From IMG/VR virus record IMGVR_UViG_3300010373_000003, positions 28,896 to 92,895 of that record: a stretch of DNA of 64,000 nucleotides; one strand, written 5' to 3'. The DNA comes from a virus. Shown here piece by piece: positions 1 through 64,000 of the stretch. The position numbers were made by a program, and so were the translations under genes. The notes beneath the pieces were generated by a model. That model made no database searches. It was not told where the DNA came from and worked only from the letters and a program-made list of their open reading frames with translations. Numbering within the stretch: position 1 is the stretch's first letter; every line of letters begins with the position of its first letter.

Positions 1-695
1 ATGTTGACTACACAGAAACTATTTTAGTAGGTAACGTAGATAGACCTGCGGGTTATTGGAAGTTTAAGATTAAAGCTGCTCTTCCAGGAAGGAACGAAAG
101 TTCTATTGTTAGTAGTCCTGTATTTACAGCTGCGGAAGAGGATAATCTTATTCATCCATTAGTGTTTACTATCTTAAGTAGTGGTATAGTTTATAATGCT
201 GCTGCTAATAGTTACAAATCTACTTATGTGGCTAGTGAAGGATGGGGACATGGTGTTATGAATGCAGGTAAGAAACTAGCAGCTGGTGCTGATGGAGGTA
301 TTTATCTGAAGTTTGAAGACTTACCTAATGAGACTACACTTTTAAGTGGTGTAGGTTTTTCTACTACTAATACTACTGGTGCTTTCTTAGGAGCTTACGA
401 TGTTGGTTTCTATTTTGGAAATAGACAATATCCTGATCTTGGAATTGTAGAAGGTGGAAGTATGAGTGTTGCTGATGGTATTAAGCATATTGTAGGATAT
501 GACTATAGACTATATAGAACTGCTGGAGTTTGGAAGCTTCAAAGAAGTAATGATGAATGGGTTACTGTTCAAGATCTAAAAATATATAGCTATACTTCTA
601 ATGTAGACTTATATCCAAAAGCTGATATAAGAACTGGTTCTACTAATCTACCTATACTAGTTAATCCTAGACAAAGTAAATTAATTAATATATAA
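1..695 (+). CDS. tail appendage/fibre protein, 5'-truncated by the window edge
   Basis: Frame 3 is open from base 3 into the listed 162..695 ORF. It contains VGNVDRPAGYWKFKIKA..RNESSIVSSPVFT, a segment shared with the next gene, followed by a beta-rich C-terminal domain. Confidence 0.6.
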   Translation, partial: VDYTETILVGNVDRPAGYWKFKIKAALPGRNESSIVSSPVFTAAEEDNLIHPLVFTILSSGIVYNAAANSYKSTYVASEGWGHGVMNAGKKLAAGADGGIYLKFEDLPNETTLLSGVGFSTTNTTGAFLGAYDVGFYFGNRQYPDLGIVEGGSMSVADGIKHIVGYDYRLYRTAGVWKLQRSNDEWVTVQDLKIYSYTSNVDLYPKADIRTGSTNLPILVNPRQSKLINI

Positions 696-698
696 CAA

Positions 699-3600
699 AT
701 GGGAATTGTAATAAAGAATAAAGTTAAAGTTAATAGGGCTAATACTTTTAATCCTATTCCTGTTGGAACATACTCTAGTCCAATTAAACTTAAACCTGAG
801 TTAGTATTTCATAATTTTCCTGCTTATGCTGTAGATAGTTTAGGTAAGAAATTAGCTGCTACTAATTTATGTGATATAAGTACTATAAATAATGTTAATG
901 GGGTTCCTTTGGGAACCCCTGCTAACCAAGGTATGGTACTAAGTGCTTATAATCTAATCAAATCTGATTGGTATAATGTAGGTTCTTATAAAGTTATATT
1001 TGATCTTGACGGTGTGTATGATTTAGATTATGCATATGTTTGGATTGAAGGTTCTAATAGAGGACCTGTACGTATGGCTTGTTCTGAAGATGGTACTACA
1101 TGGAAAGAACTATTTGGACCTCAAGACCAATTAAATAGTAATGGTTGGAGAAAGATAGAGTTTAATATAGCTTCTAAAGGTGGTAACAAATTCTTCATGT
1201 TAGGTTGTGATTGGGCTGATATGGGTATTAGAAGTTTAGTTGTCTATGGAAGACCTGTAGGAACTAAACTAAATCATGGTGTTAAACTAAATAGAAAGGT
1301 ACCTAGTAGAAAAGCAGATGAATCTATTGGTACTAATGGGTTTTATTTTGAACATCCTGAGGAGATGTATAAAGTAAGTTCTATTCAACGTTTTTATGTT
1401 GAGCCAGATTGGTTTATGGGAGACGCTTTTAGACGTACTGGCGATGCTATTGGTAAACATCCTGATGATCTAACATTTAAGTTTAGTACTTCTCATATGG
1501 GTAGTATTGATCAACTACTTCAAGGCTTTAAGAATACTGGTGCTAAAGTTATGTTTACTCAGGTAAGTCAACCTGTTTGTTATAGACCTGTTGGTACATC
1601 AAGAGCGGGACAAAGTAAACCTGTTGATCCTGGGTTTAGTTCTACTGTACTCGCTCATACTGTTAATCCTCTTAACTATAAGTTCATAGCTAGAGTAGGA
1701 TATAATATAGCTGCTAGATATGGTAGTAATAAGAATGTAGATCAGACTTATATACAATTACAAGAAGGTCAACAAGTTAAAGTTGGTCTTAATCTTATAT
1801 ATTGTATGGAGATTGGTAACGAGATGGATAAATGGTGGTTAGGAGAACAAGCTTATGCTAATCCTGAAGAAATGGCTGCTTATATGTCTGCTCTATATGA
1901 TGGACATAAAGGAGCAATGGGACCTGGGTATGGTATTAAAGCTGCTGATCCATCTATGAAAGTATCTATGATTTCTTTAGCTGCCGGAGATAATACTGCT
2001 TATATTAGACAAATGCTTTGGTGGTTTGATAAGTATAGAGGTGAAGGTGATTATGCTTTTGATGTTATTAACTATCACTGGTATAATTCCTCACAAGGTT
2101 CTCAAGATGTTGGAGATAGTTCATATGCTCTACAACCTGAAAGAGCTCAACTTATGGATGTTAATCAAAGATGGTGTACTATTAGAGATACCTATTGTCA
2201 ATCTGCTGAACTATGGCTAACTGAAACAGGGTATGATGAACATCTTGGAGGTGTATACGCTCCTAAGTTTAATACTCAATTCTTAAGGTCTAGGTATAAG
2301 TCTTATTGGCTAGTTAGAACTCATCTAGTTGATATATACGGTGCTGTTGACGTTACTAACCAATATTGGTATGCTACTACAGGAGGTCAAAAGCTACAAG
2401 AACTAAATCCTAATGAGCCTAATCCGGCTAAGTTTATTAGTTCTGCTATGGCTGAAGGTATACAGAATACTGAGGATTGGAATAGACAACCTCTTATGTC
2501 GTTTTGGTATATGGCTAATATTAAGAGTGCTTTAGAAGGATATACATATTCTCATGAAGTGTTTGTAAAAGGAGAACTAAAAGCAGAAGATAGATTAATA
2601 AATTCTACTAGCGAATATCTTTGGGCTTTAGCTTTTAAGAATGTTGTTGATGGTACTGGTCTATTAGTTATTTGGTTAGATTCTGCTGAACAAAGAACAG
2701 AGTCTACTACTGTAAAGGTTATAGAATCTACTGTTCAAGTTGTTAATATAGACAATGCAGAAGTAAGACAATCTATAACTGGAACTATTACTAATGTTAC
2801 ACCTCTTGATGGCTTAATAGGTATTACTATATCTGAATGTCCTATAATTGTTAAAACTACTAATTTAAGTGTTCCTTTAGTTATTCAACCTCTTAATATT
2901 GAGAAACAAGTATTAGAAGATTCTTCTGTTCTACTTACATGGTTAGATAGAAATATAGAAGAAACTGATGCTATTATTAGTAGAAGTCTTACTCTTAATG
3001 GTGTGTATGATGATATATACCAAGGTAAAACTTATAAAGCTCAATATGTAGATGAAACAGCTTTACCTAATGTTAATTATTTCTATAAGATAAAGCTTAT
3101 AAGAGCAGGAGGTTCTGTACCAATTATAGTACCTAGTCCTCCTACAATTGTTGCTAATGACCAATTAGATACTATTGAAGCTACTCATCAAGTTTATCCT
3201 AATAACATTGTTGTTAGTATAAATAATAACAGTTATGAGAAATATAATGGTCATTTATCTGTTGGTAATGTTAATAGACCTGAAGGATACTTTAAGTTTA
3301 AAATAGAAGCAGGTTTTAATAGAACTGAATCTAGTATTGTTTATAGTCCTGCGTTTACTGTTTCAAATGATCCTGTTCCTGAATTATGGAAAACTAACTT
3401 TGATCATGCTTACTTAGGTAATAAAGTTCTAAATTATTCTAATGTTCAAGCAGAAGATGGTGAAGAAGTTAAAACTATAATAGATCAAATAGGTGCTTTG
3501 AATATGAACTATAACGGAGTTGCTGTTCCTAATTTAACAGAGAGTAAGCCTAGGTTCTATGATAACTTAAATGGTTATGTATTCCTACCTAATGAGACTA

Positions 3601-4385
3601 ACGTTAAGTATTCTACTGCTTATATTCAAGGAGGTAATTATCCTAGTGAAAGATGGATAATTGGTGTTATTTCTAACTTCCAATTATATGAAGCTTTTGT
3701 TAATAACTTCTTTAGTCCTTATATTGGAGACTTAGGTCAAGAAGGTTTAAGAACTAAGAATGCTGCTGACTTCCCAGGAGATACTAGTTGGAAAACTAAT
3801 GTACCTATTGCTCTAAATAGACCTTTTCTTATTAGACAGAAGTTTACAGATAATGCTAGTATACCTGATAGGGTCTCTACAGATATGTGGGTAAATGGTG
3901 TGTATGTTGGTCAAACTATGACTACATATAAAAATACTAATATGTCTCTTGTTATAGGAGCTGATACTAATAACTCACATTGGGGTTTCATGTTCTATGG
4001 TTTTAATAAAGGTCATATTAATGAAAGTATTGCTAGTGTTATGACTTCTCAGTTAATGGCTAAGTATAATGTTAATTTACCTATTGAATTACCTTATGCT
4101 GGTAACTTAAATGTTGTTAAGTCTGGTAGTACTTACACTGCTACATTTGTTTACAAAGGTATTAATAATATTCCAGAGAATATTTCTAAGAGGAAGGTAA
4201 GATGGATTATCTTTATAAGTGGTCCTACTATTGCTTATTATATGCCTGAACTAGAAGGTCTATTAACTTTTAATGCTAATGATTATCCTCAATATGATAT
4301 GGCTAATAAACGAGTTAGAGTAGAGATTACATGTGAGGATACTGCTGAGAACAAATTCTCTATTCCTCAATCATTTTTAAAATAA
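699..4385 (+). CDS. tail-associated multidomain glycoside hydrolase (discoidin-like + clan GH-A TIM barrel + FnIII + lectin-like); putative depolymerase
   Basis: EIGNEMD acid/base motif, DVINYHWY, LWLTETGY nucleophile motif; SEDGTTWKEL (F5/8-like); LTWLD..YVDETALPNVNYFYKIK (FnIII); located in the tail module. Confidence 0.7.
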   Translation: MGIVIKNKVKVNRANTFNPIPVGTYSSPIKLKPELVFHNFPAYAVDSLGKKLAATNLCDISTINNVNGVPLGTPANQGMVLSAYNLIKSDWYNVGSYKVIFDLDGVYDLDYAYVWIEGSNRGPVRMACSEDGTTWKELFGPQDQLNSNGWRKIEFNIASKGGNKFFMLGCDWADMGIRSLVVYGRPVGTKLNHGVKLNRKVPSRKADESIGTNGFYFEHPEEMYKVSSIQRFYVEPDWFMGDAFRRTGDAIGKHPDDLTFKFSTSHMGSIDQLLQGFKNTGAKVMFTQVSQPVCYRPVGTSRAGQSKPVDPGFSSTVLAHTVNPLNYKFIARVGYNIAARYGSNKNVDQTYIQLQEGQQVKVGLNLIYCMEIGNEMDKWWLGEQAYANPEEMAAYMSALYDGHKGAMGPGYGIKAADPSMKVSMISLAAGDNTAYIRQMLWWFDKYRGEGDYAFDVINYHWYNSSQGSQDVGDSSYALQPERAQLMDVNQRWCTIRDTYCQSAELWLTETGYDEHLGGVYAPKFNTQFLRSRYKSYWLVRTHLVDIYGAVDVTNQYWYATTGGQKLQELNPNEPNPAKFISSAMAEGIQNTEDWNRQPLMSFWYMANIKSALEGYTYSHEVFVKGELKAEDRLINSTSEYLWALAFKNVVDGTGLLVIWLDSAEQRTESTTVKVIESTVQVVNIDNAEVRQSITGTITNVTPLDGLIGITISECPIIVKTTNLSVPLVIQPLNIEKQVLEDSSVLLTWLDRNIEETDAIISRSLTLNGVYDDIYQGKTYKAQYVDETALPNVNYFYKIKLIRAGGSVPIIVPSPPTIVANDQLDTIEATHQVYPNNIVVSINNNSYEKYNGHLSVGNVNRPEGYFKFKIEAGFNRTESSIVYSPAFTVSNDPVPELWKTNFDHAYLGNKVLNYSNVQAEDGEEVKTIIDQIGALNMNYNGVAVPNLTESKPRFYDNLNGYVFLPNETNVKYSTAYIQGGNYPSERWIIGVISNFQLYEAFVNNFFSPYIGDLGQEGLRTKNAADFPGDTSWKTNVPIALNRPFLIRQKFTDNASIPDRVSTDMWVNGVYVGQTMTTYKNTNMSLVIGADTNNSHWGFMFYGFNKGHINESIASVMTSQLMAKYNVNLPIELPYAGNLNVVKSGSTYTATFVYKGINNIPENISKRKVRWIIFISGPTIAYYMPELEGLLTFNANDYPQYDMANKRVRVEITCEDTAENKFSIPQSFLK

Positions 4386-4403
4386 GTAATAGTTATAGTT
4401 TAT

Positions 4404-4739
4404 ATGGAATATATTGATATTGTTATTAAGCAAATCATTGATAACTTTGATTTTGCTTTTATGTTTATTATTAATGTGCTTTCTTATCTTATTGTTAGAT
4501 TTGTCTATTCTATTAAGAAAGGTGCTTATGTTAATACTTGGTCAAAAAGATTTATTCTTATGGCTTGTACTGTAGCAGTTGGTATTGTTTATTGGCTTGC
4601 TGGATATGATAAGATTATTGTTATTATCAATTCTGCTATTCTTGCTCCTGTTTTTTGGGATTGGATTCTTCGTCCTATATTTGTTAAACTTGGTGTTGAT
4701 TATAAAAAGTTTGAGAGATATGATGATGTTGAAGGTTAA
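4404..4739 (+). CDS. putative holin
   Basis: 111 aa, about 3 hydrophobic segments, charged C-terminus, followed by a terminator. Confidence 0.65.
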   Translation: MEYIDIVIKQIIDNFDFAFMFIINVLSYLIVRFVYSIKKGAYVNTWSKRFILMACTVAVGIVYWLAGYDKIIVIINSAILAPVFWDWILRPIFVKLGVDYKKFERYDDVEG

Positions 4740-4767
4740 TATCTTATTATAAATATTACTATTGCTT

Positions 4768-4802
4768 AGGCAGTACTTCTTAATTGAGGTACTGCCTTTT
4801 TT
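4768..4802 (+). terminator. Rho-independent terminator
   Basis: AGGCAGTACTTC-TTAATT-GAGGTACTGCCT followed by a T run. Confidence 0.85.
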
Positions 4803-4842
4803 CGTATAGATAGTGCTAGTATAAATAATTATTAAAATTAAC

Positions 4843-4872
4843 TTGCATATAAATATTAAAATATTATATTTG
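4843..4872 (+). promoter_or_regulatory. Bacteroidota housekeeping-sigma promoter (-33/-7)
   Basis: TTG (4843-45), 19-bp spacer, TATATTTG (4865-72), matching TAnnTTTG; 36 bp upstream of ATG 4909. Confidence 0.65.
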
Positions 4873-4908
4873 TTACTACTGTTAATCATAATAATAATAA
4901 TATTGCTT

Positions 4909-5592
4909 ATGAGTTCTATTAATCAACTAGTTTCTGAACTTGCTCATTCTGTGCAGCAAGCTGATAGTGTTCCTGTACGTCGAGCTCTTAAACTTAGTAT
5001 AATTCATTCTCGTAATGAACTTATACGTAAGAGTTATGACAATAATAAAGTGCTAGACAAAGTTCTACAACAAAGATTTAGAATTAGTCTTATTGATGTT
5101 CCTGATGGAGATAATACTATTTCTAAAGATCTTCCTGTAGGTCAAATTAAAAGAAGTACTAATAAAGTACCTAGACCTGTTAGACTTAGTAATGGTATGC
5201 CTTTTAATTCTGTTCGTACCATGGGTGTTGAATATCCTCAATCTATAGCTTTTGTTAAAGAGGCTGTTTCTAACTTCTATGGAAGTCTTCCCGGTATGTG
5301 TTCTGTTGCTACTTATGATTATATAAATGAATATATTTATATAGACACTATGAGAAGTAAAAGGCTGTTAGACCTTGGACACATTATTGTTGAATCACCT
5401 TTTGAATATCCTCATCTTATAAAGACTGAAACTCAGGATGGTATTCTAGATATTAATTCAATTGATGATGATGACGAATTCCTACTTCCTGAAGATATGA
5501 TTAATGCTATTAAGAAACTTACTCTAGAAACATTTAATCCACAAGTTAATCGTCAGACTAATGAAATACCTACTCCTAATTTAGTAAAATAA
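4909..5592 (+). CDS. conserved crAss-like structural protein (probable tail ring/adaptor)
   Basis: Start reassigned to MSSINQL because the upstream extension overlaps the promoter. C-terminal DDEFLLPEDMINAIKK and position before the tail genes support the call. Confidence 0.55.
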   Translation: MSSINQLVSELAHSVQQADSVPVRRALKLSIIHSRNELIRKSYDNNKVLDKVLQQRFRISLIDVPDGDNTISKDLPVGQIKRSTNKVPRPVRLSNGMPFNSVRTMGVEYPQSIAFVKEAVSNFYGSLPGMCSVATYDYINEYIYIDTMRSKRLLDLGHIIVESPFEYPHLIKTETQDGILDINSIDDDDEFLLPEDMINAIKKLTLETFNPQVNRQTNEIPTPNLVK

Positions 5593-5601
5593 GATACACC
5601 T

Positions 5602-6549
5602 ATGACCCCTGATGTTAATTTAAAAAGTTATTATCTCCAATATATCAGTAATGCTAAAGCTGATATTATAAAGTATAATGAAGCTATTGCTCAAACTATA
5701 GAGATAAAAGAAAAACTATATGAATATTTAGATAAACATATTGTTGATATTAAAATTCATTATAATATTAATCTTGCTGATTATGATAAAGAATGGAATC
5801 ATAAAGAGTATGATAATGAAGTTCTCTATAATAAAGTTATAACAACTCTTAATGTTGTATCTAGTACAGATGTTAATAGAATTAAACTTATTCAACTTAT
5901 CAAATATTGTAATGCTCTTCGTTCTGAATATAAGAATAGACAACTAATAACTATTTGTGATACTCGTAAGAATATTACTTTTGGTAAATATCGTACTTAC
6001 GTTGTTAATTATTATAATCAAGTTCATAAGGTTGTATTAGAAGGTGATGGTTATAAGTTTGGTCATGGTATCGGAACTTATTGTATTAATCATTGGAAGA
6101 TTGATCTAGATAAGCATAACAAAGTTAAACGTTTAGACTTTGCTGCTACTAATGCTAAGAAGAAAGAACTTATAGCTAAAGGAGTTAAACTTTATGATGA
6201 TAAAGAAGCTACTTGGTATGCTGCTAGAAATATACCGTATGATGGTGTACATTATAGAGTGTTTAAAAATGAAAGTTCTTTCTATGATTTTACTTTTGTT
6301 AAATCTTCTATTTTTCCTGCTAAGACTCTTGAATATAAGAGAACTGAATATATTGCTACTAAGTATAGAGGTCTGTCATATAAAGATATGTACGACGCTC
6401 TATGTACAAGTATAAAAGATGTTTATACTTTACAAGTTGATATTAAGTATAAACTTAATATTCTTTTACATAAAGATCCTAATATTTATTTAAACTTTAT
6501 TCGTAATGCTGAACAACACAAGTATAAGCGTGGAGCACATAATAGCTAA
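5602..6549 (+). CDS. HU/IHF-like domain protein (crAss IHF-like)
   Basis: VHKVVLEGDGYKFGHGIGTYCI resembles the HU/IHF helix + G.GxF strand; crAss synteny upstream of tubular/stabiliser genes. Confidence 0.5.
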   Translation: MTPDVNLKSYYLQYISNAKADIIKYNEAIAQTIEIKEKLYEYLDKHIVDIKIHYNINLADYDKEWNHKEYDNEVLYNKVITTLNVVSSTDVNRIKLIQLIKYCNALRSEYKNRQLITICDTRKNITFGKYRTYVVNYYNQVHKVVLEGDGYKFGHGIGTYCINHWKIDLDKHNKVKRLDFAATNAKKKELIAKGVKLYDDKEATWYAARNIPYDGVHYRVFKNESSFYDFTFVKSSIFPAKTLEYKRTEYIATKYRGLSYKDMYDALCTSIKDVYTLQVDIKYKLNILLHKDPNIYLNFIRNAEQHKYKRGAHNS

Positions 6550-7339
6550 GTTAGACAATGACTTTAATATAGATCATGGTGATTGGATACCTCGTGTTGG
6601 TGCGTGGATTATAGATGCTATGGGTCAGCTAAATGTTCTTCGTAAGAAACGTAGTAAAATAAAGCTAGATGTTCATAACTGTATAGCTTATTCTAATTGT
6701 CCTATTAATAGTCCTAATCTTATAGTTACTGATTCTAATGGTTGCCCAATTGTCAAACATAAATCTAATGCTAGTGGTTGTTGTTCTTCCTCTACGGGGG
6801 AGGTAACAAAGCTAGGTGATGTAACTCCCTCAACGGTAGATGCTATCTATAATCCTAATGCTGCTTATGTCCCAGATCATACTGTAGCTGAAACTGTCAA
6901 TGGTAGTAATAAACCTCCTAGATATAATATTGTTAACTATGATAACTCTGGAGGACAACCTAGAAATTATGTTCTATTAGATGATAACAAACTTGAATTA
7001 AACTTTAATACAAGTTGTGTTTATGTTGAAACTGATGTAGTTGAAACTGTATGGAGTAAAACCTATGAATGCGATATTCCTGTTGTTCCTAATGTTGGTA
7101 TTCTTATAGAAGCTATTGGTTTTTATTGTATGTATAAAATGTTAACTCGTGGATATAAACATCCTGTATTTAATCTTAATGCTAGTCAATATGGAACTAA
7201 TCCTTATTATGAGTGGAAGACTCTAAAACCTGAAGCTAAGAGAGCTGTTACTATTGATGCTCAGGGTAATATACTGGTTACTGATGGAGGTCTATTTAAA
7301 AGTTCATTCTTTATCACTACATTCCCCAATAGTAAATAG
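6506..7339 (+). CDS. tail tubular/ring protein
   Basis: Size, ...IPVVPN..LIEAIGFYCMYKML segment, and position directly before the stabilisation protein. Confidence 0.6.
   Translation: MLNNTSISVEHIIAKLDNDFNIDHGDWIPRVGAWIIDAMGQLNVLRKKRSKIKLDVHNCIAYSNCPINSPNLIVTDSNGCPIVKHKSNASGCCSSSTGEVTKLGDVTPSTVDAIYNPNAAYVPDHTVAETVNGSNKPPRYNIVNYDNSGGQPRNYVLLDDNKLELNFNTSCVYVETDVVETVWSKTYECDIPVVPNVGILIEAIGFYCMYKMLTRGYKHPVFNLNASQYGTNPYYEWKTLKPEAKRAVTIDAQGNILVTDGGLFKSSFFITTFPNSK
6788..6803 (+). repeat. dispersed motif copy 1 (TCCTCTACGGGGGAGG)
   Basis: Exact core; encodes SSTGE in the tail tubular gene. Confidence 0.95.
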
Positions 7340-7462
7340 CCATTAATATCTCATATAATAGCAATTTAAAGCTGTATACTGGACGATATTAATTTAACTG
7401 TATAATAACGTATATCGACTTTAGATAGTCGCTTATATGAACTTAAAATAAGATGTAAGCAA

Positions 7463-10400
7463 ATGAGCGTTAATACAAAACTTAATCTCAATAAACATCC
7501 AAAAGATAATGATAATTTATCTCTTGTTAATGCTCAGGCTGTAAAGATTAGCCACGATGGGAGTTGTATTACTAGTGAAGATTCTATTAAAGAGAATTCT
7601 TTTATTCATAATTATCTTAGTGCTTTTTATGGTACTAACCCTGTTATTGGTTATAAGATAGTAGGTATTATACCTTGTAATAACGAATTAGTTATTGTAG
7701 TTAAACCTTCTAATACTGTTGATGATGCTGATATATTTAGATATCAAGAACCTATCAATGACAATATTGAAAAGATGTATTGTGCTTATGGAGGATTAGG
7801 TAGTCCTAATAGATTTAAATATCAAGGAGGTCTTATTAAAGGAGCTTTTACTTATAACGTAGAGAATAGTTTAGTTATAGCTATTAGTGAGTATGGTAAT
7901 TCTAATATTAGAATACCTTTACGTACTATTAATCTTGGTAACTCTGACGACCCTACTGTTTATAATGATAAGGATTTATCTAATTCTAAATTATACATAT
8001 CTCCTGAAGTTAGACTACCTAGTGTTAATAATTTAGATTATACCGCAGGTAGTGCTTATAAAGGATGGTACTATATGTTTATTCGTTATAAGATTAATAG
8101 TGTTGATTATACTCAATGGTATTCTATTGGTCCTCCTATTTATATTGATACTTTAGAACAATATCAGATTATAAGGTATCCTTTTGGTAGAGATACTAAG
8201 TTTGCAGCTAGTGCATTAAATGATATAGTTAGTCCTGCTTGGCCAGATGATGGTTATGGAGCAGGTGCTTCTGATTATTTTAGTAATAGTTCTGATATAG
8301 CTAAAGAGACATTTAAAGTAGATTTATATTTTAATAAGAATATTGATTATACTAAATATCAAATAGGAGTAATTTGTGCTTCTAAGTCTTATACTAAAGC
8401 TTTTAGAACTGCTGATATTTACTTAGATAAAAACTATAATGAAGGTTTTAATGTTCGTATACAAAAGTATGTTCTTGATAATAAGTCTTTAATTGAGTAT
8501 AATGTTAGTAGTTTTATTACTGACAATGGTAATTACTTTAATAGTAAGAATGTAATTAATTATAAGAATAGATTATATATTAGTAACTATCTAGAAGATA
8601 ATGCTAATAATGATGATATACCTCAAAGTATTATTGATTCTATTAATGTTAATTTATATACTTCTTATGTAAGAGATTATGGTTTAGTATATGATACAGC
8701 TCTAATAGTAAATTGGGTTACTGGAGCTAATCAGTATGATACTTATAAGTTTACTGAAATACCTCTAGCTAGATTTCTAAACATATCAGAAGAAACTATT
8801 GTTACTATTAGTGCTTCTGGACATACTACTAAAATAAGTAAAGCTGGTCAATTTTATATTACTTCTGGTAATAGTGTTCCCGGATATGCTTATATTCAAT
8901 TAAGAGAACCGGGTCCACTTGGTAGTGTTTCTGTTACTAATTATGGAGTTCAACCTTATAGTGATTATATTTATTTAGCTATTGCTGATGTTAATAATAA
9001 TCCTCAAAGTAATTTTACATTTGATCCTGTTAGGTCTGCTATTAATGGCGGAATGATGTATACTAATACTAATATTGATTTTGATAGTCGTAAGAAACAA
9101 AGTTGTTTAATACCGGGTGAAGTTTATAATTTTAATATACATTTTACTAATAAGTATAGTGGTGCTACTAACGGTTATAGAATACCAAATAATACTAAAT
9201 GGATTGTAAATGGAGAACCTAATAGAGAAATAATACCTATTTCATTTAATCTTAGAGTTAATAGTGAAACTGTTACATATTATGCTGCTATGGATGTTGA
9301 TTCTAATGTAGCAAGAGAAGACTTTACTGTTAATGAAAGATATTCTATTAATGTAAATGGTATAAGGTTTTTTAAACAATATAATACATTTGGTACTAGT
9401 CCTACTTTAAGTAGTGAGGTTACTAGTCCTTCTGATTTACAAAGTTGTGTTGCTGCTTTTAAAGAGTTTTTCTCTTCTTATAATAGTGATAAGTTTTCTA
9501 CTACTAAATGGTATCAAGTATCATATGGACCGGGAGGAGATAAGTTTCATTTATTTATTAATAATAATGGAGATAGACTATTTAAGATTCCTACTATTGA
9601 ATCGTTTACTGGAGCATGGGATGGTTTCCCTGATGAAGTAGCACCTTTCAAACAATACAATCTTCATACTCTAATGAGAGCTTCTTTTGATAATATAGAA
9701 ATACCTGAAGGTTATGACGGATTCTATATATCTTATGAGAAGTTTGAGTCACAAGCTAGAGCTACTGGACTACTTACTCGTAATGATTTCCGTACTCAGG
9801 ATTGGATTGTTAAAGGAGGTAATACTGTACAACTAGGTACTAGAAACTCTGCTAAGTCTGATAAGATGTTCTTTTATAGCAGTACTTATGATATTTCTGA
9901 TACTATTAAATTAGATTATAGTATAATGAGAATTGAAGCTATTAATCCTTTTAAGAAAGAAGATATACCTGAATGGGATTATTTTCAAAGGAATAATACT
10001 TTTAACTTTCTTCATGATATGAATAAGCCTCAGGTTGCTTCTTATTTTGAGGATGTTCAAAGAACTTATGCTATGCCTGAATATAAGATAGCTGTAGCTG
10101 ATAGTGTTGCTGATGATAGAATGGGTGTAGGTACGGCTTTACAAATAAAGGATTCTTATAATCTATTTGCTAGTTATGTTACTAGTGCTGGTATACATGA
10201 TAGATTAAAAGTATATAGAGTTACTCTATTGAATACTACTCGTGACATTTATATGTCTGATAGTAAAACTCTTATTAGACTAGGTGATGTTGTTTATAGG
10301 TCTGAAGGTGCTCCTACTAATTATAAGTATTCACAATATATTAATTCTGGATATAATGGACATTATACTTATGATGGTATTCCTATTTATGAGAATGCAG

Positions 10401-11923
10401 GAGTTGTATTTAACACTGCTAATAATAGAGTTTTTAGAATTAATAATCATGATCATTATTATAAGTTTGAGGTTCCAAATGATAAACCTCATACTTATCA
10501 GAATGATGTTCCTTTTCTAGCTTATTTACAATTACCTATATGTACTGATGTATTCTTTGAAAGTAAGTCTTATAAGAATAGTCCTGTAGGATTTATGTCT
10601 TTAGTTAAAGGTTCAGATGAGAACTCTAATAAGTTTGCTAAAGGTACTATGGTTACTCCTGTTAATAGTATTGATTTATTTGAAAATAGACAAGGTTCTG
10701 CTGATCAGTTTAATCCTAAGACTTATGTTAACTTTAGAGAAGATTTAGTTTCTGTTGAACAATTTGATAAGACTATTCGTAGATCTAATGTTATACAGAA
10801 TGAAAGTAGAGTTAATGGTTGGAGAACTTTCCCTATTGAAGGTTATAAAAATATAACTGAGAATAAAGGAAAGATTACTAATATAATTGGAATAGGTACT
10901 GTTCTACTTGCACATACTGAACATAGTATGTTTATGTTTGATACTGATAATACTCTTAAGACTGAAGGTAAAGATATTCAATTATTACAACCTGATGCTT
11001 TTGAAGTATCGTACAATGAAGTGTTTACTTCTGATAAAGGTTTTGGTGGTTTACAAGATGATAAATCATATATTGTTAATGACTTTGGTTATATATTTTA
11101 TAGTGATGATACTAATCGTATTTATCGGTTTGACGATAAGCAGTTAGATAACATGGACGAAGATATAATACAATGGCTTAAAAAATATAAACCTTTTAAT
11201 GTTAGGATGGCTAACGATAAAGAAAATAATCGTATACTTATGAAATTCGATTATCTTGTTACTGGACTAACTAGAAGTACTGTTATTAGTTATAATTATA
11301 ATGAGAAGAATTTTGTATCTCAACATCCTTATTACTTTGACGAAGCTTTTAATACTAAAGTTGGTTTATACTTACAATGCACTAATGATCATAATGGATG
11401 CTCTTTACATAATTTTGATTATAAAGGAGATGTTTATGGTAGATATGATAATATCAAAGGTACATTAGGTCAATCAATTGTTGCTCATTCTAAACTTAGT
11501 TTTATTATTAATGATTCTTATAGTATTGTTAAGTTCTTAGAGTATATTACTTATAAACTTACTAAGTATGCCGAGTATTCCGGTACTGATTTTACTAACT
11601 TGCCCGTAGAGGAATACAAGACTCCTTATGCTGGATATACACTTGCTGTATATAATAATAATGTTAATACTGGTGTATTAAATATAACTACTGACATTGA
11701 AGCAAACAAAAACATGTTTGATGTTATTGACAAACCTTATTGGGATTTAGGAGTTTGGAACTTTAGTTATCTTCGTAATAGAATAAGTGAACTAAATAAT
11801 GGAGTTAGTGATGATAATATAACTAGATTATTTGGTAACTATTTCATTGTTGAATTTGTATTTGATAACGAGGACGGTCGTAAGATTGATTTTGAAGAAT
11901 TAAATTATAATGTTTCTGAGTAA
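7463..11923 (+). CDS. tail stabilisation / muzzle (nozzle) protein
   Basis: 1486 aa, beta-rich; N-terminal LNLNKHPKD..SLVNA, YKNRLYISNY, IPGEVYNFNIHF, KGKITNI motifs typical of crAss stabilisation proteins; synteny. Confidence 0.7.
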   Translation: MSVNTKLNLNKHPKDNDNLSLVNAQAVKISHDGSCITSEDSIKENSFIHNYLSAFYGTNPVIGYKIVGIIPCNNELVIVVKPSNTVDDADIFRYQEPINDNIEKMYCAYGGLGSPNRFKYQGGLIKGAFTYNVENSLVIAISEYGNSNIRIPLRTINLGNSDDPTVYNDKDLSNSKLYISPEVRLPSVNNLDYTAGSAYKGWYYMFIRYKINSVDYTQWYSIGPPIYIDTLEQYQIIRYPFGRDTKFAASALNDIVSPAWPDDGYGAGASDYFSNSSDIAKETFKVDLYFNKNIDYTKYQIGVICASKSYTKAFRTADIYLDKNYNEGFNVRIQKYVLDNKSLIEYNVSSFITDNGNYFNSKNVINYKNRLYISNYLEDNANNDDIPQSIIDSINVNLYTSYVRDYGLVYDTALIVNWVTGANQYDTYKFTEIPLARFLNISEETIVTISASGHTTKISKAGQFYITSGNSVPGYAYIQLREPGPLGSVSVTNYGVQPYSDYIYLAIADVNNNPQSNFTFDPVRSAINGGMMYTNTNIDFDSRKKQSCLIPGEVYNFNIHFTNKYSGATNGYRIPNNTKWIVNGEPNREIIPISFNLRVNSETVTYYAAMDVDSNVAREDFTVNERYSINVNGIRFFKQYNTFGTSPTLSSEVTSPSDLQSCVAAFKEFFSSYNSDKFSTTKWYQVSYGPGGDKFHLFINNNGDRLFKIPTIESFTGAWDGFPDEVAPFKQYNLHTLMRASFDNIEIPEGYDGFYISYEKFESQARATGLLTRNDFRTQDWIVKGGNTVQLGTRNSAKSDKMFFYSSTYDISDTIKLDYSIMRIEAINPFKKEDIPEWDYFQRNNTFNFLHDMNKPQVASYFEDVQRTYAMPEYKIAVADSVADDRMGVGTALQIKDSYNLFASYVTSAGIHDRLKVYRVTLLNTTRDIYMSDSKTLIRLGDVVYRSEGAPTNYKYSQYINSGYNGHYTYDGIPIYENAGVVFNTANNRVFRINNHDHYYKFEVPNDKPHTYQNDVPFLAYLQLPICTDVFFESKSYKNSPVGFMSLVKGSDENSNKFAKGTMVTPVNSIDLFENRQGSADQFNPKTYVNFREDLVSVEQFDKTIRRSNVIQNESRVNGWRTFPIEGYKNITENKGKITNIIGIGTVLLAHTEHSMFMFDTDNTLKTEGKDIQLLQPDAFEVSYNEVFTSDKGFGGLQDDKSYIVNDFGYIFYSDDTNRIYRFDDKQLDNMDEDIIQWLKKYKPFNVRMANDKENNRILMKFDYLVTGLTRSTVISYNYNEKNFVSQHPYYFDEAFNTKVGLYLQCTNDHNGCSLHNFDYKGDVYGRYDNIKGTLGQSIVAHSKLSFIINDSYSIVKFLEYITYKLTKYAEYSGTDFTNLPVEEYKTPYAGYTLAVYNNNVNTGVLNITTDIEANKNMFDVIDKPYWDLGVWNFSYLRNRISELNNGVSDDNITRLFGNYFIVEFVFDNEDGRKIDFEELNYNVSE
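11599..11613 (-). repeat. dispersed motif copy 2 (TCCTCTACGGGCAAG)
   Basis: Exact core; antisense, encodes LPVEE. Confidence 0.95.
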
Positions 11924-11932
11924 GATATAGAT

Positions 11933-12601
11933 ATGAAACGTAGAGTAGTTAAAAAGAATGGTCGTAAGGAAGCTTTCCTAGGGGCCATTATAGGTACAGT
12001 TGCAGGTATTGCAGGTAGTATTATTAGTGGTAAAAAGCAGAAGAAAGCTGATGAATTAGCTTTTAAGCAAGCACAAGCTGAACAGAATAGAATAGATGGT
12101 TTACAACAAGCCCAAGCTTTAAGTAGTAGTTATGCTAATCAAAGTTATGTTGATCAATACAAAGATAAAGTTGTTCTTAAAAATGGTGGTAAAATGAAAG
12201 TTAAAGCAGTTAAAAAAGGAGATCGTATAGATACTTTTAAAAAGTATAAAGTAGGAGGTAGAATACCTATTGGTAGCAATAAGAAAGAATATGGTTCCCT
12301 TATAGGTAAAGATGGTATTGGTGGTGTTGTTAGCGGTGGAATTGGAGGTGTTGGCAGTTTAATAAGTTCTATATTTAGTAAACCTAAAGCTCCTAAAACA
12401 ATTGTTAAATCTGATGGTTTTTCAGTTGCTGCACCTAAAACAGGCATTGCTCCTACTAGTTATACTTTAGATGCTGATGGTAATCCTTTAACTACTGTTC
12501 CTACTATTCCTGCTTCTATTGAACCTCAATTAGACGGACTTACTGGTCAGCGTATGAAATTGCCACAGGCTAAGGTAGGTAAGAGACTTATATTAAAATA
12601 G
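11933..12601 (+). CDS. virion cargo/ejection protein with Gly-rich membrane segments
   Basis: AFLGAIIGTVAGIAGSII and GIGGVVSGGIGGVGSLISSIF; basic xxGG repeats; follows the muzzle gene. Confidence 0.55.
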   Translation: MKRRVVKKNGRKEAFLGAIIGTVAGIAGSIISGKKQKKADELAFKQAQAEQNRIDGLQQAQALSSSYANQSYVDQYKDKVVLKNGGKMKVKAVKKGDRIDTFKKYKVGGRIPIGSNKKEYGSLIGKDGIGGVVSGGIGGVGSLISSIFSKPKAPKTIVKSDGFSVAAPKTGIAPTSYTLDADGNPLTTVPTIPASIEPQLDGLTGQRMKLPQAKVGKRLILK

Positions 12602-12715
12602 ATAGCTATTTAAGGCTATCTATTATAGTTTATATATGATCCTTTACATTTATATGGGATTATATAGTAATGCTCTTATACGCCATAATAGTTAGTCATA
12701 ATAATTAATAATTAT

Positions 12716-13993
12716 ATGAAGTCTAATAAAGTACTTAAGCCTAAAGTTGTTAGAGGAGGAGCTGCTGTTCCTCTTGGTAAGAACTTTTATTATATGAACG
12801 GTCGTAAACATGAAGATGGAGGTATTGCTATTGGTAAGAATCCTCGTACTGGTCTTGAAGTTGAAGACGGTGAAGTAATGCATTTAACTAATAAAGAAGT
12901 TAAAGTATTTAGTTCAGTTCCTTTTCTTAATAATGAATCACCTGCTCAAAGAGTAATGAAAGGTGAAGATGCTAATAAAGTCTTTAATGCTCAAGAAGAC
13001 TATAAACAAACTAATGGTATTAATGATGATGGTAGTTTAAAACAAAAAGGAAATAAAGATATGAAACGTAGTAAACACGCTATTGGAGGTAAAAAGAAAA
13101 GTCCTTCTCTTTCTCCTGTTGCTAATAATATTCAACTTGGAGGATATGATCCTACTCCTTACAATGATTTAAAACTAACAGCTGAAGCTGATATGTTAAC
13201 AGGTATGAGAGATGTTAATCCTGTTAATCCTGCTACTCCTAATAGATTCAATAGAGTCTTAACAGATGTTAAAATTGGAGCTCAAAGAGTAGGAGAAGGT
13301 ATTAACAAATTCTATAATGATAGACCTGGTGCTCTCGGTGATACTATTGGAGTTGGTGCTAACATAATTGGAGGACTTGTTGCTAATAGAGCTAACAATA
13401 AGATGTTAGACAAACTTGAATATTCTAAACAACCTACTCCTCGTAAAGCTACAAAGCTTAAAACTAATATTAATATTAATCCTCAACTTGATAAGATGCG
13501 AGAATCTCTTGCAGATTATGAAAGAGATATTGAGGGAAATACTGCTAGTTCTAGAGTATCTGTTGCTAGAAAACAAAGAGGTCGTGTTGCTAATACATTA
13601 CAGACTAATGAGTTGTATGGTAATAAAGAGAATCTAGAAACTGAATTGGTTAATAGAGATAGAATTAATCAACAACAAGTTGGTAATGCTAACATTGAAG
13701 ATTATAATCGTTGGCAAGAAGGTAAATCGGCATTTAATAATGCTGTTAGAGAAAAACGTTCTGAGAATACAGTTGGTCTTGTAGAAACACTTAATGCAGG
13801 TGTACAAGATGTTATAACTAGAGGTGAGAAACGTAGTGCTACCAGAGAAAACATGTTAACTATGGCTGCTGCTAGTCCTAATGTTAATCCTAGAATACTA
13901 AAAGATTTAGGAGTTAAAAACATAACGGATCAAATGGTTGCAGATTGGGATAGAGCTAATGCTAAGAAACGTAAGAAATCTAATAGTAAATAA
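12716..13993 (+). CDS. virion cargo/ejection protein
   Basis: NGRKHEDGGI...EVEDGE motif typical of crAss cargo proteins; Gly-rich hydrophobic stretch; coiled-coil C-terminal half. Confidence 0.6.
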   Translation: MKSNKVLKPKVVRGGAAVPLGKNFYYMNGRKHEDGGIAIGKNPRTGLEVEDGEVMHLTNKEVKVFSSVPFLNNESPAQRVMKGEDANKVFNAQEDYKQTNGINDDGSLKQKGNKDMKRSKHAIGGKKKSPSLSPVANNIQLGGYDPTPYNDLKLTAEADMLTGMRDVNPVNPATPNRFNRVLTDVKIGAQRVGEGINKFYNDRPGALGDTIGVGANIIGGLVANRANNKMLDKLEYSKQPTPRKATKLKTNININPQLDKMRESLADYERDIEGNTASSRVSVARKQRGRVANTLQTNELYGNKENLETELVNRDRINQQQVGNANIEDYNRWQEGKSAFNNAVREKRSENTVGLVETLNAGVQDVITRGEKRSATRENMLTMAAASPNVNPRILKDLGVKNITDQMVADWDRANAKKRKKSNSK

Positions 13994-14002
13994 TATCCTG
14001 AA

Positions 14003-16654
14003 ATGAAGAATTTTAATTATATTAATAGAGAATCTGTTAATCCTATTGACTTAAATGTTTTAGGAAGAACTTATAATACTCTTGAACAAGGACACCAAGA
14101 AGCAGTAAAGGCTGCTTCAGACCTTGAAGTTACAATGGCTAGTCTTGATCTTAATGAAGCTGAGTCTGGGTATAGACAACAGAAGCTTGCTGAGATTAGA
14201 CAGACTGTAGCTGATAATACTAATCACGGTAATGCTTATGGAGCATTAGATGATATTATTTCTAAAGCTGGTAATATTGCTTCTGATCATGGTATGATTG
14301 GAAGATTACAAGCACAAAAGGATTTTAAGACATATAGAGAAGGTCTTGAAAAACGAACTGATCTTCCTGAAGATTATAAAGATTATTATAGAGAAGCTAA
14401 TCCTTATCATTATAAAGATAAAGTAGATGAGACTACTGGTCAAGTTATAGGAGGTACTAAATGGCAACCTATGACTTCTCCAACTCAAGTAGTTCCTCTT
14501 AATGAGATTATATCCCAAGGTCTTAAGTGGGCAGCTAAAGAGAGTGGTGGAGGTGAAGCTACTAGATGGATTGATGTTCAAGGTAGAGTTACAAATGATC
14601 CTTCTCAAGCTTATGATGGTCAAGTATATAATAGTACTAGTAACCAATGGGAGAAGCTTAGTAAAGAGAAGATTAGACAAGGTATTAAAGCTTCTATAGC
14701 TGCTACTCCTGGCGCTAAAGAAAGTATTGCTCAAGATTATAAGATAGCTGAATGGAAACATGGTAAAAATGTTAGAGCTAATGGAGGTAAACCTGTTGTA
14801 GGTGATGTTACTGATAGAAATGGTATTCTTCTTAATGAAGATGAATATCTATTTAAACGTGTTGATCCTGCAGTTCAAGCTGCTTCTTATCATAATTCTG
14901 TTAGTAAAACTAATTATGGTCAAGGTTTAGCTACTTATAAAGCTGGAGTTAAAGCCGCTGCCAATGCTGCTGCTAATCAACAAAACACTATGACTGATGC
15001 TATGATTGGAGGTAGAGATACTCCTGTTAGTGTTCCTATAGATGCAGCTGCTAGTTTTGTTGCTGTTAAGAATACATCTGGTAATCAGCTTAAAGATATA
15101 TACAAAAAGATTACAGGTAGTGATCTACATATTGCAGATACTGGTGGTATTAGTAATATGGAAGGTTTGCTAGACAAATATAATGTTCCTGCTGCTGCTA
15201 GACAACAAGTTAGATCATTAGTTAAATCTTATAATGAAGGTGTTCATAATCTTCAAGCTTATACTAATAAAATGTCTCCTACTGATAAAGCAGAGTTTGA
15301 ATTTGCTGCTCGTATGAAGTCAGGAGGTGAACTTAAGTCTAGCGCTAACGGTGGTTCTAAATATGATGATCGTGCTATTGAACTTATTAATAAGTTATAT
15401 AAGAATGGTAATTCTATTGAAGTTGATCTAAGTGATGATAGTATTAGAAAAGAGTTTGAAAATATTATAGGCGGAGGTCAATATAATGGTTATAAGAACC
15501 TTGGTATAGAGGTTGCTAATAACAAAATTACTATTCCTAAGAGTTCTATGTATAGTACTCCTCTTATATTTGATGCTTTAGAGAAAGCTAAACAAAGTGC
15601 TAAGTCTGTTAGAAATGAAAAAGGTAGTTTCATAGATAAGTATTTTAGACCTGATCCAGTATATACTGTAAAAGGTGTTAATGCTTCAGGAGATGCTGTT
15701 GGAGTTAATAGATTGATTGATGAAAGTCATGATCTCATTGCTACTAGACTTCGTACTGGTTTTGCTAAAGCTGATGAAATAGGTAAGACTGTATCTAATA
15801 AATATAAGATTGCTAACAAAGAAGTTCAATTAAGTAGTTTAAATCTTGATGGTAATCATTTTACTGATGGTACTTTACTAGATCAATATAATAAAGGTAT
15901 TCTATCTAAAGAAGAGTATGGTGTTCAAAAGAAATACTATGATGACTCTTTTGATAATATTCTTTCTAATACTGACTTTAGTCAAATGGATATGTATCAT
16001 CTTGCAGATGGTGATAATGTTAAACGTAGAGTTGTAGATGGAGCTGAAAGATTTAACTTTGGTTCTGATATTCTTAAAGCTGTTAAAGATAAAAGAGTTA
16101 CAGTAACTCCTTCTATAGTCCCAGGTATTAGTGATCCTGTATCTGGTGCACCTATTGCAGGTTATAACATTACTGTTCTTCCTGAAAAGAAAGATGGTAA
16201 GAATAGTACTGAGGCTCCTAAACGTTTTTATATACCCGGAATGGTAAATGAAACTGCTTCTAAACATATGATGCAAGATCCTACTGTTCAAGCGTTTAAT
16301 GCTATTACAATAGCTGGTGCTACTAAATCTACTAAATCATTAACAGATACCAATGTTAACCCTAAGCTTGGTAATATATCTGTAAGTGGTATGGGAGATA
16401 ACAACTTTATGGTTGACTTTAACGGTATTAAGAAACAAGTTAATCAAGAGACTGCTGTAGGTTTAACTACTGCTCTTAATAACTATAACGCTGTTAAGAA
16501 TAGAGTTCTAGCTGAAAGTTATGGTAAATCTGATTATCAATTGAATCCTGCTATGAAAAGCACTATTGCTAATGCAGCTACTACAATTGGTAGAATAACA
16601 GGTACTAACCCTAATGCTGTTCTTGAGAAACTTATTGATGACATTAATAAATAA
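14003..16654 (+). CDS. virion cargo/ejection protein
   Basis: 883 aa helical protein between the cargo genes and the RNAP gene. Confidence 0.5.
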   Translation: MKNFNYINRESVNPIDLNVLGRTYNTLEQGHQEAVKAASDLEVTMASLDLNEAESGYRQQKLAEIRQTVADNTNHGNAYGALDDIISKAGNIASDHGMIGRLQAQKDFKTYREGLEKRTDLPEDYKDYYREANPYHYKDKVDETTGQVIGGTKWQPMTSPTQVVPLNEIISQGLKWAAKESGGGEATRWIDVQGRVTNDPSQAYDGQVYNSTSNQWEKLSKEKIRQGIKASIAATPGAKESIAQDYKIAEWKHGKNVRANGGKPVVGDVTDRNGILLNEDEYLFKRVDPAVQAASYHNSVSKTNYGQGLATYKAGVKAAANAAANQQNTMTDAMIGGRDTPVSVPIDAAASFVAVKNTSGNQLKDIYKKITGSDLHIADTGGISNMEGLLDKYNVPAAARQQVRSLVKSYNEGVHNLQAYTNKMSPTDKAEFEFAARMKSGGELKSSANGGSKYDDRAIELINKLYKNGNSIEVDLSDDSIRKEFENIIGGGQYNGYKNLGIEVANNKITIPKSSMYSTPLIFDALEKAKQSAKSVRNEKGSFIDKYFRPDPVYTVKGVNASGDAVGVNRLIDESHDLIATRLRTGFAKADEIGKTVSNKYKIANKEVQLSSLNLDGNHFTDGTLLDQYNKGILSKEEYGVQKKYYDDSFDNILSNTDFSQMDMYHLADGDNVKRRVVDGAERFNFGSDILKAVKDKRVTVTPSIVPGISDPVSGAPIAGYNITVLPEKKDGKNSTEAPKRFYIPGMVNETASKHMMQDPTVQAFNAITIAGATKSTKSLTDTNVNPKLGNISVSGMGDNNFMVDFNGIKKQVNQETAVGLTTALNNYNAVKNRVLAESYGKSDYQLNPAMKSTIANAATTIGRITGTNPNAVLEKLIDDINK

Positions 16655-16663
16655 AATATCTAT

Positions 16664-19600
16664 ATGGATATTAATGACTTTTTAAATAACGGAGTTACGG
16701 TTAAGAACCCTAATTATAAGAAACCCACTAAGAGAGATCCTAGTGGGTCTCCTCGTTTTATACAATCTGGTGATTACAATGCAGCTGTTGATCGTGATAG
16801 TCGTATTGGTGGATTTCTTGCTGAAAATAGTTATGATCTAACAGGTCTTAACAATGACGAGAATAAGTATGCTGATTATGATGTCCGTATTAACCCAGTT
16901 AATACTAAAGATGAACTTGATCAACAACGTGCTAAGAACCAATCTGCTTGGGAACAAACAGGTAGACTTGTTACGCAAGCTGTAGGTAATGAAATAGTTC
17001 TAGGTACTGCTTTAGGATTATCCAATCTTGTAGATATGGGTGTTAATATTGGTAAAGAGGCTGGAAAAGATGATTATACTAATCCTTTTAGTACTTTCTT
17101 AGAAGGTAAACAAGATGAGATTAGAAAAGCTTTTGAGATATACCAAGAGAATCCTAATGAGACTTTTCAAGTTGGAGACTTTGGATGGTGGGCAGGTAAT
17201 GCTGTAAGTGTTGCTTCTACATTATCTATGCTTATACCTTCAATGGCAGTTACTAAAGGTTTAGGTGCAGCTGGTAAATTTGCTAAACTTGAAAGACTTA
17301 GTACTGGTATTGCTAAAGCAGCTAGTGGTGTAGGTCTAACAAAGAATACTGCTACATTAGCTAGAGCTATTAACTCTGGTGCTGAAATAGGTACCGCAGC
17401 GTTACTTAGTAGAACAATGGAAGGATATCTTGAAGCTAGAGGTGTTTATAAGGAAACTTATGATAAATCTTTAGGTAAACTTGAATCTATGACTGTTGAT
17501 GAGAAAGCTAAGCTTTTTAAGAATAATCCTCAGTTTGTTGGAATGTCTAATGAAGAAATGGCTAGTAATATGTCTAGTTTTTCTGCTGATGAAACCTTTA
17601 AGAATGATTATGCAATGTTACTATTTGATATTGCTCAATTTAAAGCTTTAGGTTCTATGTGGAAAGGTGTTGCTAATAAAGCAGTTAACTCTACTCTAAG
17701 AACAGCTAATAGAAATGCTATTGCTGGACTTGCTGATGATGGAGCAGCTGCTATTGGAAACATGGGATTCTTTGCTAAACGTGCTGAGATTATTAAACAT
17801 GCTATAAAGAATCCTATGAGTAGTCTTACAGCTATTCAACTTAGTGAAGGTCTTGAAGAAGGTTATCAAGGAGTTCAAACAGAGAAAGGTAAAGAGATTG
17901 CTGAAAAGATGCTTGATCCTAATTTTAATGCTAGAACTCTTGAAAGTTATCTTAAAGATGGTGCTATATGGGAACAAGCATTTTGGGGAGTAGTTGGAGG
18001 AATGGCTTTCCAATCTATAGGTACTGGTGTTGGTAATTTAGCTACAGCTGTTAAAGGTAAAGTTAATAAACGTACTATGTCTGAAGAAGATTATGCTCTT
18101 TCTCAAATGACTGATGAAAAGATCAGAGAACAAGAGATTGTAGGTCGTCAGGCTCGTATGCAAGACTTTACAGAGAGTATGCAGCTTCTTAATAATGGTA
18201 AGAATCCTTTTGGTTATAAGATTGATCCTGATACTAAACAACCTATTCTAGCAGACGGTAGTAAAGTCAATGAAGATGTTAGTCAAGAAGAAGCTGAATT
18301 GCTTAAGACTCAACTTACTAATGATTTTGTTACTAATATGGTATTAGATGCTACTGATAAAGGTAATTACGATCTATTCAAAGAATATGTTACTGATCAG
18401 AACTTTGATAAGTTCTTTCAAGATGCTGGACTAGAGTCTAACTCTGGTGATAAATCTTTTAGTAGAATGTTAGTTGATAAGATGGATCAAACATATGAAG
18501 AATACAATGGTGCTCTTTATGATGTTATGAATTCTATTAGTGTAGAGAATGAAAGTGTGGCTAAGATTGTGGCACGAAGTATTGCTAGAAGAAAACTACA
18601 AGTATCAGACTTATATAATAGTTCTGATGATCTAGCTAATCAAATAGCAACTAACGCAGATACTACTGATTATATAGATTATGAAGAGAATCAAAGAGTT
18701 AAATATGTAAAAGATCGTATAGCTGAAATAGATAAAAAAGAACAAGGTCTTCAAGAAATGTTAACTAATAAACAAATTAGTTCTCAAGCTGTAGATCAAA
18801 TTATTAAAGAAAATAATATTAGACGTAATCAACTTCTAGCATTTGCTTCTACTGGTAATATGTTTGGTAACCCTGATGTTATAAGCAATATCTTAAGTTC
18901 TAATATTAATGATGCTAATACTGGTGAATTCTTAGCAGAGTTTAATAAGTTCTTAGCAACTATTGATCAAGATGTTAAACCCGGTACTCCTAAGAAGTCT
19001 GTTCAAGATATTGTTAAAAAGAAGATTGAAGTAGATGATCATTTAGATTATATTGAGAAAACATTACCTACTACACAATCTAACTATCAAACAGAATATG
19101 ATGATGTTGCTAGAAATGTAGATAGACTTACTGTTGAAAGATATGATAAAGCTGTAGACATTGTAGGAGAATATATAGAATCTCAACCAGATCTAGATAC
19201 AGCTCATAACAATGTTATGACTAATAATGTTCCTGCTAATATAAAGGAACAATTAGATATACTTAAACTTGGACATCATAGTACTTCTAAATATACTAGT
19301 CAGATTAATTCTATATTCAGAGAAGTTAACAATGATAGAACAGCAGCTGCTGCTGAAGCTAGAAATGTTAATGTTGATAATACTGTTACTAATGATACTA
19401 CAGCTGAAAATGATATACTTGATATAGATGGTGTAGTTGCTGAAACTGACAATAGAGAATCTGTCACTGAGTCTTCCTCTACGGGGGAGGTTATACAATC
19501 AGATGTATCAAAACCGGCTGCTGTTGAAGAAGTAGTTAATCCTGAAACATTTATTGCTCCTTTTGACATAGTTGAAGAAGTTGCTTCTTTAGATAAAGCT

Positions 19601-22600
19601 ACTGAAAGTGTTATCAATGATCAAACTAATGATTTTATATTAGACAATGATGCAAGAGCTGTAGGTTTAGCAAGTAGTATTACTTTTAATCTATTTAAAA
19701 CTTCTCGTAATCTATTTGATAATCTAGAAGGTAAAGATGTTAATAGTTCTGAATTTAATAATATTGTTGATATAGTTGCTGATGATTTATTTACACAAGG
19801 TGTATCTAGAGGTTATACTAGACAAGCTGCTGTAGATGGTATTAGAATGGCAATGAATATGATACATCGTAGACTTAGTTCTAAGAATATTAGTGGTGCT
19901 GATATGTTTAAAGTATTAGCTGATCAGCTTGCTAATAAACAAAGAGTTGAAGTTGATAGTGAAGGTAAAGCTTCTACTACTACTCTTATTCCTGATAGTG
20001 AATTTAATCAAGTTATTGATCAGTTCATTGATAATTATATTCAAAATAGAGGAGTATATACTGTTAAAGGATTTAAGACTATTATTAATGTTGAAGATTT
20101 GTTTAGAGAACTATTAAATAATGATGGTATTACTTATGAGCAAGCTAAACATGTATTCTTTAATATAGCTGATTATATCAGAGCAAATAATCCTAAGTAT
20201 ATATTTATTAATAAGACTGATCTTAATAAGAATCTTAAGACTCCTAGTACTTTTTTTAATAATCTTATTAATAATAAATCAACTGTTGAAACAGTAGATA
20301 GTTATATGCATATAGCTGCTCCTTCTAATAAACCTGAAGGTTATGATAAAGCTGTAAATGAAGCTATTAATGGAGAACCAGTTGTTATTAGTTATTTTGA
20401 AGGAGAACGAGGTACTAGTAATAACTCTATTTCTATTAAAAGAAATGGTATTGAGATTGGTTATCTTGGTTCTGTTCAACCTAATCCTATTAATACTGGT
20501 TATAAATTAAAGAGACAGAATCAAGGTTTTGTTTATGATCTTGTTAATAACAATGGTAACATTGAAAGTAATTTAGATAAACTATTTATACCTCTTATTA
20601 ATAGAGAAACTACTAATTATTCTTATTTAATGGATATTGCTTATAAGCAATTTGCTTATGAAAGTGCTATTAAAAATGGATCTTCTAGTCAAGATATTAC
20701 TTCTGATGAAGTGAGAGACATTGTACATAATGCTATGATTAAATCATTAGTTGCTTCAGGAGATATTAAAATACCTGCTGATAAGATTACTGATAAGATG
20801 AAGGCTAAGTATATACTTAATCAAATTAATAACATTATCTTTTATGATAATGCTGCGATTACTACTCCTTTAATATTAGAGAGTTATGCTTATTGGAAGT
20901 CTTCTACTTTTAATAATTATGTTAATACTCATAAGATACAACAAGGTCTTGATACTAACAAAAAGATTAATACTAAGCTTGTAAATGTTGCTACTGGTAA
21001 AGTATTATTAGATAATACTAATCATAATATTTCTGATATAGGTTTTACTTATGAACAAAACCCTATTATGATAGTAGATGCTAATGGTAATATTATCAAT
21101 GAAAAAGCTAATACTAGTTATAGCAATGTAGCTGGATTTGAAGTAGGCACTATGGGTATGTTGATTACTGATAATCCTAGTGCTCCTATTATAGCTTTAT
21201 TTACAGAATCTAATAATGTTTCTAGTAATAAAGAACTTGCTAATAGAGTATATTCTGAACTTACAGATTTACTTACAGGTTTTCAAAATAGAGAAGTTAG
21301 TTTTGATAAACTAGCTACTTCATTAGGAGATATGTTTAGTGGTCCGGGTATTAGAAGTAATAATCTATTTAGTGGTTATAGTGTTATTAAAACTAATGAT
21401 AGAATAGCTCTTAATATACAAGGTCGTAAAGGAGAGTATAATCTTATTGTTCATAAGTTTGAAAAAGGTTCTAATACAGAAGGAACTGGTATTACTCATA
21501 TACCTAATGGTGATAAGAGTAAAGCTAATAGTTCTGTTACTACTAGTAAATCTTTTAATAATGCTATTGCTAAAGAGATTGTTTCTAATCTTACTTTTAA
21601 TAAAACATTCTATGCTATTAACAATAAGAATGTTGATAATGATAAATCTAATCAATATCTGTATAAAGAAGGAGGTAAACTAATAATTGAAATAGGAGGT
21701 AAGAAAGATAGTTATAATAGTTTTGGTCAGTTTGTTTTGACTAATAATGCTTTTAAGACTAATCAAGGTAAAAATAAAGATGGTGGTTTCTTTGACACAA
21801 CTGATGCTGTTAAGTCACTTTACATCAATACTGCAATCATTACCTCGCCCGTAGAGGAAACACCATTGACAGATCGTAATAGAACTGCTTCTGATGTTAT
21901 TAAATCAGCTACTAAGACTGAGAGTGTTAATACTTCTGAAATACTAAGTTTAGCAGGAGTTGAAGAAGATAAGATTGCTGTTCTTACTGGTACTAATCAG
22001 TTTGGTATAGAACTTATTCCTAAGGAATCGTACTTTGATAATCGTGCTACTAAAGCTGAAGCTTATTATAGTAAAGGTAAAATGTACTTTACTAATAAAG
22101 GTGCTAATAATATTAGAAGAAGTCCTAATAACCTTATGAGACTTCTTATTCATGAAAATCTTCATGCTAAGTTTGAAGAACAAGGTTTGTTTCAACAAGC
22201 TGGTATTGTAGATGATCTTATGAATACTTATAATAGTTTTATTGAAGCTGTTAATAATGATACTACAAGTGCTGAAGTTAAAGTTATTAAAAATTGGATT
22301 GAAACTAATAAATTTAATCCTATTGATTATATTAGTACTTTATCTGTCGAACAACAAAGAGCATGGATTAATCGTAGTGATGCTGATAAAGCTGCTCAAT
22401 TTGCTGAAGAATGGTTAGTTGAAAGTCTTACTCAACCTTCTATTATTAGATATCTTAATAATACTATTTATACTGGAGGAGATGTTTCTGTTGAAGGAAT
22501 TGATAATAGTGCTAAGACTATATGGCAACGTATTATAGATGTTCTATTAAAATTATTTGGTAGAAATAGTGGAAATATAAAAAATAATACTATATTAGCA

Positions 22601-23002
22601 CAACAGTATGCTATACTAGGTCGCCAGAACGATGTTAATGTAGCTACTGTAACTGATACTAATTATAATACTCCGGGAGAAACTCCATTGGAGAATGTTA
22701 CTGATGTGCCATTAATAGGAGATACACAAGTTGAAGATACTACTGATCTAGGTTTTGAGAATGAGAGCAAAAGGTTCGATGAACAAAGTGATGTAGATGA
22801 TCTTGATTTTGCTGTTACTTCTATGATAGAAGATGCTGATGAAGTTAGAATTGCCACTAGAGATATTAGTCCTAACCCTAATATGAGTGGTGTTCAAGTT
22901 GTTACTGATATGAATAAATATGTCAACCAATTCCCTGTACAGGATAGGCCGAGAATAAGCGAAATGCTTACGTCTGCTGAACTTAAATTTAGTTGTCAAT
23001 AG
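16664..23002 (+). CDS. large virion cargo protein with membrane segments and a C-terminal zincin-like domain
   Basis: 2112 aa; hydrophobic N-terminal helices; LLIHENLH (HExxH) plus downstream FAEEWLVE. Confidence 0.65.
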   Translation: MDINDFLNNGVTVKNPNYKKPTKRDPSGSPRFIQSGDYNAAVDRDSRIGGFLAENSYDLTGLNNDENKYADYDVRINPVNTKDELDQQRAKNQSAWEQTGRLVTQAVGNEIVLGTALGLSNLVDMGVNIGKEAGKDDYTNPFSTFLEGKQDEIRKAFEIYQENPNETFQVGDFGWWAGNAVSVASTLSMLIPSMAVTKGLGAAGKFAKLERLSTGIAKAASGVGLTKNTATLARAINSGAEIGTAALLSRTMEGYLEARGVYKETYDKSLGKLESMTVDEKAKLFKNNPQFVGMSNEEMASNMSSFSADETFKNDYAMLLFDIAQFKALGSMWKGVANKAVNSTLRTANRNAIAGLADDGAAAIGNMGFFAKRAEIIKHAIKNPMSSLTAIQLSEGLEEGYQGVQTEKGKEIAEKMLDPNFNARTLESYLKDGAIWEQAFWGVVGGMAFQSIGTGVGNLATAVKGKVNKRTMSEEDYALSQMTDEKIREQEIVGRQARMQDFTESMQLLNNGKNPFGYKIDPDTKQPILADGSKVNEDVSQEEAELLKTQLTNDFVTNMVLDATDKGNYDLFKEYVTDQNFDKFFQDAGLESNSGDKSFSRMLVDKMDQTYEEYNGALYDVMNSISVENESVAKIVARSIARRKLQVSDLYNSSDDLANQIATNADTTDYIDYEENQRVKYVKDRIAEIDKKEQGLQEMLTNKQISSQAVDQIIKENNIRRNQLLAFASTGNMFGNPDVISNILSSNINDANTGEFLAEFNKFLATIDQDVKPGTPKKSVQDIVKKKIEVDDHLDYIEKTLPTTQSNYQTEYDDVARNVDRLTVERYDKAVDIVGEYIESQPDLDTAHNNVMTNNVPANIKEQLDILKLGHHSTSKYTSQINSIFREVNNDRTAAAAEARNVNVDNTVTNDTTAENDILDIDGVVAETDNRESVTESSSTGEVIQSDVSKPAAVEEVVNPETFIAPFDIVEEVASLDKATESVINDQTNDFILDNDARAVGLASSITFNLFKTSRNLFDNLEGKDVNSSEFNNIVDIVADDLFTQGVSRGYTRQAAVDGIRMAMNMIHRRLSSKNISGADMFKVLADQLANKQRVEVDSEGKASTTTLIPDSEFNQVIDQFIDNYIQNRGVYTVKGFKTIINVEDLFRELLNNDGITYEQAKHVFFNIADYIRANNPKYIFINKTDLNKNLKTPSTFFNNLINNKSTVETVDSYMHIAAPSNKPEGYDKAVNEAINGEPVVISYFEGERGTSNNSISIKRNGIEIGYLGSVQPNPINTGYKLKRQNQGFVYDLVNNNGNIESNLDKLFIPLINRETTNYSYLMDIAYKQFAYESAIKNGSSSQDITSDEVRDIVHNAMIKSLVASGDIKIPADKITDKMKAKYILNQINNIIFYDNAAITTPLILESYAYWKSSTFNNYVNTHKIQQGLDTNKKINTKLVNVATGKVLLDNTNHNISDIGFTYEQNPIMIVDANGNIINEKANTSYSNVAGFEVGTMGMLITDNPSAPIIALFTESNNVSSNKELANRVYSELTDLLTGFQNREVSFDKLATSLGDMFSGPGIRSNNLFSGYSVIKTNDRIALNIQGRKGEYNLIVHKFEKGSNTEGTGITHIPNGDKSKANSSVTTSKSFNNAIAKEIVSNLTFNKTFYAINNKNVDNDKSNQYLYKEGGKLIIEIGGKKDSYNSFGQFVLTNNAFKTNQGKNKDGGFFDTTDAVKSLYINTAIITSPVEETPLTDRNRTASDVIKSATKTESVNTSEILSLAGVEEDKIAVLTGTNQFGIELIPKESYFDNRATKAEAYYSKGKMYFTNKGANNIRRSPNNLMRLLIHENLHAKFEEQGLFQQAGIVDDLMNTYNSFIEAVNNDTTSAEVKVIKNWIETNKFNPIDYISTLSVEQQRAWINRSDADKAAQFAEEWLVESLTQPSIIRYLNNTIYTGGDVSVEGIDNSAKTIWQRIIDVLLKLFGRNSGNIKNNTILAQQYAILGRQNDVNVATVTDTNYNTPGETPLENVTDVPLIGDTQVEDTTDLGFENESKRFDEQSDVDDLDFAVTSMIEDADEVRIATRDISPNPNMSGVQVVTDMNKYVNQFPVQDRPRISEMLTSAELKFSCQ
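19475..19490 (+). repeat. dispersed motif copy 3 (TCCTCTACGGGGGAGG)
   Basis: Exact core; encodes SSTGE. Confidence 0.95.
21843..21858 (-). repeat. dispersed motif copy 4 (TCCTCTACGGGCGAGG)
   Basis: Exact core; encodes SPVEE. Confidence 0.95.
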
Positions 23003-23024
23003 TTTATACATATATTATATAAAA

Positions 23025-23069
23025 TTGTAGGATATGGCTTTAAAATAGGTCATATCCTACAATACTTTT
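23025..23069 (+). terminator. long stem-loop / probable terminator before the RNAP gene
   Basis: TTGTAGGATATGGC...GTCATATCCTACAA 14-bp stem, followed by TACTTTT and preceded by an A run. Confidence 0.6.
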
Positions 23070-23132
23070 ACGAAAACACATAATGTTTATGTTGTTGATT
23101 ATATTGCCAAAACTTATAATAACAATAAAAGA

Positions 23133-26100
23133 ATGAGTTGTATTGAATATGGTTTCACAATCCAAGGGGATGTGGATAACAAACTTGCTAGAAGTGTTGA
23201 ATATGTAGCTGGTGCTGATTATACCAAAGCTACTATACTCGCAAGTTATTTCGGGACTGAGGATTTTGCTCAGTACGTTGAACAAGAGACAGAGACAAGA
23301 GATTACGCTAATGTTAATGCTAACACTATGCGTAGGCTTCTTGGCTCTTTTTTTGTTTCTAGACATAATAGTATTAATAATACTATTAATAAAAAGAATG
23401 CTGATACTCTTAATGGTTTTTCTAGTGCTAAAGCTAAAACTATTGCTAAGGATCATACTGCTAATCTTATTATAGAATCTTATTATAATGAGATTAATAA
23501 ACCTAAAGCTGATAGGATTGGTAAAGATGCTATCATTAGAGAAGTTAGTAAGACTATTAATAATCATTTTAATTCTAAAGTAGCTGTTCCTCTTATTAAG
23601 AGAGTTCAAGCTGAAAATACTAATAAAGCTGCATTATCTCTTATAGAGAAAGCTTCTGCTATTAATGCTCAGATTAAAGATCTTAATAGACAAAGAACTA
23701 ATCTTGTTGCTCAATTTAATCAAGATCAAGAAGAAGGAGTTTCTACAATATTAGATACATCTATTGATGCTATAGGTACACAACTTGCTACTAAAGATTC
23801 TGAAAGATATGTTATATTTAAGAATATTATAGAACTTGCAGGTAATGTTCGTGAAAAGAATTATTCTACTCTTACTTCACAAGTTAGAGGTAATACTTAT
23901 AGTTGGTATGAATCAGTGTTTGCTACTTCTAAATTAGTTAACCTTGTTGACGAGTTTAATATTACTCTTGAAAATGATAAAATTATTGAGAGAAATTATA
24001 CTGATGAAAACGATGTTTCTAATCCTGATAGTGACAGTGTTGATGAAATGTCTAAATCTTGGGAAGATAGTCTGTATGGTTCTTTTGATAGACATGTTAA
24101 TGCTAAGCTTAAAGTTTATCTTGATAGAGTTTATAGATTAGCTACTCCTACACCTATTGGTAGTAATGAATATCAATTTGATGATAATAATGAATTAGGT
24201 GTTCCTATGACTATAGGTGCTAACTTTATTATTGCACAAATTAGTAACTATGCTACATTTAATTCTGTAGATGATTTTATTAATAGTGTTAGTAGAGTTA
24301 GTCAAATCAATCCTGCTTTATATGGTTTAAGTAAAGTTGTTAATGATATGCTTGCTGATAGAGTATTTGCTAATCAAGTATTTCAACAACTAGCTAATCC
24401 TAAGATTGCTAAAACTATTATTACTATAGCAGATAATGATATTAATTTTGATCAAAGTAATAAATCAGCTGATGCACTAAGTCATTTAGTATTTAACTTT
24501 ATTAATTCTGCTAAGTCTAATTATAGAAGTTCTTTTAGTCTTTCTGATAAAGAAAGTATTAAGGATGGATTACTTAATCTTAACAAGGTTAAAGATGTTA
24601 ATGTATTTAACAATGGTGCTATTATTAAATCTACTGATGATTTAATTAATGGTTTACTTGTTAAGTATTTCCCTAAGATAGATAGAAGTTCTGTTAACAA
24701 TTATTTACGTAATAATCCTGCTGATAGTGTTAATATTTATAAAGGAGTTTTACAAGATCTATCTGGGTTAATAAATTCTGTTGAAGATATTGTTGATGAT
24801 TATAATTCTAAGTGGGGTGATTATCTTGGACAATATAGAACTTGGGCTAATAAGAGAAAAATTGCTAATGAAATAGGTGAATCTTTTGGAGAACCTATGC
24901 CAGTATTTGATTATTCTAGTGTAGACTATAATAAACTATATCCTTCTGTTATTAGTTTAGCTAAGAAGTTAGTTAATTATACTGCTGTAAAGAATGAACT
25001 TAATAGTATCAATGCTGAAGGTAATATGGCTTCTGATCTTATTGGAAATAACTATATTACTAATTTCCTTAAACAGATACAGTATGGTACTGCTGAAGAA
25101 GCTGATGCAGGTCTTAATCGTCTTAAAGATTTTATAACTAAAAGTCCTCAATATAAATATTCTCCTTTTTACTTTGGTACTAAAGATTCTAGAGGTAATA
25201 CTTTAGTTGAAGGTTTATTTAATAGAGATATTAGTGGTAAAGTTACTGTAAATCCTAATGCTAGAAATATGATTAATATTTCTTTGTTTGACGGTGCTAA
25301 AGATAGAAGTAACTCTAAATCTACTATGTATAGCGGTATGAGTAAAGGTGATTACTTTCTTACTCAACTTGTAGCTTTTAATACTCCTATTAATTATGTA
25401 ACTCAAGAAGGTAATAATGTTCCTACTGCTGGATTCTTTATGCGTACTCCTTCAGATGCTCCTAAGAACTTTATAGTTCAAGCTCCTAAATATAATATAG
25501 ATGGTTTATGGCAAGTTGTTACTGCTAGTCGTAATCAATATGTTGCTGATATACAAAAGGAGTTAGGTAATAAGTTTACATTTACTAATGAAGGTCAGTA
25601 TATAGATATGTCTGAAGATATAATTACTGGTTCTATTAAAGGTAAGATATCTAATAATGTCATGACTGCTGAGCAGATTTATGATATGTTTAGAAATCCT
25701 ATTGATAATAAAACTTATACTAATTTATATCATACTTATGATCCTAATACTAATAAAGTATTAATACCTATTATATATAATACAGAAGAAGGACCTCTTA
25801 TTACTTATCTTGAAGGAGATAAAGTTGTAGGTACTGTTAATAACATAGCTGAAAACATTGTTATTAAAGAAGTATATACTTTTTCTAATATGTTAGATGG
25901 TGTTTTACCTTATGAATTTCTTATAGATATTGCTGATACTATTACACAAGATGGTATTAATGAAGGTAGGATACAAAGGTCTATTGATAAAAACAATCCT
26001 GCTTTTAGAGCTTTACATGCTCATGCTTTAGGAGAAGTTAATAACTTTGTTAACAATCTTAATAATGTATTTGAGAAGAAGGCTGGTAAATGGGTTACTA

Positions 26101-29100
26101 AAAGTAATACTCATAATCTAATAGATCGTGCTCACTATAATGGTGATAGTGTTGTAAAAGATGGAGTACTTACTGGTAATTTCTTTAACTTTATTAGACT
26201 ATTTGAAACACAAGGTTATAAAGCTAATGAAGAGATTAAGAATGCTTTCTTCCTCTACGGGGGAGATACAGCTAACGGTATTGATCCACTGCTCGTTAAG
26301 AATAAGAAAGGTGATCTAACTCTTAATATTAATAGAAAAGATCTTATTGCTATTAATAATAATCATATAGAGCTTAGTATATCTGATAATAACTTAGAAG
26401 TTATTGATTCTGTTGTTGAGAATTGGCTTAATAATTATTATAATGAAGTACTAGATAAAACTTCTCAGTTTAATACTATTATTGAAGATAGATATTCTAA
26501 TAATGATATTGTTGACTATGCTGTTAACAATGCTATTATGGAAATGAACTTTGATGATGTGTTTGAAGGTGATAGTAAGTTCTATAAAGGACCTCAGGAT
26601 TTCCTTAAGAGAGCAAAAGAAGTTCAAGCTGCTGGTAAAGCTTATACTGGTTTTAATATTAATGAAGCTATTGGTGGTCCAGTTCATCCTATTAAAGATG
26701 CAAGTGGTGGTGAGATTCCTATAATGGTTAATGGAGTTGAAGTTGCTAAGGCTAGAAATGGTTTTAAAGGTGTTACTATTTATAATACCGTTAGACCTTC
26801 TCAAAGTGCTGGTCAAATAAAACAAGAACTTGTAGGTATACTTACTCCTAGTGTTGGTAAGACTGAAGCTAATCGTATTGCTACTGAAATATCTCAAGGT
26901 TATTTTGATTCTACTAAAGTCAATGATGCTCAATCCTATATTACTCTTGATGAGTTTATAGCTAGACGTCATGCAGATGGTACATTGAATGATTATCAAG
27001 ATTTACTTGCTCAATTAACTGATGATAAAATCAGTGTTGGAGATATGAATCTTAAAGGTATTAATGCTCGTATTCAAGTACAGAAGAACTTCTATTTTGA
27101 TAAACAGTTTGATGATAATACTGGAACCTTTTATCCTAGACAGATTAAGAATGCTGAATTTGTTCTTATTCCTAAGTTGATTAAAGGTACTGATCTTGAA
27201 ACTCTTTATAACATAATGAAAGCTAATGGTGTTGACCAAGTTAATACTGTTGAAGCTTCTAAAGCTGCTAAAAAGAATATACTTACTTTTTGGGATAATC
27301 AAGGTGTTGCTAATGCTGAAGCGTTTGATGCTAGTCTTAAAGCTGATAACAATATAGCTATTGAAGACTACTACTATCAGTATCTTTATAAACAACAAGA
27401 TGTTGCTGATCATATGGTTAATGAGAAGAACAAAGCTGGTATTCAAATCATGAAGAAAATCATTGATAATGCTAATGCTGAAGTTCAAGGAGATATTGAT
27501 AATTTCTTTAATAGCTATGTTGCTAATATTAAAGATGACTTTAATATGCTTCTTAATCGTATGGGTTGGAGAGTTGAAAATGGTTCTTTAGTTGATAGTA
27601 GTGGTAAGACTAATGCTGATGGTAAGAATGTACTTCAATTTGAAGATTTTTATAAGAAAGCACGTGTTGAGGCTCAACGTCTTGGTATGGATTCTAACTT
27701 TATAGAATATCTTACTCCTGATCAGTTTGGTTCTCCTGTTATGCCTAACTATATGAACAATGTCTCTTCTAAGTTAGAAAGTATTGCTCAAAGTATATTT
27801 AATAATGGTGTTACTAGACAGACTCTTCCTGGATGGCATGCTGCTCAGGTTACTAGTGTTGGACATGGTGTTCCATCATTAGGAGAAGATGGTGTATGGA
27901 GAACTCTTAAGTATCACCCTCAAGTTACTAGAGAAGATGGTACAGTAGTTCAAGAAGCTTATGCTGAAGTTATGCTTCCTAGATGGAGTACTTTAATTCC
28001 TAAAGATTATGATATTTCTAAGTTAGAATCTGAAGGTATTGATATTCATTTAGGTTATCGTATTCCTACTGAAGGTAAACAATCTATTAGTAATCTAAAA
28101 GTTGTTGCTTTCTTAGATGAGGTTTATGGTTCTACTATTATGGTTCCTGATGAATGGGTAACTCAAACAGGTAGTGACTTTGACGTTGATAGTGTTTATG
28201 GTATTTCTCATGAAATATATAAAGACAGAGAGGGTACTATTAAGAAAGTACAGTTTGATAACTCTACAGAAGTTAAAGATGTTGAACGTAGATATGTTAA
28301 TTATATTAATGGAGCTATAGAACATCGTGTAGATAAAGATATTATACCTGATGAGTTTATAACTGATAAAGTTAATGAAGCTAGAGATCAAATTAAAGAC
28401 TTAGATATTGTTAGAAAAGAATCTAAATATCTTGGTGAATTGATTTCTAATCATGGTAGTATTTATAGACAACTTCCTACTGAGGTTCAAGATCAAGTTA
28501 AATCTATTAATAGAAGATTTAGAACTGGTAATATATATGATAGATACAATGCTTTAGCTGCTACATTTGAAGTACTATCTTCTCAGGAAACTGGAGAACT
28601 TAAAGATGTTTATGAAGAATTTGGTTCTTATAGTGAGGCTATTGCTAATGCTTATGAATATATTAAAAGTATAGATACTGATTCTATTCCTAAGTTTAAT
28701 AAGTCTGAAGTTATTAAAGGTATATTTGAAAATGCTCGTATTGAGTATTTAAATAAAGTTAAGAAAGCTGCTAAAGCTTCTAATCTTGTTACTTATGAAG
28801 AGTTTGCTAATTGGTCTATAGAAGATCAGAATAGTCGTAAGGCTCGTAATAATAGGATATTAGATAGTATGATTAATGTTATGAATAATAGTAATTCTCG
28901 TGAAGAGAACTATTCTCGTAGTAATTTTGATGATCTATCTAATGCTATGAAGAAAATGAATGCTCTTCGTGGTGCTTCCTCTATTGTTCGTAGTGCTTAT
29001 AATCCTTTAGATCAAGTTGATTTTATGGAGAATGCTATGAGTGGTGCTACTCTTAAAGCTTTCTCTGTTACTAGAGATACTTTTAATTCTGTTAATAACT

Positions 29101-32100
29101 ATACAAAATCTAAACTAGGTGAAGGTCATGAAATTAAAGTTGAGTATGATCTTAATCAATATGATATTAAACATTTAAATAGCGCTTATAATGGTGTACA
29201 ACTTGATAAATCTCGTAATGTGGCTATTGTTATGCATAATAGCTTGGCTAATAGTAATAACAACAGGAACGTTGTTGGTAAAATCCTTACAGTTTATAGT
29301 TCTCAAACTACAGCTCATATTCTAGATGCTGTTAAAGAAGGTACTATTTTCAATGAGAATGATTATACCTTTGGAACATTTAAAACTCTTATTGATGTAG
29401 GTATTGATTATGAAACTGCTATTGGTTTCTTAATGCAACCAGGAATTACTAAGATTGTAGATGCTTACTTCCAAAGTAAAAGTATTTATATTAATAGTAC
29501 TTCTAACCCTATTAATGTTGCTATTAAGTCTATAGCTACTGATCTAGGTATTACTATTGGAGGACGTGCTATTGATGACTATACCCCTGTTAAGAGTGTA
29601 GTACAAAGATTGAGTACTTACCCGAGATTGCAAATGGCGTATAGACAGCTGTTTGCAGCTAATCTAGGATATAATAATACTATTGACGTACAATCACAAA
29701 ACCTTAATGGTTTAATGCTTCAGAACCGCTTAAAAGGGGTTGAAATAACTAATACTTTAACATTAACACTAGATCAACAACAGTATCAAAATGCTGCTTT
29801 TGATTTAGCTATGATTGCTAACTTTGATAAGTATCGTAAGACTACTCGTAATATTGAAGCTTTAGCTAGAGTTAGTAATCCTGATAGGTTTGGTGCTAAG
29901 CAAACAATTAGAGGAACTAGAGTTACTTTAAATAATATTGCTAAATATGCTACTGATCCTAATGATATAGTTGGTGAAACTATAATGGTTGGAAATAAGA
30001 ATATTATTCAATCTTTATACCCAGGTTTTAATACTAGAGAAGGTATAGATATTACTAATAGTTCTTATCCATATCTTGCTGCGTTTTTAAAGTTTGCTAC
30101 TCAACCTAGTGTTGAAGCTAATAGTCAGTTGTTTCCTACTGAAAGTAATAGTTATAATGCTATTACAGATACTGTTCAAGCTAGAATGGGTATTAATTTT
30201 ACTGATGAACAGTATAAAGAATATAAACAATATATGATTTCTAATGTTTATGCTGGTGTTCCATTTTTAACATCACCTTTAACATTGAATGAATATGGTT
30301 TAATTACTTTAGATAATGTAGCTATTGAAGCTGAAGTTAATTTAAATAATCAATATTGGGATGTTGAACGTTCTAGAATATTTGGTTACGATGTTACCCA
30401 AAGTGGCAATATTACTATTAAAGATATTAATAATCCTAATGAGGAAGAAGTATTTAATTTTAATCAACTTACTCCTGCTCAGAAAGTTATATGGATTCAA
30501 CGTAATTTTAATGAAGGTAGAGGTGTATTTGATTTCTTAGATGTTAATACTTTTAATCAGTATGAGTTTAAGAATAAAGGATTTAGTAGTCAATCTATTA
30601 AATATAGTGATCAAATTGATGATATTGAAGAAGTGTATGTTGCTTTTAGAGATAGCTTCTTTAATAAGAATCCTTTAGTTAGACTTGCTACTATTGACTT
30701 AATTAAGTATTCTTTTGTTGCTGAAGGGTTTAAATTTAAACGTGGAAGTATTAGTAAAATTATTACTAATGATACGTTGTATTCTAATCTAGAAGATAAA
30801 GGTATTAATCTAATTGAAGCTATACAGCAACAATTTATGATTTATAATAATCCTCTTGAAGCTACTACTCAAAAGTTTATTGATAAGTTTATACGTAGTC
30901 ATAGTGAACTTGTTAAAGAAGTTTCTATTCCTAAAGGTAAAACTGATAAACAAGGTAATGAGAATATTGGTCGTAAGTTTAATAGACAAATACAAGGAGA
31001 GAATATAGTTTTTATTCCTTTTGCTGAGTCTACTAAAGAGTTACTAGAACATCTTAACATTATTGAAGATAGTCCTAAAGGTTATGTTAGAATTGGTAGA
31101 TATATCAATGATACTCAACGTAGAACTACTTTATATAAAGTTACTAATACTAGACAAGGTGTTTATTTAACTCCTTTGAATATACTTGAACGTAATGAGA
31201 CTTCTGAGTATTCAGTTAATGCTAAAAATAACTTATATAAAGCTACTGAATATTATGATGCTATAATTAATTTATCTGTAGATAATGGAGTTCCTGTTAA
31301 TGAGTTACTTAAAGATGGTAAAACTGTTGAACAACTTAATATTCTTAAAGATCAGTTTACTATAACTCCTCATAAGTCTAAACATATAATTGAAAGTGTT
31401 GAAAACACTAATGAAGTTATTAGAGTTATGCAGTATGGTACTAATATTGAGCAAGCTGAGACTGCTAAGTTTGTATCTGACATTGTAGATTACATAACTT
31501 CCCCTGTAGAGGAAGCAGGTAACTATGGCGTTATTAAAAATGATAATGGTTTTATTAATTCTCTTATCCCTCATGGTGTTTCTGTTATTCAGAACATACC
31601 TAATGGTGAAGATATTATAACTGTTAAGATTACTAAACATACTAAGAAGAATGGTTTAAGTAAACAATTTGAATATGTACTTAAAGGAGACAAACGTGGA
31701 GATCTTGCTAAGGTTAAACCTGAAGAAAGAAAGGCTTTACAGAACTCTATTGATGCTAAAAGTATTAGACCTACATTATATAAGATTGAAAGGGTTACCA
31801 GTGAACAAGAAAGAGAGAACTACGAAGAACTTAGAAAACAAGTAGAAGATCAAGCTGCTTCTCAAATGAATGCAGTTACTAATCTAATTGAAGACTTTGA
31901 TGTAGATGTTGTTTTCAATTATACTGAAACTGATAAGGTTGCTAAAGATATATTTAATGAACTTAATAAACGTGCTTTATCTAATGATGATAAACGTGCT
32001 GTTAAATTTAAGAAAGCTATGGATATAGCAGGTATAGATAGGACTAGTGCTAATTCTATACATGATAATAAGAGAAATATATATACTTCTGCTGCTAAGT

Positions 32101-35100
32101 ATTATACTGAACGTTCACATGAACTTCTTTCTAATATTGAAAGCTTTACAGGTATTAACGGAGAACAATACTCTATAGATAATCCTGATTTGTATAAACA
32201 TCTTACTGAATATCCTGAAGATTATCCTTTGTTACTTAAACTTATACTTGATGCTAAAACATTTGGTGATCAGTTTTATGATATATTTAATCTTAATTTA
32301 GTTGGAGAAGATGAAAGTACTAGTAAAGCTATTGAGAAAACAAGAGCGGCAATTAATAATGTTCGTACTAGTTCTAAGCTTAAGAACGCTGTTAATCTTA
32401 TGTTCAATGATTATATTGCTAACAATTATTCTACTAATTCTTTAGTTCGTCATGGTATTATTGAACTTAAAACTCAATTTGGAGATACAGACTGGTTTGA
32501 TTCTATATTTAGTGATGTTGGTGAGTTAAATCATAAACAAGTTCAATCTGTTGTTAAATATGTTAATACTGTTATTAATGAAGCTACTAAAGTTATAGCT
32601 CCTAAATCTATTAATACTTTTAATAAACAATATGAGACTATAGAGAAGTCTACTGGTCCTTTTGATATTAATAATATTATAACTAAACAAGGTAAGTTTG
32701 TAACTCCTTATACTGAACAGTTTTTAGAAGATAGAGAGAAGATTGTTAGTGATGTTAAAGTTGCTAAGGATACATATGGTATTGATAGTATACAGTATGT
32801 TAAAGCTAAATTAGCTAGAGACGAATGGAGAGCAAAGAATGTTCATCAAGATATTATTTCTACATACTATAATGAGAATAATGCTTTACTTCGTAATGTT
32901 ATTAATCAAGCTCCTGATGAGTATATTGAATACATGAGACTTATTCATGAGTTATATGGTGATCAACGTAGTCCTAGTCTTTTAACTAAAGAAGAGAAAG
33001 ATTATCGTAAAGAACTTAATACTAAGATACGTAATATTACTTCTGACTTTAATCAATCTGGTGAACTTAAATCTGATAAGCAACGTTTTCAAGCTGCTAG
33101 ACTTAAGAACTATATTAATGCTAAAAAGCTTCTTAATGAAGAGTATTTTGATTATAATGAGACTGATGGATTTAAAGATACAGTTGAGTATTATACTAAT
33201 ATTATTAAACAGTATGAAAAGAAACATCCTTTAGAGACTTTAGATCAGAAGCTTAATAATAGTAATTATGCTGAAGCTTATGAATGGATTAAAGGTAATA
33301 CTATTTATACTTTAGATGCAGCTACACAAAAGATTATTAGTGATTCTTTTGCTGCGTTAAAATCTAAAGATAACACTAGTTCTTTTGAAGTTAAGAAGAT
33401 TCTTAAAGATAGTGATGCTTATGATAGATATGGTAACATTGATGCTCGTAAGTTATCAACTGAACAGCTTACTAAGATTAAACAACTTACTGAACATAAG
33501 TTTTCATGGACTTATGAGAGTAATGCTGGTGAGGCTATTTTAATTAAAGATGTTCCTTCTGATCTACCTGTACTTAGTGATAAGTTCTATAGAATGCTTC
33601 GTGGTTCTAGTGAGAATGATAGCGGAGTCAATGTTGAAAGGATTGCTGTTATAGGTAAAATTAATGCATTATTAGGTAGAGCTGTTGATCGTAATACTGG
33701 TCAGATTAATTCTAAAGATCTATTTGATAAACTTACTGAAGACGAACTTAATGATTTAGGTTCATATTATAGAAGATTACATAATATTAAAGGTGATCGT
33801 AACAATAAAGAGTTAGCTGAGAAGTTTAAAGCTAATGTTGATTTTAAAGTTAATGATGCTGCTTTTAATAGAGAATGGGCTTATGCTCAATCTAATCTTA
33901 AGAATACTAAACATTATGATACTTGGTTAAATATCTTTATTCAAACTAATAAAGATGGAGAATACGTTACTGATGAGCAAGGTAAATTTGTAGCTAATAA
34001 TGATATTTTTGGTTATATTGAACCTAAGGACAAAACTTATATAGATGCTGAAAGAACAGCGGCTAGACAAGTTTTAGAAAATGATATAGAATATGTACCT
34101 ACTGAATACTATTATGCTGCTTTAAAGGAAGCTTCTAACAATGGTACTTTCAATGAATGGTATAATGCTAATCATGTATTCAATCCTTATTCTCATAGAA
34201 TGGAACCTCTTAAGGTTTGGACTGAAATGCAAGTTAATCCTAATGGTAATCTTAATGGAACATATAGTTATGCTCCTACTTATGAGAATACTGAACGTAC
34301 TGTTAAAGATGATTTTATAAATCCTAATCATAAACAATACTCTACTAATTATAATACTGATAGTGGTGATTATAATAATCTATCTAAACTTTCTACTAAA
34401 GAAAGAGATATGTTAGATCTATTACAATCTACTATAAATGCTCATGCTAGTACTCACTCTATGAGAATGTTTGCAGAACAAGGTTATTTACCTAGACGTG
34501 CTAGACATACTCCTGATGCTAAATGGTATGTTGGTCAAGCTTTAGGTTCAATGGGTTTAGAGTTTAGAAATACTGGTGAACAGCAATGGACTGATAAGAT
34601 TGATTATACTAATGATTTTGATACAGACTTTGACATGATGTCATTGATTAAACAAAAAGGGTATAAAGAACGTATCAAAATTGATAGTAAAGGTACTAGA
34701 GAGTCTGATGAAGATTATGCTAAACGTGTAGAGGATATTCGTAAAGAGAATAAACTTATAGATGAAGCTAATCTTAAACTAGATAATGAGATATTAGATA
34801 ATGATTGGAAAAGTGTATTTAATGACTTTATAAATAAGTCTACTGAATATAATGCTAAACAACGTGCTAAGAATACTGTATATTTATTACTAGAAGATCT
34901 TAAAGATTCTCCTGCTTTTAAAGAAAGTGCTTGGGGTAGAAACCTTAAGAGAGATGGAGCTAGAAGTACTAACGAACAAGATAGTTATCAAACAGTTGGA
35001 CAAACTAATACTCATAAGACTGTTGAGAACTGGGCTAGACGTATTTTGTTTGATCAGTTTAAGAAAGGTAGTCCTTATAGTAAATATGCTGATTTAGCAC

Positions 35101-36731
35101 AAAACATTACTTCTGCTAAATATATGATAGCTAACGTTACTGGTGGTATAGCCAACGTTGGTACAGGTATGGCTAACGTATTAGGTGAAACTTTTGCTAG
35201 TGATTATTTTGGTAAAGATGCTTTCACTAAAGGTCAGCAAAGATACTTTAGTAATAGTCTTAGTTTCCTATCTGATATGTATAGTGATACTACTAATAAT
35301 CCTACAGTTGGTATTTCTAAACTATTTGATGTAGTTGACTTTGATGCGTTTACTGAACGTAGACCTAATGAGAAAGCTACTGAAATGGTTAAGAGAGTTA
35401 GAGATAGTTTATATTCTATGCAAAGTGGTGGTGAACATTATATGCAGAATAGTGTTCTATTTGCTATACTTAAGTCTCATAGACTATTTAAAGATACTGA
35501 TGGTCAAATGAGAGTTGGTAGTATTTCTAACTATAATTGGGAACTAGAAGTTCAAACACTTATGGGGATGCTTAATGGTAAAGAAGATTTACTTATTAGG
35601 TATAAGAGTTTTATTAAGGATGTTAAAAGTGACCTTAATGAACTACGTAAGTATGATAGTTTTACTAGAGATTTTAATGAAGAGTTTCTAAGAGATATAG
35701 GAGATAGACAACTTATTAAAGAATATATTGCTGAAAGAAGTAAAGCTCTTGCTAATTCTGAAGAAGAATTTAATAAGAATCCTTTAGCTGAAGATCAATT
35801 CGAATTAGTTGATGGGCAAACAGTTATTAAAGCTGGAAGTCTTATGGACGGTAGAATGTTTGGAGAACTTAGACAAAAGGTTATTTCTATTAATAAGAAA
35901 ATACATGGTGTATATGATAAGATAGGTGCTGCTAGTATTGAAAAAGAATGGTGGGGTGGTTTAGCTATGCAATATCATAAACATATATATCCCGGTATTA
36001 TGAAAAGATATCGTATGAAAGGTTATTATAATGAATCTCGTTCTAGTGTAGAAAAAGGTTCTTATGTTTCTCTTGCTGATTATCTTTCTACTGAGTTTAG
36101 AGGTTTAGGTAAACGTGTTAATAGTAGAGTTGAAACTGATAATGAGAATGTTGCACTTGCTTCATTCCAAGAAGTTATCAAAGCTTCAGTTGATACTGTT
36201 CTTAACCTTAAAACTAATTACCAGTTAATGCCTGTTTGGGAACAGAATAATATTAGACGTGCATTAGGTGATTTACTAGGTATAACATCTGCTTTTATGG
36301 TAGCTATATCTATTCATTTAATGACTGATGATGATGAGATTAAAGAAAGTGAATTACTATCTACTGCTTTATATATGGCAGATAGACTTAATTCAGAGTC
36401 TGCAATGTATACTCCTTGGGGATTATTTGCTGAAGCTGGAACTCTTTGGTCTTCTCCTATTGCTGCCCAGAATGGACCTAAGGATTTGTTTAAAGGTTTA
36501 GGTATTGCTACTGGTATGTTGTTTGATTCTGAATATAATCCTAACTATACTACAGGATTATATAAAGGAGAGAATAAACTTGCAGTACTACTTTATCGTA
36601 ATACTCCTATTTATAGAGTTGCTCAACGTCTAAGTACTATGACTAAGAATAACAATTACTATAAGATTAATGAGAATGCTCTTAATATTAAATTTGCTAA
36701 AAGTATTGCTAATACTATTAATCCTGACTAA
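23133..36731 (+). CDS. virion-packaged DNA-dependent RNA polymerase (crAss-type, single polypeptide)
   Basis: 4532 aa; GYRIPTEGKQS and catalytic GSDFDVDS (DxDxD at 28176-28190); DAQSYIT and RQIKNAEF double-psi-barrel-region motifs. Confidence 0.9.
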   Translation: MSCIEYGFTIQGDVDNKLARSVEYVAGADYTKATILASYFGTEDFAQYVEQETETRDYANVNANTMRRLLGSFFVSRHNSINNTINKKNADTLNGFSSAKAKTIAKDHTANLIIESYYNEINKPKADRIGKDAIIREVSKTINNHFNSKVAVPLIKRVQAENTNKAALSLIEKASAINAQIKDLNRQRTNLVAQFNQDQEEGVSTILDTSIDAIGTQLATKDSERYVIFKNIIELAGNVREKNYSTLTSQVRGNTYSWYESVFATSKLVNLVDEFNITLENDKIIERNYTDENDVSNPDSDSVDEMSKSWEDSLYGSFDRHVNAKLKVYLDRVYRLATPTPIGSNEYQFDDNNELGVPMTIGANFIIAQISNYATFNSVDDFINSVSRVSQINPALYGLSKVVNDMLADRVFANQVFQQLANPKIAKTIITIADNDINFDQSNKSADALSHLVFNFINSAKSNYRSSFSLSDKESIKDGLLNLNKVKDVNVFNNGAIIKSTDDLINGLLVKYFPKIDRSSVNNYLRNNPADSVNIYKGVLQDLSGLINSVEDIVDDYNSKWGDYLGQYRTWANKRKIANEIGESFGEPMPVFDYSSVDYNKLYPSVISLAKKLVNYTAVKNELNSINAEGNMASDLIGNNYITNFLKQIQYGTAEEADAGLNRLKDFITKSPQYKYSPFYFGTKDSRGNTLVEGLFNRDISGKVTVNPNARNMINISLFDGAKDRSNSKSTMYSGMSKGDYFLTQLVAFNTPINYVTQEGNNVPTAGFFMRTPSDAPKNFIVQAPKYNIDGLWQVVTASRNQYVADIQKELGNKFTFTNEGQYIDMSEDIITGSIKGKISNNVMTAEQIYDMFRNPIDNKTYTNLYHTYDPNTNKVLIPIIYNTEEGPLITYLEGDKVVGTVNNIAENIVIKEVYTFSNMLDGVLPYEFLIDIADTITQDGINEGRIQRSIDKNNPAFRALHAHALGEVNNFVNNLNNVFEKKAGKWVTKSNTHNLIDRAHYNGDSVVKDGVLTGNFFNFIRLFETQGYKANEEIKNAFFLYGGDTANGIDPLLVKNKKGDLTLNINRKDLIAINNNHIELSISDNNLEVIDSVVENWLNNYYNEVLDKTSQFNTIIEDRYSNNDIVDYAVNNAIMEMNFDDVFEGDSKFYKGPQDFLKRAKEVQAAGKAYTGFNINEAIGGPVHPIKDASGGEIPIMVNGVEVAKARNGFKGVTIYNTVRPSQSAGQIKQELVGILTPSVGKTEANRIATEISQGYFDSTKVNDAQSYITLDEFIARRHADGTLNDYQDLLAQLTDDKISVGDMNLKGINARIQVQKNFYFDKQFDDNTGTFYPRQIKNAEFVLIPKLIKGTDLETLYNIMKANGVDQVNTVEASKAAKKNILTFWDNQGVANAEAFDASLKADNNIAIEDYYYQYLYKQQDVADHMVNEKNKAGIQIMKKIIDNANAEVQGDIDNFFNSYVANIKDDFNMLLNRMGWRVENGSLVDSSGKTNADGKNVLQFEDFYKKARVEAQRLGMDSNFIEYLTPDQFGSPVMPNYMNNVSSKLESIAQSIFNNGVTRQTLPGWHAAQVTSVGHGVPSLGEDGVWRTLKYHPQVTREDGTVVQEAYAEVMLPRWSTLIPKDYDISKLESEGIDIHLGYRIPTEGKQSISNLKVVAFLDEVYGSTIMVPDEWVTQTGSDFDVDSVYGISHEIYKDREGTIKKVQFDNSTEVKDVERRYVNYINGAIEHRVDKDIIPDEFITDKVNEARDQIKDLDIVRKESKYLGELISNHGSIYRQLPTEVQDQVKSINRRFRTGNIYDRYNALAATFEVLSSQETGELKDVYEEFGSYSEAIANAYEYIKSIDTDSIPKFNKSEVIKGIFENARIEYLNKVKKAAKASNLVTYEEFANWSIEDQNSRKARNNRILDSMINVMNNSNSREENYSRSNFDDLSNAMKKMNALRGASSIVRSAYNPLDQVDFMENAMSGATLKAFSVTRDTFNSVNNYTKSKLGEGHEIKVEYDLNQYDIKHLNSAYNGVQLDKSRNVAIVMHNSLANSNNNRNVVGKILTVYSSQTTAHILDAVKEGTIFNENDYTFGTFKTLIDVGIDYETAIGFLMQPGITKIVDAYFQSKSIYINSTSNPINVAIKSIATDLGITIGGRAIDDYTPVKSVVQRLSTYPRLQMAYRQLFAANLGYNNTIDVQSQNLNGLMLQNRLKGVEITNTLTLTLDQQQYQNAAFDLAMIANFDKYRKTTRNIEALARVSNPDRFGAKQTIRGTRVTLNNIAKYATDPNDIVGETIMVGNKNIIQSLYPGFNTREGIDITNSSYPYLAAFLKFATQPSVEANSQLFPTESNSYNAITDTVQARMGINFTDEQYKEYKQYMISNVYAGVPFLTSPLTLNEYGLITLDNVAIEAEVNLNNQYWDVERSRIFGYDVTQSGNITIKDINNPNEEEVFNFNQLTPAQKVIWIQRNFNEGRGVFDFLDVNTFNQYEFKNKGFSSQSIKYSDQIDDIEEVYVAFRDSFFNKNPLVRLATIDLIKYSFVAEGFKFKRGSISKIITNDTLYSNLEDKGINLIEAIQQQFMIYNNPLEATTQKFIDKFIRSHSELVKEVSIPKGKTDKQGNENIGRKFNRQIQGENIVFIPFAESTKELLEHLNIIEDSPKGYVRIGRYINDTQRRTTLYKVTNTRQGVYLTPLNILERNETSEYSVNAKNNLYKATEYYDAIINLSVDNGVPVNELLKDGKTVEQLNILKDQFTITPHKSKHIIESVENTNEVIRVMQYGTNIEQAETAKFVSDIVDYITSPVEEAGNYGVIKNDNGFINSLIPHGVSVIQNIPNGEDIITVKITKHTKKNGLSKQFEYVLKGDKRGDLAKVKPEERKALQNSIDAKSIRPTLYKIERVTSEQERENYEELRKQVEDQAASQMNAVTNLIEDFDVDVVFNYTETDKVAKDIFNELNKRALSNDDKRAVKFKKAMDIAGIDRTSANSIHDNKRNIYTSAAKYYTERSHELLSNIESFTGINGEQYSIDNPDLYKHLTEYPEDYPLLLKLILDAKTFGDQFYDIFNLNLVGEDESTSKAIEKTRAAINNVRTSSKLKNAVNLMFNDYIANNYSTNSLVRHGIIELKTQFGDTDWFDSIFSDVGELNHKQVQSVVKYVNTVINEATKVIAPKSINTFNKQYETIEKSTGPFDINNIITKQGKFVTPYTEQFLEDREKIVSDVKVAKDTYGIDSIQYVKAKLARDEWRAKNVHQDIISTYYNENNALLRNVINQAPDEYIEYMRLIHELYGDQRSPSLLTKEEKDYRKELNTKIRNITSDFNQSGELKSDKQRFQAARLKNYINAKKLLNEEYFDYNETDGFKDTVEYYTNIIKQYEKKHPLETLDQKLNNSNYAEAYEWIKGNTIYTLDAATQKIISDSFAALKSKDNTSSFEVKKILKDSDAYDRYGNIDARKLSTEQLTKIKQLTEHKFSWTYESNAGEAILIKDVPSDLPVLSDKFYRMLRGSSENDSGVNVERIAVIGKINALLGRAVDRNTGQINSKDLFDKLTEDELNDLGSYYRRLHNIKGDRNNKELAEKFKANVDFKVNDAAFNREWAYAQSNLKNTKHYDTWLNIFIQTNKDGEYVTDEQGKFVANNDIFGYIEPKDKTYIDAERTAARQVLENDIEYVPTEYYYAALKEASNNGTFNEWYNANHVFNPYSHRMEPLKVWTEMQVNPNGNLNGTYSYAPTYENTERTVKDDFINPNHKQYSTNYNTDSGDYNNLSKLSTKERDMLDLLQSTINAHASTHSMRMFAEQGYLPRRARHTPDAKWYVGQALGSMGLEFRNTGEQQWTDKIDYTNDFDTDFDMMSLIKQKGYKERIKIDSKGTRESDEDYAKRVEDIRKENKLIDEANLKLDNEILDNDWKSVFNDFINKSTEYNAKQRAKNTVYLLLEDLKDSPAFKESAWGRNLKRDGARSTNEQDSYQTVGQTNTHKTVENWARRILFDQFKKGSPYSKYADLAQNITSAKYMIANVTGGIANVGTGMANVLGETFASDYFGKDAFTKGQQRYFSNSLSFLSDMYSDTTNNPTVGISKLFDVVDFDAFTERRPNEKATEMVKRVRDSLYSMQSGGEHYMQNSVLFAILKSHRLFKDTDGQMRVGSISNYNWELEVQTLMGMLNGKEDLLIRYKSFIKDVKSDLNELRKYDSFTRDFNEEFLRDIGDRQLIKEYIAERSKALANSEEEFNKNPLAEDQFELVDGQTVIKAGSLMDGRMFGELRQKVISINKKIHGVYDKIGAASIEKEWWGGLAMQYHKHIYPGIMKRYRMKGYYNESRSSVEKGSYVSLADYLSTEFRGLGKRVNSRVETDNENVALASFQEVIKASVDTVLNLKTNYQLMPVWEQNNIRRALGDLLGITSAFMVAISIHLMTDDDEIKESELLSTALYMADRLNSESAMYTPWGLFAEAGTLWSSPIAAQNGPKDLFKGLGIATGMLFDSEYNPNYTTGLYKGENKLAVLLYRNTPIYRVAQRLSTMTKNNNYYKINENALNIKFAKSIANTINPD
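26251..26265 (+). repeat. dispersed motif copy 5 (TCCTCTACGGGGGAG)
   Basis: Exact core; encodes FLYGG in the RNAP. Confidence 0.95.
31498..31513 (-). repeat. dispersed motif copy 6 (TCCTCTACAGGGGAAG, 1 core mismatch)
   Basis: Encodes SPVEE in the RNAP. Confidence 0.8.
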
Positions 36732-36750
36732 GTAGTAGTTCCTGTTAATA

Positions 36751-36796
36751 AAAAAAGGCCAACTAACTAGATTTTACTCTAGTCGGTTGGCCTTTT
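36751..36796. terminator. bidirectional terminator at the convergence of the late and replication modules
   Basis: AAAAAAGGCCAACTAACTAGA...TCTAGTCGGTTGGCCTTTT; A run on the left, T run on the right. Confidence 0.9.
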
Positions 36797-36894
36797 CTTG
36801 TTTATGGTGGTTATAGTATTGGTTGGAATGCTGATCTATGGTCAAGCCATAGTATTCGATTTAATAGCTGTTTCCAGCTTCACAATACATTTTA

Positions 36895-37296
36895 TTATGA
36901 TTTAGGTGTATTACGTTCAGATCGAGGTTTATTCGGGTAGGCACGCTTATGTGGCTTCGGCTTACTAGAACTAATAATACTCATAGTCTTAGCACTATAA
37001 ACTTCAATACCTTTAGCAATAGTATCTAACATATCTTTAATAGATGTTTGTTTAGAATCAATAATAACAGTTTTAGAAGATATCTCCTTAAAGTTATTCA
37101 TAATAACTTCATCACTTGTAGCAACAGTAGTATTCAACTTTTTAATAGCATCAACAACACTTTCAACACAGTCTAAAATTCTAGACTGCTTCTTCTTTAA
37201 GTGTAAGAATAACATCACGATAACTAGTAACATGATGGTCACAATGAAGACTCCTAGAGCCATCATTATATTTATATTGGTTTCAATCATAAGCAT
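36895..37296 (-). CDS. membrane-anchored coiled-coil protein
   Basis: One N-terminal TM helix, coiled coil, basic C-terminus. Confidence 0.55.
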   Translation of the reverse strand: MLMIETNINIMMALGVFIVTIMLLVIVMLFLHLKKKQSRILDCVESVVDAIKKLNTTVATSDEVIMNNFKEISSKTVIIDSKQTSIKDMLDTIAKGIEVYSAKTMSIISSSKPKPHKRAYPNKPRSERNTPKS

Positions 37297-37317
37297 AATA
37301 AGGTATTAGCAATGTGT

Positions 37318-37412
37318 CTTCCTCTACGGGGGAGGTACAGCTCTCTATTACTAGAGGTTCAATCAAGACGGTTAAGACGATTAAGATCATATAACCTTGC
37401 CCGTAGAGGAAG
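37318..37412. repeat. inverted pair of dispersed motif copies 7 and 8, intergenic
   Basis: CTTCCTCTACGGGGGAGGT (37318-36) and ACCTTGCCCGTAGAGGAAG (37394-412): 19-bp inverted repeats with 2 mismatches. Confidence 0.95.
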
Positions 37413-37436
37413 TACTCATATAATATCAATAACTAT

Positions 37437-37598
37437 TTACTTAAACTTCTCTATAAGATACAGCTTATATAACTCTAAAGTAGTAAGATGTCCTTTTGTA
37501 TGAACATACCATTTACCTAGTTTAGAGTCATAACTAAACCAACTATCTTTAGTAAGTTTATCACCAATCCATTGAGCAAAGCCTATAGTATTAGTCAT
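37437..37598 (-). CDS. small hypothetical protein
   Basis: Start MTNTIGFAQW overlaps the stop of the upstream gene (translational coupling). Confidence 0.55.
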   Translation of the reverse strand: MTNTIGFAQWIGDKLTKDSWFSYDSKLGKWYVHTKGHLTTLELYKLYLIEKFK

Positions 37599-38067
37599 TA
37601 TTAGATTTAGCTTTAAGACCATTCTTAGCCCATTGTAGAACAAAACCAAGATGACCCCAAATCTTATTAGTAATATCTCTACGAGCTATTTCATTACCAA
37701 TTTCTTGATCATAATTAGCAGGATCTACACAAGCAGATGTACCTAATGTATCAAAACCTGTAATAGTAGTATCTAGGACAACAGTAGTTTTCTCACCAAG
37801 TTTAGTACTTGTACCTTGAACTATAAACGATTCAACATCGCTAAAAGAAATCTTAGTACTATCTTCAATAGCTAGATAGTTATTATCAAATCTATCTTTA
37901 GTAGCCCACTCTTTGTAGTTACCATAATCAACTAGATAACCTTCGTCATCAGCTTCTTCACCAAGATCACTAAGATCAGCTTTAAAATAACCAGACTCAA
38001 TAGCTTCTTTTCTAATCATAGGTTCAGCAGAAACAAGCTCTACACCTATATAATGTTTTTTATTCAT
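37591..38067 (-). CDS. two-domain protein with C-terminal N4 Gp49/Sf6 gp66-family (Acb4-like sponge) domain
   Basis: GTSACVDPANYDQEIGNEIA..IWGHLGFVLQW; the N-terminal YIG..V.AEPM..GY.V.Y..W..KD.F domain is commonly fused to DUF2829 proteins. Confidence 0.65.
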   Translation of the reverse strand: MNKKHYIGVELVSAEPMIRKEAIESGYFKADLSDLGEEADDEGYLVDYGNYKEWATKDRFDNNYLAIEDSTKISFSDVESFIVQGTSTKLGEKTTVVLDTTITGFDTLGTSACVDPANYDQEIGNEIARRDITNKIWGHLGFVLQWAKNGLKAKSNND

Positions 38068-38317
38068 TAGGATTTTTATAATTAAGTTTACATATTACTA
38101 TATTAACATTCTTACCAACAGGTTCGGTAGAACTAAATAGAGTAGGATTAACACCAGTAATATAATGATGACCAGGTTCCCAACCTTTATGATTAGCTCC
38201 TTCAGGAGAATCATAGGATCCTTCACTATAATCATGAATAACCTCTCCACACATAACACATTTTTGTGTTTTAGTATTAGGATTATAAGCAGCTAGATAA
38301 TGTTTAATAACTCTCAT
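38060..38317 (-). CDS. small Zn-binding hypothetical protein
   Basis: H..QKCVMCG..C motif; ATG start at 38317. Confidence 0.55.
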   Translation of the reverse strand: MRVIKHYLAAYNPNTKTQKCVMCGEVIHDYSEGSYDSPEGANHKGWEPGHHYITGVNPTLFSSTEPVGKNVNIVICKLNYKNPNE

Positions 38318-38318
38318 A

Positions 38319-38711
38319 TTATGTATAGTCTTCAATAATTTCCCTGCTACCAATCATACAAACTCCCCATTTAGGAGGAATTTCTCCTAGTACAGAAATA
38401 GCACCATTAAAATAAATCAATTGATACTTATAATAAGTCTTAGATTTATATTTAATATTATTAGTAATACAAAAGCTTTTAAAAGCTTCTTCAACTTTAA
38501 GTTGTTTAATTTTAGCTTCTTCTAGTTTAGCTTTTTCATCTATAAGTTCAGCCCATTCAAATAATGGAGTACCTATAAGTTTACCTATAGATTCATCAGG
38601 TATTTTAACAGTTTCATCTATAGCTAAAGAATTATGATCTATAAGCCATCTATTACCATGTTTAGTACGAGCAATACCTCTTCTTTTAGTATATTTTATT
38701 TCAGTACTCAT
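38319..38711 (-). CDS. hypothetical protein
   Basis: 130-aa ORF tightly packed in the operon. Confidence 0.6.
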   Translation of the reverse strand: MSTEIKYTKRRGIARTKHGNRWLIDHNSLAIDETVKIPDESIGKLIGTPLFEWAELIDEKAKLEEAKIKQLKVEEAFKSFCITNNIKYKSKTYYKYQLIYFNGAISVLGEIPPKWGVCMIGSREIIEDYT

Positions 38712-38714
38712 AAC

Positions 38715-39977
38715 TTAAGATTTAAAAGTTTCTTCAATAAGATGACGACGTTGTATAAAACCACGATAGTTTCTACACCAACCTAATTCTATAACATCTT
38801 TTATCTCTTCAATAGTTCCTTGTACAACAACATCAGGTCTTTTTCCTTTGGATGTACTAACATATTCTTTATCATCCATAGCACGAGAACAATGTTCCAT
38901 AGGAGAACTATGAGGAGGTTGTTGAATAAGAAGTTTATCATCAAGAGTATATAAATCTCCCCATTTAACTTCTTTCTCATCACCAACTATAGTATAAGAA
39001 GTTCTAGCTCCCATAGCAGTAGAAATCTTAATCTTATCTCTAAGCCATTGTATCCCAGTACTTCTGTTACCAGAATTAACATCTGATAATATAGAGATAA
39101 TTTTATTATCAAAAGGAATATGCCATTCACCAGCTTTAAGTTGTTTAGGAATACTTTCATTAACAGTATCATAAATAAGTTCAGCAAGATACATCATATG
39201 TATTTCAGCTTGACCTGTATTTTGTTTAAGTCTATCTAAAACAGAAAACTCATTAAGCCATTTAGCTCCTGCAATACGATCAACATGTTCAGGATTAGAT
39301 GAAGTAATTTCTTCATTATGTTTAATAACATCTTTCCAAGACTTAAATCTCATATCTACAGAAGCAGCTCTAGGAAGAATATATTGAGGACAACGAAGAT
39401 TAAAGAAGTTATCCCAACCTCCTTCAAGACTACCAGTAATAAGCATAGTAGTCCACATAAAGGTTTCAAGTAGTCTATTACATAACTGTTTAGTAACATT
39501 AAGTACATAAAGAATGGTAGCACATTCTACAGCTTTATCTCTAGCAAATAACCACCAATCAATAAGAGACTTAACCTTATTTTTATAATCAACAAGGATA
39601 GTTTCAACAAGTTCAACTCTTTCTTTTATTTTAGCTTCAAGTAAAACATATTCTTTAGAATCTTTAGGATAAGTATTTAAAGTATCATAAAGAATAACTA
39701 TAAATTCATCAAGAGTAACTTTCTTATCAGGATTAAGATATTCACTACCTTGCATACCAGAATGATCTTTCTGCCAAGCAATAGGAATAAAAGGATTATC
39801 TTTAACAGATTGAACCATTTTCTTAAATGGTATAGCACGACTGCTAGAAGTATTCTTACTTAGCATTCTATGAGTATTAACTTCTGCAAGTATAATACGA
39901 GGAAATGTACATAGTATAGAAATAAGTCTATCTCCTTGTGGAGAAAGACTATCAGCAACAATTTCAGCTTTAAACAT
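38715..39977 (-). CDS. thyX: flavin-dependent thymidylate synthase (ThyX/Thy1)
   Basis: FPRIILAEVNTHRMLSKNTSSSRAIP, KQLCNRLLE, WDNFFNLRC, AEIH, HSSPMEH. Confidence 0.85.
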   Translation of the reverse strand: MFKAEIVADSLSPQGDRLISILCTFPRIILAEVNTHRMLSKNTSSSRAIPFKKMVQSVKDNPFIPIAWQKDHSGMQGSEYLNPDKKVTLDEFIVILYDTLNTYPKDSKEYVLLEAKIKERVELVETILVDYKNKVKSLIDWWLFARDKAVECATILYVLNVTKQLCNRLLETFMWTTMLITGSLEGGWDNFFNLRCPQYILPRAASVDMRFKSWKDVIKHNEEITSSNPEHVDRIAGAKWLNEFSVLDRLKQNTGQAEIHMMYLAELIYDTVNESIPKQLKAGEWHIPFDNKIISILSDVNSGNRSTGIQWLRDKIKISTAMGARTSYTIVGDEKEVKWGDLYTLDDKLLIQQPPHSSPMEHCSRAMDDKEYVSTSKGKRPDVVVQGTIEEIKDVIELGWCRNYRGFIQRRHLIEETFKS

Positions 39978-40116
39978 TATCAAAGTTTAATTTCTTAATT
40001 AATTCAATTATTTTAGCAGCAGCAACTTCAGCAGCAGTATTTTGATTATTAGAATTACAAATAGATACTGTTTCGTTTAGTACACTAATAGCGTTTATTA
40101 TAGTTTGATTTTCCAT
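39970..40116 (-). CDS. 48-aa helical hypothetical protein (not in ORF track)
   Basis: MENQTIINAISVLNETVSICNSNNQNTAAEVAAAKIIELIKKLNFDNV; fills the gap and its stop overlaps the thyX start. Confidence 0.55.
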   Translation of the reverse strand: MENQTIINAISVLNETVSICNSNNQNTAAEVAAAKIIELIKKLNFDNV

Positions 40117-40125
40117 GATATAATA

Positions 40126-40335
40126 TTATATTCTTTCTACTTTATAAACTCCTTTAATTTCATCTTCAAAATAGTTGCCAGGAGAAGCACTATCTAATAG
40201 TTTTTCTAATACTTCTCTAGGAACACCTAAATATTTATATTGAGCTCCTCTATTAAAAGTTAAATATAAAGTATTATCTTCCCAACCCGCATAACTAATA
40301 CGAGTTGAGTTAACAGGATGCATTGGAACTGGCAT
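40126..40335 (-). CDS. KTSC domain protein
   Basis: V.STRISYAGW..TLYLTF..G..Y.Y.GVP...LL.SASPGNYF..IKG.Y. Confidence 0.85.
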   Translation of the reverse strand: MPVPMHPVNSTRISYAGWEDNTLYLTFNRGAQYKYLGVPREVLEKLLDSASPGNYFEDEIKGVYKVERI

Positions 40336-40338
40336 AAC

Positions 40339-40605
40339 TTATAATTCAATAGTTGCAATTTCCCAATCTTCAGCAAAAATATCATTAATGCTAGGAACCC
40401 AAGTACTAACAGTATCATTAACATTTTTAATAGCTAAATACTCATTATAATTAACATACTCACCAAATACCATTTTAGCAAGTTCTGTCATAGAAGGATA
40501 TGTAGCAGCAGGAACATAATATACAAACATCCCTTTTCCATTCCAACCTTTTCTGCAAATAGGTTTACCTTCTTTAGCAGCTTTTGTAGCTTCTCCAAAA
40601 TTCAT
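40339..40605 (-). CDS. tad2: DUF2829 / Tad2-family nucleotide-signal sponge
   Basis: MNFGEA..A.KEGK...RKGWNGKGMFV ... WVPS.NDIFAEDW, the DUF2829 signature. Confidence 0.8.
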   Translation of the reverse strand: MNFGEATKAAKEGKPICRKGWNGKGMFVYYVPAATYPSMTELAKMVFGEYVNYNEYLAIKNVNDTVSTWVPSINDIFAEDWEIATIEL

Positions 40606-40611
40606 AATAAC

Positions 40612-40818
40612 TTATATTTTATGGTTACGTTCAAGATCTAAATTACAATAAAGCCAAGCTTCCTCTAATTTAGAATTAACAATAGCTCTTTCACGAGCTT
40701 TAGGTAAAGTAGCAACTTTAGACATTAATACTGCAATATCAGCAGCAATACTGTACATAACATCAGCGTTATCTATTTGTTCTTTAGTAGCAAGAGGTTT
40801 ATTTACTTGTTCGCTCAT
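40612..40818 (-). CDS. Acb2/Tad1-like helical hairpin protein
   Basis: RERAIVNSKLEEAWLY resembles the RE.s.A.TKLEEA.MW hallmark; 68 aa; adjacent to Tad2. Confidence 0.55.
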   Translation of the reverse strand: MSEQVNKPLATKEQIDNADVMYSIAADIAVLMSKVATLPKARERAIVNSKLEEAWLYCNLDLERNHKI

Positions 40819-41878
40819 TATTAGTTTCTTTCTTTAATTTATAAATTATAACATCAATATCAATATCAGCACTTTCATTATCTCTACAATAATTCTTTTT
40901 AAAAGTATTAAGCAAAGTAATTACTTTCTTGTTTTTAGCAGCAATTCTAGCAGAAGTAAATTTATCTTTACGATTAGTTACATTATCTTTTTTAAACTTA
41001 GGATGATTCTTAAGAACATCTTTAACACGTTGATTATTAATAACCTCTTTATGATAAGTATCATAAAATTGTATTTTATTATCAACAGTTATAGCTTTAA
41101 TAGGTTTAACTTCTTCATCTGTAAGTCTAGAAACATAACTATAATCTCTAGAATTATAATTAACAGGTTTACGAACAACTACTTTAGACCTGTTATAAGC
41201 TTCTAGTATTTTAGAAGTAGAACGATCTATATCCCAATCATAAGGAACTCGTCTATCTCTATCTAAACTGAGATGCTCAGGATTAATATTATAGGAATAA
41301 TTAAGATTTGGTATATTACATACAAATAAATTACCTGAATAAATATTACCAGTACTTTTGTTATTGTTAATAAGTTGGCCATAATAGTCATCATCAAATA
41401 GTATATCGTCTTTAGTAATAATATTAGAAACAAAAGTATTATATATTTCTCTAGGACAATTAAACGTAGTTTTAAATAGTTTATCATTAAAATCTACAGA
41501 AGTATAAGTAATATGAAATGATTCACCAATAGCAACACTTCTATCAAAACCTCCAATAAGTCTGTAATGATATGTGTCTAAAGCAAAATAATGATTTTCT
41601 CTAGTAAATATAAGAAAAGCAGCTTTAAGACCTTCACCATGATGACCAATTGATTTACCATCTGATTTACTAGTATTACCTAATCTTAGAAACTCTAATG
41701 AATTAGGATTATAATCATTAGAAATGGTAACATTAACAATATTAGGATTAGGAGTATCTTTGACTTTTAAGTCATATTTACCATAATCAATATAATTTTG
41801 AAATACTTCTCTGAGAGCATCTTCTATAGTCCAAGACTCTAGATAATCTCTACCAAAAGCATATTGTACTTTATTCAT
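40799..41878 (-). CDS. GHKL (HATPase-like) ATPase domain protein
   Basis: DALREVFQNYID (N box), LGNTSK, IGHHGEGLK (G2 box). Confidence 0.7.
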   Translation of the reverse strand: MNKVQYAFGRDYLESWTIEDALREVFQNYIDYGKYDLKVKDTPNPNIVNVTISNDYNPNSLEFLRLGNTSKSDGKSIGHHGEGLKAAFLIFTRENHYFALDTYHYRLIGGFDRSVAIGESFHITYTSVDFNDKLFKTTFNCPREIYNTFVSNIITKDDILFDDDYYGQLINNNKSTGNIYSGNLFVCNIPNLNYSYNINPEHLSLDRDRRVPYDWDIDRSTSKILEAYNRSKVVVRKPVNYNSRDYSYVSRLTDEEVKPIKAITVDNKIQFYDTYHKEVINNQRVKDVLKNHPKFKKDNVTNRKDKFTSARIAAKNKKVITLLNTFKKNYCRDNESADIDIDVIIYKLKKETNNERTSK

Positions 41879-41881
41879 AAT

Positions 41882-42115
41882 TTACAATAATATAGTATTA
41901 TTAGGATTATATTTAAGATCTGTAAATACTCTACAAAAATTATGTTTATTCATACAATATCCTTTGTTATCAGCAGTACTTTTATAATAAACACCATTAT
42001 AAAAAGATCCAGTAAAAGGATCTAAGCACTCTACAAAATCAATTAATCTGTAAGTTATATTAGACCTTATATGAGTATAATACATACCTCTTTGAATAGT
42101 ATCTATATCTAACAT
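41882..42115 (-). CDS. small protein, DUF1653-like
   Basis: YYTH....Y.LI......VYY......Y.M....F...F pattern. Confidence 0.4.
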   Translation of the reverse strand: MLDIDTIQRGMYYTHIRSNITYRLIDFVECLDPFTGSFYNGVYYKSTADNKGYCMNKHNFCRVFTDLKYNPNNTILL

Positions 42116-42117
42116 AT

Positions 42118-42450
42118 CTAATCTATAAGTTCTTTAAACCTATTATAAATATGATCAAGTTCTTGTTCATTAACAAGAATACTACCACCTATTCCCATAA
42201 TACGATACTTATCTTTAGTACCATTATGATCTCTTTTAAATAAGAATTCATATACAGGAATAATAATAGTTTCACCTCCTTTAACAATTTCTAAAGCTGA
42301 GTTAAGATCATCTTTAGAAATATCAACAGTATCAACTTCTTTAGTTGTATCCATCTTCTGCATTTCACCAACTTTTTCATCAGTGTTAACAGTTTTACCT
42401 ACTCCTTGAATAGGAGTTACTTTAGTTTTATCAAATTTAAATTGAGTCAT
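42118..42450 (-). CDS. hypothetical protein
   Basis: ATG start MTQFKF immediately after the upstream stop. Confidence 0.55.
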   Translation of the reverse strand: MTQFKFDKTKVTPIQGVGKTVNTDEKVGEMQKMDTTKEVDTVDISKDDLNSALEIVKGGETIIIPVYEFLFKRDHNGTKDKYRIMGIGGSILVNEQELDHIYNRFKELID

Positions 42451-42451
42451 C

Positions 42452-42940
42452 TTAATATTCTTTAACAAATGATAAATTAGCAGGACTATAATTAATAGAT
42501 TTAAGAGTCTTGCCATCAGGTTGACGAACTATAATATAAATAGTTTTATAATCTAAACTATTTACATCATAAATCTCTTTAGCAATATAACCACACTCAA
42601 CACCTTCTCTTTCATACTTAGCAACAGTAAGTTCAGCTTCTTCTTTAGAAATACAAGCTTTACTCATATTAGAACGTTGAACTTCAGCAAATATACTAGG
42701 GAATAAATCAACCATTCCACATTCAACAACAGTACCATCTAAGAAGTATCTAGCATCTGCTAAAGCATCAGCAACCTCTACAATATCTTTATTAGCTAAA
42801 GCTTGTTTTAATTCTTCTAGTTCATCAATTATCCATTGAATCCTAGTAGCAAGTCTTGCTTCATCAATAAGAGTAGGTTTTGTTTCAACAGGATGGTTAA
42901 ACGTTTCATGAAACACTTTAACAGCTTCTAATGTATTCAT
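42452..42940 (-). CDS. MazG-like / PRA-PH nucleoside triphosphate pyrophosphohydrolase
   Basis: V..FHETF, DELEEL, EVADALAD..Y, EVQRSNMSK, DGKTLKS..Y.P. Confidence 0.85.
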   Translation of the reverse strand: MNTLEAVKVFHETFNHPVETKPTLIDEARLATRIQWIIDELEELKQALANKDIVEVADALADARYFLDGTVVECGMVDLFPSIFAEVQRSNMSKACISKEEAELTVAKYEREGVECGYIAKEIYDVNSLDYKTIYIIVRQPDGKTLKSINYSPANLSFVKEY

Positions 42941-42945
42941 ATTAA

Positions 42946-43980
42946 TTATAAAGTTAAAATTAAATTACCAGCAGTCTCTATTTTCTTAGATTTATCTCCA
43001 TAAAGAAGACTATCCATACGCTTAAGACCAACAGCGCTATCTACATTTGAATAGTATCCAGTAATAGCACCATATACTCCCCATCCAGTATCAAGTATTT
43101 CTCTTTGACCGGGACCAGTATAATAGTACTTATTGATCTCATGTATAGTATTAACTTTCTTCATACTAATACCGCTATCTTCAATAGCAGACCAATTCTT
43201 AGCAACAATTTGTTCAATAGTATGACCTGTAACTTTAATAGCTTCAAGTTCAGCATCATTTAAAATAACAGAAGCAAATACACTTTGAGCTTTCTTTTCA
43301 GGATAAGCTCTTTTATACATAGCTTCATAAGATTGACTAACAGCATCTATCCTATCTTTACATATACCAAGTATTTCATTGGCAGTATCTATATTATTAA
43401 GTACAGATTTAGTATGACGGAAAGATACATAATTACTAGTACTAGCAATAGCAGCATTTAGTGTATTTCCACAAATAACTCTAATAGGAGTAAGTAGAAT
43501 TTTAACACCTCCAGTACCATCATGAGTAGTTGTAAATACAAGATAAGTATCTACAGGATCTTGTCCATTAATAAGCATTCCAGTGGGAAGTTTAGCAGAA
43601 ACAAATACTCTTTCTCCATTACCAAAACATCCAGCAGTTTGCCAAATAGCTTTGTTTTTACCTATAGCACCATCAAAGAATTTAAAAGCTTCAACGTTTT
43701 GTACAGGAGTATAACGACCTTTAACAACACCTAATGGTATATTATTATCAGTACGATATACAGAGAAAGCATTAGGACAATCTATATAGAAATCTCCACC
43801 ACGAGTAAATCCATCTTCTCTTTCAGAATCAGATGATTTAGCAGGAGTTTTAGCAACAAGTTCACATTTAGCAACTTCCCAATCTAACTTTGCTGCAATC
43901 ATTACTTCTTCAGCAGTGCGACAATTTTCAACATTAACAACACCTTTAAATGCGAAAGGTATACCTTTAATAAAACTCAT
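42946..43980 (-). CDS. DUF932 (TIGR03299-like) phage/plasmid protein
   Basis: LDWEV, RTD..PLGVV..RY.PVQN.EAF.FFD, TAG..GNGERVF, HDGTG, TPIRVIC.NTL, RHT. Confidence 0.85.
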   Translation of the reverse strand: MSFIKGIPFAFKGVVNVENCRTAEEVMIAAKLDWEVAKCELVAKTPAKSSDSEREDGFTRGGDFYIDCPNAFSVYRTDNNIPLGVVKGRYTPVQNVEAFKFFDGAIGKNKAIWQTAGCFGNGERVFVSAKLPTGMLINGQDPVDTYLVFTTTHDGTGGVKILLTPIRVICGNTLNAAIASTSNYVSFRHTKSVLNNIDTANEILGICKDRIDAVSQSYEAMYKRAYPEKKAQSVFASVILNDAELEAIKVTGHTIEQIVAKNWSAIEDSGISMKKVNTIHEINKYYYTGPGQREILDTGWGVYGAITGYYSNVDSAVGLKRMDSLLYGDKSKKIETAGNLILTL

Positions 43981-43986
43981 ATCTAC

Positions 43987-44730
43987 TTATTTATTTAACT
44001 TGGTATATTTACGAATATCATACGTACCTTTAATAGATTCATCTACTTCGGTAATAACAATATATTTACTTCTAAGAACTTTTAGCATAGGATCTCTAGC
44101 ATCAACAGTATAAATATGATTAGTATTAAAATCATTTATAACATCTTGTATAACACTAACTCCTAGCTTAACAGATGTAAATAAATCTATATCTTTAGAT
44201 CTATTTATATCAATAGTACAATAACTAATATATTCTCCAGTAACAACTCCTCCTTTAGTAATATAAACTTTACCAGTCATAGTCCAATCTGGAGCTGGTA
44301 CAAATTCTTTATTATGATTATGGTCATAAGCTGACTTTACATAACCTATATAAGGACTAATATGAATATATATAGCAATACCTTGATAGACCTCTTTCCT
44401 AATTTGATCATATCTTTTATTAAAATATACTTCAAATTTATCTCCATCAATCACATCACTATCATCCAAATAAAACTCATTATCATCAAAAGTTAAAGGA
44501 GATAAAGGTTTACCTAATATTAAAGTATAAAGATCATTAATATTAGCAGCTATTTCTTTATGATTAAAATAGTTAAAATTAATAATCTCTGCTATACGAA
44601 GTAAAGTATTAAAATTATTTAATACTTTAAGACCTTCTTCACTAGTTTGATCAAGAGAAGCTAATTTAATATTAGCCTCTCTTGCAATTCTAGTAGCAAG
44701 TTCATTCTCGTTATCTAACGTGTCATACAT
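43987..44730 (-). CDS. hypothetical protein, paralogue of 45566..46309
   Basis: KPLSPLTFDDNEF..NKRY..TGKVYITKGGVVTG aligns with the paralogue. Confidence 0.6.
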   Translation of the reverse strand: MYDTLDNENELATRIAREANIKLASLDQTSEEGLKVLNNFNTLLRIAEIINFNYFNHKEIAANINDLYTLILGKPLSPLTFDDNEFYLDDSDVIDGDKFEVYFNKRYDQIRKEVYQGIAIYIHISPYIGYVKSAYDHNHNKEFVPAPDWTMTGKVYITKGGVVTGEYISYCTIDINRSKDIDLFTSVKLGVSVIQDVINDFNTNHIYTVDARDPMLKVLRSKYIVITEVDESIKGTYDIRKYTKLNK

Positions 44731-44731
44731 A

Positions 44732-45553
44732 CTATTTCATTTGTATAGATTCATTTTTAACAATCTTAGCAACAGAAGGATAACTGAATTGTTTATCATT
44801 ACCTTCTGTATTATTAATAGTATCAGCGGTAACAATAACAGATTTCCAATCATCTTTAGCTGTATGATCTCTCATACTAGTATTTATAGGATTTTTAGCA
44901 TAAAGAATTAAAGCATCTTTACCAGTTCTAAACAAATCATAAATAGATTGAGTAGTAGTAATCTCTATTTTAAGAGTAGTAAGATCAGAAAGAGTATAAG
45001 GTATAAATTCACCTTTTAATTCTAAACCAAGTACCTCAGTGTTTTGGGCGTCATGTTCAGCTTTAAGATTAGCATTAACACTATCAAGGATACCTTGTAG
45101 TTCAACATCTTGTCCTGTATATAATACTCCATTATCAACAAGTTCACGTACATATCTTTCAAATTCTCCTATAAGAATTCTAATTCTAGCGTCATTAGTT
45201 TCAACAGATTGACTACCTTTAGTAAATAATCTTACAGTAGGTAGATCAATAAACTTATTAGTCTTACCTTCAGTACCAAACATCTGTACAGCACCAAGCA
45301 TAGCTTTCTTAAGTTGAGTAATTCTAGTCTCCTTAGTTTTAGCTTTAGCTTGAAGTCTCTTAACTTCTTTCTTAACAACATCTACATCTCCATCTAGCGA
45401 AATGATATATTTAACATAGTTGTCAAGCTTAACATTAAGATTCTCTTTAGTAATATTTAATTGAGCATAAGTTTCATCACTTATCTCCCCATCGTTTTCC
45501 TCTATCTCCGCAAAGATACGAAGTAACTCTTCTTCAATATTATATAAACTCAT
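44732..45553 (-). CDS. Siphovirus Gp157-family (Gam-like) protein
   Basis: MSLYNI..E..DGEI..L....E.L..KLDNY..YI..L..D....KKE.KRL..K. Confidence 0.75.
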   Translation of the reverse strand: MSLYNIEEELLRIFAEIEENDGEISDETYAQLNITKENLNVKLDNYVKYIISLDGDVDVVKKEVKRLQAKAKTKETRITQLKKAMLGAVQMFGTEGKTNKFIDLPTVRLFTKGSQSVETNDARIRILIGEFERYVRELVDNGVLYTGQDVELQGILDSVNANLKAEHDAQNTEVLGLELKGEFIPYTLSDLTTLKIEITTTQSIYDLFRTGKDALILYAKNPINTSMRDHTAKDDWKSVIVTADTINNTEGNDKQFSYPSVAKIVKNESIQMK

Positions 45554-45565
45554 ACAAATATTATA

Positions 45566-46309
45566 TTAGTAACCGTAATTATGAGTAAGACGTTTAATAG
45601 GTTGGTTCTTAATATCAGGAACCTCAATATACTCAATATTATAATTAGCAATTATCTCCTGATATTTAAGACTTTTAACATCAACAAACATTAACCAATC
45701 ATCAGAAGTAACTTCAATTTGAGTTACAGGTAGATAAATAATTCCTTTGGGAATATATCCACCTTCTGTATGTTCAGGTTTAACATAACAACGTCTAAAA
45801 GCTTGACCTGTAGCTAAACCAGCTCTACATAGAAAGACAGTACCAGTATAAGTGCCACCATTATGATCTATAACATCTTTTTCATTTATAAACTTACTCT
45901 TAACAACTTGTTTAACAAAAGCATTGACATTATAGATACCTTTATCATCCATAAATATGTGACCATATCTATTATTTTGTTTAACATTAATATCTCTATC
46001 AACTTTATTCCATTCATCATCATTAAGTTTAAGAGCAGATATTATTTTAAAATTAGCAAGTTTACTAAATAGATCAATACCCATACCAGAACTAAACCCA
46101 CTATGACCGAATGTACTAAACAACTTAAGTAATTTAATAGTCTGATCAGCAATAAGTTTATTCATAGAATCTCCTGTATAGAATCCAGCTAAAGTAAGTT
46201 CTCTTGTAGCATGATTAATTGTACCACTTTTCTTACTTAAATGGTCAAGAGCAAAATTTAGCATAAACATTAACACTTTATACCTAAAACGAGCAATAGT
46301 ATTTTTCAT
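45566..46309 (-). CDS. conserved phage protein
   Basis: HA.REL..AG...LL..FS..GHSGFS...F..LA.FK.IS.L...D.EW. Confidence 0.65.
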   Translation of the reverse strand: MKNTIARFRYKVLMFMLNFALDHLSKKSGTINHATRELTLAGFYTGDSMNKLIADQTIKLLKLFSTFGHSGFSSGMGIDLFSKLANFKIISALKLNDDEWNKVDRDINVKQNNRYGHIFMDDKGIYNVNAFVKQVVKSKFINEKDVIDHNGGTYTGTVFLCRAGLATGQAFRRCYVKPEHTEGGYIPKGIIYLPVTQIEVTSDDWLMFVDVKSLKYQEIIANYNIEYIEVPDIKNQPIKRLTHNYGY

Positions 46310-46312
46310 AAT

Positions 46313-46492
46313 TTAATTATAACTGGGTTCAACTGTTTTAACTTTAGTGTGAGTAATCTTACCACAATTATCACATCTATTAATAATTACTAGACCAACA
46401 ACTGTTCCTTTAAGATCAGTTAGATCTATTTCTTTGTGAATATCAGATTTATGTAATCCAATCCAACAAGCAGACTTTTTATTATCTGGCAT
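46313..46492 (-). CDS. 59-aa Zn-ribbon protein, DUF1660-like (not in ORF track)
   Basis: MPDNKKSACWIGLHK...RCDNCGK...; fills the intergenic gap. Confidence 0.6.
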   Translation of the reverse strand: MPDNKKSACWIGLHKSDIHKEIDLTDLKGTVVGLVIINRCDNCGKITHTKVKTVEPSYN

Positions 46493-46504
46493 AATAGTTT
46501 TAAT

Positions 46505-46777
46505 TTAAATTTTAATATTAAACTTAGTATAAACTCTAGAAGCAGGAATATTAGTAGCAACTTTATAATTAAAAGGTTTAACACATTCAATGCAAATACC
46601 TCTTTCATAAACGTTATATCTTACACAAAGCTTTCCTTTACCAATCTTACCATTACTAACAAGTTTAGATTTAACAACATGTTCGCTATTATAAGAATGA
46701 CAAATGTGTACATACTTTTTATAAACCTTACGTTTACTAAAAAGATTAACAATAAAAACAATAATAAAATCAAACAT
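46505..46777 (-). CDS. small Cys/His protein with hydrophobic N-terminus
   Basis: HICH..H and CIEC motifs. Confidence 0.5.
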   Translation of the reverse strand: MFDFIIVFIVNLFSKRKVYKKYVHICHSYNSEHVVKSKLVSNGKIGKGKLCVRYNVYERGICIECVKPFNYKVATNIPASRVYTKFNIKI

Positions 46778-46780
46778 ATC

Positions 46781-47533
46781 TTAATAACATTTAAGCATAT
46801 GATTAGCAAAACCAACAGCTTTATAAAATAGCTGCATTTTAGTACCATTATTCTGAATAGGAAAAGTAGATTTAAAATCAATATCTTCACTATCATGTTT
46901 AGCAACTTGATCAGTACTTTCTCTTCTGATCTCAATGTCTCCCCCGTAGAGGATATGCTTTACTATAGCGTTGTTCTCATTCCTGTATCTTACATCAGGG
47001 ATAATACAAAGACCAGTAGTTTCAGCAATATCAGCAGCTCTATACATAGTAGAATTAATCCAAAGATTATTACCAAGTAGTTTTCTACCAATTTCAGTAC
47101 CAAAATATTGCATAAGAGTACGAAGCCTAATAACAGGAGTTTTACCCTTTCTTTCAATATCTTCAATAATATAATTTAAATTATATTTAACAGTAAGAGA
47201 TTCTATAGTAATACCTACATATTCACTAAAACTAGCTTCAGCTTCTGTAAGAAACCTACGCTGACTAAATGAATACCACTCTACATCTTTCTTATCTCTA
47301 TCGTCAAAATACTTACGAGGAATATTATAAATAATAGACAAACAATCCTTCATAGGATCAGCGAAATGAGTAATACGATGTTCATTAGTTAAATCCCATT
47401 TAACACGATGAGTTAACCAATCTGAATAATTAGCTTTAGCTACACCTTTATAAAAGATATAATTAAGCATAGAAGCAAAAGTATCTTTACCTGAATTAAG
47501 TTGTCCAGATATACCAACAATATAACTTTTCAT
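46781..47533 (-). CDS. deoxynucleoside monophosphate kinase
   Basis: GISGQLNSGKDT P-loop, FADPMK, R.LMQYFGTEIGR, IPDVRY.NE, H.SE. Confidence 0.88.
   Translation of the reverse strand: MKSYIVGISGQLNSGKDTFASMLNYIFYKGVAKANYSDWLTHRVKWDLTNEHRITHFADPMKDCLSIIYNIPRKYFDDRDKKDVEWYSFSQRRFLTEAEASFSEYVGITIESLTVKYNLNYIIEDIERKGKTPVIRLRTLMQYFGTEIGRKLLGNNLWINSTMYRAADIAETTGLCIIPDVRYRNENNAIVKHILYGGDIEIRRESTDQVAKHDSEDIDFKSTFPIQNNGTKMQLFYKAVGFANHMLKCY
46939..46953 (-). repeat. dispersed motif copy 9 (TCCTCTACGGGGGAG)
   Basis: Exact core; encodes ILYGG in the dNMP kinase. Confidence 0.95.
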
Positions 47534-47781
47534 ATAGTGTTTTTAAATTCAATGTTTATCTTTATCATATTCTTTAGTTCAAGAATATTAGTATCAATTA
47601 TAGAATGAAAGTCTTTAATAATGGCAACGTTAACTTCGTTTTTCCAATCTATTCTAGACTCTTGAAAGTAATAACTATCTTTTAGCATTTTAAAATGTAT
47701 TATAACTTCAGAATAAGCAATACATCTATCAGTAGCATTATCTATGTTTTCAATATCACAAATTATATTAAAAAGATCCAT
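47530..47781 (-). CDS. hypothetical protein
   Basis: 83-aa ORF with ATGA-type overlap into the kinase gene. Confidence 0.5.
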   Translation of the reverse strand: MDLFNIICDIENIDNATDRCIAYSEVIIHFKMLKDSYYFQESRIDWKNEVNVAIIKDFHSIIDTNILELKNMIKINIEFKNTI

Positions 47782-47986
47782 ATGTTTATAAGTATTAATT
47801 CAATATATAAATAATTAATTATTATTGTCAAAATATTATTAATTATTATGACTTAATTTAAAGCCATTTAAGACAGCTTTTAGCATTCTGACACTGTTAT
47901 CCATATACTAGCCCATACTATAACACAGGTCACCAAAATGGCATTCAGTGGCAAATCATGGTTCATCCTGACTGGCTACAAACACA

Positions 47987-48017
47987 AATAGGGAGCCACC
48001 ATAAGCAACTCCCTATT
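47987..48017 (-). terminator. Rho-independent terminator
   Basis: On the - strand: AATAGGGAGTTGC-loop-GTGGCTCCCTATT, then TGTGTTT. Confidence 0.7.
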
Positions 48018-48027
48018 CAATATATAG

Positions 48028-48375
48028 TTATTCAATACTATAAACATCATAACCTTCAACAGATTCAATGTACACTACATTAACATTTCCTCTTTCAATT
48101 GATTCTTTGATAACATAATCTAATACTTCTCCTCTAAGTTTAATCTGTACTCTACCATAATCATCAGTATGACAAAGTCTACAGTTAATATCAAACTTCT
48201 CTTTACTTAAAAGAATATAATAATTAACTCCACCTTGACCATCTTCAATAACAGCTTCTACATAATAACGATATTTAGTTTTTAAAGGAATATAAAATAT
48301 ACCTTTTTTATCGTCATAAAAAGGTAGTTTAGGAATCTTTACAGGATTTATAACTTTATACTTATGTATAGCCAT
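48028..48375 (-). CDS. hypothetical protein
   Basis: 115-aa ORF after the ligase. Confidence 0.6.
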   Translation of the reverse strand: MAIHKYKVINPVKIPKLPFYDDKKGIFYIPLKTKYRYYVEAVIEDGQGGVNYYILLSKEKFDINCRLCHTDDYGRVQIKLRGEVLDYVIKESIERGNVNVVYIESVEGYDVYSIE

Positions 48376-48377
48376 AT

Positions 48378-49598
48378 TTAATCCTCCAGTATAATAACAG
48401 TTTTAATGTGAAAAGGAACTTGTTCAACACCGCTTCTTTCTCCATACTCAACAAGAGCTTTTCTGTACATGTATTTATCTTTATTAGCAATAACACTACG
48501 TTGATAATCAAATGATCCATTAACACTAGCTTTAAAAGTAGCATTATTAATATCATTCTTAAGTACTAATAAAGGAAGATCTCTCTTTTCATCTTCAGGT
48601 ACAATATCAACTATAGTAAACTTACCATCAGTCATAGCTTTAAACTTCCACATAGCAGAATTACGTTTACCAAACTGATATTCATCATTAGGATTACGAC
48701 CAACAATGCCTTCAAATCCTAATTTAATAAACTTATTTCTAAGACTTCTAGCAGAACTATCTGAAGTACAAAGATAATCAGGAACTCTAACTAATCTTTC
48801 AGTATTATTAGAGTGGCTACCTTCTTTATTTAAATTAATAGCACAATATCCTATATGTTTATCAAGAGTAGATAGTCTAGCATTTTGAGTCATATTAGCA
48901 ACAGCTATATCATAACACCAGAACTGTAAAAGTTTATTCTTAGGATCTTTAGGGTCTTTAACAAGATGATTTATCTCATTAACAGCATGACCATAAAGAT
49001 ATACTTCTCCATCAAGAATATAATCTTCATTTATCATTAAGTTCAATAAATCAATAGGTAATACTTTAAGTAAATATTCTTCAAGATCACCTAGACTATC
49101 CCAATAGTTACCTTCACGAGATTGAAAGGTTAAAGCAATAGGTTTAAATAAATCACCTTCGTTATTCTTAGCACCAATACCACATCTAAGACCATTAATC
49201 TTAGGTTGAACTATATAAGAACTTTGTTTATTGAATATCTTATTATTCTTATTATCATACAGTTTAGCAAGCATATGAAGCATAGCACCAGTATGACTTT
49301 GTCTATCATAAGGCAGATAAGTATCAAGATAAGCTATTACTTGTGTTTCCTCTACGGGCAAGGTATTGCTATCAGCAACGTCAGCAAGTAACATATATCC
49401 ACTCTTACGTTTAGTATTAACCCGAGACTTTAATTCATCTTCAAGAGTTCTCTTAGTATGGATAATTTCAGAACTAATAGTTTTCCCTAATATCCCATAA
49501 TATAATTCTAAACAATAAGCAGAATTATTAACTCTAGCATACCATACAGTAGGTTGACCTGCATTATTTCTCCTATAAAGAGCTTTATTATAATCCAT
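48378..49598 (-). CDS. lig: ATP-dependent DNA ligase
   Basis: QPKINGLRC (motif I), LDGEVY, FWCYD, GFEGIVGR, MWKFK. Confidence 0.9.
   Translation of the reverse strand: MDYNKALYRRNNAGQPTVWYARVNNSAYCLELYYGILGKTISSEIIHTKRTLEDELKSRVNTKRKSGYMLLADVADSNTLPVEETQVIAYLDTYLPYDRQSHTGAMLHMLAKLYDNKNNKIFNKQSSYIVQPKINGLRCGIGAKNNEGDLFKPIALTFQSREGNYWDSLGDLEEYLLKVLPIDLLNLMINEDYILDGEVYLYGHAVNEINHLVKDPKDPKNKLLQFWCYDIAVANMTQNARLSTLDKHIGYCAINLNKEGSHSNNTERLVRVPDYLCTSDSSARSLRNKFIKLGFEGIVGRNPNDEYQFGKRNSAMWKFKAMTDGKFTIVDIVPEDEKRDLPLLVLKNDINNATFKASVNGSFDYQRSVIANKDKYMYRKALVEYGERSGVEQVPFHIKTVIILED
49348..49363 (+). repeat. dispersed motif copy 10 (TCCTCTACGGGCAAGG)
   Basis: Exact core; encodes LPVEE in the ligase. Confidence 0.95.
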
Positions 49599-50232
49599 CT
49601 TTTTTCTTATTAAAACTAAATGTCATAGCAGACATATTAACTGGTACAACTTTAGATTGTTTAACTTTCTTTTCTTTCTTAGGTTTTAAACCATTAAGGC
49701 TACTAAGCAAGTTAGGATCACTACTATTAATAGTTTCACCAGTTTTACTATTAGAGTAAATATATGCTTCTTCATTAGTAATTAAATCAGTAGTAACTTG
49801 TCTAACAAACTTACCTTTAGTATTAGCTTTTTTAACAATAGCTTTAGTCTTCTCCTTAGTAACATTTAATATTACAGGATTAGCAATTTCAAAATCTACA
49901 TTAATTTGATGAGTTTTAAGTAATTCATCAAACCAATAATTATACTCAATTTGATCATCAACACGAAGTAGATAATAGTAATAATCAGTAATATAACTTT
50001 GATAAGTCATATTACTAGTTTTAATAACTCGTTTACCATCTAGTTCAATAGAACAATCCATATACATAAGTAGATCACTTAATATATAAGGTAATTCATC
50101 TTGATCAAAAGGACAAAGACCTTTCCAGTAACTATATGTTACATTAGGATAACGAATAATAAGTGTACAATTATCTAACTGTACACTTATATCATGAGAA
50201 TCATACTTAATAAAATCAATTGAGTTCATCAT
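49588..50232 (-). CDS. hypothetical protein
   Basis: Likely start MMNSIDF; basic C-terminus ending FSFNKK. Confidence 0.55.
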   Translation of the reverse strand: MMNSIDFIKYDSHDISVQLDNCTLIIRYPNVTYSYWKGLCPFDQDELPYILSDLLMYMDCSIELDGKRVIKTSNMTYQSYITDYYYYLLRVDDQIEYNYWFDELLKTHQINVDFEIANPVILNVTKEKTKAIVKKANTKGKFVRQVTTDLITNEEAYIYSNSKTGETINSSDPNLLSSLNGLKPKKEKKVKQSKVVPVNMSAMTFSFNKKKDGL

Positions 50233-50473
50233 TGCTATTATAATAGTAAACATTACAATCTTTGTCATAATCAAATATAACAACTAGAACTTCTTGATCA
50301 GTATACATAGTATTCTCTATAACTTTATCATAAGTATTCTTTAACTCTTCAAGATTATTACTAGTATTAGAATAACCATTACTGTCTATTTGAACACTTA
50401 TACGATAACGATCTACTTCCTCTAGAAAGAAGATGTTATCTTCGTCCGATAAAGAAGTCATGATAATTATCAT
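50216..50473 (-). CDS. hypothetical protein
   Basis: Acidic 85-aa ORF packed in the operon. Confidence 0.5.
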   Translation of the reverse strand: MIIIMTSLSDEDNIFFLEEVDRYRISVQIDSNGYSNTSNNLEELKNTYDKVIENTMYTDQEVLVVIFDYDKDCNVYYYNSNDELN

Positions 50474-50897
50474 TATAAACCATCACCTTATCAGGCTTAC
50501 CAAGAAGGCAATGATTATACTTTAACCAAGCAACAGGATCATTACAAGGTCCCCATTTAATAACCTTTTCTAATTTACCCATCTCATAATTATCAACTAG
50601 ACCAAATAGACCTTCTTCATAATTAAAATTAGAATAAATCAATCCACGATTATTAGTTTCTACAAGACCATATCTCTTAATAGAATCTATATCAGAAGCT
50701 TTATTAAAATCTAAATCTCCATAGAAATATATAGCAGACTTATCACTATACTTATCTAGTCTATCTTCTTCTTTTTGAGTAATAGCTCGCATATACACAT
50801 TAAGACCTCCTTTATTAGGACTATCAGAATGGACTAATATTACCTTCTTTCTTATCCCTAATAAGTTTACTGTATCGCCTAACAAAACTTGTTTCAT
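50436..50897 (-). CDS. hypothetical protein
   Basis: 153-aa ORF overlapping the primase end. Confidence 0.55.
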   Translation of the reverse strand: MKQVLLGDTVNLLGIRKKVILVHSDSPNKGGLNVYMRAITQKEEDRLDKYSDKSAIYFYGDLDFNKASDIDSIKRYGLVETNNRGLIYSNFNYEEGLFGLVDNYEMGKLEKVIKWGPCNDPVAWLKYNHCLLGKPDKVMVYNDNYHDFFIGRR

Positions 50898-52023
50898 ATT
50901 CTTTTATATTAGTAGTTATATTAATAATAGGATCAACGATCCCTTTAATTCCTTTTTTTTCTCTCCACTCGGAGAAGTCTTTTGCACCATCTTTAACAGG
51001 TATAAGAACAGGCATTATAATAAAGTTGTTACGAAGCCATATAGTCTGCATCTTTCCAACTCTATCATTATCCATAAGAGATAGCATAATACCTCCTTTT
51101 TTTAGTTTACCATGTAACCAATCATATTCACTCTGCCTAAGTTTATAAGTTTCATGAGGTAGATTGATAACGCCGATGTTGACTTTAATGGCTCCCCCGT
51201 AGAGGAAGTTAATCTCTTTAATAGCTGCTTTTATAGCAACTCTATCTTTAGTAGACTTAGTAATAACAATTATATCATACTCATCTTGATTCAATGTATA
51301 AATACCTTCAAGATGATTACAATTAGTTATAAATCTAGTAAAACCTTTTTCACGTTTAGGAAAATAAAGTTTAATATTATAAAGTCCATTACGATCTTGA
51401 CCAAGTAAATAAGCATAACAAGGGTCAGTAGGATTATAATAATATTTAGGATCAGGATTAACATTTCTATTAATATAGTACTGATCTATAGGATATATAA
51501 ATTCAATATTTAACAAATGAGGACTAACACCTATACGTTTCCAATCATTAATATCATTATTATTCCATTCTCGAATAACCAATTCAATATTAGGTTTAGT
51601 ATTACGTAAATTAACAATAGCAGTGTTTATATCTGTAATAAGATTAATATCTTTTTCTTGTCCATAAAATATATCTTTAAACATAAACGTGATATGTCTA
51701 AGAACTTTAAGGAAATCTTCTTTATTGGATATATTAATAGGTCTATTATAAGTAGTAGTCATAACTAATGCTACAAGATCAAAACAGTCACCCCAGAAAT
51801 ATCCAGCAAAGTCTTTAAATTTAAGTCTATCCTGAGTATATTTAAACCCACAAGTAGGATTAATATCATATCTAATAGGAGAATGTATAAAGTCTCCAGT
51901 ATCAATACAATGTTGAACTATAGCATCAGAAAGATTTAAATAAGTACTAAAAATACTAACTTGACTTACTTTACTAAGAATATATTTTTTATTAAGAGTT
52001 CCAGTATTAATATTTCTAGCCAT
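50824..52023 (-). CDS. DnaG-like (TOPRIM) primase
   Basis: SPIR.D.NPTC.F, FKDFAG..GDCF, IVITKS.KD, LMDND..G, KDFSE. Confidence 0.8.
   Translation of the reverse strand: MARNINTGTLNKKYILSKVSQVSIFSTYLNLSDAIVQHCIDTGDFIHSPIRYDINPTCGFKYTQDRLKFKDFAGYFWGDCFDLVALVMTTTYNRPINISNKEDFLKVLRHITFMFKDIFYGQEKDINLITDINTAIVNLRNTKPNIELVIREWNNNDINDWKRIGVSPHLLNIEFIYPIDQYYINRNVNPDPKYYYNPTDPCYAYLLGQDRNGLYNIKLYFPKREKGFTRFITNCNHLEGIYTLNQDEYDIIVITKSTKDRVAIKAAIKEINFLYGGAIKVNIGVINLPHETYKLRQSEYDWLHGKLKKGGIMLSLMDNDRVGKMQTIWLRNNFIIMPVLIPVKDGAKDFSEWREKKGIKGIVDPIINITTNIKEYETSFVRRYSKLIRDKKEGNISPF
51132..51146 (-). repeat. dispersed motif copy 11 (TCCTCTACGGGGGAG)
   Basis: Exact core; encodes FLYGG in the primase. Confidence 0.95.
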
Positions 52024-52042
52024 TGGCAATAATTAGAGGATA

Positions 52043-52081
52043 AAAAAAAGACCAATAACTAAATAGCTATTGGTCTTTTTT
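52043..52081 (-). terminator. terminator (bidirectional form)
   Basis: AAAAAAAGACCAATAACT-AAAT-AGCTATTGGTCTTTTTT. Confidence 0.85.
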
Positions 52082-52104
52082 ACGTAGATAATAAAGTTTA
52101 TATA

Positions 52105-53076
52105 TTAGAATGGCATATCTTCAGCAGCATCAGCATTAATACTTCCAAAGCTATCCCCCATACCCGGCATACCACCCATCATAGGTGATCCCATTGCAGG
52201 AACTCCACCTCCCATATTAGGAGCTTTAGCTTTTTCAATATTCATTGGAATGATAGCTTCTTTAACAGCATCCAATCTAATAGAAGGATTAGCATTTTGT
52301 TTAAATACTTCAATACAACCTTCTCCAACAAAAGTAGGGAAGCTTAAATCTCCATTATTAACATTTTGCCAACCTTTCTTATTGTGCTTAACATGACGAA
52401 GAAGTTTAATCCAAAGAGCAATAACTTTACCGTCTTTAGTTTTATAAACAGGTTTGTCATCATTTCCTCTATTAAGCATATTCTCAATATTTTCAAACAA
52501 TGCTCTCCAACCTGCAATAACAACTTCAGATTCAACAGGAACATAATCTCCTTGCTCATCAAAGTCTTCAAAGTTAAGACTCAATGCATCAGCTTCAGCA
52601 TCAGTTAATTCACGACCTTTAAGAACAAACACATTCATAATATGTTTAACCCAGTCAAAGATAGCATTAACTTTCCATTCATCCTTAGCACCTGGAATAG
52701 TGTTAACATTAGATTCTACAGCAGTAAAAGATAATGTTTGATAATGGCGTTTATTAGGATCTTCTTCGTTAGAAGCAAAAGTAAGAACTAGTCTAGGAAT
52801 TTCTAGACCATTAAAGGAAGGCATTCCACTTGTGCTTTCGCCAATAAGAATATTAGTAACTTCTACACTAACAAGATGAGCCATAAATAACCCATTAACA
52901 TTATTAGCTAATTGATGTGTAAACTTAAGACGTTGAGTTCCTCTTGCAGAACTTACACCTCTACGATTTACTTTTTTAGTTTCTGCTGGTTGAGCAGCAC
53001 CTTCTGTTACTTTACCTTCAGCATTAGTTGTAGCAGCTTGTTGCGCAACAGCCGCTTTATCAGTGTTATCCGACAT
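52105..53076 (-). CDS. putative single-stranded DNA-binding protein
   Basis: Gly/Met-rich linker and acidic C-terminal DAAEDMPF tail typical of SSBs; replication operon. Confidence 0.6.
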   Translation of the reverse strand: MSDNTDKAAVAQQAATTNAEGKVTEGAAQPAETKKVNRRGVSSARGTQRLKFTHQLANNVNGLFMAHLVSVEVTNILIGESTSGMPSFNGLEIPRLVLTFASNEEDPNKRHYQTLSFTAVESNVNTIPGAKDEWKVNAIFDWVKHIMNVFVLKGRELTDAEADALSLNFEDFDEQGDYVPVESEVVIAGWRALFENIENMLNRGNDDKPVYKTKDGKVIALWIKLLRHVKHNKKGWQNVNNGDLSFPTFVGEGCIEVFKQNANPSIRLDAVKEAIIPMNIEKAKAPNMGGGVPAMGSPMMGGMPGMGDSFGSINADAAEDMPF

Positions 53077-53111
53077 AAATATATAATTATAAAATTAAAC
53101 GTTTAATATAC

Positions 53112-53155
53112 AAAAATAACCGATAGCGTTACTAGAGTTAGCAACACTATCGGTT
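53112..53155 (-). terminator. Rho-independent terminator
   Basis: On the - strand: AACCGATAGTGTTGCTA-ACTC-TAGTAACGCTATCGGTT, then ATTTTT. Confidence 0.8.
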
Positions 53156-53185
53156 TAAATAAAATCTCTATGAGAGAGAATAATA

Positions 53186-54013
53186 TTAGTCTTCTTGAGA
53201 CTCCTCAGCAACAGCACCTACACGAGCAGGAACTTTATCTGAATAATCACCAAGTACTAAAGCTTTAACAGTAACTTCTTCGTAACCATTAGACATAACA
53301 ACATCTTGAATGTTATCAAGATCAATTTCAAATACACGGTTTAAAGCAGTAGCTTCTTCACCCATATCAGCTTTCAATTGTTTCCACACGTTAGAATCAG
53401 TGAAAGTAAGAGAAGTACCCGGGCCAGTAACACCACCTGGGTTAGCTAATTTAGAACCTTTGAATTTAGGTAAATCCTTAGGAATAACAAACGCTGTTAA
53501 AATATCAGCTTGTTCTTCAGGAGTAATACCTTCACGAGATAAAGCAGCTTTAACTTCTTCGTTATCGCTAGCTAATGCTCCTTCAAGCATAGCTTCAAAC
53601 TGTTGTGCAACAAATTTAAGTTTATCACCTTTAGATAGACGCTCAGCAGTAGTTTTAGCTAAACCTTTAGCGTCAAATTCTTTAACACCTTTAGCAATAG
53701 CCCAGCTATCAAATTCTCTATGGATAGCAATTAATGCTTCAGGAGAATCAATTTCTAAACCAGCTTCTTCACAGAAAGCAACAAGCGAAGGATCTTTTTC
53801 ACGAATAGCAGCATCAAGTTGATCAATATTAGATAAGAACATGATGTTATCACCATGACCAATACCTAATACTTTACTAACAATAGAAGTTAATCTAAAG
53901 TTACCTTCAGTAGATACAGCAATTACTTGAGGTTCAGAAGTAGTGTTACGTTGACCAGCAGTTACAGCACTAAATCCAAAAGATAATCCGGCAGTTGATT
54001 TTACAGTTTTCAT
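53186..54013 (-). CDS. conserved hypothetical replication-module protein
   Basis: 275 aa, acidic tail, own terminator. Confidence 0.6.
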   Translation of the reverse strand: MKTVKSTAGLSFGFSAVTAGQRNTTSEPQVIAVSTEGNFRLTSIVSKVLGIGHGDNIMFLSNIDQLDAAIREKDPSLVAFCEEAGLEIDSPEALIAIHREFDSWAIAKGVKEFDAKGLAKTTAERLSKGDKLKFVAQQFEAMLEGALASDNEEVKAALSREGITPEEQADILTAFVIPKDLPKFKGSKLANPGGVTGPGTSLTFTDSNVWKQLKADMGEEATALNRVFEIDLDNIQDVVMSNGYEEVTVKALVLGDYSDKVPARVGAVAEESQED

Positions 54014-54070
54014 AAATTGTTTTTTAAATTATTAAATAATATTATTTTTATTTGTATAAAGAGAATGAGG

Positions 54071-55051
54071 TTAACCTACTTCAACGAAAGGTGTCTCTTC
54101 AGCACCATTAGCAAAGTCTTTGTTAGAAAGTTCAACACCAGATACAATCTTAAGTTCTGTAGTTTCAGAAACTCCAAATAGAATATCAGATGCAACTTCT
54201 CTTGCACAGTAAGTAAAAGCTCTATGTCCAATTAAAATACGAGCATATTTAACATAAGTGTCTTTAGTTAGTAAGTCAGCTTTAACAGCTTCACTATAAG
54301 AAAACCTGCCAATAGCAGTTATTTCTTTTCCTCTGACATTACGAGTAATTTCATACTCGGTCATATAGTCAACAGGAACATTAGGAATACGGTATACAGG
54401 TATTTTATTAGCTCTAGTAATTTCAGCCATTTGAGCTGCATTAATAGCTATACCAAATTTAACAGTGTTTAATTGATAATCTCTATAAACATTGTTTGCA
54501 CCGTCTTTATAAAATTTAACAGGATAAGCATATTGACTATCTCCATCAGGATCAGCCTTTAACCTATCTTCTGCTTCTTTTTGATTTCTACATCTTACAA
54601 CATATTCAGGAAAACTCCCGTCTACATATACATTAATACCGTCTGTATATTCATACAGAGGTTGATAATCTTTAATTGTTCTCCAAGTACAACCTGCCCT
54701 CGATAATAATGCTTTAATAATATGAATATCAACACCAGTCTTTCCATTAATAACATGGATGTGTTCAATACAAGTGCTAAAAGGTAGATTAAGGTCATTA
54801 GCTCTCATAAGGATAGCTAAACCATCAGCAACCGTAGTTATACCACCTTTAGCACTTTTCATAACTTTCGTTAGAAAGACCTCAGCAGCAGCAAGCTGTT
54901 TCTCATCAAAGAGATTCAGTGCATTTATACCTACATTAGCATTATATTGAGCAACTTCTTTAGACTGTTGTTTAACTTCATCTTTGATTTGATTAGCGGC
55001 AGGAGAATTAGCCGCATCATCAGAAACAATAGTTTCTTTATTCTCGCTCAT
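54071..55051 (-). CDS. RecT-like single-strand annealing protein
   Basis: IHVINGK..., FSYSEA.KA.L, Y.R.L..HRA...ARE...D.L.G. Confidence 0.7.
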   Translation of the reverse strand: MSENKETIVSDDAANSPAANQIKDEVKQQSKEVAQYNANVGINALNLFDEKQLAAAEVFLTKVMKSAKGGITTVADGLAILMRANDLNLPFSTCIEHIHVINGKTGVDIHIIKALLSRAGCTWRTIKDYQPLYEYTDGINVYVDGSFPEYVVRCRNQKEAEDRLKADPDGDSQYAYPVKFYKDGANNVYRDYQLNTVKFGIAINAAQMAEITRANKIPVYRIPNVPVDYMTEYEITRNVRGKEITAIGRFSYSEAVKADLLTKDTYVKYARILIGHRAFTYCAREVASDILFGVSETTELKIVSGVELSNKDFANGAEETPFVEVG

Positions 55052-55083
55052 ATTTCAAAGTACTAGATATTTGTTATCTTTAA

Positions 55084-55115
55084 CAATAGTACACTTTATT
55101 ATTAACAGTACCAAA
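55084..55115 (-). promoter_or_regulatory. candidate Bacteroidota -33/-7 promoter
   Basis: On the - strand: TTTG, 20-bp spacer, TACTATTG (one mismatch to TAnnTTTG), upstream of the RecT-like gene. Confidence 0.45.
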
Positions 55116-55132
55116 TATTTTCACTGTTATTT

Positions 55133-56518
55133 TTATAGTACTACTGCATCATTATCATTATTGTAATCAATTTCGTCCTCATCATCAGGTATAACTTTAA
55201 TCAATGATGACTCCTTTTGATTACTAAGGTGTTTGTTCTCAATTGTACCTCTACAATAAACCTTATAATTAATCGTTGGTACACTATTAAATGTAACATC
55301 AGTAAAACGCGTCTTAAAAGCAATAATGTCATCTACAAAAGGTGAGGTGAAAATCACTAAATCAATAGCTGTTTTCAGCTTCACATTAGAACTACTTTTG
55401 ATCGACAATACATTGACTTGCTTTGAGTTAAACGCTGTCAGATTCATTGTACTGATCGACTGGGCGCCTACTATTTTAGGTTGACCTTTACTAGCACCAC
55501 TCTTAACAAGAACAGGTTCATTAGTAGCACTATCAATAAGTATAGAGCTTTCTATATTATCATGATAGTCAGCACATTTAAGATCAGTAAATTCATTTAG
55601 GTATTTAGTAACCTTAGAAGCAAATTCTCCACGTTTAGACACAATAAGTATTTGCATTGTAGAATGAAAAGTACATATAGCAAGTATACTATGTAGCTTT
55701 GCTTCATTATCAGTAACTAGATCTCTTCTCTGTTTAGTAATAGTAAAGAAATTATTAGCTCTCTCAAATAGATTATTAGGATTATAAATATCATCAATCT
55801 TCTTATTCCATTCAATAGAAGTATTAAGTTCAGAACTCCAACCATTATTCGCAGCTATTTCTTCACGAAATTGAACAGCACTAATGTTTAGTTTAGAATC
55901 ACCATATTTACATTTATCAATGATACTAATATCACCAAATATAGAAACAGATGTAGCAATATATTCATTATACTTTTCGTATAACTCATGATCTTCAGCC
56001 GATAGACTGATTGCAATCCTGCGTTCCTCTACGGGGGAGTAAATGTTATCTGTACGAACAGAATTGTTAGATACAGTAACATGGATGTTAGGTAATATAC
56101 TCCTAACAGAAGTAATATAATTAGAATCCATTATATTCTTAGTAAATATAGAAAGTATAAACTTTCCTTGTCTACTTAAGAAATTAATAAGATCAAGATT
56201 ATCATTAAGACCTACTGCAATGATTAGTTTATAATCATATAAGTAAGAAGTTTTAACATAATCAGCACTTAATATTGTAGTATTATATCCAGCATTAGGT
56301 TTACTAGCTAAAGCATTAATAATAGCAGTTCTAGTTTTAAATGAATCTACAACTATGAATACTTTCACACCGTGAGACTTAATATAAAACTGATCTATAA
56401 GTTTAATAATTAGATCTGCAAAATCAATAGGATGAAAACAATAAACACTTGCTCTACCTCTATTAGCTTGAAATCCATTAATAACTTCTTTAACATACTT
56501 ATCTTGATTAGTTTTCAT
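55133..56518 (-). CDS. SF2/SNF2 helicase-like protein, degenerate motifs
   Basis: Helicase-like layout (Q..V..F..N.G, C-terminal ILIVS..FA, F...VNVL, YCRGTIE) without a recognisable Walker A or DExx. Confidence 0.6.
   Translation of the reverse strand: MKTNQDKYVKEVINGFQANRGRASVYCFHPIDFADLIIKLIDQFYIKSHGVKVFIVVDSFKTRTAIINALASKPNAGYNTTILSADYVKTSYLYDYKLIIAVGLNDNLDLINFLSRQGKFILSIFTKNIMDSNYITSVRSILPNIHVTVSNNSVRTDNIYSPVEERRIAISLSAEDHELYEKYNEYIATSVSIFGDISIIDKCKYGDSKLNISAVQFREEIAANNGWSSELNTSIEWNKKIDDIYNPNNLFERANNFFTITKQRRDLVTDNEAKLHSILAICTFHSTMQILIVSKRGEFASKVTKYLNEFTDLKCADYHDNIESSILIDSATNEPVLVKSGASKGQPKIVGAQSISTMNLTAFNSKQVNVLSIKSSSNVKLKTAIDLVIFTSPFVDDIIAFKTRFTDVTFNSVPTINYKVYCRGTIENKHLSNQKESSLIKVIPDDEDEIDYNNDNDAVVL
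56025..56039 (+). repeat. dispersed motif copy 12 (TCCTCTACGGGGGAG)
   Basis: Exact core; encodes SPVEE in the SF2-like gene. Confidence 0.95.
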
Positions 56519-58856
56519 TATCGTCAAATAAAGTATTAAATTGATTACCGTATTTCTTAATAAGAACTTTACCACTTACAGTTTTATTATTCTTATCACC
56601 TTTTTGTTTAGGAGAAATACCGAGTTTAATAGGATTAATAATTTTCATAGCTTCTTCATAATAATAAGTATAATTAACATTACGAAGTTCTATACGTTTA
56701 TCATCAAGAGTGTTAAGAACTATAACCTTTTTACCAGCAGCTAAATTACTCTTAGATTTAGCTACATTGTTAACTTTATGGATAGATCCACCTAAGTTAG
56801 CAACATAAAACCTAACATTTCTTTGTAGTTCAGTAACTTCACCATTTTTAGTAAACTCAACATGATATTGTCTACCAACATTCTGTGTTTTACAGAAGTC
56901 AAGTATATTACGACAATCATAAAGAGTCTCTAGTACAGGTTTCTTATCAACAAAGAAGTTAACAACCGCTGCGGCAACTATAGGCATATCATAACCTTTA
57001 GATAAATCATTAGCATACATAGTAGGATGCAAAGCACCTTTATATATCATCTTACCGTTGAACTCTTTAACTAGATAGTTATTTATATCCCTGTTAATAT
57101 AACATTCATATTCTTCACTATCAGCTTCAAGATTAGTTTGCTTCTTCCAAGTATCAACAATATAGTCAAACTTTTCTTTATCTTTCTTGTATAGTTTAAC
57201 AACTATACCATCGGTGTTAGCACTAATAACTTCTATCCCTCCGAGTTCCAAAGCTTCACATACCATCATAATCATTAACTGACCATTAATGGTTACTTTA
57301 AGAACAGCAAGTTTATCCATTAAATCTCCATATTGATAACCAAGTTTACCATATATACTATTGATAACAATCTTGAGAACCTCCGCAAGTATCTCTTTAG
57401 GTATACCATCAATAATAGGTTCTATAGAATGTTTAGCATCAATACGAGTATTCATAATCCATGCTACAAGTTTAACAAATGTTCTTGCATCAAGGTGAGC
57501 AGGAGCAATGTCTCTTGTAACTATAAGACGAGGATAAAAACTAGATATATCAAAGTGTACAAGTACATAACTATCTTCAGTTAGTTTACACCAATCAATA
57601 TTACCTTTAGCATCTAAATAAGTATCTCCCTCTATAATAGGAATAGGTTTACTTCTCAACTCTCTAGGAGTATCTTTACTATGCAAGCCACCCGTTGCAA
57701 CAGTATAATCAAGTTTACCTAATTTGATATCTTTAGTAAAGGAGTCTTTACTGACAGAATGTACAACAACTTTCTTCATTTCAGCTAGTGCTTGTTGAAG
57801 TTCAGGAGTCTTAAATTCAATCATATCAAGGATAACTCTTTTAAATGACATAGCGGTACGATCAGTCTTTTGTCTACCCCATTGTTTATAATCTAGTCCA
57901 CTAAACTCTGAATAGAACTTAGTAAATAGTTTATCAGCAATATCACTACGAGAACTACTTAATACATTAACACCATAGTTCTTAGAAATATTATATCTAA
58001 GCCTAACTTCATCAATATATAACCTAACCATTTCACATACAATGAAAACATCATTATCATTATACTGCATAGTTGTAGGTATATACTCAGGAATCATATA
58101 TCTATCCCACTTATCTATAATAGTATTAAGCATCTCAGCATTAATACCTTTATGTCTAAGATCAGACCAATACAATTTGTAGTCTTTGTCTCCAATAGGA
58201 GGAAGTTCATGTTCAAGCAGTTGATACCATTGTAAATTAATGGAAGTTTGCTTAAGACTTTTAGGAAAATATATAGTCTCACCAGTATTCTTATCGAAAC
58301 CTTTACCACATTTGTTTAAAGCAAACATAGTCATAACATCAATATCATTATACGGTAAACTATACTTTTTAAGATTATTAAGAAAATAGTCAGTTCTAGC
58401 TAATTCTTTATTATCTTGAATCTCTATAATTCTTTTAGAAGTATTATACAATTTAGTAATAAGTTCTTTACTTGTATTAGTTTGACCAGCATGCATAAGA
58501 AAAGCAGCCATCATCAACCTATCATATCTAGAACTATTATAACCAAACATATCACTACGTATGGCTACATTCTTTTCATTAAGATGAGGAGCCATTTGAG
58601 AAATATAACCAAGCATCTCAAATAATTGACTATCATCAGTATCAGTAATATAGAAAGATTTCTTTTTAACTCTAGATAATCTCTCTATAATTTCTTCAAC
58701 ACTAAGACACTGAACTAAAGGTACAGGAGTCTTCTTACCTTTATGATTAACTGTAACACAATCAGAAAACATACTGAGATAGTCAGCTAAATCTACAATG
58801 CACATAGAGAAGAAGTTTGGAAGTATCTCCAAGTCGTACCCGTAACTAAGTATCAT
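56508..58856 (-). CDS. polB: family B DNA polymerase
   Basis: Exo YDLE, GYNS..YD, YNDNDV; pol FDISSFYP, KIVINSIYGKLG, ANTDGI. Confidence 0.93.
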   Translation of the reverse strand: MILSYGYDLEILPNFFSMCIVDLADYLSMFSDCVTVNHKGKKTPVPLVQCLSVEEIIERLSRVKKKSFYITDTDDSQLFEMLGYISQMAPHLNEKNVAIRSDMFGYNSSRYDRLMMAAFLMHAGQTNTSKELITKLYNTSKRIIEIQDNKELARTDYFLNNLKKYSLPYNDIDVMTMFALNKCGKGFDKNTGETIYFPKSLKQTSINLQWYQLLEHELPPIGDKDYKLYWSDLRHKGINAEMLNTIIDKWDRYMIPEYIPTTMQYNDNDVFIVCEMVRLYIDEVRLRYNISKNYGVNVLSSSRSDIADKLFTKFYSEFSGLDYKQWGRQKTDRTAMSFKRVILDMIEFKTPELQQALAEMKKVVVHSVSKDSFTKDIKLGKLDYTVATGGLHSKDTPRELRSKPIPIIEGDTYLDAKGNIDWCKLTEDSYVLVHFDISSFYPRLIVTRDIAPAHLDARTFVKLVAWIMNTRIDAKHSIEPIIDGIPKEILAEVLKIVINSIYGKLGYQYGDLMDKLAVLKVTINGQLMIMMVCEALELGGIEVISANTDGIVVKLYKKDKEKFDYIVDTWKKQTNLEADSEEYECYINRDINNYLVKEFNGKMIYKGALHPTMYANDLSKGYDMPIVAAAVVNFFVDKKPVLETLYDCRNILDFCKTQNVGRQYHVEFTKNGEVTELQRNVRFYVANLGGSIHKVNNVAKSKSNLAAGKKVIVLNTLDDKRIELRNVNYTYYYEEAMKIINPIKLGISPKQKGDKNNKTVSGKVLIKKYGNQFNTLFDDNEN

Positions 58857-58867
58857 AAGTATTATTA

Positions 58868-59431
58868 TTAGTTTAACATTGAAGACAATATAGTTTTCAA
58901 TTCATTAAAGAACTTATCTTTAACAATAATATTATCATAAAGTAAAACAGCAGGACTGTAAGCTTTATAAACATATTTATTATGTAAATACATAGCAACA
59001 GTATTGTTGTTTTGATAATCATCAAAAGTAGAACCAAAAAAGATAATGTGTTTAGCAACTAATCTATTAACTTCATAAGTAAGATAATGACTACAAGGAC
59101 TTATAGCAGACTCATAAAGATTAAAAGTTGTATTTTTACTACATTTAACTAATCTAGTAACATATACATCATTAAATATATCTCTATTAAAAACATCAGA
59201 ATATGCATCCTTAAGTATAGTTAACAGATTAACATAACCTAGTTTAGACTTAGGATCATAACTAGGAAGTATGAATATAAAATTAGAATGAATATTTCCA
59301 ATACCTAAAGTAACAGTTTCTTCGTCTTTAGCATATAATTTATATACACAATTACTACAAACATCATTAGCTTTAATCTTAATTTTAGTACCCATATGAT
59401 CAAATGCAACTTCAATAGTCTTTTTACTCAT
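58868..59431 (-). CDS. uracil-DNA glycosylase family-4-like protein (degenerate)
   Basis: CSNC, G.GN..S..IFI, VYVT.LVKC, C..YL..EV, YSPA. Confidence 0.65.
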   Translation of the reverse strand: MSKKTIEVAFDHMGTKIKIKANDVCSNCVYKLYAKDEETVTLGIGNIHSNFIFILPSYDPKSKLGYVNLLTILKDAYSDVFNRDIFNDVYVTRLVKCSKNTTFNLYESAISPCSHYLTYEVNRLVAKHIIFFGSTFDDYQNNNTVAMYLHNKYVYKAYSPAVLLYDNIIVKDKFFNELKTILSSMLN

Positions 59432-59432
59432 A

Positions 59433-60896
59433 TTATCTCCCGTAACACAATATCAATTGCTTCTTGGCTCTCGAACATCCAACATATAACCTTCTTAGAA
59501 GATCATCTTGATTATTATGAGGCTGACCATGTTTATTATAAACCATATTATTAACATCAACAAATACAGAATTATATGTAGAACCTTGTGACTTATGAGC
59601 AGTTAAACTAAATCCATAATCAATATCTCTACTATGTAAAACTATACCACTTCTATCAACAATATTAGCAGCAATAAGATACTTCTTTTTAAAAGCATAA
59701 TACTCTTTCCATTTACTAACTCTAGTTCCACCATTTGCAGTTTTAGCTGCGGAAACTAAAGAGTTAACAATAGTATGATAAGCCATAACAGTACCTCTAT
59801 CTCTATGATCTATAACAAATAAAGGTCTAGTAATATGTCCACCATGAACTAATTGGAATCTAACAAGAAAACCTTTAAATTTATGAGTCTCATCAACAAA
59901 GTTAAGTATATCATTAATAATATACTCTTCACTATTATTAATGATAGGTTGCATAAACTCATCAACAATAGTCTCATAAGACATAACTAAATCGTTTTTA
60001 GTAATAATATTCTTATGAGCATCAGTAATAATAGTATTACGTATATAACTATTCCATTCAGTAACACAAGGATTGGTATAAGCAATGATACGATACATAT
60101 CTATATTCTTAGTATAATTCTCATCAGAGAAACTACTATCAACATTAGCTTTAAAATCATGAGGAGATAGTATACTAAATCCTTCACCTATTTCATTATA
60201 TTGATAACCTCCAACTCTTTTACTAATATATTCTAAAAACTTATAAGTTTTATTTTGTATATCATTACGAAGAAGTTGTAACAATGGAGTAACAGGATTG
60301 TTAATATCTTGTCTAACAATTTCAGTAAGATTATATACTATATAACACCTATCAAAAGCAATAGAACGACTTTCACCCGGAGGACTAAGTTGGAAAGGAT
60401 CTCCAACAAATATAACTTTAATTTCAAGTTCTTTACATTTATTACAAATATAAGTTACCAATTTAGCAGGTAACATAGAACCTTCATCAATAACAAGAAG
60501 TTTAATATTATCTAACTTAGCTTTAGACATAGGATTAAACTGAGGACGACTAGGATTAAAATCCTCTAGCCTCATATCTAATCTTAATCCAAAGACACTT
60601 TGAATAGTATCAACTTCTTTACTAATAGCTTCACTTAGAACTCTATTAGCTTTATGTGTAGGAGTAGCACATTTGATAACACTAAGAGAATACTTACACT
60701 TATTAATAATAAACTTAAGAGTATATGTTTTACCAACACCTCCAGGTCCAGTCAAACCTACAATATACTTAGTAGGATCAAAAGGTTTACCTACAAAATC
60801 TATAATATTAAGTGCAGCAAATTCTTGTCCTTTAGTTAAATTATAAGAAGTATTATCAGAACCTTTTCCTACAACAGTTAAATCATTCAATCCCAT
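59433..60896 (-). CDS. SF1B (RecD/Dda-like) DNA helicase
   Basis: GPGGVGKT, ATPTHKA, IDEGSM, GDPFQL, LTEIVRQ, TAHKSQGSTY, YVGCSRA. Confidence 0.92.
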   Translation of the reverse strand: MGLNDLTVVGKGSDNTSYNLTKGQEFAALNIIDFVGKPFDPTKYIVGLTGPGGVGKTYTLKFIINKCKYSLSVIKCATPTHKANRVLSEAISKEVDTIQSVFGLRLDMRLEDFNPSRPQFNPMSKAKLDNIKLLVIDEGSMLPAKLVTYICNKCKELEIKVIFVGDPFQLSPPGESRSIAFDRCYIVYNLTEIVRQDINNPVTPLLQLLRNDIQNKTYKFLEYISKRVGGYQYNEIGEGFSILSPHDFKANVDSSFSDENYTKNIDMYRIIAYTNPCVTEWNSYIRNTIITDAHKNIITKNDLVMSYETIVDEFMQPIINNSEEYIINDILNFVDETHKFKGFLVRFQLVHGGHITRPLFVIDHRDRGTVMAYHTIVNSLVSAAKTANGGTRVSKWKEYYAFKKKYLIAANIVDRSGIVLHSRDIDYGFSLTAHKSQGSTYNSVFVDVNNMVYNKHGQPHNNQDDLLRRLYVGCSRAKKQLILCYGR

Positions 60897-60897
60897 A

Positions 60898-61491
60898 CTA
60901 TCTTCTATTAAAACTAAAACCAATACTTCTAGCAGTATCTGCTAAAACTACATCTTTAGTATCATCTTCTATTACCTCAGGTATAATCGTTTGACTATCT
61001 TCAGCAATATAATTGTCTATCCAATCTTTATTAAGAGCCTTTCTAATAATAGTATAATTCTCTCTATAGAATTTAATAGCTTTTCTAGCAATATTACAAT
61101 CTACATCAATATATACTTTCTTAATCTTGAATAAAGTAATACCAGCAGTCCTATGTTTAACAATATTACCCTTAACAGAACAACCTGCTACAAATGGTAA
61201 ATACATAGATCTATCTCTATCATCTCTATCTCTATCAGAACGAATATGTCTAACTCTAGTTAAATCATTAACTAGAACTTGTTCATATATCTCAGCAACA
61301 TTTTTACAAGAATAATCTTCAGAAGCAATAGTATATTCATCATCACCTATGACTACAATATACTTTCCATCTAAAGTTATAAATACTACACCTTCAACAT
61401 TAGCTGTCAAAATTTCATATTTACTACTAGGTGCAGAACTAGTCTTAGCCTTAGTAGTTTTAACAATTGGAGCAAATGAAAAATCAGGCAT
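60898..61491 (-). CDS. hypothetical protein
   Basis: 197-aa ORF coupled to the helicase. Confidence 0.6.
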   Translation of the reverse strand: MPDFSFAPIVKTTKAKTSSAPSSKYEILTANVEGVVFITLDGKYIVVIGDDEYTIASEDYSCKNVAEIYEQVLVNDLTRVRHIRSDRDRDDRDRSMYLPFVAGCSVKGNIVKHRTAGITLFKIKKVYIDVDCNIARKAIKFYRENYTIIRKALNKDWIDNYIAEDSQTIIPEVIEDDTKDVVLADTARSIGFSFNRR

Positions 61492-61497
61492 AATATA

Positions 61498-61824
61498 TTA
61501 TCCTATAGCACCATTTTTCATAGCACTTTTAGACATATTAGATAGATTAATACCTCCAATGTTATTTTTACCAACATTAGGTTGTTTTACTTCTCTAACC
61601 TTAGGATGTCTACTAGCACCTTTAGGAGTAAATTGTTTTTCAACTTTACCAATGCTATAGTTATATCCATGTTCTTTACATAGATAATCTATTTTACCCC
61701 AAGTACCATTTCCAACAGTATTCCTTGTATCATCTACAGTAATAGTTTTACCATTAATGTTACAACCATTATTCTTAGAAAGAATACGAACAACACTTAC
61801 TTCATCATAAGGTTTTTTAGCCAT
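61498..61824 (-). CDS. small basic hypothetical protein
   Basis: 108 aa, GNGTWGKIDYL, Lys-rich tail. Confidence 0.65.
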   Translation of the reverse strand: MAKKPYDEVSVVRILSKNNGCNINGKTITVDDTRNTVGNGTWGKIDYLCKEHGYNYSIGKVEKQFTPKGASRHPKVREVKQPNVGKNNIGGINLSNMSKSAMKNGAIG

Positions 61825-62085
61825 AATTTTACGTAATTTAATTTGTTTAACAATGACCTTTTAATAAACATGATTTTCTCAATGTTCAACTAATAACAAT
61901 CCATATATAATAATACATATGTTTGCCATACATAACATACAACGCTTAAATTTGTACATTATGATATTGTTTATTAGAGGTTTCAACTTTTATTTTAACA
62001 CGTTTAAGTCTTATAAAACGACATAAAGTCCGGTCTTATATTAATCATCAGATTGATTTCGTGTATCTCCGCTAAGAGAATATTA

Positions 62086-62466
62086 TTAATTAAATTCAGG
62101 TTCCCATTGAAGTGTATCCTTATTATAAGATTTAAAATAAGTTTCTAAATCAGAAACTTTACTATCTATAATAAGAAATTCAATAAGATCTCCTACAAAA
62201 GCTTTATAAATATTATTATTAGGTAGAAGATGTTTAATCTTATTATTATAATAATTTTCAACATTTACATAATCTTGCTCAGTATATCTAAATTTAATAA
62301 CTAAATCATTCCTACTATAATTATGATTATCTTCTTCTTTAAATCCTAATTCAATAAGCATATTTTGAATAGCTTTATATTTATCAAAAGAAGGATTAAA
62401 TATATCATTAACTGTAATTATAGTATTTACAAGATTATATCCTGCATAAATAGTATTTATAAACAT
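62086..62466 (-). CDS. hypothetical protein
   Basis: 126-aa ORF on the coding strand. Confidence 0.5.
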   Translation of the reverse strand: MFINTIYAGYNLVNTIITVNDIFNPSFDKYKAIQNMLIELGFKEEDNHNYSRNDLVIKFRYTEQDYVNVENYYNNKIKHLLPNNNIYKAFVGDLIEFLIIDSKVSDLETYFKSYNKDTLQWEPEFN

Positions 62467-62535
62467 ATTATTAAAATTTATATTAACTTCCCCGCCTACG
62501 TGGCGTTAATGTTCACCAAAAGGAAGTTAATGTTT

Positions 62536-62790
62536 TTAATATCTACTTTCTAGATAATCAAGATGATCATCAGCAGCAGTTTGATCAGTAGAAGAATCAT
62601 CTAATTCTTTATTAGTTTCAATATAATCATCAACAGCTTCTTCAAAATTATATTTAATTAATTCTTTAGTATCTGTTTCAAAAGTAACTAAATCTTTAAT
62701 ATTAGTAATTTTACCATAGTAACAATTATCTTCAGTTGAATAACTATATTCTCCTGTATAACCTTTGTAGTTTAATACAATCTTATCCAT
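62536..62790 (-). CDS. hicB: HicB-like antitoxin domain (orphan, no DNA-binding domain)
   Basis: L.YKGY.G...YS.ED...YGKI..I.DLVTFE......L...FEEAVDDY.E. Confidence 0.75.
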   Translation of the reverse strand: MDKIVLNYKGYTGEYSYSTEDNCYYGKITNIKDLVTFETDTKELIKYNFEEAVDDYIETNKELDDSSTDQTAADDHLDYLESRY

Positions 62791-62947
62791 ACCATTTCTT
62801 TATCTTTTTAAACTCTTTAACAACATCTTCATAACCTAATGAATTAAGTAGATCACAAAGTATATCATCAGCTTCACCATGAGCTTGTTCAGTATCACTA
62901 TTGATTTGTTCAGTTTTAAGCAGTTTAATAGCTTCTTCTCTAGTCAT
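62783..62947 (-). CDS. 54-aa phage protein (not in ORF track)
   Basis: MTREEAIKLLKTEQINSDTEQAHGEADDILCDLLNSLGYEDVVKEFKKIKKWYG; stop overlaps the HicB-like start. Confidence 0.7.
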   Translation of the reverse strand: MTREEAIKLLKTEQINSDTEQAHGEADDILCDLLNSLGYEDVVKEFKKIKKWYG

Positions 62948-62953
62948 AGTATA

Positions 62954-63142
62954 TTATTTAAGTTTAGTAACAACAAAACCATATTTAGCATTAAATATAC
63001 TAGCATATCTAATTCTAGAACCAACAGTATTAATAAAATTATTGCCAAAATTATTAACAATCAGATCATCACAATTATTATAAACAAATATAATATCTCC
63101 AACTTCTAAAGATTTTTGTTTACCTATATAAATAGTTTCCAT
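62954..63142 (-). CDS. small hypothetical protein
   Basis: Start METIYIG just after the upstream stop. Confidence 0.5.
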   Translation of the reverse strand: METIYIGKQKSLEVGDIIFVYNNCDDLIVNNFGNNFINTVGSRIRYASIFNAKYGFVVTKLK

Positions 63143-63143
63143 A

Positions 63144-63401
63144 TTACTTAATATTATGAACAGTTTTATATCTAGTAATAAAATCAGCAGGATATTGACT
63201 AACCCAACCACAATCAGGACATTGAAATTGGCTAAGTTCAGGAATCCATTTAGTTCTAGGCATAGAACAATTCTTATTCCAAGCTTCTCCACAATATCCT
63301 CTATAAAACTTATTATTCATCATATTACTACGAACAACAGAATTAACATCATCTGGATGTAAATCATTACCGTTTATATCTTTTCTCATAATAACAGTCA
63401 T
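63144..63401 (-). CDS. small Zn-ribbon protein
   Basis: YCG....C ... FQCPDCGW. Confidence 0.6.
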   Translation of the reverse strand: MTVIMRKDINGNDLHPDDVNSVVRSNMMNNKFYRGYCGEAWNKNCSMPRTKWIPELSQFQCPDCGWVSQYPADFITRYKTVHNIK

Positions 63402-63417
63402 ATTAGTAAATTAATAA

Positions 63418-63759
63418 TTAATATAGCATTTCACTAATAAGAATTCTATTTTCTGCATCTACAGCTTTTGCACCATATTTAATTTGATTATATGCATTAG
63501 CTATTTCATAAGCTTCGTCTCTAAATACAAATCTATTAGTATTAGTAATAAAACCTTGATTTTGTCTAAGACTTAAGGATTCAATGTAATCATAAGATTC
63601 TTCTTTACCTATAACTAATAGTACATTGTTAATAATTTCATAACAATCGGAATGACGTCTACCAGTTACTACAAATCCACAAGTAATACCTTTAGGTTGA
63701 TCTTTAAATTCTCCTATAGCATTTACATGAATAGCAGAACAAATAATAAATTCTTTCAT
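63418..63759 (-). CDS. conserved phage hypothetical protein
   Basis: IICSAIH..G.VV.G.RH..C..QGF.TN..RFV.R.EA..IA..L.SE.LY. Confidence 0.65.
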   Translation of the reverse strand: MKEFIICSAIHVNAIGEFKDQPKGITCGFVVTGRRHSDCYEIINNVLLVIGKEESYDYIESLSLRQNQGFITNTNRFVFRDEAYEIANAYNQIKYGAKAVDAENRILISEMLY

Positions 63760-63771
63760 AATATTAGTAAA

Positions 63772-63987
63772 TTAATAATTAGTAGAAATATCTATGGCAG
63801 CCTTATGCATACCTTCAAGAACTTTAACAGAATAATTAATATTTTGATAATTATTAAGAAGTTCTTTTTGTTTATCAGTAAGACTATAATGAAACTTTTC
63901 TCTAGCTTTAATACGTTCTTTCTTTTTAGTATCTAATAGACTACTAACATTACTAAGAATTTGTATTACACTTTCAGGTTTACCCAT
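63772..63987 (-). CDS. hypothetical protein
   Basis: 71-aa ORF on the coding strand. Confidence 0.5.
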   Translation of the reverse strand: MGKPESVIQILSNVSSLLDTKKKERIKAREKFHYSLTDKQKELLNNYQNINYSVKVLEGMHKAAIDISTNY

Positions 63988-64000
63988 AACATTAACATTA

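Follow-up and report, generated by a model that had tools for sequence, protein, structure and literature searches.

The GC-rich word TCCTCTACGGG, which recurs throughout the stretch of crAss-like gut phage DNA analysed here (the window, 64,000 nucleotides, which spans bases 28896-92895 of the complete genome of 92,895 bp), is a local spelling variant of a cis-acting DNA signal that the family Intestiviridae has in common. The sequence-only reading had treated the word as belonging to this genome, but it characterises the family as a whole. Across the family the consensus reads T-C-Y-T-Y-T-A-C-R-G-G-G-G-R (in short TCYTYT-AC-R-GGGG), followed by lineage-specific 3' bases. Matches to this consensus number 20-38 per genome in all eight Intestiviridae genomes tested, against 0-4 for the controls, and the prototype crAssphage also has the signal. 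The counts in Crevaviridae, Suoliviridae, Steigviridae (crAss001, phi14:2) and FpV4, with 3-15 matches versus 2-8 for the controls, correspond to background. In the family members checked, the word recurs at regular distances along each strand, also within essential genes, and therefore appears to be an undescribed DNA signal; no description of the GC-rich word as a DNA signal was found in the literature searched.

The window contains 11 exact copies of TCCTCTACGGG and one copy with a single mismatch, as had been counted before, whereas the mean over dinucleotide shuffles is 0.17 and the highest count 2. The coordinates given earlier are correct for all copies except one, where 51136 was a typing error for 51196-51206 on the minus strand (Table 1). 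Across the complete 92.9-kb genome there are 18 motif copies, and all 17 CTACGGG heptamers of the genome lie inside a full copy. The motif is also longer than previously described, extending over approximately 18-30 nt (cTTCCTCTACGGGgGAGgTA...TC), with the consensus cTTCCTCTACGGGgGAGgTA.t...aTCag across the 18 copies. Its distal 3' TC at +24/+25 is invariant, the C at +25 being found in 18 out of 18 copies. Some relatives regularly spell the word with ACAGGG, and the CTACAGGG dialect is found in L234 and Rudgehvirus.

Table 1. Motif copies and the two replication-related genes discussed in the text, in window coordinates.
Feature	Position	Core	Strand	Context and conservation
Motif copy	6786..6815	6788-6798	+	Sense in 277-aa tail gene, SSTGE; orthologous site in 3/7 Intestiviridae panel genomes
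Motif copy, 3' variant CAAG	11586..11615	11603-11613	-	Antisense in 1486-aa gene, LPVEE; kept only in cr3_1
Motif copy	19473..19502	19475-19485	+	Sense in 2112-aa gene, SSTGE
Motif copy, 3' variant CGAG	21831..21860	21848-21858	-	Antisense in 2112-aa gene, SPVEE
Motif copy	26249..26278	26251-26261	+	Sense in 4532-aa virion RNA polymerase gene, FLYGG; orthologous site in 4/5 alignable panel genomes
One-mismatch copy TCCTCTACAGG	31486..31515	31503-31513	-	Antisense in RNA polymerase gene, SPVEE
Motif copy, left arm of close inverted pair	37318..37347	37320-37330	+	Intergenic
Motif copy, right arm of inverted pair	37383..37412	37400-37410	-	Intergenic
Motif copy	46926..46955	46943-46953	-	Sense in dNMP kinase gene, ILYGG; kept in 14/49 PolB-selected relatives
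ATP-dependent DNA ligase gene	48378..49598		-	PF01068
Motif copy, CAAG variant	49346..49375	49348-49358	+	Antisense in ATP-dependent DNA ligase gene, LPVEE; kept in 46/68 relatives
Primase gene, DnaG/T7 gp4-type (zinc-binding domain and TOPRIM RNA-polymerase domain)	50824..52029		-	phrog_12622
Motif copy	51179..51208	51196-51206	-	Sense in primase gene, FLYGG; kept in 68/70 relatives and 7/7 panel genomes
Motif copy	56023..56052	56025-56035	+	Antisense in SNF2-like ATPase gene, SPVEE; kept in 76/78 relatives

Ten of the 12 window copies lie within ORFs, the exceptions being 37320+ and 37400-, and they are read in the three registers noticed earlier, SSTGE, (F/I)LYGG and antisense xPVEE. Orientation relative to the gene is about equally divided in the genome, with 10 sense and 8 antisense copies. 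The codons which the motif imposes are indeed rare, accounting for only small shares of their synonymous families (ACG 1.6%, CTC 1.6%, TCC 1.8%, CCC 3.2% and GGG 3.2%). In 1000 shuffles in which each amino acid and the codon usage of each gene were kept, coding copies of TCCTCTACGGG averaged 0.05 and never exceeded 2, compared with 12 observed.

Motif sites occupy the same places in orthologous genes, and the synonymous positions in orthologous sites do not decay freely: the wobble bases stay fixed while the flanks diverge. Wobble identity was measured at four orthologous sites, and at three of them it amounts to 0.86-0.93 in the motif codons versus 0.61-0.69 in the flanks. The fourth, the dNMP kinase site, is mostly lost in relatives and has a wobble identity of 0.49 versus 0.64. 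The site in the SNF2-like ATPase gene persists down to 28% protein identity, with the wobble positions of CCC GTA GAG GAA fixed. Moreover, the reading frame changes between lineages, as the site in the primase gene is found in three frames, giving SLYGG, PLRGE or SFTGD. Exceeding the codon-preserving null, the fixed wobble bases and the differing frames bear out the earlier claim that the nucleic acid, and not the protein, is under selection. The word is maintained by purifying selection at the DNA level, against codon preference and in any frame that the gene permits.

The copies are more evenly spaced on each strand than expected by chance. The per-strand coefficient of variation (CV) of the spacing is 0.43 (p = 0.005) and 0.47 (p = 0.03) in this genome; crAssphage has values of 0.31-0.43, and even per-strand spacing is found with p < 0.005 in six out of eight genomes. 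Gaps between copies on the same strand are 4-21 kb in this genome and never below 4 kb; copies on opposite strands are as close as 80 bp here and 26-120 bp in relatives. Each strand thus carries its own array, independent of that of the other strand. The idea of a distributed site array for a sequence-specific reader is supported, and a phage-encoded factor of DNA metabolism probably reads the signal on a single strand at a time.

Which factor this might be is suggested by the gene content. The genome encodes a primase of the DnaG/T7 gp4 type with a zinc-binding domain, and we tentatively prefer the reading that the copies are dedicated start sites for this enzyme, comparable to the single-strand initiation (ssi) signals of plasmids, although we hold it to be possible and not probable. 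The predicted structure of the primase (pLDDT 83) matches Aquifex primase 2au3 (E 1.8e-7), T7 gp4 primase 1nui and T4 gp61 8dvf in Foldseek; we regard the enzyme as a candidate reader of the signal. It would start on a pyrimidine-pyrimidine-purine triplet inside the word, CTA here and TTA or CCA in relatives, and copy the pyrimidine tract into a purine-rich RNA primer, while the uncopied 3' flank CGGGG... would be held by the zinc-binding domain. Any strand that becomes single-stranded in replication would in this way be given a guaranteed start every few kb. For DnaG-type primases, initiation on YYR triplets, d(CTA) and d(TTA) among them, is described together with a cryptic 3' base and a purine-first primer (PMC2978363), and the CTA, TTA or CCA at the centre of the word fits such starts. 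Strong sites of T7 primase require a 10-nt 3' flank with a distal dinucleotide, and about 26 of them lie in 14 clusters 1-6 kb apart (PMC12839067). The copy number of the word is comparable to that of the T7 strong sites, and the invariant distal 3' TC parallels their flank element; both likenesses argue for priming.

Other observations weigh against dedicated priming sites. Homologues of the primase and of PolB, at 24-30% identity, are also found in crAss families without the word, so the enzyme family alone does not predict the signal. To our knowledge, primases use short degenerate sites, and we know of none that requires an exact 12-18-mer; a word of this kind rather resembles the target of a specific binding protein or nuclease. 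The presumed lagging-strand template has no excess of sites among the 18 genome copies (10 versus 8, if forks follow transcription). The per-strand gaps of 4-21 kb are also long for Okazaki fragments.

The main rival to the primase reading is that of programmed nicks, which we regard as rather unlikely. Here a phage nickase would cut the motif strand at or near the copies in replicating or packaged DNA, and the ligase would reseal the cuts after injection. Nicked virion DNA has precedents in T5, phiKMV-like phages and tf/Rembedalsseter. The closest published one is WACTRTGAC, a short asymmetric word whose 13 copies, inside and outside genes, coincide exactly with nicks and which is conserved across 61 related phages (PMC11780129). 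A bipartite site with an invariant distal TC would suit an enzyme whose cut lies some way from its binding site, and strand-autonomous arrays would suit a strand-specific cut. All 8 Intestiviridae and the single Crevaviridae genome encode the ATP-dependent ligase, and the 11 other genomes, which lack it, all lack the word as well. However, this link may represent only one or two evolutionary events, and Crevaviridae have the ligase without the word; the enzyme would suit the sealing of nicks or the joining of Okazaki fragments alike. A Pfam search of about 60 of the 89 ORFs gave no HNH, GIY-YIG or other nickase domain, the sole nuclease detected being a lambda-Exo-like exonuclease. Furthermore, known nick motifs are one-stranded and clustered, whereas the copies here are evenly spaced on both strands. 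Finally, T5 mutants without nicks are viable (PMC11780129), whereas the sites here have been under strong selection for a very long time.

It is improbable, in our view, that the copies are duplex-DNA sites for a genome-organising phage protein acting in looping, condensation, packaging or the pacing of ejection. With about 18-30 bp the footprint is long, and it has two parts; an asymmetric site would orient each bound protein, and lineage-specific flanks are expected of coevolution between a protein and its site. Close inverted intergenic pairs could seat a dimer. Besides the pair 37320+/37400- of this genome, for which a hairpin or cruciform of ~95 nt is predicted (-47.4 kcal/mol, z = -6.1), close opposite-strand pairs are also carried by relatives. 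There are in addition several Intestiviridae-only proteins without assigned function, one of which, a 275-aa protein of the replication module, is well folded and has no fold match. Yet duplex binding predicts mutual avoidance of any two sites, and here the avoidance is limited to copies on the same strand. No DNA-binding domain was identified, and the genes formerly annotated as IHF-like encode tail ring proteins (PF25702).

A very doubtful explanation is a role in transcription, in which the virion RNA polymerase, with its preference for single-stranded templates, would for instance stop or start at the copies on a DNA strand. The signal is strand-specific, and a homologous polymerase, phi14:2 gp66, efficiently transcribes single-stranded DNA with no known promoter motif (10.1101/2020.03.07.982082). 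Against this, half of all copies run antisense to long blocks of same-strand genes and lie deep within genes, the polymerase is universal in Crassvirales while the word is limited to one family, and the middle and late genes of crAss-like phages run on host-type promoters.

The remaining explanations, a host-factor word copied by the phage (a Chi-like recombination signal or REP-like repeat), or remnants of a mobile mini-element or RNA hairpin, are largely refuted and hardly credible. The motif is asymmetric, as Chi is, but the suggested Chi/KOPS-like polar signal fails, as there is neither orientation polarity nor enrichment in Bacteroidales: the 12-mer occurs 27 times in 201 genomes, compared with 40 times for the reversed control, and for the 8-mer core the reversed control is the more frequent one in most of the 26 genomes counted. 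In the genomes of 185,579 species, at least 120 stretches match the 15-mer; among those listed the matches are scattered, with at most two per stretch and mostly in unrelated phyla, and the 19 matching bacterial stretches that were compared have no similarity to proteins of this phage. The signal is particular to the phage family and does not belong to the hosts. One inverted pair looks like a miniature inverted-repeat element, but the sites are orthologous and not mobile. The cUNCGg hairpin proposed earlier does not hold either: only 2 bp pair in 6 of the 18 genome copies, ccctcTACGGGcaagct of L239 cannot form the stem, and the stem has at most 3 bp in 40% of 767 family sites. An RNA hairpin was rejected, being missing in a third of the copies and in whole lineages.

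Several known systems resemble the signal in part. Like Chi (RecBCD/AddAB) and KOPS (FtsK), it is an asymmetric, dispersed and over-represented word that runs through genes. Chi and KOPS measure 5-8 nt, occur in large numbers in the host chromosome and are polar relative to replication, whereas the phage word has 12-18 nt, no polarity and no enrichment in the Bacteroidales sampled. With WACTRTGAC/TACTRTGMC of the Pseudomonas phages Rembedalsseter and tf it shares being short, asymmetric, far over-represented and without an assigned function, and being kept across a phage group of little nucleotide similarity, inside and outside genes and in either gene orientation. All copies of WACTRTGAC are on one strand and cluster towards one side of the genome, with nicks that were directly seen; the phage word is longer (12-18+ nt) and forms even arrays on both strands, and no nickase domain was detected in the ORFs searched.

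The extended sites of T7 gp4, 5'-(G/T)2GTC-3' with a 10-nt 3' flank, and the DnaG start triplets d(CTA), d(TTA) and d(CTG), which differ by class, are likewise comparable in part, and the phage encodes a primase of the same fold. The likeness consists in the YYR triplet at the centre of the word and the importance of the 3' flank including a distal dinucleotide. The sites of T7 primase and DnaG are short and degenerate, and selection at their synonymous positions or at orthologous places is not known, in contrast to the phage word, which is a fixed exact 11-14-mer with per-strand gaps of 4-21 kb and at which priming is putative. Long strand- and sequence-specific primase sites do exist in the plasmid RSF1010, whose ssiA and ssiB are read by its own RepB', a primase of the archaeo-eukaryotic type; they form a single inverted pair at the origin, one per strand, and need a hairpin. 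This pair resembles the close intergenic pairs found here, such as 37320+/37400-, whereas the phages have 18-38 dispersed sites, do not require a hairpin and encode a DnaG-type primase.

The 11 exact copies of TCCTCTACGGG and the one copy with a single mismatch, which the sequence-only reading had counted in the 64-kb window, are all present, although one of its coordinates (51136) was wrong and this copy lies at 51196-51206. In dinucleotide shuffles of the window, the same pattern search found a mean of 0.17 and at most two matches to TCCTCTACGGG. The complete genome, with 92,895 bp and 30% G+C, of which the window covers bases 28896-92895, contains 18 copies, 10 on the plus strand and 8 on the minus strand. 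All 17 CTACGGG heptamers of the genome lie within full copies, so the set of copies is sharply bounded and has no halo of decayed copies. The consensus built from the 18 copies is cTTCCTCTACGGGgGAGgTA.t...aTCag, and the word is thus longer than first noted. A C at position +25 is found in 18 of 18 copies, an invariance which holds for this genome and is not general among the relatives.

The copies are read as the peptides SSTGE (four copies), (F/I)LYGG (three copies) and, in antisense, xPVEE (7 of 7), and the unused reading frames of the word lead to a TAG stop or to Arg-rich peptides. The codons at the copies are indeed rare, as had been stated, and belong to the rarest of the whole genome, with ACG making up 1.6%, CTC 1.6%, TCC 1.8%, CCC 3.2% and GGG 3.2% of their codon families. 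In 1,000 within-gene shuffles of synonymous codons, which retain every protein and the codon usage of each gene, a mean of 0.05 and a maximum of two copies were found in coding sequences, compared to the 12 observed. Thus the word is maintained by selection acting on the DNA and not on the encoded protein, in agreement with the earlier proposal.

The gene content is that of a crAss-like phage, including a 4532-aa virion RNA polymerase, the crAss tail ring protein and the terminase, portal and capsid genes. The replication block consists of SF1 helicase, UDG, PolB, SNF2-like ATPase, RecT-like, SSB, primase, ATP-dependent ligase and dNMP kinase genes, in an order identical to that of the prototype crAssphage. 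The closest relative retrieved (L331) has 77% DNA identity. The two ends of the contig match exactly over a 123-bp terminal repeat, which we read as an assembly overlap that is uninformative on the physical genome ends. Rfam and tRNA scans of the whole genome gave a single match, a tRNA-Arg, and no Rfam match at the sites of the word. Among the other genes listed in the table, that of the 422-aa protein possibly encodes a nucleotide-modifying enzyme, either divergent or duplicated. In the relatives L029, L276, L277, L278, L296, L303 and L312, PolB is interrupted by an insert of ~1 kb, so that the match spans ~3.4 kb compared to 2.3 kb; in L029 the match breaks at residue 506/507 and its two parts are 1059 bp apart. 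The insert resembles an intron, an intein or the insertion of a homing endonuclease.

A search of IMG/VR for the 15-mer found dozens of contigs of low GC content with several copies each, all of which encode homologues of this phage's proteins. Relatives were also collected blind to the motif, 80 loci via PolB alignment and 44 via terminase, and in nearly all of them a pyrimidine tract precedes TACGGG, with matching relative positions and strands. When viral contigs were searched with only the primase protein as the query, no relatives were recovered. Depending on the lineage, the 5' side is spelled ccctc, tcctc, tcctt, tcttc or ctttc and the 3' side ggagta, caagct, gggtct or gaa, and some lineages have ACAGGG or CACGGG. 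Furthermore, we searched a panel of 20 named genomes with the loose pattern YYYYYACRGG and a reversed-word control. The pattern occurs 20-38 times in 8 of 8 Intestiviridae, including crAssphage, crAss002 and Rudgehvirus (controls 0-4), and 3-15 times (controls 2-8) in Crevaviridae, Suoliviridae, Steigviridae (crAss001, phi14:2) and Flavobacterium phage FpV4. This confines the signal to Intestiviridae within the panel, and it offers a simple sequence signature for recognising contigs of this family. The family consensus is T-C-Y-T-Y-T-A-C-R-G-G-G-G-R. ACRGGGG is the core in 197 of 197 aligned family sites, which is partly imposed by the search pattern, and its free seventh position is a G in 75% of them.

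Two further observations concern individual genomes of the panel. In crAssphage (BK010471.1) two spellings, CCTCTACGGGG with 16 copies and CCTCCACGGGG with 15 copies, are nearly equal in number and interleaved on both strands, and the T/C position in which they differ opens the putative start triplet. The Crevaviridae genome cr127_1 (NC_055886.1) lacks the Intestiviridae word and has about 10 dispersed elements of ~35 nt (TAATGGCCACAAGGGCGAGAGGTGTTCCGAAAT) on both strands, some as close opposite-strand pairs. These elements may be an analogous signal of the sister family.

Coordinates of word sites and other features (window positions unless stated otherwise)
Feature	Position	Strand	Observation
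Site in SNF2-like ATPase gene	56025		kept in 76 of 78 relatives
Site in primase gene	51196		kept in 68 of 70 relatives
Site in ligase gene	49348		kept in 46 of 68 relatives
Site in dNMP kinase gene	46943		kept in 14 of 49 relatives
Site in RNA polymerase gene	26251		
275-aa protein	53186-54013	-	between SSB and RecT-like genes
Primase gene	50824-52029	-	
Tad3-like protein	45566-46309	-	Type I Thoeris inhibitor family, E 7e-26; early/replication block
DUF932 protein	42946-43980	-	E 1.5e-42; early/replication block
422-aa protein	38715-39983	-	two stretches match thymidylate synthase PHROG (phrog_85); no Pfam match
Intergenic inverted pair	37297-37430		between two minus-strand genes; folds to ~95-nt hairpin, -47.4 kcal/mol, z = -6.1
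tRNA-Arg (anticodon TCT)	1694-1766 of whole genome	-	outside the window (locus L231); sole Rfam/ARAGORN match in whole genome
~35-nt element, example	11342-11385 of cr127_1		loci L423-L427

The site in the SNF2-like ATPase gene survives down to 28% protein identity, and the wobble positions of its codons CCC GTA GAG GAA are fixed. At the primase site the encoded peptide is SLYGG, PLRGE or SFTGD depending on the lineage, so that the DNA word is constant while frame and peptide vary. In the ATPase, primase and ligase genes, wobble identity is 0.86-0.93 for the motif codons and 0.61-0.69 for their flanks. The dNMP kinase site is lost in most relatives and has values of 0.49 and 0.64, respectively. 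Free synonymous decay in the relatives, which the sequence-only reading had named as evidence against its proposal, is not what we found. Of seven named family members, all seven have the primase site and six the ATPase site, 4 of 5 have the RNA polymerase site, and an inverted copy at the same place was never found at any site. L331 keeps both terminase-adjacent sites with CAAG in place of the GGAG of this genome, which indicates that positions 11-14 of the word are soft. The sites are orthologous and old, with some turnover.

A hairpin with a cUNCGg tetraloop, which had been considered for the transcript, does not hold up, since 6 of 18 copies pair over only 2 bp and whole lineages are unable to form the stem. 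Pairing within single copies, in RNA or in DNA, was rejected for the family as well, with at most 3 bp paired in 40% of 767 family sites. Stems of at least 6 bp are found in 32% of the family sites compared to 20% with shuffled partners, a slight excess.

Copies on the same strand are more regularly spaced than expected at random. The coefficient of variation (CV) of the same-strand gaps is 0.43 on the plus strand (p = 0.005) and 0.47 on the minus strand (p = 0.03) in this genome, and 0.43 (p = 0.002) and 0.31 (p < 0.0001) in crAssphage. With the looser pattern, which brings about three chance matches per genome, the regularity per strand reaches p < 0.005 in 6 of the 8 family genomes. The minimum distance on the same strand is 4 kb in this genome, while copies on opposite strands can be very close, with a distance of 80 bp for 37320+/37400- in this genome and of 26-120 bp in relatives; most such pairs are intergenic. 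The split between plus and minus copies is similar across all 8 family genomes. Alternation between the strands (14 of 18, p = 0.03) is only modestly supported and the regularity per strand is the stronger statement; the picture is one of two independent arrays, one on each strand. The close intergenic pair of this genome is an inverted repeat which could be a terminator or a cruciform, and similar close pairs are found in other intergenic regions of relatives.

We searched the gene content for proteins that might read the word. PolB and primase families also occur in panel families without the word, so neither of them marks the signal. The ATP-dependent ligase is found in the panel only in Intestiviridae and in the one Crevaviridae genome. 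This co-occurrence amounts to one or two evolutionary events and is weak evidence. Specific to Intestiviridae are, among others, the RecT-like gene and the adjacent gene for the 275-aa protein, which is present in all Intestiviridae checked and undetected elsewhere. The structure model of this protein is confident (pLDDT 85, pTM 0.70); it has no Pfam, PHROG or NCBIfam match and resembles no solved fold in Foldseek or a wide VIA search (best Z 3.9). Proteins considered as IHF-like readers of the word are tail ring proteins. The model of the primase matches Aquifex DnaG (zinc-binding and RNA-polymerase domains), a T7 gp4 primase fragment and T4 gp61, and in our reading its alignment consensus has a conserved DnaG-like, zinc-finger-like N-terminal motif and a TOPRIM DxD motif. 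The enzyme is of the DnaG/T7 gp4/T4 gp61 type and combines a zinc-binding domain with a TOPRIM RNA-polymerase domain.

Primase start sites and programmed nicks both fit sites that are strand-autonomous, evenly spaced and strongly selected. Our first-ranked, tentative reading is that the copies are dedicated start sites of the primase. The enzyme would begin at the pyrimidine-pyrimidine-purine triplet in the centre of the word and copy the 5' pyrimidine tract into a purine-rich primer, and its zinc-binding domain would hold the invariant CGGGG flank, which would stay uncopied. In this genome the central triplet is CTA; crAss002 and cr8_1 have TTA, and half of the copies in crAssphage have CCA. 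DnaG-type primases start on such triplets, d(CTA) and d(TTA) among them, and leave the 3' base uncopied, which makes the primer begin with purines (PMC2978363). In T7, a 10-nt 3' flank with a distal dinucleotide picks about 26 strong sites in 14 clusters which are 1-6 kb apart (PMC12839067). Several points count against primase start sites: the same-strand gaps of 4-21 kb are long for Okazaki fragments, and Suoliviridae and crAss001, both of which lack the word, also have distant homologues of the primase (24-27% identity). Moreover, we know of no primase that requires an exact 12-18-mer.

Programmed single-strand nicks at the copies come a close second and are likewise tentative. The nearest described phenomenon is the motif of tf/Rembedalsseter, and a short, asymmetric, over-represented word conserved across a related phage group (8 of 8 Intestiviridae) would suit nicking. 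However, the tf/Rembedalsseter motif is located on a single strand and clustered, unlike the word on both strands here, and nicks are dispensable in T5 (PMC11780129). In about 60 proteins, no HNH, GIY-YIG or other nickase domain was found by Pfam, with many small ORFs unannotated. A protein that binds the duplex at the copies and organises the genome is an unlikely explanation. Transcription signals are very unlikely; relative to the local genes, 10 copies are sense and 8 antisense, so there is no polarity with transcription.

A word read by the host or spread as a mobile element is hardly credible. Contrary to the Chi-like signal that had been listed among the options, TCCTCTACGGGG occurs 27 times in 201 Bacteroidales genomes compared to 40 times for the reversed control, and the counts of the core CTACGGGG fall below those of its control in most of 26 genomes. 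In the first 120 stretches listed for the 15-mer against the genomes of 185,579 species, hits are scattered, at most two per stretch, and belong mostly to unrelated phyla; 19 of the bacterial stretches with a match were compared and show no similarity to this phage's proteins. An in-frame miniature mobile element was rejected on the same codon positions in 46-76 of 68-78 relatives at three of four sites; the fourth, in the dNMP kinase gene, is mostly lost, and no copy is ever inverted at its place. As the sites are orthologous, the word is not a mobile element. The rest of the probability belongs to something we have not thought of, and all mechanistic steps are inferred.

Literature searches with the exact word on both strands returned only unrelated primer sequences, no paper describing such a signal in crAss-like phages was found by topic, and the phage-plasmid preprint on crAssphage makes no mention of it. 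Although crAssphage and its family rank with the most abundant human gut viruses, almost nothing is known about their replication and DNA handling. A signal kept at the same places in essential genes throughout the history of the family marks a step that is indispensable for these phages. It also offers experimental handles, namely oligonucleotides for assays of priming, nicking or binding, exact coordinates for read ends in native long reads and recodable sites in cultured relatives.

Perhaps Intestiviridae, to which the most abundant human gut phage belongs, hard-wire a conserved two-strand lattice of positions at which strand synthesis has to begin or a strand is deliberately cut. If so, replication or packaging would rely on some 20-40 positions per genome, all of them fixed and strand-specific, and these would have constrained the evolution of essential genes. 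No phage is known to possess a genome-wide, positionally conserved lattice of this kind on two strands. In T5 and tf/Rembedalsseter the copies are confined to one strand, whereas here 10 are on the plus and 8 on the minus strand. The primase sites of T7 are comparable in count to the copies of the word, and a distal 3' element is found in both architectures.

Follow-up and report, generated by a model that had tools for sequence, protein, structure and literature searches.

Several kinds of short asymmetric or strand-specific DNA signal have been described. Chi sites, read one way by RecBCD or AddAB, are G-rich polar words of 5–8 nt that belong to the host chromosome, recur about every 5 kb over coding sequence and are skewed with the direction of replication. 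The ssi signals and minimal origins (RSF1010 ssiA/ssiB with RepB', and the G4-type origins) are strand-specific hairpins of ~40 nt, with one or two per replicon; an inverted opposite-strand pair may lie at the origin, near direct repeats and the initiator gene. The nick motifs of lytic phages (T5/BF23, phiKMV-like phages and Pseudomonas phage tf) have a long asymmetric consensus that recurs at fixed genomic positions, numbering from a few to dozens, and in T5 and phiKMV the nicks are confined to one strand. Stoperators of cluster A mycobacteriophages are 13-bp asymmetric repressor sites, ~30 per genome, that are mostly intergenic and keep one orientation to transcription. Convergent loop anchors of the CTCF type rely on an asymmetric motif with non-random orientation.

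Here we describe a polar 15-base word in a 92.9-kb genome of a crAss-like phage of the family Intestiviridae, 64,000 nt of which form the stretch of DNA analysed here (the window). No earlier description of this motif was found in the literature searched. We are confident of its architecture: each strand carries an array of its own, same-strand copies stand at least ~3–4 kb apart, and the two arrays are mutually independent.

Copies of the motif in the window

A search for the core CCTCTACGGG with at most one mismatch yields 12 copies of the word TCCTCTACGGGGGAG in the window, where 0.34 would be expected by chance (mean of 100 dinucleotide shuffles; maximum 2). The whole genome contains 18 copies. 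The copies in the window are listed below with the start of the core, the form of the tail, the coding context and the residues encoded at the site.

6788..6802, plus strand, core start 6789: TCCTCTACGGGGGAG; sense in ORF 6506-7339 (SSTGE); orthologous position occupied in 10 relatives
11599..11613, minus strand, core start 11603: tail GGGCAAG; antisense in ORF 7463-11923 (LPVEE); orthologous counterpart in 6 relatives
19475..19489, plus strand, core start 19476: canonical tail; sense in ORF 16664-23002 (SSTGE)
21844..21858, minus strand, core start 21848: tail GGGCGAG; antisense in ORF 16664-23002 (SPVEE)
26251..26265, plus strand, core start 26252: canonical tail; sense in the 4532-aa ORF 23133-36731 (FLYGG)
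31499..31513, minus strand, core start 31503: variant core CCTCTACAGG, tail GGAAG, PWM score 23.7 bits; antisense in ORF 23133-36731 (SPVEE)
37320..37334, plus strand, core start 37321: intergenic; left arm of a tight doublet
37396..37410, minus strand, core start 37400: tail GGGCAAG; intergenic; right arm of the tight doublet
46939..46953, minus strand, core start 46943: canonical tail; sense in the dNMP kinase gene 46781-47533(-) (LYGG)
49348..49362, plus strand, core start 49349: tail GGGCAAG; antisense in the ATP-dependent DNA ligase gene 48378-49598(-) (LPVEE)
51192..51206, minus strand, core start 51196: canonical tail; sense in the DnaG-type primase gene 50824-52029(-) (FLYGG)
56025..56039, plus strand, core start 56026: canonical tail; antisense in ORF 55133-56575(-) (SPVEE), a homologue of the C. 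communis gp17 SNF2-like ATPase; found in 12 of the 12 relatives compared

The copy in the primase gene had been placed at 51146 in a preliminary description of this DNA, which is ~60 bases off.

Conservation and genomic distribution

The consensus (T/C)CCTCTACGGGGGAG is polar, ~15 bp long and found across Intestiviridae, with at least 11 invariant positions among 248 copies and conservation confined to positions -1 to +13. Twelve IMG/VR relatives carry 16–33 copies per genome; among named crAss-like genomes there are 31 sites in the prototype crAssphage C. communis, 30 in cr3_1 and 13 in crAss002. Selection appears to act on the DNA itself, since sites are orthologous in proteins of only 30–55% amino-acid identity, the site in the primase gene encodes LYGG in some lineages and, in another frame, PLRG in others with the DNA word retained, and there is no sense or antisense preference among 315 sites (125 sense, 101 antisense and 89 intergenic; 72% in coding sequence). 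The flanks of the motif vary in step within each lineage, so that lineages have their own "dialects". Enrichment in hosts was not detected: each of 121 Bacteroidaceae-family genomes contains 0–2 copies of the 12-mer CCTCTACGGGGG, the reversed control pattern being equally rare, and a scan of genome contigs for the motif returned single scattered matches only. A REP/BIME, REPIN or MITE element is rejected on account of the large coding share, the lack of conservation beyond the core, the lack of similarity between the flanks of partner copies and the lack of host copies.

Strand order and same-strand spacing

The order of orientations reported for the window, + - + - + - + - - + - +, was reproduced by our own motif search and amounts to 11 runs where 7.0 are expected (exact p=0.013). 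Bases 1–28895 of the genome are not alternating (- + + + + -; 3 runs vs 3.7), and the whole genome has 14 runs vs 9.9 expected (p=0.036). Over 11 genomes we counted 204 orientation changes, far more than the 145±8 obtained when orientation labels are shuffled.

The non-random feature behind this order is an exclusion zone of ~3–4 kb between same-strand copies. Same-strand gaps in the window range from 4.3 to 12.7 kb (coefficient of variation, CV, 0.26–0.30); over the whole genome the minima for the two arrays are 4045 bp (null median 672, p=0.005) and 4253 bp (p=0.046), and the gap CV is 0.43 and 0.47 vs 0.87 under the null. Similar spacing is seen in relatives G014, G018, G007 and G008, in C. 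communis and in cr3_1. When genomes are pooled, bearing in mind that related genomes share many ancestral sites and are not independent samples, two copies in the same orientation hardly ever lie less than 3 kb apart, with a sharp edge at about that distance, and the density of opposite-orientation pairs is flat. Under a hard-core null that allows for the minimum gap, no extra regularity is found in the present genome (p=0.31 and 0.37) and the overall excess is modest (combined z=-2.4 over 16 arrays); consequently, the exclusion zone is shown more firmly than a requirement for coverage.

Independence of the two arrays

The preliminary description took convergent neighbours to be asymmetric pairs in which orientation matters. 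The distances it gave are correct in substance (4.8 kb, 2.4 kb, 5.3 kb, 79 bp and 1.85 kb), and each of the five pairs does consist of a GGGGGAG site and a GGGCAAG, GGGCGAG or AGGGGAAG site. However, two interleaved regular arrays yield alternation automatically. In a shift control, where each strand's array is kept intact and the minus array is moved randomly against the plus array so that only their mutual register is randomised, the number of orientation changes is 199.5±5.6 vs 204 observed (p=0.25). The share of sites with an opposite-strand partner within 1 or 3 kb equals the shift expectation (0.50 observed vs 0.55 in the present genome), and circular-shift nulls reveal no plus/minus coupling beyond 300 bp. 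The two arrays are thus placed independently, and neighbouring sites at kilobase distances do not form functional pairs. The asymmetry of the tails follows coding context: in the present genome the canonical tail is found at 8 of 8 sense sites vs 1 of 7 antisense sites (p=0.0014), a difference that disappears across 13 genomes, where a GGAG tail occurs in 53 of 125 sense and 48 of 101 antisense sites (p=0.50). Orientation does matter, then, in the sense that each strand has its own over-dispersed array; the convergent asymmetric pair with a spacing of kilobases does not stand as a unit. The alternation is not to be taken for pairing or looping, and the main value of the finding is corrective.

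No local inversions between sites were seen, close genome pairs (93–98% identity) being collinear throughout in Megablast comparisons, and the annotations of cr3_1 and C. communis include no cognate recombinase gene. With close relatives collinear and free of inverted segments, a site-specific inversion system (shufflon sfx/Rci, Hin/Gin) is not supported.

Tight inverted doublets

Doublets of less than 300 bp are the only opposite-strand spacing that exceeds chance, and this in some lineages only (G003, p=0.003; C. communis, p=0.01); the excess is located in non-coding DNA at module junctions. The doublet 37320/37410 has 19-nt arms that are 89% complementary and a 57-nt spacer containing the 9-bp direct repeats AAGACGGTT/AAGACGATT, and a doublet occupies the corresponding module junction in relatives G007, G008, G002, G016 and G018 and in C. 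communis. RepL is not detectable in the present genome. In C. communis, a tight doublet lies 270–550 bp upstream of both repL genes, and next to the one that precedes gp88 are an AT-rich stretch and two 34-nt direct repeats. The predicted C. communis origin has been placed where the gp88 doublet lies, and the same study reported SSB genes as the most expressed (PMC10983915).

Interpretation

The best overall reading, to which we assign a probability of about 0.5, is that the motif is a genome-wide, phage-private, polar and strand-specific signal read by the replication or recombination machinery. The reader would either recognise a single strand or move along the DNA in one direction only, and it is probably encoded by the phage because the dialects co-vary within lineages, hosts are not enriched for the word, and the word is kept regardless of frame and strand.

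As to mechanism, we tentatively favor a signal that starts DNA synthesis in a strand-specific way, acting through priming or helicase/primase loading. On an exposed single strand the motif would trigger either of these events, solitary sites would cap the length of unprimed strand, and a tight doublet would set off synthesis of both strands in an origin-like zone. A link to replication may be indicated by the repL doublets of C. communis, by the 34-nt repeats at its predicted origin, by the high expression of its SSB genes and by the 9-bp repeats enclosed by the doublet here. Known DnaG-type primases recognise trinucleotides rather than 11–15 bases, which counts against priming, as does the density of one site per 8–10 kb per strand, which would entail unusually long unprimed stretches. 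The lack of a detectable RepL in the present genome is a further point against this reading. A broader version, in which Crassvirales genomes carry a lattice of sequence- and strand-specific start sites with an even array on each strand, doublets as origins and a phage primase/helicase using a long word, seems doubtful.

The alternative that survives best, unlikely as we consider it, is a Chi-like signal or polar roadblock for a phage helicase-nuclease or recombination machine that comes from a DNA end. Recognised in one orientation, the word would switch degradation to repair, sparing phage DNA but not host DNA that is devoid of the word. This would account for the polar array on each strand, where a further copy close by on the same strand would add little, for the G-rich 3' half and for the absence of the word from host genomes, and relatives encode RecT, a PD-(D/E)XK nuclease, an SF1 helicase annotated as exodeoxyribonuclease and a Gam-like inhibitor. 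It is at odds with the shortness and host ownership of known Chi sites; a RecBCD- or AddAB-like complex is not known for such phages, and the doublets beside repL and direct repeats are left unexplained.

We regard as improbable that the motif marks site-specific single-strand nicks, a separate set on each strand, comparable to those of T5, phiKMV-like phages and Pseudomonas phage tf. In favor of this, the motif is long, asymmetric, conserved, multi-copy and on a defined strand, per-strand spacing is at least 3–4 kb and the phage encodes a DNA ligase. Against it, opposite-strand doublets 27–130 bp apart are tolerated and even enriched, and nicking both arms would approach a double-strand break. 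No nickase was identified, and in the published read-end analysis of C. communis the excess is confined to the terminal-repeat region (PMC10983915).

There is a slim chance that the word is an orientation-blind site for a phage DNA-binding protein (e.g., IHF/HU-like), and that close direct repeats are purged as deletion-prone so that inverted neighbours remain. The small amount of regularity left in the present genome after the hard-core minimum gap, the RecT encoded by the phage, and dialects that fit a co-evolving protein all agree with this, but the ~3-kb exclusion edge is sharp and a monomer that binds duplex DNA would not usually have eleven invariant bases in a row in its site. Deletion between 15-bp repeats 1–3 kb apart is expected to be very rare, so selection against them would be weak.

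Equally poor are the prospects of base-pairing between inverted copies in RNA or single-stranded DNA that would form long hairpins, terminators or processing sites. Tight doublets do fold as GC-rich stems of 14–19 bp, and G003-clade doublets 41–48 bp apart lie 17–21 nt past stop codons with T runs after them; most sites, however, have no partner nearer than chance, partners show no extra complementarity, variant pairs yield A·C mismatches in mRNA, and sites lie inside translated giant genes.

Least probable of all is joint action of a canonical and a variant site kilobases apart, as loop anchors or paired translocase stop/load sites: in 242 of 289 cases the closest neighbour has the opposite orientation, as it does in 48 of 49 neighbour pairs below 600 bp, every window pair has one tail of each type and convergent order is commoner among tight coding pairs, but the shift null reproduces the alternation, partner distances of 0.3–3 kb equal chance, the farther neighbour's orientation is random (154/289), the tail asymmetry is a sense/antisense effect of this genome only, partners lack complementarity outside the motif, and the published Hi-C map of prototype crAssphage, at coarse resolution, is reported to show only local contacts and the terminal-repeat region, with no loops described (PMC10983915).

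Implications

Both the prototype crAssphage and its family as a whole, which rank among the most abundant viruses in the human gut, carry the signal. A conserved, private, strand-specific word at fixed places in essential genes suggests that a step of crAss-phage DNA metabolism has so far escaped study; if start sites for DNA synthesis do form a lattice, replication of the most abundant gut phages would depend on a private address code within genes. The word offers a handle on its reader protein, and its dialects could serve in lineage classification. Caution is advisable in recoding or engineering such phages, where synonymous changes could destroy sites.

Comparison with known systems

CTCF-type anchors resemble the phage word in having an asymmetric motif with non-random orientation; they differ in that the word shows no plus/minus coupling beyond chance and no loops are reported in the single published Hi-C map. 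Stoperators are alike in length, in copy number and in dialects that co-evolve with a phage protein, but the word, 72% coding and about as often sense as antisense (125 and 101, with 89 intergenic, of 315 sites), does not belong to that class. Chi is likewise a short, G-rich, polar word spread over coding sequence and read one way. The phage word is longer (at least 11 invariant bases in 248 copies), is not over-represented in the 121 Bacteroidaceae-family genomes, and is strand-balanced at fixed orthologous positions rather than skewed with replication. Like the nick motifs, the word has a conserved asymmetric consensus at fixed genome positions in a lytic phage; unlike those of T5 and phiKMV, it occupies both strands, and close opposite-strand doublets are common. 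The ssi signals differ in form, the phage word being 15 bp without a strong hairpin, and present in 18–33 copies. Strand specificity is common to both, and an inverted opposite-strand pair at an origin, near direct repeats and an initiator gene, may be another parallel, given that C. communis doublets lie upstream of both repL genes and one of them is beside direct repeats at a predicted origin.

Sequence word and its conservation

The repeated motif has the form (T/C)CCTCTACGGGGGAG. Its core CCTCTACGGG is present in 12 copies in the window at a tolerance of one mismatch, compared to 0.34 expected, and the whole genome contains 18 core copies. The record is 92,895 bp long with a G+C content of 30% (the window being its bases 28896-92895), and similarity of the predicted primase places the genome in Crassvirales, family Intestiviridae; the nearest named records by this protein are cr3_1 (54% identity), followed by cr110_1 and Carjivirus communis, the prototype crAssphage (49%). 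The length of the 123-bp "terminal repeat" of the record matches an assembly overlap, and terminal repeats of 99-123 bp were judged to be assembly overlaps rather than physical ends. No Rfam family matched within the window.

An exact scan of IMG/VR finds many phage contigs of ~90 kb with several copies of the word, and 19 of 25 tested records contain 8-29 exact cores, with no more than 2 copies of a reversed control in each. A weight matrix detects 315 sites at 20 bits or higher in 13 genomes; shuffled genomes give 0-1 matches even at a much lower threshold. The compared genomes share only ~70% nucleotide identity with the window's genome, counting only the parts that align, and orthologous positions of the sites are kept in proteins that are 30-55% identical. 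Direct evidence that the nucleotide word is kept rather than the peptide comes from the primase gene, where the site at 51192-51206 (erroneously given as 51146 in the preliminary description, which was otherwise correct in its positions, strands, pair distances and tails) encodes FLYGG here and FLYGG or SLYGG in some lineages. The same position encodes PLRG in another reading frame in the clade of IMG/VR relatives G003, G009 and G017 (L154:12924-12933 in G003), and therefore it is the DNA word that is conserved.

The 315 sites comprise 125 sense, 101 antisense and 89 intergenic copies, which amounts to a ~4-fold enrichment in intergenic DNA. No antisense copy lies in the frame that would produce TAG, and the sites favour indel-prone loops (2.75 gaps vs 1.1 in controls). 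The intergenic copies vary in both distance and orientation relative to the flanking genes, and a promoter reading was rejected on this ground. Information is limited to positions -1 to +13 (248 copies, 13 genomes) and nothing is conserved beyond them across the 13 genomes, which argues against a second half-site or a longer element; a mobile element or insertion was rejected because the flanks of the copies are unrelated.

Different lineages use different dialects of the word, in which the flanks shift together across all sites (for example, tc...ggagt, tt...ggaac, at...gggtg, and ...cagag). In C. communis the word takes the form CCTC(T/C)ACGGG at 31 sites, inside a longer consensus of ~26 nt, with the core spelled CCTCTACGGG in 16 and CCTCCACGGG in 15 (BK010471.1). 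Among other named relatives, cr3_1 has 30 sites and crAss002 has 13, mostly CCTTTACGGG. The 12-mer occurs 0-2 times per genome in 121 Bacteroidaceae-family genomes, the same as the control, and for 185,579 species genomes scanned, only single scattered copies are among the matches listed. A host-encoded signal was therefore rejected, and since the word is family-wide and dialect-bearing without host enrichment, its reader is most likely phage-encoded. We conclude that the word is a DNA-level signal under selection, family-wide in Intestiviridae, with deep positional conservation.

Strand arrangement

The copies in the window follow the order + - + - + - + - - + - +, which constitutes 11 runs compared to 7.0 expected (p=0.013). 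The alternation itself is thus confirmed and holds for the whole genome (p=0.036), but not for the first 28.9 kb, which read - + + + + -. In C. communis neither core spelling alternates on its own; both combined do.

The preliminary description interpreted the alternation as convergent pairs that could serve as loop anchors. In the pooled data from 13 genomes, inverted neighbours make up 48 of 49 cases at gaps below 600 bp, 43/49 at 0.6-2 kb, 85/130 at 2-5 kb, and 31/74 above 5 kb, and the nearer neighbour is inverted for 242 of 289 sites compared to 154 of 289 for the farther one. These figures resemble pairing, but three controls say otherwise. The density of all pairs in opposite orientation is flat from 0.6 kb outward, and same-orientation pairs are nearly missing below 3 kb and normal beyond. 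When the plus array is held fixed and the minus array is moved randomly round the circle (the shift null), the fraction of sites that have an oppositely oriented partner no more than 1 or 3 kb away does not change (in this genome, 0.50 observed and 0.55 under the null); only the class below 300 bp exceeds the null, in G003 (p=0.003) and C. communis (p=0.01). Finally, the 204 orientation changes counted in 11 genomes, which far exceed a label shuffle (145±8, with none of 3000 shuffles reaching 204), are reproduced by the shift null (199.5±5.6, p=0.25), and the convergent pair is consequently not supported as the unit of the pattern.

The non-random property resides within each strand. The smallest same-strand gap in this genome is 4045 bp for plus copies (null median 672, p=0.005) and 4253 bp for minus copies (p=0.046), and the coefficients of variation (CV) of spacing are 0.43 and 0.47 vs 0.87. 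Within the window, same-strand gaps span 6.7-12.7 kb (plus) and 4.3-10.2 kb (minus), with CV of 0.26 and 0.30. Like behaviour per strand is found in G014, G018, G007 and G008, further IMG/VR relatives, as well as in C. communis and cr3_1. Once a minimum gap is granted in a hard-core null, the extra evenness is modest (combined z=-2.4 over 16 arrays) and does not show up in this genome. The word is thus polar and forms one array per strand, the arrays are mutually independent, and copies on the same strand exclude each other over ~3-4 kb. Alternation is a by-product of two independent arrays, each with its exclusion zone.

The supposed pairs are asymmetric, joining a canonical GGGGGAG tail with a variant tail. 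In this genome the canonical tail is found in 8/8 sense copies and 1/7 antisense copies (p=0.0014). Gene blocks are uniform in direction and motif strands alternate; therefore every pair of neighbours consists of one sense and one antisense copy, and asymmetric pairs appear. The asymmetry is real in this genome but gone across 13 genomes, where sense and antisense sites carry the GGAG tail equally often (p=0.50), and tails of partners are, if anything, less alike than those of non-partners (0.54 vs 0.63). The intergenic doublet 37320/37410 is likewise canonical plus variant, a single case for which coding offers no explanation. Neither the pairs, nor the anchors, nor the asymmetry as interpreted are supported.

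Tight doublets

Non-coding DNA at module junctions repeatedly contains inverted doublets, 27-170 bp apart, which fold into stems of 14-19 bp. Several doublets, together with one solitary intergenic copy, are listed below.

Doublets and a solitary copy
37320/37410 of the window, + and -: doublet with 19-nt arms and a 57-nt spacer with AAGACGGTT/AAGACGATT repeats
BK010471.1 95700-96095 (L309:46700-47095): perfect 17-nt inverted doublet before repL gp88 of C. communis
~550 bp upstream of the other repL (gp43) of C. communis: second doublet, 30-nt arms
L154:3626-3680 and 4274-4330 (G003), L163:18469-18523 (G009): doublets of the G003 clade bracketing a cassette of two small ORFs
L004:1340-1600 = G000:C1:18304-18564 (this genome, outside the window): solitary copy with CAGTATATATAAT

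The spacer of the window's doublet (37335-37395) contains tandem 9-bp repeats AAGACGGTT/AAGACGATT, plus a third unit that is weaker, and is iteron-like. The adjoining 133-aa ORF at 36895-37296(-) has no family match; RepL is undetectable by tblastn beside the doublet, and none is detectable in this genome. In C. communis a doublet lies 270-550 bp upstream of both repL genes, and the gp88 repL region also holds a third degenerate copy of the word, an AT-rich stretch and two 34-nt direct repeats. The predicted origin of C. communis is directly upstream of this same gp88 repL, SSB genes are its most expressed genes, and Hi-C global contacts and read ends concentrate solely at the terminal-repeat region (PMC10983915).

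The doublets of the G003 clade, 41-48 bp apart, follow stop codons by 17-21 nt and are followed by T runs; they look like intrinsic terminators made of two copies of the word. The small ORFs bracketed by sites have no informative Pfam matches. Selection for hairpins in general was rejected because partners are no more complementary than non-partners. A role as recombination boundaries was also rejected, as 14 of 112 match ends fall within 120 bp of a site, not significantly above the ~8% expected. At one large mosaic boundary, however, the 97-98% identity of G008 and G002 stops 13 bp from a tight doublet (L137:8200-8340; G008 28200-28340), beyond which the next 23 kb, containing giant virion genes, are diverged past the range of megablast.

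The solitary copy is flanked on one side by an ordinary terminator hairpin and on the other by a conserved CAGTATATATAAT element, which lies ~40 nt downstream. G016 and G018 have the same arrangement and G014 a similar one with shorter spacing, and the region may be a late-gene control region.

Other families

Extension of the pattern to other families is tentative and was only partly successful. The Intestiviridae word is absent from the whole record of Bacteroides phage PhiCrAssBcn13 (OQ221548.1, Steigviridae), which has 29 copies of another 9-mer, CTTCTGGAG, ~80 times the compositional expectation. This 9-mer alternates (24 runs vs 15.1, p=0.0002) and is over-dispersed on each strand, where neighbouring copies are at least 1536 bp apart in one array and 3075 bp in the other (p=0.007 and 0.005). 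A set of 31 Bacteroidaceae-family genomes shows no enrichment of this 9-mer, and four other Steigviridae genera have only 1-7 copies. A related spelling, CTTCTGGTG, occurs 22 times in Bacteroides phage DAC15 (MT074136.1), ~50 times the expectation, with weak regularity per strand (p about 0.1). DAC15 also has a tight doublet, 503-/575+, inside its annotated 1842-bp terminal repeat. The Crevaviridae record cr127_1 (MT774393.1) contains 10 copies of a ~45-nt element that includes GGCCACAAGGGCGAGAGGTGTTCCGA, without alternation of orientation. Three tight inverted doublets of this element span 173-556 bp, and part of it, GGGCGAG..GGT, is similar to the tail of the Intestiviridae word.

Possible function

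A phage-encoded factor probably reads a single strand or tracks along DNA one way only; a further copy close by on the same strand would then add little. Our preferred candidate among signals of this kind is one that starts DNA-strand synthesis, with the doublets acting as putative two-strand start zones, because doublets adjoin initiator genes and direct repeats and because these phages encode DnaG-type primase, helicases, abundant SSB and RecT. Two considerations count against this reading: the DnaG primases known so far recognise trinucleotides, and at one site per 8-10 kb on each strand the copies are thinly spread. Equally compatible with the architecture is a Chi-like signal or polar roadblock for a phage helicase-nuclease, although it leaves the doublets beside repL unexplained. 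Base-pairing between copies may hold for tight doublets, and not for the lattice, which gains no support from either partner complementarity or partner distances. Site-specific nicks at the word are disfavoured by the close doublets on opposite strands. Orientation-blind binding sites whose direct repeats are purged would require implausibly strong selection, and site-specific inversion is not supported, as close relatives are collinear.

Comparison with known systems

The signal is real and family-wide, and is undescribed in the searchable literature, where we found no description of the word in a phage context or of such a lattice. No motif shared by the regions upstream of early transcripts is reported in the phi14:2 RNA polymerase paper, and a MITE survey does not cover the word. 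The closest known kinds of signal are Chi sites, ssi or priming signals, nick motifs and stoperators. The word departs from Chi sites and from stoperators in at least one of the defining features tested, and may depart from the other two as well.

What the first reader, a model, noticed from the sequence alone, without database searches (positions are those of the whole stretch)
37591..43980. Anti-defence island with three different putative nucleotide-signal sponge families
Seen within about 3 kb: a DUF2829 protein (40339), an adjacent RE..SKLEEA helical protein (40612) and a Gp49/66-family fusion (37591), interleaved with ThyX and KTSC. A GHKL ATPase, a MazG-like gene and DUF932 lie just beyond. 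Established: Tad2 (DUF2829) and Tad1 sequester Thoeris gcADPR signals, and Acb2 binds CBASS cyclic oligonucleotides. From memory, Acb4 belongs to the Gp49/66 family. Inference: this crAss-like phage carries a stacked toolkit against signalling-based immunity in Bacteroidota, and the unknown small genes between these are good candidates for new inhibitors.
Basis: partly seen in the sequence, partly recalled or inferred. Interest (0 to 1): 0.8.

Follow-up and report, generated by a model that had tools for sequence, protein, structure and literature searches.

The report
crAss-like phage anti-signalling gene cluster
A complete gut crAss-like phage carries, beside its giant polymerase-like gene, a tight cluster of genes from four protein families already known to soak up or block bacterial alarm molecules, so this is a well-supported further example of a described kind of phage counter-defence locus and not a new system.

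Summary
On the minus strand lie:
- a Tad2 sponge (40339-40605; Pfam E 3e-25);
- an Acb4-family domain behind an unnamed N-terminal module (37591-38067; Pfam E 3.6e-16; fold match to Acb4, PDB 9e4w);
- a 68-aa Acb2/Tad1-hairpin relative (40612-40818). It is sub-threshold alone, but two homologues pass Pfam's cut-off, and the family profile hits Acb2_43 at E 2.8e-4.

Outside the given range are two Tad3-family paralogues (45566-46309 and 43987-44730). Tad3 binds ThsB directly.

- The Tad2 belongs to the ModTad2 clade, which binds His-ADPR (type II Thoeris) and cUMP/cCMP (Pycsar). ModTad2 does not inhibit type I Thoeris.
- The Acb4 fusion is a core crAss-like gene, found in Carjivirus communis and crAss002. 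The Tad2 and the Acb2-like gene sit in a lineage-specific expansion of a variable slot, 4.9 kb here against 0.6-2.4 kb in 62 relatives.

All four families are published. An equivalent anti-signalling hotspot holding Tad2, Tad3, Acb4 and Sequestin is described in N4-like phages. I file this as a new member of a known kind.

The most novel lead is the 72-residue N-terminal module. It recurs fused to Tad2, Acb4 and Sequestin. This scan had already noted such a module on other DNA.

The parts
37591..38067 (-). 158-aa two-module protein: unnamed N-terminal module X (residues 1-72, nt 37852-38067) plus an Acb4-family domain (residues 73-149, nt 37621-37851)
   Evidence: PF13876 E 3.6e-16. AlphaFold2 model pLDDT 94.2. 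Foldseek top hit is SPO1 Acb4 9e4w, E 3.8e-4, probability 1.0. VIA-align Z 7.8, rmsd 3.0 A, 76 residues aligned. 528 homologues, many on contigs of about 90 kb. Present in crAss002 and Carjivirus communis gp41.
40339..40605 (-). 88-aa Tad2 sponge of the ModTad2 clade
   Evidence: PF11195 E 3e-25. PDB 8v3e/9eib ModTad2 E 2.4e-31, 47 of 84 aligned residues identical by my count of the printed alignment; SPO1 Tad2 E 6e-15. It keeps all 19 invariant positions of a 27-sequence clade alignment.
40612..40818 (-). 68-aa helical-hairpin protein, a short relative of the Acb2/Tad1 hairpin family
   Evidence: PF24729 at 17.9 bits alone. Homologues P0123 (28.4 bits) and P0125 (36.2 bits) pass the cut-off of 27. 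Family profile against PDB: Acb2_43 (9ptq) E 2.8e-4, Tad1 (8kbb) E 0.0037. Model pLDDT 84 with two long helices.
45566..46309 (-). 247-aa Tad3-family protein (Tad3a), outside the range given
   Evidence: PF25185 E 7e-26. Profile of 8 crAss-like homologues against PDB Tad3 9b7d_B: E 8.3e-10 over chain residues 3-111.
43987..44730 (-). 247-aa divergent Tad3-family paralogue (Tad3b), outside the range given
   Evidence: PF25185 at 15.5 bits only. hhalign of the Tad3a and Tad3b family profiles: probability 98.9%, E 2.9e-17. Its profile against Tad3 9b7d: E 0.0062.
38715..39983 (-). ThyX-type thymidylate synthase, 422 aa (context, nucleotide metabolism)
   Evidence: phrog_85 E 6e-48. RHR-type motif visible in the translation.
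40126..40335 (-). KTSC-domain protein, 69 aa (context)
   Evidence: PF13619 E 4.7e-15.
40799..41878 (-). GHKL-like ATP-binding protein, 359 aa. Its end overlaps the start of the 68-aa gene by 20 nt.
   Evidence: phrog_6077 E 6e-42. Homologues annotated histidine kinase-like ATPase or HATPase. Atlas neighbours carry MPN635_N / HATPase_c_3. No Pfam hit.
42452..42940 (-). MazG-like nucleotide pyrophosphohydrolase (context)
   Evidence: PF01503 E 9.7e-13; phrog_671 E 5.7e-27.
42946..43980 (-). DUF932 protein, the conserved left anchor of the variable slot
   Evidence: PF06067 E 1.5e-42. Found in 63 of 80 related loci.
44732..45553 (-). Gp157 / Gam-like protein lying between the two Tad3 paralogues (context)
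   Evidence: PF05565 E 3.7e-14; phrog_253.
38060..38711 (-). Two small ORFs of unknown function: 97 aa (Cys/His-rich) and 130 aa
   Evidence: No family hits. The 130-aa ORF has no match in 50,697 phage records.
41882..42516 (-). Two small ORFs of unknown function: 77 aa and 132 aa
   Evidence: No family hits. The 132-aa ORF has no match in phage records.

Best explanation
This is an anti-signalling counter-defence cluster. It lies at the far end of the leftward replication and nucleotide-metabolism gene block of a complete crAss-like phage, next to the end of the giant RNAP-like gene.

Inferred mechanism, from homology only:
- During infection the phage makes several small oligomeric proteins that remove or prevent host alarm nucleotides.
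- A ModTad2-type Tad2 tetramer sequesters His-ADPR (type II Thoeris) and perhaps cUMP/cCMP (Pycsar).
- An Acb4-type tetramer sequesters CBASS cyclic dinucleotides.
- A short Acb2/Tad1-type hairpin protein sequesters a further ligand, not yet identifiable.
- One or two Tad3-type proteins bind the TIR protein ThsB and block signal synthesis.

These genes are interleaved with ordinary nucleotide-metabolism genes: ThyX, MazG-like and dNMP kinase.

The Acb4 fusion and DUF932 are conserved anchors. The 4.9 kb between them is a lineage-specific expansion of a variable slot.

Shown here: family membership, fold, synteny. Inferred: ligand identities, oligomeric states and any effect on defence.
For: - Pfam hits above the curated cut-offs for Tad2, Acb4 and Tad3a.
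- Tad2 matches ModTad2 (PDB 8v3e/9eib) at E 2.4e-31.
[quoted passage not shown] It also binds cUMP/cCMP.
- The Acb4 domain model (pLDDT 94) matches 9e4w best by both Foldseek and VIA-align. The lower hits are the dsRBD, release-factor and hibernation-factor folds that the Acb4 paper also reports.
- The SPO1 Acb4 guanine-pocket residues K36/F48/E49 align with K93/F105/D106. These are invariant in 35 crAss-like homologues.
- All eight Acb4 homologues tested by Chang et al. bound 3'3'-cGAMP.
- 68-aa family: all 6 members hit PF24729 at E up to 1; two score above the cut-off. The family profile hits Acb2_43 and Tad1 first in PDB.
- Tad3a profile against PDB Tad3: E 8.3e-10.
- Slot expansion: the DUF932-to-Acb4 gap is 0.6-2.4 kb in 62 loci, against 4.9 kb here and 5.5 kb in L004.
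- A published parallel exists: a hotspot with Tad2, Tad3, Acb4 and Sequestin between primase-polymerase and virion RNAP in N4-like phages.
Against: - No function was tested.
- The 68-aa protein is sub-threshold on its own. It is shorter than any characterised Acb2 (76-94 aa). It has Ala where the Lys at chain position 20 of Acb2_43 (probably the paper's K19) aligns. Its helical-hairpin fold is non-discriminating: 790 chains score Z >= 5.
- The SPO1 Acb4 phosphate contacts Y57 and T70 align with V114 and I127, so the ligand may differ.
- About a quarter of the sponge homologues tested in the literature inhibited none of seven systems.
- The host and its defence repertoire are unknown.
- Tad3a/b and the Acb4 fusion are conserved within replication modules, which would also fit a housekeeping role.
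- I could not obtain the His-ADPR contact residues of ModTad2, so pocket conservation is unchecked.
Confidence: 0.75

Rival explanations
1. Only two real sponges are present, Tad2 and Acb4. The 68-aa hairpin protein and the two Tad3-like proteins do something else, such as replication accessory or structural roles. The 'island' is simply the one genome region that tolerates accessory genes.
For: - The 68-aa protein scores below Pfam's cut-off, and short helical models give sub-threshold hits in 9 of 14 control genomes.
- Its fold is generic.
- The Tad3a/b pair flanks a Gam-like gene and is conserved in a subclade of crAss-like phages.
- The Tad3 match covers only the N-terminal half.
Against: - Two homologues of the 68-aa protein pass the family cut-off.
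- The best PDB profile hits are all Acb2 or Tad1.
- The Tad3a Pfam score, 90.8 bits, is far above the cut-off.
- Tad3 is reported in the equivalent N4-like hotspot.
Confidence: 0.17
2. The DUF2829 protein acts as an anti-CRISPR of the AcrIIA7 type and not as a nucleotide sponge.
For: PDB hits include AcrIIA7 (9kzr, E 6.5e-12) and 'Inhibitor of Type II CRISPR-Cas system' (8kbi, E 2e-11).
Against: - It is far closer to ModTad2 (E 2.4e-31) than to AcrIIA7.
- The 8kbi protein (HgmTad2) itself binds 3'cADPR and cyclic dinucleotides, according to the literature quoted.
Confidence: 0.04
3. The X-Acb4 protein is a core crAss-like protein with a nucleic-acid-related housekeeping role derived from its dsRBD-like fold, not an immune-signal sponge.
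For: - It is conserved across crAss-like phages at 39-44% identity, always near DUF932.
- The fold resembles dsRBD, release-factor and hibernation-factor domains.
- Two SPO1 phosphate-contact residues are not conserved.
Against: - The guanine-pocket triad is conserved and invariant.
- All eight tested PF13876 members bound cGAMP.
- Relatives of the same gene gain a C-terminal Sequestin (P0093) or a Tad2 (BFVD A0A8S5M092). This fits a sponge platform.
Confidence: 0.04

Closest known systems
ModTad2 / MoTad2 (Myroides odoratus prophage Tad2; PDB 8V3E, 9EIB)
   Same: Same length (88 aa) and same Pfam family. 47 of 84 aligned residues are identical, E 2.4e-31. Both come from Bacteroidota-associated viruses.
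   Different: Ligand binding is untested here, and the pocket residues could not be compared. The gene is in a lytic-type crAss-like genome, not a prophage.
SPO1 Acb4 (PDB 9E4W; PF13876)
   Same: Same domain family and same alpha-beta-beta-beta-alpha core (Z 7.8). The guanine-pocket residues K/F/E(D) are conserved.
   Different: - Only 24-26% identity.
- An extra 72-residue N-terminal module.
- The positions aligned with phosphate contacts Y57 and T70 are V and I.
- Oligomeric state and ligand are unknown.
Acb2_43 (PDB 9PTQ) and Tad1 (8KBB, 7UAV): the Acb2/Tad1 hairpin family PF24729
   Same: Two long antiparallel helices carrying the RE(K/N)...(T/S)KLEEA motif. The family profile hits these proteins first in PDB.
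   Different: - 68 aa, against 76 aa for Acb2_43 and 120-140 aa for Tad1.
- The window protein scores below the family cut-off on its own.
- Ala at the position aligned with the Lys at chain position 20 of Acb2_43 (probably the paper's K19).
- Very small subfamily: 5 homologues among 1.8 billion representative proteins.
Tad3 (PDB 9B7D; PF25185), a direct inhibitor of type I Thoeris ThsB
   Same: The N-terminal region of about 110 residues is homologous (profile E 8.3e-10). This is the part reported to interlock with ThsB.
   Different: 247 aa against 194 aa, with a different C-terminal half. Two diverged paralogues are present. Their target in Bacteroides is unknown.
Anti-signalling hotspot of N4-like (Migulavirinae) phages (bioRxiv 10.64898/2026.06.04.730250)
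   Same: A compact, variable locus beside the virion RNAP gene and replication genes. It holds combinations of Tad2, Tad3, Acb4 and Sequestin among genes of unknown function.
   Different: - A different phage order (crAss-like) and Bacteroides-type hosts.
- No Sequestin in this genome.
- Bes1/Bes2 homologues were not looked for.
- An Acb2/Tad1-type gene is present here.
Published sponge fusions: Acb4-Tad2 of Pasteurella phage Pm86, and Sequestin fusions (bioRxiv 10.1101/2025.07.12.664507)
   Same: The Acb4 domain serves as a platform fused to other small modules. Relatives of the window gene add Sequestin or Tad2.
   Different: In the window the partner is module X, which belongs to no named family.

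Membership tests
Tad2 (PF11195, DUF2829) | Sequence match above the family's curated cut-off | tested here: met
   89 bits against a cut-off of 25, covering 1-72 of 73 profile positions.
Tad2, ModTad2 clade (His-ADPR / cUMP binders) | Closer to ModTad2 than to gcADPR-binding Tad2 proteins | tested here: met
   110.7 bits to 8v3e/9eib, against 58.3 to SPO1 Tad2 and 47-48 to HgmTad2 and SptTad2. All 19 clade-invariant residues are kept.
Tad2, ModTad2 clade | Conserved His-ADPR and cUMP pocket residues; homotetramer | not tested
   The residue lists appear only in figures or in a paper that is not held. No multimer modelling was available.
Acb4 (PF13876) | Sequence match above the cut-off, and the Acb4 fold | tested here: met
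   59.9 bits against a cut-off of 27. Foldseek 9e4w E 3.8e-4, TM (target) 0.6-0.7. VIA-align Z 7.8.
Acb4 (PF13876) | Ligand-contact residues of SPO1 Acb4 | tested here: inconclusive
   Conserved or similar: K36/F48/E49 align with K93/F105/D106; I66 with I123; F62 with Y119. Not conserved: Y57 with V114, T70 with I127. K81 lies outside the alignment.
Acb4 (PF13876) | Homotetramer with four inter-protomer pockets; cyclic dinucleotide binding | not testable with these tools
   Only a monomer prediction was available.
Acb2/Tad1 hairpin (PF24729) | Sequence match above the curated cut-off | tested here: inconclusive
   The window protein scores 17.9 bits, below 27. Homologues P0125 (36.2 bits; 45% identical to the window protein) and P0123 (28.4 bits; 54%) pass, and L004's copy scores 26.7. 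Family profile against PDB Acb2_43: E 2.8e-4.
Acb2/Tad1 hairpin (PF24729) | Helical hairpin with the conserved RE...TKLEEA core | tested here: met
   Model helices at residues 18-35 and 41-66. R42, E43, L51, E52 and A54 are invariant in the 6-sequence alignment. The fold alone is generic.
Acb2/Tad1 hairpin (PF24729) | Hexamer with nucleotide pockets | not testable with these tools
   No multimer or ligand modelling was available. The Lys at chain position 20 of Acb2_43 (probably the paper's K19) aligns with Ala in the window protein.
Tad3 (PF25185) | Sequence match above the cut-off | tested here: met
   45566-46309 scores 90.8 bits against a cut-off of 27. 43987-44730 scores only 15.5 bits, but is linked to the first by hhalign at probability 98.9%.
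Tad3 (PF25185) | Homodimer that binds ThsB and occludes its active site | not testable with these tools
   No co-folding was available and no host ThsB is known.
Sequestin (PF21825, crAss001_48) | Sequence match anywhere in the genome | tested here: not met
   No match at E <= 1 in the whole 92.9-kb record. Module X is distinct from Sequestin: P0093 carries X, Acb4 and PF21825 side by side.
GHKL ATPase (for 40799-41878) | Recognisable Bergerat-fold ATPase family match | tested here: inconclusive
   No Pfam hit. Homologues at 24-32% identity are annotated histidine kinase-like ATPase or HATPase. Atlas neighbours carry MPN635_N or HATPase_c_3.

The most novel reading that the evidence does not exclude
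The unnamed 72-residue N-terminal module X is itself a functional anti-signalling element. It would be a further ligand pocket or a specificity or oligomerisation adaptor, and not a passive extension. Its predicted topology is beta-alpha-alpha-beta-beta-alpha, with the motif GY-V-Y-DGY-SW-PK.

If so, the core crAss-like gene, including gp41 of the prototype crAssphage, would encode a dual-function sponge. A very widespread phage domain would gain a function.

The module is found fused to Acb4, to Tad2, within Sequestin-containing fusions, and alone.
Probability: 0.3. Interest if true: 0.65.

Novelty: new member of a known kind. Interest (0 to 1): 0.4.

Why it matters
- crAss-like phages are the most abundant phages of the human gut, and their counter-defence repertoire is little studied.
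- This genome implies that their Bacteroides-type hosts use several nucleotide-signalling defences at once: type II Thoeris/His-ADPR, Pycsar, CBASS and TIR-based sensing.
- It also shows that crAss-like phages have the same kind of variable anti-signalling locus next to the polymerase gene as N4-like phages.
- It offers a ModTad2-clade protein and a very short Acb2/Tad1 relative as ready reagents for capturing unknown Bacteroides immune signals.
- It points to module X as an untested partner domain.

Tried and rejected
- Megablast of the 11-kb block against 50,697 phage records found no match.
- The search for related loci with the single 158-aa protein found nothing. The alignment query worked.
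- The word-index homologue search for the 68-aa protein returned only the protein itself. The exhaustive HMMER search gave 5 homologues.
- Fold searches with the 68-aa hairpin model were uninformative. Foldseek gave nothing at E <= 0.001, with Tad1 chains only at E 5.5-6.6. VIA-align gave 790 chains at Z >= 5.
- Module X has no Pfam hit. Its profile gave no meaningful PDB sequence hit. No solved-structure match covering residues 1-68 appeared, because the lists were filled by the Acb4 domain.
- I tested whether X is a degenerate Tad2 domain, after seeing weak secondary HMM matches. hhalign of X against Tad2 gave probability 0.9%, E 0.059, so the idea is not supported.
- Sequestin is absent from the genome. 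The Lockin accession quoted in an earlier scan note (PF26760) is not in the Pfam library at hand, so Lockin was not tested.
- PHROGs found nothing for the two giant ORFs.
- The published Nature version of the His-ADPR paper is not held, and the preprints name no pocket residues in their text.
The contexts of Tad2 homologues on contigs of about 90 kb (P0138, P0231) could not be examined.
- No co-occurrence of the GHKL-like gene with other Acb2-like loci was found.


Full report
**Genome and gene layout**

The window is bases 28896-92895 of a complete 92,895-bp IMG/VR virus record with direct terminal repeats. Plus-strand structural genes end with two giant ORFs of 2,112 and 4,532 aa. GC skew flips at about 36.8 kb. 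From 36895 onward all genes run on the minus strand, tightly packed.

Homologues of the 4,532-aa ORF occur only in crAss-like and Bacteroides phages. Recorded hosts are B. intestinalis, B. cellulosilyticus and B. xylanisolvens, and one homologue is annotated 'putative RNAP'. Further along the minus-strand block lie an ATP-dependent ligase, a primase and a DNA polymerase. The region of the finding is therefore the far end of the leftward replication and nucleotide-metabolism block of a crAss-like phage, next to the end of the RNAP-like gene.

**Checking the observation**

- 37591-38067: PF13876 on residues 76-145 (E 3.6e-16).
- 40339-40605: PF11195 Tad2-like (E 3e-25).
- 40612-40818: PF24729 Acb2_Tad1_hairpin, 17.9 bits, below the cut-off of 27.
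- 40126-40335: KTSC.
- 38715-39983: ThyX (phrog_85 E 6e-48).
- 42452-42940: MazG-like.
- 42946-43980: DUF932.
- 40799-41878: no Pfam hit. Its phage homologues are annotated histidine kinase-like ATPase or HATPase. Its ESM Atlas neighbours are MPN635_N / HATPase_c_3 proteins. The 'GHKL' label is plausible but only weakly tested.

The recalled link between Acb4 and the Gp49/66 family is correct. Chang et al. state that SPO1 Acb4 belongs to PF13876.

**Tad2**

The 88-aa protein matches the solved ModTad2 (8v3e, 9eib) at E 2.4e-31, with 47 of 84 aligned residues identical. SPO1 Tad2 scores only E 6e-15, and HgmTad2/AcrIIA7 about 1e-11. The protein keeps all 19 invariant positions of a 27-member alignment of its closest relatives.

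The clade matters for the expected ligand. ModTad2 did not inhibit type I Thoeris. It blocked type II Thoeris and was the reagent used to capture His-ADPR. It was later shown to bind cUMP and cCMP in a second pocket and to inhibit Pycsar. The likely targets are therefore His-ADPR and perhaps Pycsar signals, not gcADPR as the finding implies.

The clade is large, with 461 proteins at E <= 1e-10. Its best matches among named phages infect Proteobacteria, Bacillus and Tenacibaculum, not Bacteroides.

**Acb4 fusion**

An AlphaFold2 model built on 35 homologues has pLDDT 94.2. Residues 73-149 match SPO1 Acb4 best:
- Foldseek E 3.8e-4, probability 1.0, 24-26% identity.
- VIA-align Z 7.8, rmsd 3.0 A, 76 residues aligned.

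The next hits are release-factor, dsRBD and hibernation-factor folds, the same neighbours reported for Acb4 itself.

I mapped the ungapped HMMER alignment onto the published contacts. The guanine-pocket residues K36/F48/E49 correspond to K93/F105/D106, which are invariant in the crAss-like family. Of the adenine-pocket residues, F62 aligns with Y119 (similar) and I66 with I123 (identical). The phosphate contacts Y57 and T70 correspond to V114 and I127. A nucleotide pocket is likely, but its specificity is open.

The gene is a core crAss-like gene. It has 528 homologues, many on contigs of about 90 kb. tblastn matches of 39-44% identity include crAss002, cr107_1 and Carjivirus communis gp41, which is already annotated as pfam13876.

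**The 68-aa protein**

Its family is tiny, with five homologues among 1.8 billion representative proteins. All six members match PF24729 at E up to 1. P0125 (36.2 bits) and P0123 (28.4 bits) exceed the cut-off, and the copy in locus L004 scores 26.7. A profile of the family finds Acb2_43 (9ptq, E 2.8e-4) and then Tad1 chains as its best PDB matches. The RE...(T/S)KLEEA core is conserved.

Acb2_43 is a 76-aa Acb2 that binds 3'cADPR and inhibits type I Thoeris, not CBASS. The window protein is shorter still. It has Ala where the Lys at chain position 20 of Acb2_43, probably the paper's K19, aligns. Its hairpin fold (pLDDT 84) cannot discriminate between families.

I rate it a probable member of the superfamily with an unknown ligand.

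**Beyond the given range: two Tad3-family genes**

45566-46309 hits PF25185 (Tad3) at E 7e-26. A profile of eight crAss-like homologues hits the solved Tad3 at E 8.3e-10, over the N-terminal 110 residues. 43987-44730 is a diverged paralogue: hhalign probability 98.9% against the first family, and E 0.0062 against Tad3.

Tad3 is not a sponge. It binds ThsB and blocks its active site. The pair flanks a Gp157/Gam-like gene and is conserved in 7-9 of 80 related loci.

Four anti-signalling families, in five genes, thus lie within 8.7 kb. That is 5 hits in 16 consecutive genes, with a rough permutation p of about 0.002.

**Synteny**

I compared 80 IMG/VR loci that hold the X-Acb4 gene.
- DUF932 is present in 63 and the ligase in 59.
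- The Tad2 is present in none.
- ThyX, KTSC, MazG, the GHKL-like gene and the Acb2-like gene are each present in one locus only, L004.
- The gap between DUF932 and X-Acb4 is 0.6-2.4 kb in 62 loci. It is 4.9 kb here and 5.5 kb in L004.
- In the other loci the slot holds a dUTPase-like gene and small Cys-rich ORFs.

The finding therefore sits in a variable slot that has expanded in this lineage. L004 lacks the Tad2 and has the Acb2-like and GHKL-like genes in the opposite order.

**Module X**

Residues 1-72 of the 158-aa protein form a confident beta-alpha-alpha-beta-beta-alpha module. It has no Pfam hit and no PDB sequence hit.
- The same module, by HMM, is present in 23 of 80 ModTad2-type loci, in most of them fused N-terminally to Tad2.
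- It occurs in X-Acb4-Sequestin proteins (P0093).
- The best BFVD match, over 154 aligned columns, is a 270-aa protein named as Tad2-like-domain-containing, which suggests an X-Acb4-Tad2 fusion.
- The ESM Atlas finds structural look-alikes in Sequestin+Tad2 and Sequestin+Acb4 fusions and in stand-alone 75-aa proteins.
- It is not detectably related to Tad2.

Recurrent fusion to known sponges is the argument that led to the discovery of Sequestin. Because X is in no Pfam family, that survey could not have picked it up. Earlier agents of this scan noted what appears to be the same unnamed module on other genomes. Those notes are unchecked leads, not independent evidence.

**Comparison with the literature and verdict**

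- Tad1, Tad2, Acb2, Acb4, Sequestin, Lockin and Tad3-8 are published.
- Sponge fusions and several anti-signalling genes in one phage are published.
- A June 2026 preprint describes a variable anti-signalling hotspot between primase-polymerase and virion RNAP in N4-like phages, holding Tad2, Tad3, Acb4 and Sequestin.

The window is the crAss-like counterpart of that hotspot. It is a new member of a known kind.

Points of moderate interest:
- a ModTad2-clade gene in a crAss-like phage, which implies His-ADPR or Pycsar-type signalling in its host;
- a minimal 68-aa Acb2/Tad1 relative;
- module X.

No function was tested. Ligand assignments are inferences from homology.

Noticed in passing
window 37852-38067 (residues 1-72 of the 158-aa protein); L087, L095-L097, L116, L130, L135, L145, L147: An unnamed module of about 70 residues (motif GY-V-Y-DGY-SW-PK) recurs fused N-terminally to Tad2 or Acb4, in three-module fusions with Sequestin, and alone. 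It has no Pfam family and no solved structure found by sequence.
   Followed up: partly
window 38068-42945; L005-L083: The interval between DUF932 and the X-Acb4 gene is a variable slot in crAss-like phages. It is 0.6-2.4 kb in 62 relatives (a dUTPase-like gene plus small Cys-rich ORFs), 4.9 kb here and 5.5 kb in L004.
   Followed up: yes
L004:1307-3462: In the closest relative, a 15-kb fragment, the Acb2-like and GHKL-like genes are adjacent but in the opposite order to the window. A 290-aa ORF with a CxxxCxxC-type motif (radical-SAM-like, by eye only) follows the GHKL-like gene, just upstream of KTSC. No Tad2 is present.
   Followed up: no
window 40799-40818: The end of the GHKL-like gene overlaps the start of the 68-aa Acb2-like gene by 20 nt, which suggests translational coupling of the pair.
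   Followed up: no
window 38715-39983: The ThyX homologue is unusually long (422 aa). It matches Pfam Thy1 only weakly (E 0.05), yet matches phrog_85 strongly in two stretches, which suggests a large insertion.
   Followed up: no
window 43987-46309: Two diverged Tad3-family paralogues flank a Gp157/Gam-like gene. This three-gene arrangement is conserved in a subclade of crAss-like phages (L018, L024, L041, L058, L076, L080, L081).
   Followed up: partly
window 38319-38711 and 42118-42516: The 130-aa and 132-aa ORFs have no family hit and no tblastn match in 50,697 phage records. They are orphans inside the cluster.
   Followed up: partly
window 16664-23002 and 23133-36731: The two giant ORFs (2,112 and 4,532 aa) match no PHROG family. 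The larger one has homologues only in crAss-like phages, one of them annotated 'putative RNAP'.
   Followed up: partly
BFVD hits to model mfc2fdee8919e: Among the structural matches to the model are phage proteins annotated 'Ryanodine receptor Ryr domain-containing' (Erwinia phage phiEa2809, Yersinia phage TG1). This recalls the RyR-like gcADPR sponge reported in N4-like phages.
   Followed up: no
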